From Deinococcales bacterium (GTDB lineage Bacteria > Deinococcota > Deinococci > Deinococcales > JAAFIG01): a stretch of 12,694 nt of DNA. Below are positions 1 through 12,694 of the stretch, in pieces. Position 1 is the first letter of the stretch; the number at the start of each line of letters is the position of its first letter. The translations under genes were made by a program, and so were the position numbers. Location of the stretch: the NCBI GenBank assembly GCA_013298185.1, contig JAAFJQ010000110.1, positions 1-12,694 of the forward strand, read 5' to 3'. The notes beneath the pieces are model-generated. The model was not told where the DNA came from, made no database searches, and was given only the letters and a program-made list of their open reading frames with translations.

Positions 1-578
1 CCAATCGGGTCAAACTGCTCGAGTTTATGCTTCGGCATGATTGGAAAGAAAGTCAGTACATTCAGAATCGCACCGTACTGCACAGGCATGACCACGCGAA
101 AGGTGCGATCATTGACTTTTTGGAACTTCAAGGCTTGCCCCCCAAGGCGCAACTGAGCTGTGAAATTGGCGCGTAGGTTGGCATTATTTGCCAGTGAATC
201 CACCGTAAAAATCACATCATCGGCGGTGAGCGGCGTACCATCCGACCATTTGATGTCACGCAGACGCATGGTTAGGCTCAAGCCATCTTCGGAAAATTGC
301 CACGATTCAACCAGACTTGGATAGATTTTATTGGTGTACGGATTGAGGGTCAGCAAACGATCAAAAACATTGTTCAGAACCGTTTGGGTTGCACCATCAA
401 TCGCATTGTAAAAATTAAAAGTCACAGGCGCAGAAGTGATGGTTTGAGTAAACACCCCACCGCGTTTGCCTTCTTGTTGAAACATCACGCTTGGCACAGT
501 TGCAGGGATGCTACCCTGAGCCACTGCCACGGTTGCCAACACACCAGCCACCAAGGCAAAACGAACTGATTTTTGCAT
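1..578 (-). CDS. ABC transporter substrate-binding protein, family 5 (peptide/oligopeptide/nickel type), N-terminal part; gene continues beyond window start
   Basis: Absent from the ORF track because it runs off the window edge. The reverse complement from ATG at 578..576, with an AAGGAGG SD just upstream (+583-589), reads MQKSVRFALVAGVLATVAVAQGSIPATVPS (signal-peptide-like). It continues ...DRLLTLNPYTNKIYPSLVESWQFSEDGLSLTMRLRDIKWSDGTPLTADDVIFT..., typical of SBP_bac_5 N-termini. I saw no stop codon down to position 1. Confidence 0.8.
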   Translation of the reverse strand, partial: MQKSVRFALVAGVLATVAVAQGSIPATVPSVMFQQEGKRGGVFTQTITSAPVTFNFYNAIDGATQTVLNNVFDRLLTLNPYTNKIYPSLVESWQFSEDGLSLTMRLRDIKWSDGTPLTADDVIFTVDSLANNANLRANFTAQLRLGGQALKFQKVNDRTFRVVMPVQYGAILNVLTFFPIMPKHKLEQFDPI

Positions 579-648
579 ACTTCCTCCTTGAAGTTTTTTG
601 AACTGTGTGCATTCTGACTTTTTAAGCGCCAAAATTCAAGAAGGGGAC

Positions 649-1746
649 TTATGAACCGCTCAACACGAATTCTCGAGGGTACAAAGTGCTGGCTTCGATA
701 CCCTCGAGCCACATTCGCTTGGTTTTCTGATTCCATGCTCGAGTCAGGTTGGGGATGTTATCCAAAGTCAGATCCGACTCGAGCATCCCAGTTCCAAGGA
801 GTTTTTGTAGCCAAGGGATTTTGTACTCAGCTCCGAATTCCTTAGCCACCACCAGCAAACTCAGACCAATCGGCAGCATATCCTCGAGTTGCCCCGTGAT
901 ATGGATTTGCGCTCCTGAGCAAAGTAAAGCATTGTGTTTTTGATAAGTTGGCGTAAAAAACGTGGGGCGAAAATGCACGCCCTGCAAACCCAATGAATTC
1001 AGTCTCGAGACCAGTTTATGAGCATCCACCTTGGGCGCACCAAAAACCTGAAAGGGGAGAGCTGTACCACGTCCCTCAGACCAATCCGTGCCTTCCACCA
1101 AGCACATGGCAGGGTACAGCAAAGCCGTCTCGAGGGTGGGCATGTTTGGGCTAGGCGCAACCCAAGGCAGTCTATCCTCGAGATCACACTTGATAACCTC
1201 GAGACCATCCCAATCGAGCGACAAGTGAATTGCCATTTCACCATAGGTCAAACCAAAACGCAGTGGCACATCGGCAATACCCACAAACGAAGCGTACTTT
1301 TCCTCGAGCATCGCGCCTTCAATGCGGTTCCCATTGGGGTTCGGGCGATCAAGGATAATCAGTGGAACTTCGGCTGCACGGCAAGCCTCGAGCAGCCGCG
1401 CTAAGCTGGTGAGGTACGTGTAGAAACGCGTGCCAACACTTTGAATATCAAACAAAACGCAACTCAGACCTCTGATTGCTTCGACGACTTCTTCTGGTTT
1501 CTTGTCGTAAAGTGTGACCACAGGCAAACCAGAAGCGGTATCTACAGCCACCTCTGGGGCTTCGCCTTCCTTACCTGAACCATCTATGCCGTGTTCAGGC
1601 GCAAATAACTTCTCGAGCTTCATACCTGCTTTTTGAATCGCCACGGCGGCTGGCGTGAAATCTCGAGTGATGCCAGTGTGGTTGGTGTACAGCGCAGCGC
1701 GTCCAAGGTTTTTTGGGTTGGCAATCAATCGCTCGAGTCCTGTCAT
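649..1746 (-). CDS. DUF1343 family protein (NamZ-like exo-beta-N-acetylmuramidase family)
   Basis: 365-aa ORF. The N-terminus ...GRAALYTNHTGITRD and the internal LILDRPNPNGNRIEG motif are characteristic of DUF1343/NamZ proteins. It carries 14 CTCGAG sites in 1.1 kb, the highest density in the window. Confidence 0.8.
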   Translation of the reverse strand: MTGLERLIANPKNLGRAALYTNHTGITRDFTPAAVAIQKAGMKLEKLFAPEHGIDGSGKEGEAPEVAVDTASGLPVVTLYDKKPEEVVEAIRGLSCVLFDIQSVGTRFYTYLTSLARLLEACRAAEVPLIILDRPNPNGNRIEGAMLEEKYASFVGIADVPLRFGLTYGEMAIHLSLDWDGLEVIKCDLEDRLPWVAPSPNMPTLETALLYPAMCLVEGTDWSEGRGTALPFQVFGAPKVDAHKLVSRLNSLGLQGVHFRPTFFTPTYQKHNALLCSGAQIHITGQLEDMLPIGLSLLVVAKEFGAEYKIPWLQKLLGTGMLESDLTLDNIPNLTRAWNQKTKRMWLEGIEASTLYPREFVLSGS

Positions 1747-1799
1747 TTGGTTTATTCTAGCGGTTTTTGTGTAACCAGAAAATGCGGATTAATTGCAGA

Positions 1800-1973
1800 T
1801 TACTTTTTGCCGTACAATTGCAAACCAACTCGCCGCAAGGGGCAATTGTTGAACTTGCATTTTCTTCCATTGTTTCTGAGGGCGTTCAGTTCTGATTGGT
1901 TAAATCGTTCTTTGCATCGTGGACATTTTGTTTTTGAATCCAGACTAAACCATTCTAAAATTCTTGTCAGCAT
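1800..1973 (-). CDS. Small Cys4 zinc-ribbon protein, copy 1 (57 aa), putative phage-type regulator
   Basis: Below the 60-aa cutoff of the ORF track. ATG at 1973..1971 is preceded by GAGG with a 7-nt spacer (minus-strand gaggtaatccaATG), and the TAA stop is at 1802..1800. Product: MLTRILEWFSLDSKTKCPRCKERFNQSELNALRNNGRKCKFNNCPLRRVGLQLYGKK, with a CxxC-x18-CxxxxC pattern. It is 75 percent identical to the copy at 9378-9557. The differences include multi-nucleotide synonymous changes in this frame (Arg CGA/AGG, Leu CTG/TTA, Arg AGA/CGA). Confidence 0.8.
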   Translation of the reverse strand: MLTRILEWFSLDSKTKCPRCKERFNQSELNALRNNGRKCKFNNCPLRRVGLQLYGKK

Positions 1974-1998
1974 TGGATTACCTCAAGAAGCATTCCAT

Positions 1999-2026
1999 AT
2001 TTTACCAATGTTTTAAGTTTTGTAAA
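1999..2026 (-). promoter_or_regulatory. Predicted sigma70-like promoter for zinc-ribbon gene copy 1
   Basis: The minus strand reads TTTACA, a 16-nt spacer, then TAAAAT (+2026..2021 and +2004..1999), about 25 nt upstream of the ATG at 1973. This is a pattern match only. Confidence 0.35.
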
Positions 2027-2080
2027 GTTTTGAGCATGGAGATGATTCAAAAATCTCCGAATTTGAATTGAGCTAATCTA

Positions 2081-2098
2081 TACTTACGTTATGGTTAA
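2081..2098. repeat. 18-bp exact direct repeat TACTTACGTTATGGTTAA, left copy (candidate recombination core, attL-like)
   Basis: Identical to 9786-9803, and the flanking sequence on both sides is unrelated. It contains the ATG (2091) of the first phage ORF. Confidence 0.6.
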
Positions 2099-2333
2099 GG
2101 TAACAAAGTTTAACGCTCCATGCGTAAAACACGAAAATCTTAACACTTTACGACTTGCAAGTATTGAAACGAAATACAATGTTGAAATTGCTTTTTTTAT
2201 GCTTGCTCCACATGTTCCTGATAGGTTTATTGCCTTTGCATTTTCCAGTAAAGGTAAGTATCTAGTCCGTTCTGAGTCTGCTCGAGTCACTTTAAACCTT
2301 CTTGAATCACTTCTTTTAGGGGTGATTTCGTGA
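2091..2333 (+). CDS. Hypothetical protein (80 aa as integrated); possibly the 3' part of a gene split by integration
   Basis: The ORF has no SD upstream of its ATG, and that ATG lies inside the 18-bp repeat. Its stop overlaps the next start (GTGA at 2330-2333). It is in frame with the 21-codon ORF 9742-9807 across the repeat. Confidence 0.4.
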   Translation: MVKVTKFNAPCVKHENLNTLRLASIETKYNVEIAFFMLAPHVPDRFIAFAFSSKGKYLVRSESARVTLNLLESLLLGVIS

Positions 2334-2560
2334 AGCTACCTTCTTTAGGTCTAAGCAAGAGAAAGACACTCCTTAGCCGAACAGTCGCCCTTAATCGCTC
2401 AATCACAGTGCTTTCCCACTTAGACACATCACTCCTGTCGCAAACCCAAAAGCGAAAAGTATCCAAAAAAATTTCCTACCTTAAAGTAAAATACACTGTT
2501 CTCAACTCTGCTTTCGAACGTTCAAGAACACTTGAAACCCTCACAAAAGGGGTGTTTTGA
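2330..2560 (+). CDS. Hypothetical basic protein (76 aa)
   Basis: GTG start overlaps the upstream stop (GTGA), and its stop overlaps the next ATG (TGATGA). It is rich in K, R, S and T. I recognise no family. Confidence 0.4.
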   Translation: MKLPSLGLSKRKTLLSRTVALNRSITVLSHLDTSLLSQTQKRKVSKKISYLKVKYTVLNSAFERSRTLETLTKGVF

Positions 2561-2730
2561 TGACCTGCAAAGATTACCCACATTACTGCCGTATTGACTT
2601 GGCTTATGAGCGTTTACGCTACTTTCAGCTTAACAATCGTTTACCAAAAGAAACTAATGCTGCTATTACATATAAACTTATTACCCTTCGTTCTGCCATT
2701 GATCTTTTTGATGTATGGAGGAAAAAGTGA
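2560..2730 (+). CDS. Hypothetical protein (56 aa), not in ORF track
   Basis: ATG 2560 overlaps the preceding stop, and the TGA at 2728-2730 overlaps the GTG at 2727 of the Rep gene (GTGA). Product: MTCKDYPHYCRIDLAYERLRYFQLNNRLPKETNAAITYKLITLRSAIDLFDVWRKK. The only support is the chain of coupled starts and stops. Confidence 0.35.
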   Translation: MTCKDYPHYCRIDLAYERLRYFQLNNRLPKETNAAITYKLITLRSAIDLFDVWRKK

Positions 2731-4043
2731 CTCCTGTCACTGTTGGTCTTGGATGGTTACGGTTCACAACTCGAGGTATTCAAAACAACCAGCATATACA
2801 GCAGCTTCTGCAACTTCCCAGCAAACTCGAGTTTACAAAATGCCCCTCGTTGTTCAGGGGTTTTTACCCGTCCAAGGCTGTCGTGTACTTTGAGAGCTAC
2901 ACCATTACCATTGCCACTGACGGACATCGCACATACTGGGACATTCCACAAACCCACTGTCAGCTTCTTGGTGAGGCTGCACTCCGAGAGGTCGCCTTGT
3001 ACGCTCGAGATCGTTCCGCCGCAACATTTGGACGAGTTGACCCATATTTCCACGTTCCTAGAACGTCACTCACAATAAATAAAGTTATGCGCGATACAAA
3101 GCAAGGACGTGTTGTAACTCGCATCCGAGAAATCAAACCTCACCATGACATGGGGCAGCAGACTGGCTTAACCTTCGGCAAGCGTTCAAGTGATTTCTAC
3201 CTCCGAGTGTATGACGGCTATCTCGAGGCGCTTCAAAATAAACGAGACCCAGAGCAAAAAAATGTCATCGTCTTTGAGACAGAATTGAAGCATGACCGCT
3301 CAAACAATTTTGTAAACTATTGGCTCGAGAACGGTAATTTTGTCAAATCTGCTTCTGAGTTTCTTGTCAGCGCTGTTGACTTTCGCGCCAAGGATAACCA
3401 ACGCTCCAACCGCCGCACCCGCCTTTTTTGGTTTGAGTCCATCGTTGGTGGTGCTGCCAAAATCCAACAGCCTAAGAAGCCAGACTTAAAAACATATCTT
3501 GACCGCGCTGTTGATTGGCTGGACACCCAAGTTATGCCCACGCTGGGCGCTGTCGTAGCCCGTTACGGTCACGGCTGGCTGCTCGAGCAGTTGGCGACCA
3601 CCCTCCCCCGCTGGAGCGATAAGCAGTTCATCATATCGGGCAGAAACAAACAGTCTAGCCTGAGCATCAAAGAATACTTCAATGGCTCGAAACGCCAAGA
3701 AAAACACCGCTATGGCTTTGGCTGTGCCTCTGGCGAGTTTAACAGTGACTCACAATCAAAACAGACCTGTGTACCAAGCAACAAACGCATCAGCGGATAC
3801 ACACTTTTTGACAAAACTGGCACAAATTACCGTATCAAAGCCCAAACCCTCCTCCTCGAGACGTTTAAGGACGGGGGGGTATGTATTACCCCCCCTGTCA
3901 TGCCAGACCAAGCCGAAAAACAGCCGTCGTTCACGAGTCAAATTCTTAACACTAAATTTTGGTCAATTGGTTTTCTCCACCAGCTCGAGCTGCTTGAAAT
4001 TCCCAAGAACCAGTTTTTGACCTTGGCATTATCAACAGCTTAG
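2715..4043 (+). CDS. Rolling-circle replication initiation protein, Rep_trans-like (RstA / gII functional analogue)
   Basis: 442-aa ORF. Motifs GLGWLRFT near the N-terminus, FGKRSSDFYLRVYDG and VFETELKHDRS resemble replication initiation factor (Rep_trans) proteins of filamentous phages and RCR plasmids. The true start may be GTG 2727, which has GGAGG 5 nt upstream, rather than ATG 2715. The gene sits first in the phage string. Confidence 0.75.
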   Translation: MEEKVTPVTVGLGWLRFTTRGIQNNQHIQQLLQLPSKLEFTKCPSLFRGFYPSKAVVYFESYTITIATDGHRTYWDIPQTHCQLLGEAALREVALYARDRSAATFGRVDPYFHVPRTSLTINKVMRDTKQGRVVTRIREIKPHHDMGQQTGLTFGKRSSDFYLRVYDGYLEALQNKRDPEQKNVIVFETELKHDRSNNFVNYWLENGNFVKSASEFLVSAVDFRAKDNQRSNRRTRLFWFESIVGGAAKIQQPKKPDLKTYLDRAVDWLDTQVMPTLGAVVARYGHGWLLEQLATTLPRWSDKQFIISGRNKQSSLSIKEYFNGSKRQEKHRYGFGCASGEFNSDSQSKQTCVPSNKRISGYTLFDKTGTNYRIKAQTLLLETFKDGGVCITPPVMPDQAEKQPSFTSQILNTKFWSIGFLHQLELLEIPKNQFLTLALSTA

Positions 4044-4123
4044 TGAGAAATTTCGTAATTTACAAAAAAAACTAACTCAATTATCTTATCTCCAGCTTAA
4101 ACAGCTAAAGGAGATGTGAACGT

Positions 4124-4399
4124 ATGCGTGCAACGTTTCAAGGTACATTGGTTAGGATTTTTCAAAAGGAACAGACTCGAGATGGTGTTAAGTCTGTTAC
4201 ACCCACAGCTGAACTTTTGGTGGTCGGTACTGGCAATGCTTCTGGTAGCGAACTGGTTCAGGCTGCCATTGACCCATCCGCCGACATCGGCAAGTTAAAG
4301 ACAAACCTTGCCTACCAAGTGACGGCTGAGATAAAGGCTTGGGGCATGAATGGGCGCAGTGGTCTCAGCGTCAAAAACGCCACCTTCGCGGGGCTGTAA
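4124..4399 (+). CDS. Candidate ssDNA-binding protein (gV-like by size and position)
   Basis: 91-aa ORF immediately after Rep, with AGGAG upstream. Its size and position match inovirus gV. I cannot verify a diagnostic motif by eye. Confidence 0.45.
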   Translation: MRATFQGTLVRIFQKEQTRDGVKSVTPTAELLVVGTGNASGSELVQAAIDPSADIGKLKTNLAYQVTAEIKAWGMNGRSGLSVKNATFAGL

Positions 4400-4551
4400 T
4401 GTTTTTCAGGGTTCTCATTGGTTTGTGTATTGCCCTCTGGGTGGCAATTGTGGCGCGTGACGGCTACATCAGCCAATTTTCTGCTATGACTGCCATGGGG
4501 ATTGCCATATCCCTTTTGTTTTCACTGCTGAAGCATGGTCATGATGCTTAG
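4399..4551 (+). CDS. Small membrane protein (50 aa, two hydrophobic segments)
   Basis: ATG overlaps the stop of 4124-4399 (TAATG). Product: MFFRVLIGLCIALWVAIVARDGYISQFSAMTAMGIAISLLFSLLKHGHDA. The track ORF 4339-4551 is the same frame with an upstream start inside the previous gene. Confidence 0.5.
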   Translation: MFFRVLIGLCIALWVAIVARDGYISQFSAMTAMGIAISLLFSLLKHGHDA

Positions 4552-4801
4552 GTTGTTTGTCATTTGCATAGTTGCGTTTGGTTCTCTCGCATTCGCACAG
4601 CTACCCGAAACCCCTCAACCTCCTGTTAATTGTCTCACACAGCCCGAGTGTGACTTGTATATTGCCCAGCGCCTGTACGACCTCGAGAACCGAGAACGCA
4701 CTAACCCAGTCTGGTATGGCTCCGATTCTGGCAAATTTGTAGCTGCTATCTTCGTGTTTGCTGTCGGTTTTGCCCTTGGTCGCACAACCGCGTTGTTATG
4801 A
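4535..4801 (+). CDS. Secreted/membrane-anchored small protein (88 aa)
   Basis: N-terminal signal-peptide-like segment (LFVICIVAFGSLAFA/QL) and a C-terminal hydrophobic segment (FVAAIFVFAVGFALG). In-frame alternative ATGs are at 4541 and 4544. Confidence 0.5.
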   Translation: MVMMLRLFVICIVAFGSLAFAQLPETPQPPVNCLTQPECDLYIAQRLYDLENRERTNPVWYGSDSGKFVAAIFVFAVGFALGRTTALL

Positions 4802-4808
4802 GGTTCAA

Positions 4809-4928
4809 ATGATTGAATCTGTTCATAATCTTGTATTAACTACTGTTGGCGTACTCGTTCCCTGCATCATCGCACTTGTGAGTTATGCAGTGATTGCAGC
4901 AACAGCCGATGAGGTTTCGCGTGAATGA
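4809..4928 (+). CDS. Small single-pass membrane protein (39 aa), minor-coat-like (gVII/gIX size class)
   Basis: Not in the ORF track. GAGG lies 5 nt upstream of ATG 4809. Product: MIESVHNLVLTTVGVLVPCIIALVSYAVIAATADEVSRE. Confidence 0.45.
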   Translation: MIESVHNLVLTTVGVLVPCIIALVSYAVIAATADEVSRE

Positions 4929-5031
4929 CCAACAGTTTTTAGCAAGTTTGTTCATTGCTGGTGTGATTTTTGGTGCTATCTCGGGCGCATTGCAAACCAT
5001 TGTTCGTGCTTACAGGGGTCGCCGTGGCTGA
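4921..5031 (+). CDS. Small single-pass membrane protein (36 aa) with basic C-terminus, minor-coat-like
   Basis: Not in the ORF track. GTG start has GAGG 6 nt upstream and overlaps the previous ORF by 8 nt. Product: (M)NDQQFLASLFIAGVIFGAISGALQTIVRAYRGRRG. Confidence 0.4.
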   Translation: MNDQQFLASLFIAGVIFGAISGALQTIVRAYRGRRG

Positions 5032-5161
5032 TATTTGGGATGGTGCTGCTGCACAAATTAGCGCTGGTGCTGTGCCAGTCTTTGCGATCCTCGCCGCTGT
5101 CCTGGTTATTTTCATTGTTTCAATGGTCGTCTGGGCAATCATCAGTAATACCAAGAAATAG
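5024..5161 (+). CDS. Coat-like protein without signal peptide (45 aa; acidic N-terminus, TM, KK tail)
   Basis: Same frame as track ORF 4970-5161. A GTG at 5024, preceded by AGGGG, overlaps the stop of the previous ORF. Product: (M)ADIWDGAAAQISAGAVPVFAILAAVLVIFIVSMVVWAIISNTKK. The layout is like leaderless inovirus coat proteins of the Pf3 type. Confidence 0.45.
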   Translation: MADIWDGAAAQISAGAVPVFAILAAVLVIFIVSMVVWAIISNTKK

Positions 5162-5205
5162 GGTTTTCCGCCCATCGTGGCGTAACCAACAAGGAGGCAA
5201 CTACC

Positions 5206-5433
5206 ATGTTGCAAAAAATTTATAAAAGCCGTCCTGCTCGTCTCGCCCTGACCCTTGCTGTCGTCGCTGCTGCAAACCTTGCACACGCGCAGGCAACACC
5301 ACCAGCAGCGTTTACTGAGACAAGCCTCAGTGGTGTTTTGGCAATCGTTCTCGCGTTTATCGGCGTTGGTGTATCCATCGCCTTGGCGATGACGATTTTC
5401 AAAGTCGGCAAACGCGCTCAGAACAAGGTCTAA
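5206..5433 (+). CDS. Major coat protein candidate (gVIII-like) with signal peptide
   Basis: Strongest SD in the window (AAGGAGG, 8-nt spacer). The signal peptide MLQKIYKSRPARLALTLAVVAAANLAHA is followed by a mature part of about 47 aa. That part has a neutral/acidic N-terminus, the hydrophobic core GVLAIVLAFIGVGVSIALAMTIF and the basic tail KVGKRAQNKV. A hairpin terminator follows directly, as after gVIII in Ff phages. Confidence 0.75.
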   Translation: MLQKIYKSRPARLALTLAVVAAANLAHAQATPPAAFTETSLSGVLAIVLAFIGVGVSIALAMTIFKVGKRAQNKV

Positions 5434-5446
5434 ACAGCCGAGTATT

Positions 5447-5484
5447 CAGACCGCTATCTTTTGTTTAGCGGTCTGATTTCATTT
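5447..5484 (+). terminator. Rho-independent-type terminator after the major coat gene
   Basis: Perfect 10-bp stem CAGACCGCTA/TAGCGGTCTG (5447-5456 and 5466-5475) with a 9-nt loop, followed by the T-rich ATTTCATTT. Confidence 0.6.
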
Positions 5485-5495
5485 AGGGGTGAATT

Positions 5496-5621
5496 ATGGA
5501 ACAAATAAACGGCATGATGTGGATGTTTGCAGTAGCACTTGGTCTTACTGCTGCCGTCATTGTTGGCGGCGTTTCACTTTATTTCTGGCTCAAGAAAAAG
5601 GGAAGAGAGGAGGGCTATTAA
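5496..5621 (+). CDS. Small single-pass membrane protein (41 aa)
   Basis: Not in the ORF track. GGGG lies upstream of ATG 5496. Product: MEQINGMMWMFAVALGLTAAVIVGGVSLYFWLKKKGREEGY. Its stop overlaps the next start (TAATG). Confidence 0.45.
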   Translation: MEQINGMMWMFAVALGLTAAVIVGGVSLYFWLKKKGREEGY

Positions 5622-5752
5622 TGGACCAAATCATTGCTGTCATCATTGACTTAGGTACTAAGGTTGGTCAAGCTCGAGACGCACTCTTTGTTATCCTTGG
5701 TGTGCTGCTCGTCATTGGTGTTACTTGGGCGATTGCCAACAGGGTAAAATAA
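5621..5752 (+). CDS. Small single-pass membrane protein (43 aa), coat-like layout
   Basis: In-frame internal ATG of track ORF 5489-5752, preceded by AGAGGAGG and coupled to the previous stop. Product: MDQIIAVIIDLGTKVGQARDALFVILGVLLVIGVTWAIANRVK. Confidence 0.45.
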   Translation: MDQIIAVIIDLGTKVGQARDALFVILGVLLVIGVTWAIANRVK

Positions 5753-7413
5753 TGAAATACTTTGTTATTCTGGCATTACTTTTATTTTCCTCTGTTCAAG
5801 CTCAAGGTGCTGATTCGTCTTTGTCAAAAGCTGCAATAGGTGTAGGCATCATGAGCGCTGCAACTGGTCAAGCTATGATCCAGACAGGCGCTCAAATTGC
5901 TGTCCAAACTGGCAACCTTGTAAGGTTTGGCGGTCTAGTCACTGTTGCTGCTGGTGCAATCCCTCTAGCTTTAAACTGGTTTTATGATGAACTGAAACGT
6001 CAGACAGGAACTAGCCTTGATGATTGGCACCGTCTTGCCGGTACCCCTTCATATGCAGCATATGCTACAAAATTTTGGTTTCTTTCCGCCCCTTCCTTCT
6101 TCTGGGAAGGTACTCAATATTATGCTTGTTATCAACAGCGGTCGCATGGGCCACAAAAGTCTGGTATGGGTACCGAATCTCGATTTATGGGCAACGGCTT
6201 TACTAGCTCAGGTTGTCCAACTGACTCAGAAGTTGGCTACGATCCAAGTATTTTGGGTAACATTGGCGGGTGTGCTGGTTCTTACACATGGGTCAATTAT
6301 TCAGCATCTGGGACTAATAACTCTGGTCAAACTGTGCAAATATCTTATGCCTTACGGTGTAATGCTTTGGTTCAAATGCCTCTTTTAAACTGGATTGATG
6401 GTAATTACGTTAATCCTGACGGTTCATCAGGAACACCGCACCCTGATGCACTTTCAGCAATTCTGCAACAAATCCTTCCTCAGTGGTTAAACTCCCGCCC
6501 ACTCCCCTTGAGTAGAACACAGTTAGCGCCGTTTGTCACCCTGTCACCAACTCCGAACACAAATCAGTGGTTAGACTCTATTTCAGACAATACTTTAGAC
6601 TCTGATGGTGATGGTTTTACTGACCGCGATGAGTACGATAATAACAGCGATTTAAACAATTCCTCAGTGTTTCCTGTTCGTTGTGGTCAAAATCTTTTTT
6701 CTCCAAATACCAACTGCAACGACACAATAAATCGAGATACCGATGCAGACGGTTTCACCGATGATGAAGAACTTAACCCTCAAAATTATTCCCGCTTACA
6801 ACCTATCCCAAGTAATCCCCAAGACCCCAATAGTAGACCAACACTACGCCCTCTAACAGAAGCTTGCCCTAACCCCACTGACGTTAGAGTTAATGGTCAG
6901 TGCCAGCCACCAGCCCTAACGTGTCAGGCTGGCTTCTCCCTTGTGTCTGGTCGCTGTGTACCTAATGTCTGCCCTGTTGGTCAAAATCTTGAGCGTGGTG
7001 TATGTGTTCCTGATACAACTCCTGACGCTTCTGCAATTAACACACCCTGCGATGCTATGCAAGGTGGCAGTGGCGTAGTTGGCTTTGTTGTTAATTTTTT
7101 TCCAAACCTCATGCACCTGACAAAGTGCCTGTTCATACCAACTGTAGACATTAGTTCCAAAGTCTCCCAACTTCAAGCCCAAACCACTACAAAATTTCCC
7201 TTTTCAATTTCAGCACAGTTAAATTCCGCCTTCAGGTCACCCACCGCAACCGCTTCAGCGTCGCCTCTCCCAGCTCGAGCTGGTGACATTCCTTTGGACT
7301 GGTCGCCCATTGCTCCCTTTCTGCAAATTGCAAAATCTGTTATTGGTACGTTTATTTGGTTTTCCGCTCTTTGGTTTATCGTTCGTAAAATCACGCCACA
7401 GGTGACAGTATGA
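5752..7413 (+). CDS. Adsorption / minor coat protein candidate (gIII-like), 553 aa
   Basis: ATG 5752 overlaps the upstream stop (TAATG); the track start 5725 lies inside the previous ORF. It has a signal peptide (MKYFVILALLLFSSVQA/QG) and two DxDxDGxxDxxE/D motifs (DSDGDGFTDRDEYD, DTDADGFTDDEE). It also has three Cys-pair repeats and a C-terminal hydrophobic anchor (VIGTFIWFSALWFIV). Its position after the coat gene matches gIII. Confidence 0.65.
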   Translation: MKYFVILALLLFSSVQAQGADSSLSKAAIGVGIMSAATGQAMIQTGAQIAVQTGNLVRFGGLVTVAAGAIPLALNWFYDELKRQTGTSLDDWHRLAGTPSYAAYATKFWFLSAPSFFWEGTQYYACYQQRSHGPQKSGMGTESRFMGNGFTSSGCPTDSEVGYDPSILGNIGGCAGSYTWVNYSASGTNNSGQTVQISYALRCNALVQMPLLNWIDGNYVNPDGSSGTPHPDALSAILQQILPQWLNSRPLPLSRTQLAPFVTLSPTPNTNQWLDSISDNTLDSDGDGFTDRDEYDNNSDLNNSSVFPVRCGQNLFSPNTNCNDTINRDTDADGFTDDEELNPQNYSRLQPIPSNPQDPNSRPTLRPLTEACPNPTDVRVNGQCQPPALTCQAGFSLVSGRCVPNVCPVGQNLERGVCVPDTTPDASAINTPCDAMQGGSGVVGFVVNFFPNLMHLTKCLFIPTVDISSKVSQLQAQTTTKFPFSISAQLNSAFRSPTATASASPLPARAGDIPLDWSPIAPFLQIAKSVIGTFIWFSALWFIVRKITPQVTV

Positions 7414-7643
7414 TAACTGATGCTCTCCTTAATGTTCTTTTTTCTGTCCTAGGCGCTGTTATCTCTATCTTCCCAACATACACAATCCCTCAAGGACCCG
7501 GCTTTTCGGCAATAGCTGCTGCTAACATAATTATCCCGCTTGATATATGGTTTTTTTGGCTTGGTGTGACAATTACCTTTACTGGCATTGGTCTGATTTA
7601 TTACGGTGTCCTGCTTATCATTAGGCTTATAAGAGGAGCATGA
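7410..7643 (+). CDS. Polytopic small membrane protein (77 aa), gVI-like by position
   Basis: ATGA overlap with the upstream stop. Two to three hydrophobic segments. It lies between the gIII-like and ATPase genes, as in Ff. Confidence 0.5.
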   Translation: MITDALLNVLFSVLGAVISIFPTYTIPQGPGFSAIAAANIIIPLDIWFFWLGVTITFTGIGLIYYGVLLIIRLIRGA

Positions 7644-7644
7644 A

Positions 7645-8544
7645 ATGACAATCTTTAAAGCGCTTTCCCCTGCGTTGGCGGCACAAAACTACACTTTATC
7701 TCATGATGGTAAACTGCATCTCCTTGAGGCTCGGCGTGGTCGTGGCAAGAGCTACATTTTAGCTGAATGGGCTATGGCTGCCTTTTCTGCTGGCATCCCT
7801 GTTCGCGCAAACTTTGACTTAGATTTATATTGGTTTGCCCTCGAGTTGGTGAAGCAAAAAAAGCATAAGACACTGGTTTCAGCCGTCGACTGGCTGCGTT
7901 CTAACTACAAGCGTATTGACTCTTGGGATGATCTCTTAACCTGCTATGACACATTAGTATTACTTGATGAAGTAAACAGAACTTTTGATTCTCGAGTACG
8001 TGGCAATGCTGGCGCTCCAATGGTTGCACATTCTTGGCTTCAACAGTCGCGCAAGTTGAAAAACACCATGGTGTTCGCTGCTCAGGGTTTTGATTGGCTG
8101 GATGTTCGCTTGCGTCAGCTCTTCGATATGCTTTGGCGTGTAAAACGTGTTGATGTGCCTCGTACTCGAGTACCTGATACTTTTATCGCCTATGGCTCTG
8201 ACCCTTGGTCATCTGGCTTAGACTCTGATGCTGTTAGGCGTTGTGACTATAAATTCAGAGTAAAATTCTCAACCCAACGCTCGCGGCGATACAATACTTT
8301 TGAGATTATAAAGTCTCTTGTTGGTGAGCCGTCTTTCTCAAATATTCAGGATGTTATCCAGTCTCTTATTGATGCTCGACTTTGTCGGTATGCCACTTAC
8401 AAGCCAACCCCTGATACCATCCCACTCGTGGACAAAATTGCTAGGCTCGAGCCTGCTGAAAATTACTCCCATCGTGGCGCGTTTGACTATGCCTTCTCTT
8501 CTGAATACTCTGCCCCACTGACCCACGCTGGTTCAGAGTTCTAA
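7645..8544 (+). CDS. Zot / pI-like morphogenesis ATPase (P-loop NTPase)
   Basis: AGAGGAG SD lies 6 nt upstream. Walker A ARRGRGKS is near residue 30 and Walker B LVLLDEV is near residue 105. Its position corresponds to gI. I saw no transmembrane segment in the 299 aa. Confidence 0.65.
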   Translation: MTIFKALSPALAAQNYTLSHDGKLHLLEARRGRGKSYILAEWAMAAFSAGIPVRANFDLDLYWFALELVKQKKHKTLVSAVDWLRSNYKRIDSWDDLLTCYDTLVLLDEVNRTFDSRVRGNAGAPMVAHSWLQQSRKLKNTMVFAAQGFDWLDVRLRQLFDMLWRVKRVDVPRTRVPDTFIAYGSDPWSSGLDSDAVRRCDYKFRVKFSTQRSRRYNTFEIIKSLVGEPSFSNIQDVIQSLIDARLCRYATYKPTPDTIPLVDKIARLEPAENYSHRGAFDYAFSSEYSAPLTHAGSEF

Positions 8545-8563
8545 ACGCAATGCGCCTCGGCGC

Positions 8564-8761
8564 ATGAAGTTAGAACCTGAACCGCGTATAATCTTGCCTA
8601 TGTTATTTTGGATTGGTGCATTTTTTGCAATTTTTTTTGGCTCTCTAATTTTCTTCTCGAGATTCCTCGACTTTATCGCTTTGATGATGCTTGCATTGAC
8701 CCACCTGTTAATTTTCTATTGCGCTATAATGGCAGCGTCAAAACATGATAAGCAGCCGTAA
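8564..8761 (+). CDS. Small 2-TM membrane protein (65 aa), possibly the membrane part of a split pI
   Basis: Two clear hydrophobic helices (ILPMLFWIGAFFAIFFGSLIFF and FIALMMLALTHLLIFYCAIMAA). No SD upstream, and the ATG is embedded in a small GC hairpin (ATGCGCC TC GGCGCAT). Confidence 0.4.
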   Translation: MKLEPEPRIILPMLFWIGAFFAIFFGSLIFFSRFLDFIALMMLALTHLLIFYCAIMAASKHDKQP

Positions 8762-8856
8762 AACCCGCCACACAACGCCACAGACCATGTTTTAACCCAA
8801 GGTATCCTAACACCTAAAACCACTTACTCAAGCCTTACTTTTCATTTCAGAGATAG

Positions 8857-8942
8857 GTTTATTTTATGCGTCTGTCACAACATAAACAAAAAAATAAAGT
8901 TTATTTTAGCAGAAAAATAAAGCATAAAAATACATAAAAATA
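8857..8942. repeat. AT-rich short-repeat block with phased A-tracts (candidate origin / bent DNA)
   Basis: GTTTATTTTA occurs at 8857 and 8899. AAAAATAAAG occurs at 8890 and 8913. CATAAAAATA is tandemly duplicated at 8923-8942. The block lies in the 617-bp non-coding gap 8762-9377. Confidence 0.5.
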
Positions 8943-9284
8943 ACCTACCCCCACAAAATAAAAAATGCAACCCTAAACCTCTGTTGGGTTTTTGCTTTTT
9001 TGCTCGAGGTCTTAGCTTTTGCTCACATTCTCTTGATCTAAGTCTTTATTCTCATTTTCTGACTTTTTTTGCACCTCTGAACTCTTGCGCGTAGTGTAGC
9101 CCCGTAGGTGGCGAAACGTAGCGCGTGACCGTTGCATTGACATCCCTATCGTGTATTTGCACAACGTATTACTACCTTTTTCTGTTTACGTGTATTTTCT
9201 GGTTTTCCGAGTCTGTTTTGACTCTTTAGCGTCATTTTTTAGCAGACGAAACTTTGCCAGACCGGCGGCGAGCTGGCGAGCCGA

Positions 9285-9311
9285 TTACCTCGAGTGTTTT
9301 CCTCGAGGTAA
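9285..9311. repeat. 10-bp inverted repeat built on two CTCGAG sites
   Basis: TTACCTCGAG tgttttc CTCGAGGTAA (9285-9294 and 9302-9311), in non-coding DNA 67 nt downstream of the zinc-ribbon copy 2 stop on the minus strand. Confidence 0.6.
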
Positions 9312-9377
9312 AGGTCTGGGGTTTCAAAGGTTCGGCGCGTTCCTAAATCCTGATCCATTTTCCCTAACAATTCTAAC

Positions 9378-9557
9378 TTATTTCTTTGACTTACTATACA
9401 AATGTAAACCAACACGCCCCATAGGACAATTATTGAATTTGCACTGTCGTCCGTTGTTCCTCAGTGCGCCTAGCTCGGCTTCGTTAAACCGTTCTTTGCA
9501 CCTCGGGCATTTTGTTCTTGAGTCTAAGTTCAACCATTCTAAAATTTTTTGTAGCAT
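9378..9557 (-). CDS. Small Cys4 zinc-ribbon protein, copy 2 (59 aa)
   Basis: Not in the ORF track. ATG at 9557..9555 and TAA stop at 9380..9378. Product: MLQKILEWLNLDSRTKCPRCKERFNEAELGALRNNGRQCKFNNCPMGRVGLHLYSKSKK. It aligns without gaps to copy 1, with all four Cys conserved. The SD is weaker (GGTGAG, 3-nt spacer). Confidence 0.75.
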   Translation of the reverse strand: MLQKILEWLNLDSRTKCPRCKERFNEAELGALRNNGRQCKFNNCPMGRVGLHLYSKSKK

Positions 9558-9581
9558 TTGCTCACCACGCGAAAAAAATCT

Positions 9582-9610
9582 ATGTTACTCTCACAATAAC
9601 AACGTCTCAA
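9582..9610 (-). promoter_or_regulatory. Predicted promoter for zinc-ribbon copy 2, back-to-back with a possible rightward promoter
   Basis: The minus strand reads TTGAGA, a 17-nt spacer, then TAACAT (+9610..9605 and +9587..9582). On the plus strand, TTGAAT (9613-9618), a 17-nt spacer and TAGTTT could drive rightward transcription. These are pattern matches only. Confidence 0.3.
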
Positions 9611-9741
9611 GCGTTGAATTTCTTCACACTTCGGGTTAGTTTTAGTTTGCCCCCGTTGCTGTCGAAGTTGGCGGGGGTCGCTTCATTTCTGTCTCAAGCA
9701 GAAAGAGCAATTTCAAACCCACGTTGTTTTAAGGAGAAACC

Positions 9742-9807
9742 ATGGGCAAGGCAGATATTAGCACACTTTTACCGCGTGAAACACTTACTTACGTTATGGT
9801 TAAATAA
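9742..9807 (+). CDS. 21-codon ORF with strong SD; likely the 5' part of the phage gene split by integration
   Basis: AAGGAG lies 5 nt upstream of ATG 9742. Product: MGKADISTLLPRETLTYVMVK, then stop. Its last codons run through the 18-bp repeat in the same frame as ORF 2091-2333. Confidence 0.4.
   Translation: MGKADISTLLPRETLTYVMVK
9786..9803. repeat. 18-bp exact direct repeat TACTTACGTTATGGTTAA, right copy (attR-like)
   Basis: Identical to 2081-2098, with unrelated flanks on both sides. Confidence 0.6.
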
Positions 9808-9833
9808 GAAATCTATGTTATACTGATTTCAGG

Positions 9834-10388
9834 ATGAGTTTAGAACAAAAATGTAACCACTGCATGAATACGTTCCCAGCCACGACTGAATTTTTTCGAG
9901 CAAGGAGTCGTGGCAGAGGACTTGAGAAGGTTTGTAAGGCATGTTGGCGAGAGAAAATTCGCGCCTATAGGCAAGTTAAATGTCAACATGGTGAACGAGA
10001 AGTGAATCCTCGGAGACAAGAAATCAGAACGTATCTTGATGAGATTAAATTGTCTCGAGGTTGCACCAAATGCGGCTATAAAGAACATCCTGCTGCATTG
10101 GATTTTCATCATCTATCACAACAGGACAAGGTCGCAACCATAGCCTCGCTTTATTCAACTCTAAACCTACAAAAAATCCTAGCCGAAGTTGCAAAGTGTG
10201 AAGTCTTATGTGCCAACTGCCATAGAATTGAAACGTACCATCAAAAGCATCCATTAAAGCCTGAAAAGCCAGTGGAACAAACCGTATTGATACGGGCTTC
10301 ACAGCATTTCAAAAAGCGAAAATCGAGAAAGAATACAAATAACCAAACCAGCCTATTTCAAAATAACATTGGAGACTTAAATCAATGA
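9834..10388 (+). CDS. HNH endonuclease
   Basis: 184-aa ORF with N-terminal Cys pairs (CNHC ... CKAC). It carries the C-terminal signature GCTKCGYKEHPAALDFHHL ... KCEVLCANCHRIETY, typical of phage-associated HNH nucleases. There is no obvious SD, and a TATACT box lies 9 nt upstream of the ATG. Confidence 0.8.
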   Translation: MSLEQKCNHCMNTFPATTEFFRARSRGRGLEKVCKACWREKIRAYRQVKCQHGEREVNPRRQEIRTYLDEIKLSRGCTKCGYKEHPAALDFHHLSQQDKVATIASLYSTLNLQKILAEVAKCEVLCANCHRIETYHQKHPLKPEKPVEQTVLIRASQHFKKRKSRKNTNNQTSLFQNNIGDLNQ

Positions 10389-11437
10389 GCTATGAACTTA
10401 TCCTGTCTAGTAAGTTCCAAGCTCCAGAAAATCGCAAGCGCGAAGCTGTTCGTGCAGCTCACGACCACGACGAGGCAACGCTGCTCGAGTTGTTAAATCA
10501 TTACTTGACATTAAAAAGCTCTCGCAAATCCCAAACCTCAAACGAGACTCGTCTTTTGTACAGTGCAGCCGTCAAACGTTTTCTCGAGTATTGCGCTAAG
10601 AACTCAAATCGTCTCGAAATCACCCGACTCGAGAGTGATGACCTTGAAATGTGGTTGGTTTATTTACAAGCTGAGGGCTTAAAACCTTTGAGTATCACAG
10701 CTTACTTGAATGGAGTGCGTTGCCTGTACCGCGCTCTGATTTGGGCAAAGGCTGCTACCATCAACCCAGCAGCCGAAGTTAAAGCCCCAAGGGATCCCAC
10801 ACCAGCCCATTTGAAAAAATCGGCGCTCTCCCCTGCCCTGTACCGCGAACTTGTATCTGCCCCACTCGAGAAATACGCCCCTGACGACCCGCGCCGAACT
10901 CGAGATGGCTTGCTGATCGCACTTGGCGGCTCAGGCGGTTTGCGAGCTAAGGAAATCATCAGCTTGGATGTCACGGATGTGGAGATCGCCTTAAAGCGGT
11001 TGACAGTTCAAAGTGGTAAAGGCGGAAAGAAACGCATTGTACCCTTATCCAACGAATTACTTTCACTCCTGAAATCTTGGCTCGAGGTTCGGCGCAGTCT
11101 CGAGTTGATGGGTGAAATATCGCCAACCGAGACGGCTTTGATTGTCAGCATCTCGAGAAATGCTTCGCATGGACGGCGCTTAACCACCCACGGTGCAAGG
11201 TTTATTGCCAAGGGGTATTACGTGGCGGCTGGACTTCCCTCTGAAATGTGGGGCTTGCACACGCTGCGGCGCACGGCTGGAACGCACCTGTACAGAGCAA
11301 CCAAGGATTTGCACGTTGTAGCAGATTTGCTGGGACATGCCAGTGTCAATACCTCTGCGATTTATGCCAAGATGGACATGGAAACCCGCCGTGATGCTCT
11401 CGAGAAAATGGAAAAAATGCGCGATGAACTCGAGTAG
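10385..11437 (+). CDS. Tyrosine recombinase / phage integrase (XerC/XerD-like)
   Basis: 350-aa ORF. The start overlaps the HNH stop (ATGA). It has an N-terminal SAM-like core-binding region. The catalytic residues occur in order: GGLRAKE (Arg), GKGGKKR (Lys), HTLRRTAGTH (His-x-x-Arg), LLGHASVNTSAIYAKM (His, Tyr). It carries 10 CTCGAG sites. Confidence 0.9.
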   Translation: MSYELILSSKFQAPENRKREAVRAAHDHDEATLLELLNHYLTLKSSRKSQTSNETRLLYSAAVKRFLEYCAKNSNRLEITRLESDDLEMWLVYLQAEGLKPLSITAYLNGVRCLYRALIWAKAATINPAAEVKAPRDPTPAHLKKSALSPALYRELVSAPLEKYAPDDPRRTRDGLLIALGGSGGLRAKEIISLDVTDVEIALKRLTVQSGKGGKKRIVPLSNELLSLLKSWLEVRRSLELMGEISPTETALIVSISRNASHGRRLTTHGARFIAKGYYVAAGLPSEMWGLHTLRRTAGTHLYRATKDLHVVADLLGHASVNTSAIYAKMDMETRRDALEKMEKMRDELE

Positions 11438-11682
11438 CCAAAAAAACCAGATGTCAAAACCCTCGAGCCAATTTCAAGGCAGCTCCTCGAGGCTTACAGC
11501 GCAAAAAACAAATCCAAGCTGTAATTGACAGAGTAAATCAATCAGTCCAATAATTCCTTCGCCTTTCGTCTTTTCTCTCCCTTCACCCTCGCTTCAAATT
11601 CTCACCAAGCCCACTTCACAGCTCTGCCCCATACTTCATTCATCGCTCGAGACTCCTCCCTCGAGCGTAAGGAGCAAAACGT

Positions 11683-12105
11683 ATGTGGAATGATGGTTTT
11701 CGTAACAGTATTCAATTCGTTGACCCCGGTTGGTTTTTCCTAGCTGGCTTTTTCAAGGTGCTGTGGTTTGTGTTTTTGATCGCCCTAATCTTCGCCGCAA
11801 TTCGTTGGTTCAGACATGGTGGTCGCGCTCGAGCCATGGCGTGGAGCGGTGGCAAAGAAAATTGGCGTGAAATGTGGCAACAAGGCAAGTGGCGTAACAA
11901 ATGGTCAAATTCAGATGATGCCTTGCAAACCGCTCGAGTCCGCCTTGCTAAATCAGAAATCTCCCCTGAGCAATTTGAAGACCTCAAGCAGCAACTCGAG
12001 ATTGCATCCGAATCCGATCCAGCCCTGAAAATCGCCCGTCAACGCCTCGCATCTGGTGAAATCAGCCTCGAGACCTTTGAGATGATTAAAAGGGCATTGG
12101 GTTAA
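11683..12105 (+). CDS. Membrane protein with two SHOCT-like C-terminal repeats
   Basis: AAGGAG SD upstream. N-terminal hydrophobic segments. Two repeats, RVRLAKSEISPEQFEDLKQQL and RQRLASGEISLETFEMIKRAL, match the SHOCT short C-terminal domain pattern. Confidence 0.7.
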   Translation: MWNDGFRNSIQFVDPGWFFLAGFFKVLWFVFLIALIFAAIRWFRHGGRARAMAWSGGKENWREMWQQGKWRNKWSNSDDALQTARVRLAKSEISPEQFEDLKQQLEIASESDPALKIARQRLASGEISLETFEMIKRALG

Positions 12106-12118
12106 GCAATTGGTCACG

Positions 12119-12233
12119 CACTCCCCCTCGCTTCGCTCGACCCCTCAAAGAGGGGTGCAAAGAGCCAGTTCAAGTGCCAAGGTTTTTAGTCCCCCTCTTT
12201 GAGGGGGAACGCGAGGCACGAGCGTGGGGAGTG
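12119..12233. repeat. Imperfect long inverted repeat with nested GC palindromes (REP/MITE-like intergenic element)
   Basis: The outer arms are CACTCCCC (12119-12126) and GGGGAGTG (12226-12233). CCCCTCAAAGAGGGG (12141-12155) is mirrored by CCCCCTCTTTGAGGGGG (12191-12207). It lies between the SHOCT gene and the response regulator. Confidence 0.6.
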
Positions 12234-12277
12234 GGTAAGAGTTTACGTCCTTCCTCTTTCCCCTTTCCTCCTTTATC

Positions 12278-12694
12278 ATGCCCTCCATGTCTGGCACTAT
12301 TTTAATTGTTGAAGACGAGACCCGCCTCGCGGATGTTCTCGAGGAGTACCTGCGCCGCGAGGGTTACAAAACCGAGCGGGCGCGGACTGGTTTGCGGGCG
12401 CTTGAGCTGTGGCGGGCGGCTGCGCCTGATTTGATTTTGCTGGATTTGATGCTGCCTGAACTCGATGGTCTCGAGGTGGCGCGGCGGGTGCGGGCGGAGT
12501 CCAGCACGCCAATTATCATGCTGACTGCTCGAGATGATGAGGTGGATAAACTGGTTGGGCTTGGCTTGGGCGCTGATGATTATGTGGTGAAACCCTATAG
12601 TCCGCGTGAGGTCATGGCTCGGGTCAAAGCGGTGCTACGCCGAGTCCAAGGCGCGGTGGTGTTGCCTCAAGTGCTGCGAATCGCTGAGATTGAA
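12278..12694 (+). CDS. OmpR/PhoB-family response regulator, receiver domain (3' end beyond window)
   Basis: M(PSM)SGTILIVEDETRLADVLEEYL ... DLILLDLMLPELDG ... PIIMLTARDDEVDKLVGLGLGADDYVVKPYSPREVMARVKAVLRR is a canonical receiver domain. The alternative in-frame ATG is at 12287. The ORF is open to the window end. Confidence 0.9.
   Translation, partial: MPSMSGTILIVEDETRLADVLEEYLRREGYKTERARTGLRALELWRAAAPDLILLDLMLPELDGLEVARRVRAESSTPIIMLTARDDEVDKLVGLGLGADDYVVKPYSPREVMARVKAVLRRVQGAVVLPQVLRIAEIE

Follow-up and report, generated by a model that had tools for sequence, protein, structure and literature searches.

A hyper-abundant CTCGAG palindrome in a clade of Deinococcota, perhaps kept by selection as a recognition site

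The hexamer CTCGAG is enriched throughout a lineage of Deinococcota, irrespective of GC content, and its excess is neither a feature of one window, nor a mobile repeat, nor a codon preference. On balance, we favour the view that CTCGAG is a HIP-type word of this clade, kept most likely by selection on its density as a recognition (probably methylation) site. In the window, the whole 12,694-nt stretch of DNA analysed here, CTCGAG occurs 58 times (4.6 per kb), the very number that an earlier note on this DNA had estimated, and each of the counts that the note gave by segment proved correct on recount. CTCGAG is the commonest hexamer of the window, the runner-up reaching 23 copies. Dinucleotide shuffles (n=200) gave an expected count of 1.94 (sd 1.3, maximum 6), for an observed-to-expected ratio (O/E) of 30, and analytic Markov models of orders 0, 1 and 2 expect 2.6, 1.8 and 4.2 copies. 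An excess over the third-order Markov expectation had been set beforehand as the test, and it holds: simulation at order 3 gave 17.8 copies (sd 4.3, maximum 34), and 58 was reached in 0 of 200 runs. The order-4 expectation of 53 is uninformative, because 58 of 65 CTCGA and 58 of 62 TCGAG occurrences fall within CTCGAG itself. The sites are as follows.

Positions 1-2281: 18, 672, 703, 738, 778, 883, 1004, 1129, 1177, 1198, 1303, 1387, 1612, 1662, 1732, 2281
Positions 2770-7991: 2770, 2826, 3004, 3222, 3324, 3582, 3855, 3984, 4176, 4682, 5673, 7274, 7840, 7991
Positions 8165-11099: 8165, 8446, 8656, 9003, 9289, 9302, 10054, 10484, 10583, 10628, 10865, 10899, 11081, 11099
Positions 11152-12528: 11152, 11399, 11429, 11462, 11486, 11646, 11660, 11828, 11933, 11995, 12067, 12338, 12470, 12528

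These sites are spread over host genes, spacers and a prophage.

1..578, minus strand: SBP_bac_5 peptide-binding protein, gene fragment (host; 1 CTCGAG)
649..1746, minus strand: NamZ gene (host, by Pfam; 14 CTCGAG, 12.8 per kb)
2081..9803, plus strand: inovirus (filamentous phage) prophage, about 7.7 kb, with the exact 18-nt direct repeat TACTTACGTTATGGTTAA at both ends
2715..4043, plus strand: Rep_trans replication initiator (phage; 8 CTCGAG, from 10 compatible amino-acid contexts)
4044..7413, plus strand: block of small-protein, major-coat and adsorption-like genes (phage; 4 CTCGAG)
5206-5433, plus strand: major coat (phrog_6548)
5725-7413, plus strand: adsorption-like gene, within the phage block 4044..7413
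7645..8544, plus strand: Zot/pI-type morphogenesis ATPase (phage; 4 CTCGAG)
9834..10388, plus strand: HNH endonuclease gene in a variable slot (GC 41%; 1 CTCGAG from 6 contexts)
10385..11437, plus strand: Xer-like tyrosine recombinase, earlier called integrase (10 CTCGAG, 9.5 per kb)
11438..11682, no strand: non-coding spacer (4 CTCGAG, 16 per kb)
11683..12105, plus strand: SHOCT-domain gene (host; 4 CTCGAG)

We sampled relatives through the regions around their NamZ orthologues, about 20 kb per genome (loci of at most 21 kb) from one orthologous neighbourhood, and added the window. CTCGAG is the top hexamer in every tested relative with at least 48% NamZ identity, across independent assemblies, which bears out the proposal of a lineage-wide force creating or preserving the word; the term genome-wide is here extrapolated from these 20-kb samples and the window. 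The comparison of densities in related hosts that the earlier note had called for gave 5-10 CTCGAG per kb in the uncultured Deinococcota clade (45-62% GC), at an O/E of 15-48. Six uncultured genomes, with NamZ identities of 54-85%, show the signal strongly. Five low-GC genomes carry 5.2-5.8 CTCGAG per kb, and at higher GC content the density is 9.7 (62% GC) and 3.1-3.6 per kb (59-66% GC). In each of these relatives CTCGAG ranks first among hexamers and first among palindromes by O/E. The signal is moderate in the relative with 48% NamZ identity (L316), Calidithermus and Meiothermus, weak in an Allomeiothermus plasmid, and absent or inverted in a Thermus plasmid, a Deinococcus plasmid and a chromosomal locus of D. 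frigens; the sampled Thermus DNA avoids both TCGA and CTCGAG. In the pooled low-GC clade DNA (97.6 kb) we counted 543 CTCGAG against 8-13 expected, an O/E of 42-66, while the next-best palindrome reached an O/E of 1.45.

The preference extends far beyond any one reading frame. Leu-Glu dipeptides are written CTCGAG in 153 of 244 cases (about 63%), against 3.3 (1.4%) expected from background codon use, and Leu-Glu codon pairs two to three steps away from CTCGAG are drained (TTGGAA, O/E 0.06). A cause at the level of translation, be it a preferred Leu-Glu codon pair or abundant Leu-Glu dipeptides, would draw on the roughly 60-70% of coding sites that lie in the CTC-GAG frame and on the over-representation of Leu-Glu, but the frame and intergenic counts contradict it and we consider it highly improbable. 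Outside the motif both codons are rare, CTC accounting for 8% of the codons for Leu and GAG for 17% of those for Glu. The other two frames stand 10-25-fold above the codon-usage expectation: saturation is about 55% in the nCT-CGA-Gnn frame, where about 5% is expected, and about 38% in the nnC-TCG-AGn frame, where about 1.5% is expected. Intergenic DNA is no less dense in sites than coding DNA (7.0 versus 5.2 per kb). The claim that sites of the window fall in all three codon phases was right (20/6/2 in host genes, 9/8/1 in phage genes), as was the argument that Leu-Glu codon preference is insufficient for the excess. The spacer at 11438-11682 is itself dense in CTCGAG, and the enrichment is therefore independent of translation.

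The Leu-Glu excess is moreover derived. The dipeptide occurs at 2.0-2.7 times f(L)f(E), while the reverse dipeptide, Glu-Leu, stands at about 1.0. In the window's NamZ, 10 of the 14 sites are Leu-Glu written CTC GAG; many such pairs are derived relative to outgroups, which carry LD, LT, LQ, ME, TE or AQ at positions that are LE in the clade. The force acting on CTCGAG has thus altered protein sequences, recruiting Leu-Glu. Individual host genes range from 0 to 12 CTCGAG per kb, with NamZ always at the upper end. The SBP_bac_5 gene lies downstream of NamZ as it does in relatives, and its orthologues are always CTCGAG-poor (1.7-2.9 per kb); segment 1747-2715 of the window holds a single site.

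The bases flanking CTCGAG in the window show no preference, which makes the hexamer itself, rather than some longer word, the unit. An origin of the XhoI sites in a dispersed repeat of REP or MITE type, or in an artefact of assembly or cloning, would explain the high copy number and nothing more, and we give it a negligible chance. It is contradicted by the unbiased flanks, by the in-frame, orthologous placement of sites within conserved genes of genomes that were assembled independently in different projects, and by the lack of repeat families around the sites.

Between genomes of about 76% nucleotide identity, 65-90% of orthologous CTCGAG sites are conserved, where identity to the sixth power predicts about 19%. 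The third base of CTC is kept in 89% of cases inside the motif versus 60% outside, and the third base of GAG in 86% versus 35%; fourfold sites overall are kept in 46%. This conservation is weak evidence for selection, because 60-80% of contexts are saturated and any strong directional process would reuse the same positions. Every base of the hexamer falls on a synonymous third codon position in some frame, and all six are held. The earlier note had proposed looking for depletion of one-off neighbours such as CTCGAA and CTTGAG; we found instead that the three transition neighbours are each about 2-fold over expectation, equally at positions 1, 2 and 3 (TTCGAG/CTCGAA 2.1, the position-2 neighbour 2.0, CTTGAG/CTCAAG 1.9), while transversion neighbours stand at 0.4-1.4 times expectation. 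Such a pattern resembles a cloud of decay products surrounding a word that is maintained. That all six positions are held and the deamination neighbours are not depleted speaks against simple Vsr-type repair and for a force acting on the whole word.

Very-short-patch repair had been the route favoured by analogy: an m5C methyltransferase would mark CTCGAG, and a Vsr-like endonuclease would turn T:G into C:G, converting CTTGAG/CTCAAG (or TTCGAG/CTCGAA) to the motif. Its precedent is the effect of Dcm/Vsr on CCWGG and CTWGG in E. coli and other enterobacteria, also an over-represented palindrome, methylated and biased by repair. Models based on repair have been considered for HIP1 (PMC4390886), nature does provide an m5C methyltransferase with CTCGAG specificity (PMC8112702), and in our orthologue comparison CpG transition products are the commonest at lost sites (6 of 12). 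The neighbour counts nonetheless disfavour this route, for the T-containing neighbours that it predicts to be depleted, as they markedly are for Dcm/Vsr, are enriched. By repair at a single cytosine only positions 1 and 6, or else 3 and 4, could be maintained, whereas the constraint seen here extends beyond a methylated C and its partner G: positions 3 and 6 are jointly held in Leu-Glu despite a background in which GAA makes up 83% of Glu codons, and the nCT-CGA frame preserves the T and A of positions 2 and 5. The E. coli effect is also less than 2-fold, against about 40-fold here. We regard repair as an unlikely source of the excess.

The prophage carries the same signature. Filamentous prophages of the Inoviridae type are marked by a Rep_trans initiator, small hydrophobic coat proteins, a large adsorption protein, a Zot/pI ATPase, a length of about 7-8 kb and genes on one strand. 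This prophage fits that type, with its profile matches (PF02486, PF05707, major-coat phrog_6548 and pI-type phrog_1675), its genes all on the plus strand and its direct repeats. The copies of the direct repeat lie at 2081-2098 and 9786-9803, 7.7 kb apart. The prophage contains 21 CTCGAG (2.7 per kb, where about 0.15 would be expected) and one GGCC. Even its poorest block, 4044-7413, is above background as had been claimed (4 sites versus 0.4-0.7 expected, P about 0.001-0.006). The further claim that low density in this coat block reflects shorter residence did not survive: 4 of 5 Leu-Glu or x-Arg-x contexts in the block are written CTCGAG, as against 0 of 11 x-Ser-[Ser/Arg] contexts, and host genes themselves vary widely in density. 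Over these two frames the phage uses 17 of 24 contexts and the host 61% (Fisher P=0.40), so in two of the three frames the inovirus matches its host in CTCGAG saturation. Rather than youth, the scarcity of compatible amino-acid contexts in structural proteins accounts for the low density of the phage.

The integrase, which had been taken for a phage or island gene, is a conserved Xer-like recombinase; it is host DNA, because it adjoins NamZ in five phage-free relatives (L002, L003, L311, L312 and L313). The HNH gene occupies a slot that in relatives holds unrelated genes or is empty, and its GC content and the use of one context in six suggest recently acquired, not-yet-converted DNA.

By several measures, CTCGAG belongs with HIP1 (GCGATCGC) of cyanobacteria, and the analogy drawn in the earlier note is apt. 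Like HIP1, CTCGAG is a GC-rich, hyper-abundant palindrome and the most over-represented word of its length (O/E at least 15). It is dispersed over genes, in every frame, and over the DNA between them, with unconserved flanks, in about 20 kb per genome from one neighbourhood; its sites are conserved beyond background at orthologous positions; one-off variants are common; and it extends across a large clade with lineage-specific exceptions. Reported O/E values for HIP1 are 15-300 (PMC5861425) and 55-228 (PMC4390886). Its sites are conserved in the same pattern; HIP1 is also methylated, and in its methylated form it enhances transformation (PMC5861425, bioRxiv 10.1101/2024.09.10.611283). The two words differ in length (8 versus 6 bp), sequence and phylum, and in density, at 300-2,700 per Mb for HIP1 (PMC4390886) versus about 5,000-10,000 per Mb for CTCGAG. 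Long-range periodicity and an effect on transformation have been shown for HIP1, and an effect on the proteome, a doubling of Leu-Glu, was measured for the CTCGAG clade. Over the short range of our loci (at most 21 kb), spacing is Poisson-like (CV 0.8-1.2) and nothing indicates a need for regular coverage. Closer in size are the alternate HIPs of individual cyanobacteria (GCsGC, rCCGGy; Elhai 2015), short palindromes of 5-6 bp at comparable or higher density, which replace HIP1 and each have a methyltransferase of matching specificity (PMC4390886). Those words are confined to single strains, whereas CTCGAG is common to a whole multi-genus clade.

Restriction targets are normally avoided. CTCGAG is the recognition sequence of XhoI/PaeR7I-type restriction-modification systems, and unlike such targets it is enriched in the clade, where other palindromes are strongly avoided: GGCC is nearly absent (2 copies where 338 are expected), and a dozen palindromic hexamers do not occur at all. 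Counts of this kind demonstrate that selection on words is highly effective in this lineage. HIP1 has the known cognate methyltransferases DmtA and DmtC, whereas Pfam annotation of about 200 kb of clade DNA yielded no CTCGAG methyltransferase, reader protein or restriction enzyme, and a search based on M.TaqI returned Thermus-type proteins only. In other organisms, methyltransferases with CTCGAG specificity are known for all three chemistries, m6A, m4C and m5C, orphans included (PMC7253447, PMC8112702).

Uptake sequences offer another comparison, and with it a possible, if doubtful, explanation. The transformation or recombination machinery may prefer (methylated) CTCGAG, so that alleles with the motif displace those lacking it through recombination, a molecular drive that need not benefit the cell. 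Models of this kind exist for the USS of Haemophilus and the DUS of Neisseria, which can accumulate by drive without selection. Like CTCGAG, these are over-represented genome-wide and in all frames, shape peptides in tolerant regions and are shared by related species. Thermus and Deinococcus, of the same phylum, are naturally competent. Drive would act on the whole word at all six positions, as observed, and it predicts all-frame and intergenic enrichment, amino-acid recruitment at tolerant positions, a cloud of one-off variants, a motif common to related species and conversion of resident DNA, prophage included. It has now been proposed for HIP1 (bioRxiv 10.1101/2024.09.10.611283, 10.64898/2026.06.24.733823). 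Known uptake sequences, however, are non-palindromic words of 9-12 bp at about 1 per kb, with a known receptor in the case of DUS (ComP), and a 6-bp palindrome with unconserved flanks at 5-10 per kb lies outside that size, form and density. The avoidance of CTCGAG in sampled Thermus DNA also counts against drive. To our knowledge, moreover, Thermus takes up DNA without sequence preference.

The resident phage is saturated with CTCGAG though a chromosomal function would bring it no obvious benefit, an observation that goes against selection; the saturated phage fits a non-selective drive at least as well.

A force that acts on the whole six-base word thus holds CTCGAG at about 5-10 copies per kb. 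It overrides codon usage in all three frames, fills intergenic DNA and has swapped amino acids to make Leu-Glu. DNA resident for long enough is converted, the inovirus included, while recent arrivals such as the HNH gene seem not yet to be. The enrichment, its spread over the clade, the saturation of synonymous contexts, the recruitment of amino acids, the conservation of sites and the constraint on all six positions are shown; that the force is selection on CTCGAG density, the explanation that we favour, and that a CTCGAG-specific methyltransferase or reader protein takes part, is inferred. The density of CTCGAG may then serve a chromosome-wide process, for which the candidates are self-marking for repair or recombination, enhancement of DNA uptake or recombination as proposed for HIP1, and organisation of the nucleoid.

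CTCGAG occurs 58 times in the 12,694 bp of the window by exact count, at a GC content of 46.5%, and is the top hexamer; the next-ranked hexamer occurs 23 times. Dinucleotide-preserving shuffles of the window yield 1.94 copies (sd 1.3, maximum 6), and analytic Markov models of orders 0-2 predict 2.6, 1.8 and 4.2. The earlier note had described this excess and counted the sites by segment. Every segment count was exact on recount, and the excess itself is fully confirmed against a third-order Markov expectation: in 200 simulated chains the mean was 17.8 copies (sd 4.3) and the highest count 34, short of 58. The order-4 expectation of 53 is circular, because 58 of 65 CTCGA and 58 of 62 TCGAG pentamers sit within the motif. 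The bases next to the sites in the window are unbiased; the unit is therefore the hexamer itself, and an 8-mer or longer unit is ruled out. Regular spacing is also ruled out (CV ~1).

CTCGAG enrichment is a property of a clade, not of the window alone. We compared the DNA flanking NamZ orthologues, taking up to 10 kb on each side, which gave about 10-21 kb for each locus. In Calidithermus and all the uncultured relatives, CTCGAG heads the hexamers at these loci and, by observed/expected ratio (O/E), the palindromes; in Meiothermus only one hexamer is commoner.

CTCGAG at NamZ loci (NamZ identity; GC; CTCGAG per kb; O/E)
Five low-GC genomes: 69-85%; 45-47%; 5.2-5.8; 36-48
L314, higher-GC relative, JGI contig: 59%; 62%; 9.7; 21
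L315, higher-GC relative: 54%; 59%; 3.6; 15
L316, higher-GC relative: 48%; 62.5%; 3.1; 8.4
Calidithermus timidus-type contig: 48%; 66.5%; 3.3; about 8
Meiothermus MAG: 47%; 61%; 1.9; about 9

The highest density of all loci is that of L314 (JGI 3300079089, Ga0654419_0005051), with 116 copies in 11.9 kb and 82% of Leu-Glu dipeptides encoded by CTCGAG; this genome would be the best place to seek the CTCGAG machinery. The Allomeiothermus silvanus megaplasmid carries 1.3 copies per kb (O/E about 3.5). No excess was found on the Deinococcus radiodurans plasmid MP1 (0.16 per kb) or at a chromosomal locus of D. frigens, where 21 kb hold a single site. On Thermus thermophilus HB8 pTT27 (positions 1-50000) the sign is opposite: CTCGAG encodes Leu-Glu 36 times against 80 predicted by codon usage, and TCGA is under-represented, with 49 copies against 122 expected. 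This deficit fits avoidance of TCGA as a restriction site, presumably that of the TCGA-specific TthHB8I system. The sampled Thermus and Deinococcus DNA, lacking the excess, rules out a phylum-wide trait, and persistence of the excess from 45% to 66% GC rules out a by-product of GC content. Given this spread over relatives and GC range, the trait is old, has outlasted a 20-point GC shift and has a definable phylogenetic boundary.

The NamZ relatives of the window are uncultured Deinococcota/Deinococcales MAGs from fresh water, and exact look-ups of window proteins matched only 1.5-3 kb Logan contigs from runs SRR99489xx; the window is in essence one complete NCBI MAG contig of 12.7 kb. Scans for clustered CTCGAG in viral_contigs and metagenome_contigs returned no contig with the low-GC, GGCC-free signature of the clade; the matches were mostly high-GC contigs, eukaryote-like tandem repeats and giant-virus DNA. 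Among loci picked for motif clusters, and so biased, some high-GC IMG/VR contigs (L105, L040, L113) have GCTCGAGC and CGAGCTCG as their top 8-mers, and CTCGAG is the top hexamer in several stretches (L151, L177) of the 847-kb, giant-virus-sized IMGVR_UViG_3300031825_000001. Giant viruses with orphan CTCGAG methyltransferases are documented (PMC7253447).

The constraint on CTCGAG acts on the DNA and takes precedence over coding. Outside Leu-Glu pairs, CTC makes up 8% of Leu codons and GAG 17% of Glu codons in the low-GC genomes, and CTC-GAG nevertheless encodes 153 of 244 Leu-Glu dipeptides against 3.3 expected. Leu-Glu codon pairs two to three substitutions away from the motif are drained (TTGGAA O/E 0.06, CTGGAA 0.09). 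The other two frames are filled as well: about 55% of [S/P/T/A]-Arg-[V/A/D/E/G] tripeptides are encoded as nCT-CGA-Gnn (about 5% expected), and about 38% of x-Ser-[Ser/Arg] ones as nnC-TCG-AGn (about 1.5% expected). These frame counts, with the codon background outside the motif, rule out a codon-pair artefact. Across the clade the motif is found at 7.0 per kb in intergenic DNA versus 5.2 per kb in coding DNA, and a 245-bp spacer in the window holds four copies. Protein sequences have been altered by the constraint. In the strong clade, Leu-Glu occurs at 2.0-2.7 times f(L)f(E) and the reverse dipeptide, Glu-Leu, at 0.9-1.1; for Leu-Glu in the Deinococcus, Thermus and Verrucomicrobia controls the ratio is 0.9-1.3. 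At several NamZ positions the clade has Leu-Glu where outgroups have LD, LT, LQ, ME, TE or AQ.

Orthologous sites are also well conserved, with 65-90% common to genomes at about 76% nucleotide identity. In pairwise comparisons, which are not independent, third bases match in 89% of cases for CTC inside the motif versus 60% outside, in 86% versus 35% for GAG, and in only 46% at fourfold-degenerate sites. Because the amino-acid contexts able to encode CTCGAG synonymously (hereafter contexts) are 60-80% saturated, shared sites are expected under any strong directional process. We therefore take this conservation as evidence for a strong force, short of proof of selection.

The one-off neighbours of the motif bear on what that force might be. 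In 97.6 kb of pooled clade DNA, transition neighbours exceed expectation (TTCGAG/CTCGAA 2.1-fold, CCCGAG/CTCGGG 2.0-fold, CTTGAG/CTCAAG 1.9-fold), and transversion neighbours lie at 0.4-1.4 times expectation. This profile looks like a cloud of mutational decay surrounding a word that is being maintained, and no single position stands out in it. Across the three frames, every one of the six positions falls once on a synonymous third base of a codon, and every one is held, T2 and A5 included, as well as C3 with G6 despite a background of 83% GAA. With all six positions held and no transition neighbour depleted, the restoring force recognizes the whole word. This weighs against the repair-based mechanism of the earlier note. 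Vsr-type repair could restore only the methylated cytosine and the partner guanine on the other strand, and it predicts depletion of T-containing neighbours; these are instead about 2-fold enriched, the same as other transition neighbours, and the positions held extend beyond that pair. We consider repair of this kind disfavoured.

Other words in this DNA are avoided. GGCC occurs once in the window (6149-6152) against 41±6 expected, and twice in the pooled clade DNA (97.6 kb; loci L002-L004 and L311-L313) against about 338; CCGG occurs there 68 times against 276. Twelve palindromes, each expected 11-38 times, have no copies: TTCGAA, TGGCCA, TGCGCA, ATGCAT, GCGCGC, CGCGCG, GGCGCC, GGGCCC, CGGCCG, GTCGAC, GACGTC and CGTACG. 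No avoidance so extreme was seen in Calidithermus, Meiothermus, Thermus or Deinococcus. Such avoidance suggests strong restriction pressure together with highly effective selection at the level of words.

Selection could likewise act on CTCGAG density, for a function tied to recognition of the word, most plausibly its methylation. A recombination or uptake drive, of the kind associated with the Haemophilus and Neisseria uptake sequences, is also a whole-word process, and the saturated prophage described below fits it at least as well as it fits selection. We favour selection over such a drive as the proposed mechanism, in part because word-level selection is so effective in this lineage, as the near-absence of GGCC indicates. 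Elsewhere, methyltransferases specific for CTCGAG are documented with three chemistries, orphan ones included (PMC7253447, PMC8112702). A search with M.TaqI (TCGA core) as query returned only proteins of Thermus and other thermophiles, none assignable to the clade.

The window also shows how mobile DNA fares under this force. Its left flank is host DNA, with an SBP_bac_5 binding-protein fragment and NamZ, and its right flank holds a tyrosine recombinase, a SHOCT-domain gene and more host DNA. The recombinase had been called an integrase in the earlier note. The gene directly adjoins NamZ in five related genomes (L002, L003, L311, L312, L313) and its best matches are XerC and XerD, under their equivalog cut-offs; it is therefore a Xer-like gene of the host and not the integrase of a phage. 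About 8.6 kb between NamZ and the recombinase, missing from the relatives, comprises an inovirus prophage and an HNH gene. The prophage encodes a Rep_trans initiator, a major coat protein, a large adsorption-like protein and a Zot/pI ATPase, and is bracketed by an exact 18-nt direct repeat, TACTTACGTTATGGTTAA, whose copies, 7,705 bp apart, are candidate attL and attR sites. Many filamentous phages integrate via host Xer recombinases, and in this light the position of the prophage between NamZ and the Xer-like gene is suggestive. The repeats and other paired elements are as follows.

2081-2098: left copy of the 18-nt repeat
9786-9803: right copy of the 18-nt repeat
1800-1973 (-): zinc-ribbon-like ORF, just outside the left repeat
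9378-9557 (-): zinc-ribbon-like ORF, inside the right end of the prophage
3981-3992: palindrome CAGCTCGAGCTG, near the 3' end of Rep
7271-7282: palindrome CAGCTCGAGCTG, near the 3' end of the adsorption gene

The two zinc-ribbon-like ORFs (57-59 aa, CxxC...CxxC) are diverged copies with 75% nucleotide identity over 177 nt, and may reflect either a related insertion that came earlier and left a remnant, or a copy of the target carried by the phage. The perfect 12-bp palindrome, present twice in the prophage against a chance expectation of about 0.06 given 22 sites, has no copy in 97 kb of host-clade DNA. The slot directly upstream of the Xer-like gene looks like a hotspot of gene insertion, being empty in L003 and L311 and filled elsewhere by a small gene that differs from genome to genome.

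Window, 9834-10388: HNH endonuclease, with a 4-bp overlap with the start of the Xer-like gene
L002, 9373-9918: unrelated ORF
L312, 9730-9903: unrelated ORF
L313, 5162-6120: unrelated ORF

The prophage carries 21 CTCGAG sites in 7.7 kb; the host averages 5.3 per kb, about twice that density (P=0.0005), yet the prophage count is roughly 15 times its own compositional expectation. The low density arises because small hydrophobic structural proteins offer almost no compatible residues, and it is not a sign of youth. Leu-Glu and x-Arg-x contexts are used in 17 of 24 cases in the phage (4 of 5 in the coat block) versus 353 of 575 in the host (P=0.40). The sole lagging frame is x-Ser-[Ser/Arg], with 1 of 18 contexts used versus 77 of 205 in the host (P=0.004), most of the phage contexts lying in the serine-rich adsorption protein. 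Density varies among host genes too, from 0 to 12 sites per kb, with NamZ and the Xer-like gene always highest and the SBP gene always lowest, so the benchmark for host-like density in the earlier note was the extreme of the host range. Its reading of density as residence age thus fails, and its broader proposal of a genome-wide force to which the phage has co-adapted was largely right: the excess runs throughout the relatives, and the prophage is saturated in two frames. The prophage also shares the near-absence of GGCC (1 versus 22 expected), which together with context saturation supports long residence in this lineage. The AT-rich ends of the insertion, and the HNH gene with its 41% GC and a single used context out of 6, have the look of recent acquisitions.

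This inovirus lineage is very isolated, and it lies in a phylum, Deinococcota, for which filamentous phages are, to our knowledge, scarcely described. Rep, Zot and HNH had no relatives in viral_contigs, and a word-indexed search of 5.8 billion proteins with the Rep_trans protein (2715-4043) matched only itself; the closest Rep proteins of deposited phages are only about 25-32% identical.

The closest analogue of CTCGAG is HIP1, the highly iterated palindrome (HIP) of cyanobacteria, with its strain-specific alternates (PMC4390886, PMC5861425). The two have in common a palindromic word, O/E of the same order, dispersal in all frames, orthologous conservation, frequent one-off variants and a clade-wide distribution with exceptions. 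They differ in word and phylum, in absolute density, which is several-fold higher for CTCGAG (5,000-10,000 versus 300-2,700 per Mb), and in that a methyltransferase has been identified for HIP1 and none so far in the CTCGAG clade. Since Thermus and Deinococcus, of the same phylum, are naturally competent, a link between CTCGAG and transformation is worth testing. Methylated HIP1 has been linked to natural transformation (bioRxiv 10.1101/2024.09.10.611283, 10.64898/2026.06.24.733823). Full-text literature searches turned up no bacterium for which such an abundance of CTCGAG had been reported, and the finding extends to a whole clade of Deinococcota as a HIP-type motif not described before.

We tentatively suggest, as a possibility we would not yet call probable, that CTCGAG is the first HIP to be described beyond cyanobacteria, at the highest density of any known, and that it serves a Deinococcota clade including the cultivable Meiothermus and Calidithermus as a methylated 'self' word, kept by selection for a chromosome-wide function (enhancement of uptake or recombination, or discrimination of strand or self) strong enough to fix rare codons, double proteome Leu-Glu and imprint resident phages. 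For three decades HIP1 has resisted explanation and has been regarded as peculiar to cyanobacteria. An independent second case, more extreme in density and persisting over a shift from 45% to 62% GC, would put a comparative problem in place of a single example, and it invites a search across Deinococcota for genes that track the motif, be they methyltransferases, readers, or uptake or repair genes. The weaker versions in cultivable Calidithermus and Meiothermus make methylation, XhoI sensitivity and transformation directly testable. CTCGAG saturation with GGCC avoidance also offers a host-assignment signature for phages and other mobile DNA of these bacteria, and the motif shows the extent to which a word constraint on DNA overrides codon usage and changes protein sequence. 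If our suggestion is true, HIP biology would be a convergent, general bacterial strategy that could be dissected in a second, genetically tractable phylum.

Follow-up and report, generated by a model that had tools for sequence, protein, structure and literature searches.

Ogr of phage P2 and Delta of phage P4 (PF04606) are late-gene activators whose four cysteines are spaced CX2CX22CX4C. In the CTX-I inoviruses of Vibrio, the conserved lysogeny module includes a terminal gene, xafT, which runs opposite to zot and lies next to the attP-derived end (PMC12715192). Repeated integrations of elements exploiting Xer leave several gene copies beside the site (PMC6744903; PMC12715192), and linkage of the recombination site to the recombinase gene is a hallmark of the XerS/difSL system (PMC2731167).

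The locus considered here lies in a 12,694-nt stretch of DNA from a Deinococcales bacterium, which was analyzed in full and is referred to below as the window. A diverged repeat within it marks two copies of a small minus-strand gene, here designated ZR1 and ZR2, one in an integrated filamentous phage and the other beside it. The features of the window are collected in Table 1.

Table 1. Positions of the ZR genes and of the surrounding features in the window.
Feature	Position	Strand	Description and basis
Relic of an earlier element	1764..2098 (~335 bp)		Putative; holds ZR1, its upstream region and one att core; missing from the empty sites of relatives
ZR1	1800..1973	-	Gene for a 57-aa basic (pI 10.2) Cys4 protein, within the relic; ORF, translation, homologues P0121 and P0123
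Candidate ZR1 expression signals	1981..2026	-	TTTACA-16-TAAAAT (2026 to 1999) and GAGG (1984-1981); pattern match only
attL core	2081..2098	+	TACTTACGTTATGGTTAA; left arm and 6-bp central region of the dif-like site
Integrated filamentous phage (inovirus)	2099..9785	+	No recombinase of its own; Pfam and PHROGs matches
ORF80, ORF76			Phage genes preceding Rep; early/replication operon ORF80-ORF76-Rep
Rep_trans initiator	2715-4043		PF02486, 7.8e-18
Major coat protein	5206-5433		phrog_6548, 2e-05
562-aa adsorption-type protein	5725-7413		Followed by a 77-aa protein
Zot-type ATPase	7645-8544		PF05707, 8.3e-06, above cut-off
65-aa membrane protein			Followed by an 830-bp gene-poor stretch and then ZR2
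ZR2	9378..9557	-	Gene for a 59-aa basic (pI 9.9) Cys4 protein; last of the prophage, opposite to zot
Phage intergenic region, ZR2 to attP	9558..9785		Weak ZR2 promoter match, 12-mer, short hairpins
attR	9786..9814	+	18-bp core (9786-9803) and host right arm; comparison with empty sites
Host operon	9834..11437	+	HNH-like 184-aa gene (9834-10388); 350-aa Xer-like tyrosine recombinase gene (10385-11437)

ZR1 and ZR2 are minus-strand protein-coding genes

A repeat search of the window paired 1813-1989 with 9397-9573 over 177 nt, gap-free and at 75% identity, in agreement with the initial annotation, which had described an ungapped repeat of about 75% nucleotide identity. Over the ZR1 and ZR2 spans themselves the identity was 73-75%, and 125 of the 171 nt in the coding part were identical, leaving 46 differences. 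The two minus-strand ORFs reported there were found as described. Their products are identical at 43 of 57 residues (75%) and keep all four cysteines (C17, C20, C39, and C44) with the spacing CX2CX18CX4C; the core KCPRCKERFN…CKFNNCP is the same in both. Each protein has 13-14 K+R compared with 4-5 D+E and a pI of ~10. The long plus-strand ORFs listed earlier, 1633-2016 and 9151-9639, were likewise present, and they span the repeat.

When wider regions were aligned with MAFFT, the likeness began at the two stop codons (1800/9378) and faded about 16 nt upstream of both ATGs, and the next match beyond that point was the 18-bp att core only. The boundaries of the repeat are thus those of the minus-strand ORFs. 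The plus-strand ORFs continue into unrelated sequence, and one of them overlaps the start of the NamZ gene.

The case for the minus strand had originally been made from the substitutions, and the details given for it were all recovered. In the minus frame the differences fall 12/6/28 by codon position, that is, mostly at the wobble position, and they include multi-nucleotide synonymous swaps at codon 19 (CGA to AGG), codon 11 (CTG to TTA), and codon 37 (AGA to CGA). For this frame pN was 0.125 and pS 0.82, the latter saturated, a ratio that is not near 1. When the 46 differences were placed randomly in 20,000 trials, 43 identical residues were never reached (the maximum was 37), and a stop codon was created in 91% of the placements. 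The argument pointed in the right direction but was weaker than presented, because the long plus-strand ORFs lie in the antisense frame with common third positions, and that frame is open in both copies and also shows a low ratio across the repeat (pN 0.159, pS 0.68). Second-position changes numbered 6 in the minus frame versus 12 in the plus frame, and amino acid identity was 43/57 versus 38/55. The substitution pattern alone therefore favors the minus frame only modestly.

Homologues from elsewhere were decisive. A HMMER scan of 1.84 billion representative proteins gave one clear relative, P0121 (56 aa, E=4e-12), and a profile search added P0123, also of 56 aa. Both were called as genes, on the same strand, in two independent metagenomes. 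They are about 50% identical to the ZR proteins and, as the initial annotation would have it, keep the cysteines; across the four proteins these are invariant at 45-75% identity, with a spacing of CX2CX18CX5C in the two homologues versus CX2CX18CX4C in ZR1 and ZR2. Also conserved in both are W8, D12, CPRC, RFN, EL, ALR, GR, CK, CP, and GL. The two homologous genes differ from each other with a pN of 0.139 and a pS of 0.695, and both of them have a stop in the antisense frame, which in the window is open. Because the homologues share the frame and the four cysteines of ZR1 and ZR2 and interrupt the antisense frame, we conclude that ZR1 and ZR2 are real minus-strand protein-coding genes under purifying selection.

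It is exceedingly unlikely that the repeat belongs instead to the long plus-strand ORFs or is non-coding, whether as a repeat or as an RNA. That the plus-strand ORFs are open across the repeat, with a low pN/pS in their frame, is what such an explanation would draw on, but the same frame is stopped in both homologues, the ORFs reach far into unrelated sequence, and second-position changes are twice as many in it as in the minus frame. An RNA was rejected as well, as no Rfam family matched the window and the transcripts folded no better than shuffles (z = 0.1 and -0.2).

Candidate expression signals were located by a consensus scan of the minus strand. Upstream of ZR1, the promoter-like sequence and the Shine-Dalgarno sequence of the initial annotation are both present as pattern matches; TTTACA-16-TAAAAT agrees with the consensus at 10 of 12 positions and has a TG, and GAGG stands 7 nt before the ATG. 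ZR2 has a weak promoter match at 9610 to 9582. Promoter-like sites near ZR1 and ZR2 were, however, no more frequent than in shuffled sequence. In both homologous genes, a -10-like hexamer precedes the ATG by 7 nt.

The ZR family appears to be rare and unnamed, and so far it has been found only in a CTCGAG-rich Deinococcota lineage. The contigs that carry the two homologues have 57-58% GC and the same extreme CTCGAG excess as the window, which points to a lineage related to that of the window. There the genes are chromosomal, between a gene for a Lon N-terminal domain (LON_substr_bdg) and a gene for a DUF2268 predicted protease; in these two short contigs no phage, recombinase, or att-like site was seen near them. 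The family thus has chromosomal as well as phage-borne members, and very few called proteins belong to it. No record matched ZR1, ZR2, or Rep exactly, ZR1 and ZR2 were absent from a collection of 15 billion proteins, and a word-indexed protein search with ZR2 found nothing. Nothing was found with ZR queries in scans of viral contigs or in two scans of metagenome contigs, tblastn against PLSDB plasmids gave no matches, and tblastn against INPHARED phages gave only a match at E=0.2 to a Methanosarcina virus; no further ZR-carrying phage was found among the viral contigs and INPHARED. Two other candidates were set aside. One locus from the genome-contig scan (L001) encodes an unrelated 246-aa multi-zinc-ribbon protein sharing only TKCPRCKE, and P0122 (280 aa, E=6.5e-4), a protein with a repeated C2HC-type motif, was taken as a motif-level resemblance only.

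A filamentous phage without an integrase and the probable trace of an earlier insertion

The 7.7-kb element between exact 18-bp direct repeats is an integrated filamentous phage (inovirus) that lacks an integrase. Its length falls in the ~5-10 kb range of inoviruses, and it encodes Rep, coat, and Zot proteins, along with small proteins between the Rep and coat genes and several small membrane proteins. CTCGAG occurs at 2.7/kb in the phage compared with 7.4/kb in the flanks. No integrase or recombinase domain was detected in any phage ORF with Pfam or PHROGs. ZR2 is the last prophage gene, 830 bp after zot; it is transcribed leftward, in the opposite direction to zot, and 229 bp separate it from the attR core. 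Once the phage is circular, ZR2 would be divergent from ORF80-ORF76-Rep, with attP between them. Close relatives of Rep and of the recombinase were sought among viral contigs (IMG/VR) and none was found, and tblastn of Rep and Zot against deposited phages gave remote Rep matches only. Five viral contigs that matched a 17-mer of the att core were dismissed as chance, having 34-40% GC, no CTCGAG, and no protein similarity.

The 18-bp core is part of a dif-like site. At attR the full site occupies 9787-9814 and reads ACTTACGTTAT-GGTTAA-ATAAGAAATCT, a 28-bp sequence that by inspection divides as 11-6-11, with inverted repeats at the inner ends of the arms. At attL the phage arm GGTAACAAAGT comes after the core. 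attP and the host site have the left arm and the central region in common, and the right arm of attP is degenerate, matching the host arm at 4 of 11 positions. In a related contig (L008), the site reads ACTTACGTTTC-TTTCAG-TAAACGAATCT. The pattern of the host att site can be written ACTTACGTT…AATCT.

The site is found directly upstream of the recombinase operon in L006, L008, L009, and L020 (five related genomes counted). The 350-aa recombinase has PF00589 and PHROGs matches and falls below every Xer equivalog cut-off, scoring 143 bits against 335 for XerC (TIGR02224) and 83 bits against 267 for XerS. Its orthologues are chromosomal proteins annotated as Xer across Deinococcales and Deinococcus, with conserved synteny in related contigs. 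This Xer-like enzyme is presumed to be the integrase used by the phage. As in an IMEX (integrative mobile element exploiting Xer), the element has no recombinase of its own, its att resembles the host site, and it is integrated there. A phage that has no integrase, occupies a dif-like site, and has a relic as its neighbor corresponds to the pattern of Xer-exploiting elements (PMC6744903).

The segment holding ZR1 is best read, from comparison with the sites of relatives, as the remaining att-side end of an element that had integrated earlier. In L006, L008, and L009, whose recombinases are 85-91% identical, a gap of 82-115 bp that includes the site separates NamZ from the HNH/recombinase operon, and these empty sites contain neither a ZR gene nor a phage. 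The absence of ZR from this gap in the three contigs is the reason for regarding ZR1 as a relic. Agreement between the window and L006 extends to position 1763 (…TCTAGCGG), breaks off, and resumes at 9786. Relative to L006, about 1764 to 9785 is therefore extra, and one copy of the core and ~19 nt of the ancestral flank on the left are missing. The empty site of L006 reads TACTTACGTTATGGCTAAATAAGAAATCT and is ~37 nt from the start of NamZ. In L020 the left side is occupied by another insert, an HbpS-like gene, and the site is still directly upstream of the operon. ZR1 is 108 bp from an att core. Both ZR genes lie in inserted or phage-derived sequence, each next to an att core. The initial annotation had assigned one copy to the phage and the other to a resident module. 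ZR2 is indeed in the phage; the empty sites speak against the resident placement of ZR1.

It is very unlikely that the NamZ-xer intergenic region ancestrally contained ZR1 as a host gene, that the relatives lost it, and that the phage copy was captured from it. ZR1 does have good promoter and Shine-Dalgarno matches, shares the orientation of the downstream NamZ gene, and belongs to a family with chromosomal members elsewhere. A ZR1 gene is nevertheless missing not only from L006, L008, and L009, in which only ~37 nt separate the NamZ start from the site, but also from L020. Moreover, the ~19 nt of ancestral left flank were lost exactly where the ZR1 segment starts, and the last part of the segment is an att core. 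It also contains no CTCGAG, versus ~7/kb in the host, which is a weak argument for 335 bp.

In the simplest history of the relic, an earlier element with a ZR gene beside its attP would have integrated, the present phage would have entered at one of the resulting cores, and a deletion would then have removed the first element between the host left flank and a point just beyond the ZR1 stop codon. The att core of the relic may have been the entry point of the present phage, or may have survived that insertion. ZR1 may have been kept intact either as a trans-acting regulator that is still useful or because the deletion is recent. Outside the ORF, the ZR1 and ZR2 regions are unrelated in sequence, which implies that considerable divergence of the two elements had already taken place.

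Predicted character and possible roles of ZR

ZR is a very basic four-cysteine protein and, judged by its sequence, probably binds zinc. Scans against Pfam, PHROGs, and NCBIfam assigned it to no family. In the hmmscan of Pfam-A at E<=1, only IBR_1, DUF5817, Zf_2nd_IFT121, zf_UBZ, and HTH_29 were returned, all below their cut-offs. The initial annotation had pointed to the Ogr/Delta family, a link that did not hold up. PF04606 had no match at E<=1 for ZR1 or ZR2, nor for the two homologues, the second spacer is X18 and not X22, and the element is an inovirus and not P2-like. There was likewise no Pfam match at E<=1 to DUF3653, the domain of XafT. The excisionase and recombination directionality factor families (Xis, AlpA/HTH_17, and others) were not matched in the Pfam, PHROGs, and NCBIfam scans, and more broadly these scans linked ZR to no family of DNA-binding proteins, repressors, excisionases, or Xer factors.

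A sequence search of the PDB with ZR gave nothing significant. AlphaFold2 models had a pLDDT of 49.0 with two sequences and 56.8 with four, too low for fold assignment; the low-confidence model has an N-terminal helix, a hairpin or knuckle around CPRC, and a helix at 26-35, and a Foldseek search of the PDB with it returned nothing at E<1. The ZR profile was aligned in hhalign with the N-terminal CxxC…CxxC region of the adjacent HNH-like protein, without significance (probability 0.9%).

Zinc binding, DNA binding, and a regulatory role are what we infer for ZR, and its likeliest role is that of a small DNA-binding regulator of the lysogeny module. This is suggested by its charge, its position, its divergent orientation relative to the Rep operon, its retention as the att-proximal gene in two diverged elements, the parallel with xafT of Vibrio, and, at low confidence, the predicted knuckle and helix. 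The initial annotation had proposed a regulator, either a switch protein or a recombination directionality factor; both are plausible, and the location of the gene would suit either one. Taken as a whole, our best explanation, with a probability of roughly 0.5, is that ZR1 and ZR2 are real Cys4 genes, that they were carried in by elements at the dif-like site, and that ZR is such a regulator. Both copies would have been brought by elements inserting at one dif-like site upstream of the Xer-like operon. In the circular phage, ZR and the ORF80-ORF76-Rep operon would be transcribed divergently from the intergenic region containing attP, and ZR may bind DNA in this region through its zinc finger and helix 26-35. 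Acting on the divergent early/replication promoter, it could bring about repression or immunity, and it may in addition influence Xer recombination at the neighboring site. Against a regulatory role stand the lack of a family match, the chromosomal homologues in an unrelated context, and the lack of an operator; comparison of the upstream regions of ZR1 and ZR2 found no shared operator-like motif or repeat. Since other members of the family sit in a Lon-N / ZR / DUF2268 arrangement, the ancestral role of ZR may not have involved phage regulation.

Another explanation, possible though unlikely, is that ZR is an Xer-activation or directionality factor, an analogue of XafT from a different superfamily, which would license recombination of attP with the dif-like site by contacting either the Xer-like enzyme of the host or the degenerate arm of the phage site. 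A recombinase is lacking in the phage, and the poor right arm of its attP resembles the TLC attP with its poor XerD arm (PMC6744903). ZR2 is terminal, opposite to zot and adjacent to att, as is xafT in the CTX-I inoviruses (PMC12715192), and the two ZR copies by two att cores recall the multiple DUF3653 copies that lie by dif after serial integrations (PMC6744903). In addition, an exact 12-mer (AAATCTATGTTA, 9576-9587) is common to the region upstream of ZR2 and the host right arm or flank. On the other hand, ZR has neither DUF3653 nor any other similarity to XafT, the positional analogy is drawn from the two-recombinase XerCD systems of proteobacteria, the 350-aa enzyme scores well below the cut-offs for both XerC and XerD, and the chromosomal homologues are near no recombinase or att-like site. 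It is only because these homologues show no tie to recombination that we rank an Xer cofactor below a lysogeny-module regulator. The degenerate phage arm and the position of ZR2 fit the two equally well.

It seems rather unlikely that ZR is host-derived cargo (a moron) acting on a host pathway tied to Lon-N/DUF2268 and not on phage transcription or recombination. The non-phage homologues do occur only between LON_substr_bdg and DUF2268 genes, in two diverged contigs and each with its -10-like element, and accessory cargo is known to cluster at inovirus termini, between zot and att (PMC12715192). Two short contigs in which the genes adjoin are, however, weak support for a functional link, and the retention of ZR next to att in two independently diverged elements suggests a core function in the lysogeny module rather than random cargo.

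Relation of ZR and its phage to described systems

The phage is an otherwise undescribed inovirus of Deinococcota, and ZR is a new, unnamed family of small proteins in a familiar genomic role. Comparison of diverged repeats recovered two small genes, one of which, ZR1, had been skipped by the gene finder on a public contig (Logan contig L005). For the regulatory or recombination-accessory component that is missing from the picture of an Xer-exploiting phage outside Proteobacteria, the ZR genes are the obvious candidates. Should ZR be an Xer cofactor, such factors would have arisen more than once; should it be a repressor or cargo, it would be an ordinary orphan phage gene. It is a rather improbable further prospect that ZR represents a new class of zinc-finger cofactor, unrelated to DUF3653, by which a filamentous phage hijacks, in Deinococcales, a single Xer-like recombinase encoded just downstream of its own dif-like site, with ZR1 still influencing recombination or immunity at the hot spot.

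Ogr and Delta resemble ZR as small phage-encoded proteins with four cysteines arranged CX2C…CX4C. They differ from it in the spacer (X22 as opposed to X18, with X18/X5 in the chromosomal homologues), and the phage carrying ZR is filamentous and has no P2-type late operons. A second point of comparison is provided by the RstR-type repressors of CTXphi, which are HTH proteins at the other end of the prophage. Like ZR, RstR is divergent from the replication module and beside the attachment region, whereas ZR has no HTH and no operator was found for it. With regard to this likeness to RstR, diverged alleles in adjacent members of an array would fit heteroimmunity (see also PMC12715192).

For the site itself, the nearest counterpart is XerS/difSL, which shares with this locus a 28-bp 11-6-11 site directly upstream of the recombinase operon, a likeness of the context and not of ZR; in contrast to XerS, the recombinase here reaches no Xer equivalog cut-off. 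The closest parallel to ZR2 is XafT (HTH and DUF3653) of TLCphi and the CTX-I inoviruses of Vibrio, which is also encoded by a small end gene adjacent to att and opposite to zot. Those elements, like the phage described here, have no integrase and use a host Xer enzyme, although for the ZR phage this use is presumed. XafT factors stimulate Xer catalysis by contacting the enzyme directly. Unlike XafT, ZR is a four-cysteine protein of 57-59 aa with no DUF3653 or HTH match, and its host belongs to the Deinococcales and has an Xer-like gene physically linked to the site.

The dif-like site and the recombinase operon

Five related genomes carry a dif-like 11-6-11 site (ACTTACGTT… / …AATCT) immediately 5' of the HNH/Xer-like operon, which encodes an HNH-like protein and a tyrosine recombinase. 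The left neighbor of the site differs, being NamZ directly, an HbpS-like gene (contig L020), or, in the window, the 335-bp relic together with the phage. This variable DNA to the left suggests that the dif-like site, in association with the recombinase gene, is a hot spot for insertion. The HNH-like gene is present in L008, L009, and L020 and is absent in L006, where the recombinase gene directly follows the site. A comparison of the HNH-like protein with the four-cysteine ZR proteins revealed only a weak resemblance that was not significant.

Coordinates of the dif-like sites and of the genes and regions discussed
Feature	Locus	Position	Remarks
dif-like site	window	9787-9814	
dif-like site	L006	9920-9950	
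dif-like site	L008	6018-6050	
dif-like site	L009	9410-9445	
dif-like site	L020	9550-9585	
HNH-like gene (184 aa)	window	9834-10388	N-terminal CxxC pairs; ATGA overlap with recombinase start
Chromosomal ZR homologue	L012	1020-1190	flanked by Lon-N-domain gene and DUF2268 gene
Chromosomal ZR homologue	L014	1788-1958	flanked by Lon-N-domain gene and DUF2268 gene
Gene-poor stretch	window	8762-9377	between ZR2 and 65-aa ORF downstream of zot

The phage and the host flank have in common an exact 12-mer, AAATCTATGTTA, which extends to a 14/15 match over 15 nt and has no further exact copies within the window. The phage copy (9576-9587) lies just 5' of ZR2, and the host copy (9809-9820), in the right arm and flank, overlaps what is likely the recombinase operon's promoter. 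The 12-mer is a candidate binding site that may be common to both locations.

ZR homologues and the zot-ZR2 stretch

In each of the two chromosomal ZR homologues, TACACT or TACAAT is located 7 nt 5' of the ATG, a leaderless-type arrangement. The ZR1 gene at 1349-1522 of L005 was not called by the gene finder used for that public Logan contig.

The gene-poor stretch contains an A-rich tract near 8860-8970 and, at approximately 9284-9310, a perfect hairpin, TACCTCGAG-N7-CTCGAGGTA, made of two CTCGAG sites; the DNA fold z-score was -1.8. The stretch could serve as an origin or packaging region or as the ZR2 terminator.

CTCGAG in the window and in related contigs

The hexamer CTCGAG occurs 58 times in the whole window compared to 2.6 expected, in every codon phase as well as in intergenic DNA, and encodes 29 of the 36 Leu-Glu dipeptides. 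Its density is approximately 7.4/kb in the host flanks and approximately 2.7/kb across the prophage; the relic has none. Related contigs among loci L002-L014 carry 5-9/kb, even at 57% GC. CTCGAG is an iterated palindrome found lineage-wide.

Located 3' of the SHOCT-domain gene is a 37-nt inverted repeat (12130-12217) that is 73% complementary, has a 14-nt loop, and is rich in CCCCTC/GAGGGG.

The att core and the left end of the phage

L002, a Logan contig from the same project as L005, starts at its position 1 with exactly the first att core base, which would be consistent with a polymorphism of this junction within the population. Within the 18-bp core lies the start ATG of the first phage ORF (80 aa, 2091-2333). 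At attR, reading from the same core ATG reaches a stop codon after three codons (ATGGTTAAATAA, 9796-9807), and the crossover therefore sets what the start codon reads into. The left arm of the att site additionally has an inverted copy 160 nt into the phage (ATACTTACGTT / AAGGTAAGTAT, at 2080-2090 and 2251-2261, 10/11 complementary), a placement that recalls, by analogy, the folded single-stranded attP of CTXphi.

Follow-up and report, generated by a model that had tools for sequence, protein, structure and literature searches.

The Vibrio IMEX phages, of the VGJphi, CTXphi and TLCphi types, integrate at dif1 by means of XerCD (PMC4246890; PMC5357621). Modules with a single recombinase are represented by XerS/difSL of streptococci and lactococci and XerH/difH of Helicobacter and Campylobacter (PMC1914069; PMC5357621), and in Legionella the att of the element LME-1 (22 of 29 bp) was reported to form a segment of a hitherto unrecognised dif used by the single-recombinase XerL system (PMC9765430). 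Inoviruses that carry their own integrase or have att sites beside an integrase gene have been surveyed (PMC6813254). The locus described here occupies a 12,694-nucleotide stretch of DNA from a Deinococcales bacterium (hereafter the window) and contains a 7,705-bp integrated inovirus that probably behaves as an IMEX and uses the host Xer recombinase at a dif-like site.

The inovirus and its bracketing repeats

The 18-mer TACTTACGTTATGGTTAA is present in exactly two copies in the window, both on the + strand (2081-2098 and, as an exact match, 9786-9803), and no third copy was found on either strand with up to three mismatches allowed; shuffles gave an expectation of 0.00-0.01 chance matches. 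The sequences around the repeats share no similarity for ~90 nt leftward or from the first base rightward, and the distance that the two copies bracket is 7,705 bp.

The bracketed interval is an inovirus: it encodes Rep_trans, Zot/pI, a pIII-like protein of 562 aa and small membrane proteins. Two small overlapping orphan ORFs of 76 and 57 aa (2330..2730, +) lie upstream of the rolling-circle replication initiator (2715..4043, +; Pfam Rep_trans, E 7.8e-18). The following small-ORF block (4124..5752, +) gave no family matches; according to inovirus gene order, ORF 4124-4399 is a candidate for the ssDNA-binding protein and others would be coat-like membrane proteins, among them ORF 5206-5433, whose translation combines a signal peptide with a TM segment and a basic tail. 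The 562-aa protein (5725..7413, +; phrog_36046, 1.2e-9) is a candidate for the pIII-like adsorption protein, also given its position before Zot and a 77-aa membrane protein that, by position, may be pVI-like (7410..7643, +). The Zot/pI morphogenesis ATPase (7645..8544, +) matches Pfam Zot (E 8.3e-6), phrog_20922 and phrog_1675 (protein I of M13). Downstream, an A-rich non-coding region with hairpins (8762..9377; e.g. 9287-9311) is a candidate origin or packaging signal. It is followed by ZnR2 (9378..9557, -), the phage's own 59-aa zinc-ribbon gene and a candidate regulator, divergent from the ORF that spans attP. A phage-encoded recombinase is absent, family searches (Pfam, phrog) having found no recombinase domain within the 7.7-kb phage. 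No sequence relatives of the phage were detected.

The first-pass annotation had described a gene split between the two repeats, and its observations on the ORFs and repeats proved correct, both the two exact copies and the 98-codon join being reproduced. The ORF that starts at ATG 9742 behind AAGGAG (22 codons; 9742..9809, +) reads 18 codons, enters the repeat and stops 2 codons beyond it at a TAA in the host right arm, whereas the orphan 80-aa ORF (2091..2333, +) starts at an ATG within the left repeat. When the copies are joined in silico, the former supplies the N-terminal 18 codons and the core and the latter the C-terminal 80 codons of a 98-aa translation, MGKADISTLLPRETLTYVMVKVTKFNAPC... 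No homologs of the 80-aa or 98-aa form were found. Because the phage is without detectable relatives, attP and the 98-aa ORF can only be reconstructed, and the proposal that attP lies within a real gene of 98 codons is hypothetical. It may be speculated that integration swaps regulatory regions.

The empty site and the att sites

In the phage-free sister genome GCA_031414595.1, NamZ and the recombinase gene are separated by 114 bp that include the site, with neither zinc-ribbon nor HNH gene. The empty site of loci L005/L010 reads NamZ, ggtt ATACTTACGTTAT GGCTAA ATAAGAAATCTAT GATATAAT, xer, and to the right of it the sequence is almost the same as in window 9804-9824. This empty site upholds the earlier proposal that the two 18-mers represent attL and attR of the 7.7-kb phage. 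By alignment to the sites of relatives, which suggests a 13-6-13 partition, attL (2080..2111, +) would be a hybrid of a host-type left arm ATACTTACGTTAT (2080-2092), the centre GGTTAA (2093-2098) and a degenerate phage right arm GGTAACAAAGTTT (2099-2111). On the other side, attR (9785..9816, +) is a nearly intact dif-like site made up of the left arm TTACTTACGTTAT, with its first nucleotide changed from A to T, the centre GGTTAA (9798-9803) and the host right arm ATAAGAAATCTAT (9804-9816), which together with its downstream sequence matches the empty site of L005/L010. The 18-mer, as in the left core copy (2081..2098, +), thus comprises 12 nt of the left arm and the whole 6-nt central region, and the identity between phage and host stops precisely at the boundary of centre and right arm. 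The exact boundaries of arms and centre in the host site are deduced from alignment in the window's clade, where the arms are weak palindromes (8/13), and the left flank of attL may be of host or of older phage origin, its assignment being ambiguous.

A priori, two 18-mers could also have arisen from an operator conserved at two places of the phage, through target-site duplication or through faulty assembly, a consideration that is the sole point in favour of such readings. Their probability is now close to nil, refuted as they are by the empty site: the phage-free sister has one copy, followed by the same sequence on its right. Typical transposon target duplications are far shorter than 18 bp, and family searches found no transposase. 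Moreover, the att junctions are reproduced in independent Logan assemblies from different runs, attL in L004 and attR in L001 and L003. One contig (L004) spans attL without a break; another (L001) begins at core base 1, the branch expected for attR versus an empty attB; and a third (L003) begins exactly 12 nt before the core, the branch expected at k=31 for attR versus attP or a tandem junction. The search for junctions of the circular form and the empty site, proposed in the first-pass annotation, was thereby answered indirectly and in part: two Logan contig ends fit attB/attR and attP/attR mixtures, as a polymorphic population would give, but contigs containing this very strain's attB or attP were not found, and no recombination was observed.

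The adjacent recombinase and its dif-like site

The Xer-family tyrosine recombinase (10385..11437, +; Pfam Phage_integrase, E 3.7e-29) is encoded by the only recombinase gene of the window, to the right of attR, which upholds the earlier claim that it is not contained in the excisable unit and has to act in trans. Among NCBIfam models it fits XerC, XerD and XerA best, all under their equivalog cut-offs, and its best PDB matches include XerD, XerA and, in fifth place, XerH. The catalytic residues R187, K212, H292, R295, H318 and Y327 are invariant. The recombinase has 704 homologs. Identity amounts to 85-91% in sister MAGs, 45-53% in Deinococcus spp. and 37-43% in Meiothermus, Calidithermus and Oceanithermus. 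The namZ gene for an exo-beta-N-acetylmuramidase (649..1746, -; Pfam NamZ_N 1.9e-54, NamZ_C 2.2e-31) is a host gene that borders the site on its left on the chromosome of every close relative; NamZ-xer synteny is found in L005, L007, L011, L013, L024 and L076, and hisS-aspS synteny is kept in L005, L007, L100 and L101. The CTCGAG density of the recombinase gene is host-like, 7-8.5 per kb versus 2.7 per kb in the phage. Altogether, comparison of these loci shows the recombinase gene to be a vertically inherited core host gene, syntenic across the phylum.

Two foreign pieces flank the site. The ZnR1 segment (1764..2061) is inserted after the host sequence TAGCGG and before the host-like sequence that borders the site on the left, is missing from all relatives, and has a GC content of 0.35 and 0 CTCGAG sites. 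It holds ZnR1 (1800..1973, -), an intact zinc-ribbon gene (57 aa) that has its own SD, a promoter-like site (2026->1999) and a pN/pS of 0.14, with pS saturated at 0.81. ZnR1 and ZnR2 are paralogs with 77% amino acid identity within a 177-nt DNA repeat of 75% identity, a relationship not fully weighed in the first-pass annotation. The segment probably derives from the right end of a related phage that integrated earlier, and would be the remnant of an IMEX array. The HNH endonuclease gene (9834..10388, +; phrog_2255, 2.6e-28) is located between site and xer, has a GC content of ~0.41 and one CTCGAG, and its stop overlaps the xer start (ATGA); it is missing from relatives, other sister genomes having an unrelated 181-aa ORF in its place. 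ZnR1 and HNH are strain-specific additions, HNH being a separate insertion.

These data bear on the view that ZnR1, core, HNH and integrase form a resident mobile or defective element into which the phage inserted, parasitising its integrase. The order ZnR1, site, HNH, recombinase was indeed the immediate pre-integration arrangement of this strain, as had been proposed, and ZnR1 and HNH are foreign by composition. Nevertheless, a resident module including the recombinase is largely refuted and very unlikely: sisters lack ZnR and HNH yet keep the recombinase and the site at the same NamZ-flanked position, orthologs accompanied by the adjoining site stand in conserved synteny across the phylum, and host CTCGAG density is seen in the recombinase gene, not in ZnR1 or HNH. 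Of the related loci expected without the insert, the empty site was found, but not the accompanying zinc-ribbon and HNH genes.

Nor is the core an arbitrary attB; it consists of one arm and the centre of the recombinase's own conserved dif-like site. Most loci have a dif-like palindrome 6-32 nt upstream of the xer ortholog, such as ATGTTCCATAA-TTTCAC-TTATGGAACAT, and at least 9 of 11 arm positions are paired in 46% of loci versus 5.8% of control windows. Alignments of the window's clade show conservation of the 13-nt arms and variation of the 6-nt centre (GGTTAA, GGCTAA, TTTCAG, TTACCG, TTACAC, TTTTAC, TTGTAC). Next to the site, GTTATACT (9817..9824, +) is a putative -10-like box of the xer operon, kept in position in relatives as GATATAAT, GCTATAAT and GATATACT. 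The integration site and its conservation are shown; no second occupied site was seen among the ~40 loci examined.

The site also has terminus-like properties. In three complete chromosomes xer lies at 50.2%, 50.6% and 52.1%, a mid-chromosome position that presumes records beginning near oriC. An unbiased k-mer test showed that the KOPS-like motif (A)GGGGAGA(G) is oriented toward the site in both flanks in each of three clades (toward/away counts of 59/2 in Deinococcus, 58/11 in Thermales and 49/0 in the cold clade), and its strand switch has the optimum at offset 0 (Fisher p 1e-10, 7e-9 and 6e-11 across the three clades; the loci include close relatives and are hence non-independent). The host flanks of the window have the same polarity: GGGGAGAG at 1054..1061 is directed at the site because it is on the top strand, the copy at 10826..10833 (-) is likewise directed at it, and there is an additional GGGAGAG at 11575-11581 (-). 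Based on this evidence, the site looks like a so far undescribed dif of the Deinococcus-Thermus phylum, most likely that of a single-recombinase, gene-adjacent dif/Xer module conserved across Deinococcota, and it would presumably serve in dimer resolution. Since some orthologs are plasmid-borne (L035) and extra paralogs occur (L036, L044, L045, L081, L085), "single recombinase" is only apparent.

Alternatively, the site may not be a dif: the gene would be a domesticated integrase or autoregulated, the palindrome an operator or a private attB, and the phage would still use the recombinase. In favour of this, the palindrome stands 6-32 nt before the start codon and so overlaps what is likely the promoter, NCBIfam scores are far under the XerC, XerD, XerS and XerA equivalog cut-offs, and the plasmid copies and paralogs point the same way. 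Even so, this reading is unlikely, as an operator leaves unexplained the strand switch in three clades, the 50-52% position and the conserved arms with a free 6-bp centre, and a gene-adjacent dif is the rule in XerS/difSL (PMC5357621).

Integration at the host site and comparison with known systems

The phage is best read as an IMEX on a single-recombinase Xer system because the host site behaves like dif. Its attP (TTACTTACGTTAT-GGTTAA-GGTAACAAAGTTT) would mimic one binding arm and the 6-bp centre of the ~32-bp host site ATACTTACGTTAT-GGTTAA-ATAAGAAATCTAT, the target before the host's Xer-family recombinase operon. Integration was presumably catalysed by the host recombinase 10385-11437, which, acting in trans, would exchange strands at the edges of the common central region; the predicted products are a nearly intact attR beside xer and a hybrid attL, with its degenerate arm, on the far side, an asymmetry that should disfavour excision. 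Newcomers would integrate at the intact copy beside xer and older elements therefore lie farther from xer; an earlier related IMEX at the same site most likely left ZnR1. Another recombinase, either a host Xer paralog or one from a helper prophage, might instead have catalysed integration, the phage's adjacency to this gene being coincidental, since the view is limited to a 12.7-kb contig of the genome and several Deinococcota have more than one family member. The crossover, however, falls in sequence that co-varies with and always accompanies the xer gene, and coincidence needs a 32-bp target by chance <600 bp from a recombinase, making this explanation highly improbable.

Like the surveyed inoviruses, the phage is integrated between direct repeats 10 bp or more in length beside a tyrosine recombinase gene (PMC6813254), and an automatic pipeline would label the locus "canonical att next to an integrase"; it differs in that the recombinase lies outside the repeats and is encoded by a core host gene rather than a phage gene. 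As in LME-1, a short att (here 18 of ~32 bp) lies within an unrecognised dif, one intact and one modified dif remain after integration, and, as in the XerL system, the site is at the terminus. Unlike the phage described here, LME-1 is a phage-like dsDNA element, and xerL was not reported adjacent to dif; the Legionella XerL/dif has genetic and biochemical proof (PMC9765430), whereas the Deinococcota case is drawn from sequence comparison.

With XerS/difSL the locus shares one Xer-family recombinase, a site adjoining its gene as a single module and arms that are imperfect inverted repeats. It differs from XerS in that its recombinase is no equivalog (82.6 bits versus a cut-off of 267), from difSL in a centre of 6 instead of 11 bp, and from XerH, which is only the fifth PDB match.

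The Vibrio IMEX phages are a further close parallel. A CTX-type folded-ssDNA attP is not evident here because there is no inverted second copy, and no XafT-like protein was recognised in the phage. The host belongs to a different phylum, Deinococcota, and the phage is without sequence relatives; moreover, there is apparently one recombinase, with near-palindromic arms and its gene beside the site, whereas Vibrio XerC and XerD are encoded elsewhere. As in Vibrio, a filamentous phage without integrase has an attP that mimics one Xer-binding arm and the dif centre, the other arm of attP being degenerate as in TLCphi and GGI, and a remnant or satellite stands beside the complete prophage. In both cases integration regenerates a usable dif, and element arrays can therefore accumulate.

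The core repeat, the inovirus prophage and its junctions

The + strand carries the 18-bp core, TACTTACGTTATGGTTAA, in exactly two copies (2081-2098 and 9786-9803), as stated in the first-pass annotation and confirmed by a search of both strands. No further copy was detected on either strand of the whole window when up to 3 mismatches were allowed (shuffle expectation ~0). A folded attP of the CTX type was ruled out as there is no inverted second core copy at this tolerance, and a tRNA-linked att site was discarded given that the window contains neither tRNA nor tmRNA.

The DNA between the core copies is an inovirus (Tubulavirales). It encodes a rolling-circle initiator (2715-4043, +; Rep_trans, 7.8e-18), a Zot/pI morphogenesis ATPase (7645-8544, +; Pfam Zot, 8.3e-6, 25.8 bits vs a cut-off of 20.3; phrog_1675, "protein I of M13"), a pIII-like ORF of 562 aa (+) and a series of small membrane proteins (+), the coat-like ORFs being recognised by inspection only. 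The unit measures 7,705 bp, inside the 5-15 kb range of inoviruses, and its structural ORFs are all on one strand. Scans of the ORFs of 2081-9803 against Pfam, PHROGs and NCBIfam returned only Rep_trans, Zot, the pIII-like match and orphans, with no recombinase among them. Rep and Zot had no match in IMG/VR, a search of 5.8 billion proteins with Rep matched only itself, and the core 18-mer gave 0 matches in IMG/VR; 10 matches of the 18-mer in JGI metagenomes were dismissed as chance, with unrelated flanks and no homologous proteins. The phage non-coding region (8762-9377) is a candidate origin or packaging signal. It includes an A-rich tract (~8860-8960) as well as a hairpin with perfect pairing that contains CTCGAG, TACCTCGAG-N7-CTCGAGGTA (9287-9311).

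The first-pass annotation had also proposed that an ORF split by the integration is rebuilt when the core copies are joined, and this geometry holds: 9742-9803 joined to 2099-2333 translates to the proposed 98-aa protein, whose N-terminal part has a strong SD. A word-indexed search with the fusion found only itself, as did a full HMMER search with the 80-aa form that starts at the internal ATG. At attL (window 2074-2093) the hexamer TATACT, completed by a host-derived TA, is located 6 nt upstream of this ATG; the reconstructed attP reads CTTACT at the same place. A -10 box so close to the ATG is the configuration of a leaderless mRNA, and leaderless mRNAs are common in Deinococcus; therefore, the 80-aa form could, hypothetically, be expressed from the prophage. 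The -10-like box of the xer operon itself (9817-9824) stays to the right of attR.

Exact-protein look-ups with NamZ (the left host neighbour), the zinc-ribbon proteins ZnR1 and ZnR2 and the HNH endonuclease gave only three Logan contigs (L001, L003 and L004), from independent assemblies of runs of one series, with no empty-site or circular contig among them. Logan contigs are built from a k=31 de Bruijn graph. Since attR and an empty attB have a common sequence rightward from core base 1 and diverge at the preceding base (T vs A), a mixture of both would start a unitig at core base 1. With attP (or a tandem junction between two phage copies), attR has 12 + 18 = 30 nt in common, ending at the last core base, and a mixture of these would make the unitig on the host side begin exactly 12 nt upstream of the core. 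Contig L001 (SRR9948921) starts exactly at core base 1 and L003 (SRR9948930) exactly 12 nt upstream of the core, coinciding with the predicted bases, and L004 (SRR9948926) runs unbroken from namZ across attL into rep. These starts lend indirect support to a lysogen/non-lysogen polymorphism and to the existence of a circular or tandem form.

The recombinase gene and the empty site

The sole recombinase gene (xer, 10385-11437, +) is located 582 bp beyond the right core copy, outside attR, in agreement with the first-pass annotation, which viewed it as the integrase of a resident module together with a zinc ribbon, the core and HNH. This second part has to be abandoned, as the recombinase is conserved in relatives and about 80 related loci lack ZnR and HNH. 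The comparison of related genomes did provide the empty site (L005/L010) and did not provide a single arrangement combining ZnR and HNH.

The window is an entire MAG contig (~12.7 kb) of a low-GC Deinococcales lineage with relatives in glacier-fed-stream MAG sets. A total of 704 homologs of the recombinase were retrieved at E <= 1e-10, with identities of 85-91% to sister MAGs, 45-53% to Deinococcus species and 37-43% to Meiothermus, Calidithermus, Oceanithermus and other Deinococcota. The catalytic residues R187, K212, H292, R295, H318 and Y327 are invariant in 20 sequences, and hisS and aspS are found near the gene in the sister loci L005 and L007 as well as in D. irradiatisoli and D. aetherius (L100, L101). 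The best curated NCBIfam models were XerC, XerD and XerA, and the best solved (PDB) relatives were XerD, XerA and XerH. An equivalog of XerC (142.7 bits, cut-off 335), XerD (122.7, 330), XerA (113.5, 220) or XerS (82.6, 267) was ruled out, every score being far below its cut-off, and the protein appears to represent a distinct Xer-like clade. Per kb, the host flanks carry 8.5 CTCGAG sites, the phage 2.7 and the ZnR1 segment none, the recombinase gene being host-like. Because of the synteny, the invariant catalytic set, the Xer matches and the host-like CTCGAG density, this Xer-family gene belongs to the host and was inherited vertically; it is not a phage or island integrase. A phage-encoded integrase module was discarded, considering the position of the gene outside attR and its presence at the empty site of L005/L010.

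CTCGAG behaves as a highly iterated palindrome. The window has 58 sites where 2.6 are expected, a 22-fold excess; the excess is 26-29-fold in the loci of sister Deinococcales and 6.5-11.5-fold in those of Thermales, and in the genus Deinococcus the palindrome is absent or under-represented at 0-0.8-fold (counted in the window and in L005, L007, L011, L016, L019, L051, L054, L061, L064 and L065). A second tyrosine recombinase gene was seen directly downstream of xer in three related loci (L036, 11637-12410; L044, 12676-13428; L045, 11508-12452), and other genomes have extra paralog loci (L081 and L085), so that a single-recombinase system is no more than probable. Further along the window, the stretch separating the SHOCT gene from the response-regulator gene holds a 37-nt imperfect inverted repeat (12130-12217) with the GC-rich hairpin cores CCCCTCAAAGAGGGG and CCCCCTCTTTGAGGGGG.

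In assembly GCA_031414595.1 (L005/L010), with a recombinase 91% identical to that of the window, namZ (649-1746, -, in the window) is followed by 114 bp and then by the recombinase gene. This spacer reads ...GGTTTATTCTAGCGG CTTGAGAAGGATAGGGTT ATACTTACGTTAT GGCTAA ATAAGAAATCTAT GATATAAT...; its left end, GGTTTATTCTAGCGG, matches window 1749-1763, and its right part is an almost perfect match to 9804-9824. The same layout with a diverged site is present in L007/L012, L024, L076 and L011, some of which carry an unrelated 181-aa ORF in the slot that HNH occupies in the window. As ZnR, HNH and phage genes are absent from all of the ~80 related loci examined, the segment from ~1764 to 9803 is taken as an insertion. 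In L011, an extra ~700 bp with a GlcG/HbpS-like ORF (by eye) lies between namZ and the site (8840-9550), and the left arm begins with TTACTTAC, as in attR of the window, and not with ATACTTAC; something else may thus have inserted here in the past.

The HNH gene (9834-10388; phrog_2255, 2.6e-28) is likewise absent from the relatives and is a further strain-specific insertion, translationally coupled to xer, with the start of which it has an ATGA overlap. The small gene that fills the slot between site and xer differs from lineage to lineage but overlaps the xer start in each case: a 181-aa orphan, a ~57-aa small membrane protein, an 11-codon mini-ORF or, in the window, HNH (related loci L007/L012, 9459-10004; L015-L020, ~85-260 nt upstream of xer; L010, 9969-10004; L076, 1406-1468). 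What may be conserved is the presence of a leader ORF coupled to xer. The D. marmoris/D. saxicola/D. petrolearius group has a gene with the end ...CCDRCNRAKWDS..., an HNH motif by eye, across the dif-like site from xer; it lies ~20-200 nt upstream of the site (~9750-9930 in L030, L034, L037, L038 and L040) and terminates immediately ahead of it. No homology between this gene and the HNH gene of the window was detected. HNH genes seem to recur beside the dif-like site.

Architecture of the dif-like site and the converging motif

A palindrome with a 6-bp centre is found upstream of the recombinase orthologs, almost always 6-32 nt from the start codon. It reads ATGTTCCATAA-TTTCAC-TTATGGAACAT in many Deinococcus, TTGCCGCTAA-TGACAC-TTAGCGGCAA in other Deinococcus, ATTTCCCTTAA-GGTAAA-TTAAGGGAAAT in Calidithermus and ATTCCCGTTAA-TATCCC-TTAACAGGAAT in Oceanithermus and DY0809b. 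At least 9 of 11 arm positions are paired in 46% of the loci vs 5.8% of 160-nt windows drawn from them at random; the match is perfect (11/11) in L032, L040, L044, L045 and L054 and reaches 8/13 in the clade of the window. Along the wider clade of the window the site aligns as 13-6-13 with conserved arms (ATACTTA....., .....TCTAT or GAGTAT) and centres that vary (GGTTAA, GGCTAA, TTTCAG, TTACCG, TTACAC, TTTTAC, TTGTAC, GGACAC). Conserved arms around a free centre are the signature of a tyrosine-recombinase core site, in which identical centres are needed only between the two reaction partners. A canonical dif of the E. coli type was rejected: TTATGGTTAAAT resembles a XerD arm but the left half misfits the 11-6-11 XerC/XerD partition, and the clade-specific 13-6-13 alignment was used in its place. 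The centre is reverse-complemented relative to xer in some Deinococcus (L027, L031 and L046; GTGAAA for TTTCAC), and the unit formed by xer and the site is inverted relative to hisS-aspS in D. irradiatisoli (L100) vs D. aetherius (L101).

On the 13-6-13 partition, the 18-mer corresponds to 12 nt of the left arm plus the whole 6-nt centre, and the identity between phage and host ends precisely where the centre meets the right arm. The host site attB is reconstructed as ATACTTACGTTAT - GGTTAA - ATAAGAAATCTAT and attP as TTACTTACGTTAT - GGTTAA - GGTAACAAAGTTT, with a degenerate right arm. The junction attR (9785-9816; TTACTTACGTTAT - GGTTAA - ATAAGAAATCTAT), which adjoins xer, retains the host right arm and is nearly intact, and attL (2080-2111; ATACTTACGTTAT - GGTTAA - GGTAACAAAGTTT) is a hybrid holding the phage arm. 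[quoted passage not shown]

The position of xer, near the middle of the three complete chromosomes in the sample (50.2% in CP179936.1, 50.6% in AP026560.1 and 52.1% in CP029494.1), corresponds to the terminus only if their records begin near oriC. Local GC skew over 10 kb on each side gave mixed signs and is confounded by gene orientation. An unbiased test for k-mers pointing toward the site from both flanks ranked the same G-rich word at the top in three clades: GGGGAGAG in Deinococcus (toward/away 59/2), AGGGGAG in Thermales (58/11) and GGGGAGA in the cold Deinococcales (49/0, top of 7,123 7-mers tested). When the assumed switch point was slid along the sequence, the optimum fell at an offset of 0 to +500 bp in each of the three clades. 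Top/bottom strand counts on the left vs the right flank in the three clades were 31/1 vs 9/30 (Fisher p 6e-11), 22/1 vs 1/22 (p 1e-10) and 25/2 vs 4/22 (p 7e-9); these p-values overstate independence, the loci being partly related, yet the pattern recurs in distant genera. The Meiothermus paralog loci L081 and L085 are devoid of motif polarity. In the window, the host flanks fit the polarity, with the GGGGAGAG motif at 1054-1061 (+), 10826-10833 (-) and 11575-11581 (-). The phage bears three copies (3608, 6507 and 7271), all on the bottom strand. Polar G-rich octamers converging on dif have been described as KOPS (GGGNAGGG) and SRS (GAGAAGGG) (PMC9764985), and (A)GGGGAGA(G) is a candidate for the KOPS-like, FtsK-orienting sequence of the phylum.

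Zinc-ribbon genes, integration and likeness to known Xer systems

ZnR1 (1800-1973, -) and ZnR2 (9378-9557, -) are 77% identical at the protein level, with saturated synonymous sites (pS 0.81; pN 0.11; pN/pS 0.14), and both genes come with an SD and a promoter-like site. They are orthologs from two phage lineages, old and maintained separately, and not the product of a recent duplication. ZnR2 is placed at the phage end, divergent from the attP-spanning ORF, and ZnR1 occupies the equivalent place to the left of attL. We lean slightly towards ZnR1 as the remnant of an earlier event: a related phage A would have integrated at the site, the present phage would then have entered the regenerated site adjoining xer, and a later deletion would have removed the original left junction and the greater part of phage A, leaving ZnR1. 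However, 2062-2080 (TTGAGCTAATCTA) resembles the left flanks seen in the host (CTTGAGGCTCAAAATTA and the like), which suggests a plausible, somewhat less likely alternative: a separate insertion of ~300 bp to the left of an untouched site. No family match was obtained for ZnR in Pfam, PHROGs or NCBIfam, and its AlphaFold model (mean pLDDT 51.8) is too low in confidence for use. A repressor is the default guess for its function, and a role in Xer activation or directionality a speculative alternative.

By its position and by its sequence, the integration site is the homolog of the palindrome that adjoins xer in the relatives, and we have high confidence that the phage integrated at the own site of the host recombinase. 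That the latter catalysed the integration is proposed with moderate confidence, based on adjacency and on the co-conservation of site and gene. The locus joins an Xer-family recombinase with a full catalytic set to a ~28-32 bp site with inverted arms and a 6-8 bp centre; the terminus hallmarks support, also with moderate confidence, the assignment of this site as dif. It is quite probable, in our judgement, that this orphan inovirus is an IMEX exploiting a dif/Xer module that has its site next to the recombinase gene, probably works with a single recombinase and is conserved across Deinococcota. The complete proposal, namely that the prophage marks the Deinococcota dif/Xer machinery, being its first IMEX, and that a polar motif converges on the site, is favoured by a narrow measure. 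Under this proposal, a single Xer-like recombinase would be encoded behind its own dif on chromosomes and large secondary replicons, the zinc ribbon may be a repressor and/or, by analogy with XafT, a factor for FtsK-independent Xer activation or directionality, and the orphan ZnR1 may have been kept for conferring immunity.

The gene-adjacent module is apparently undescribed. No description of a Deinococcota dif/Xer module was found in the searchable literature, and neither the dif census of 2011 nor the Xer review of 2017 mentions the phylum in its main text. In Deinococcus radiodurans, neither a canonical dif nor polarised KOPS could be identified by a 2026 survey (PMC13342612), and a 2022 FtsK study listed six candidate tyrosine recombinases, none of them assigned to dimer resolution (PMC9764985). 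Deinococcota are a model for extreme DNA repair and for multipartite, polyploid genomes, and a named recombinase family, an adjacent site and a polar motif make the dif/Xer/KOPS question in this phylum directly testable. Moreover, calls of "att next to an integrase" in inovirus surveys can mask exploitation of host Xer.

The mechanism is already known in kind, the variant being new: Xer-hijacking by filamentous phages is extended to another phylum and to a single-recombinase, gene-adjacent dif module. A site adjoining the recombinase gene, as observed here, is the rule in the XerS/difSL system (PMC5357621). In the IMEXs TLCphi, GGI and LME-1, partial mimicry of dif leaves one intact and one modified dif, as in attR and attL of this prophage (PMC5357621, PMC9765430), which points to the dif of Deinococcota as LME-1 did for that of Legionella.
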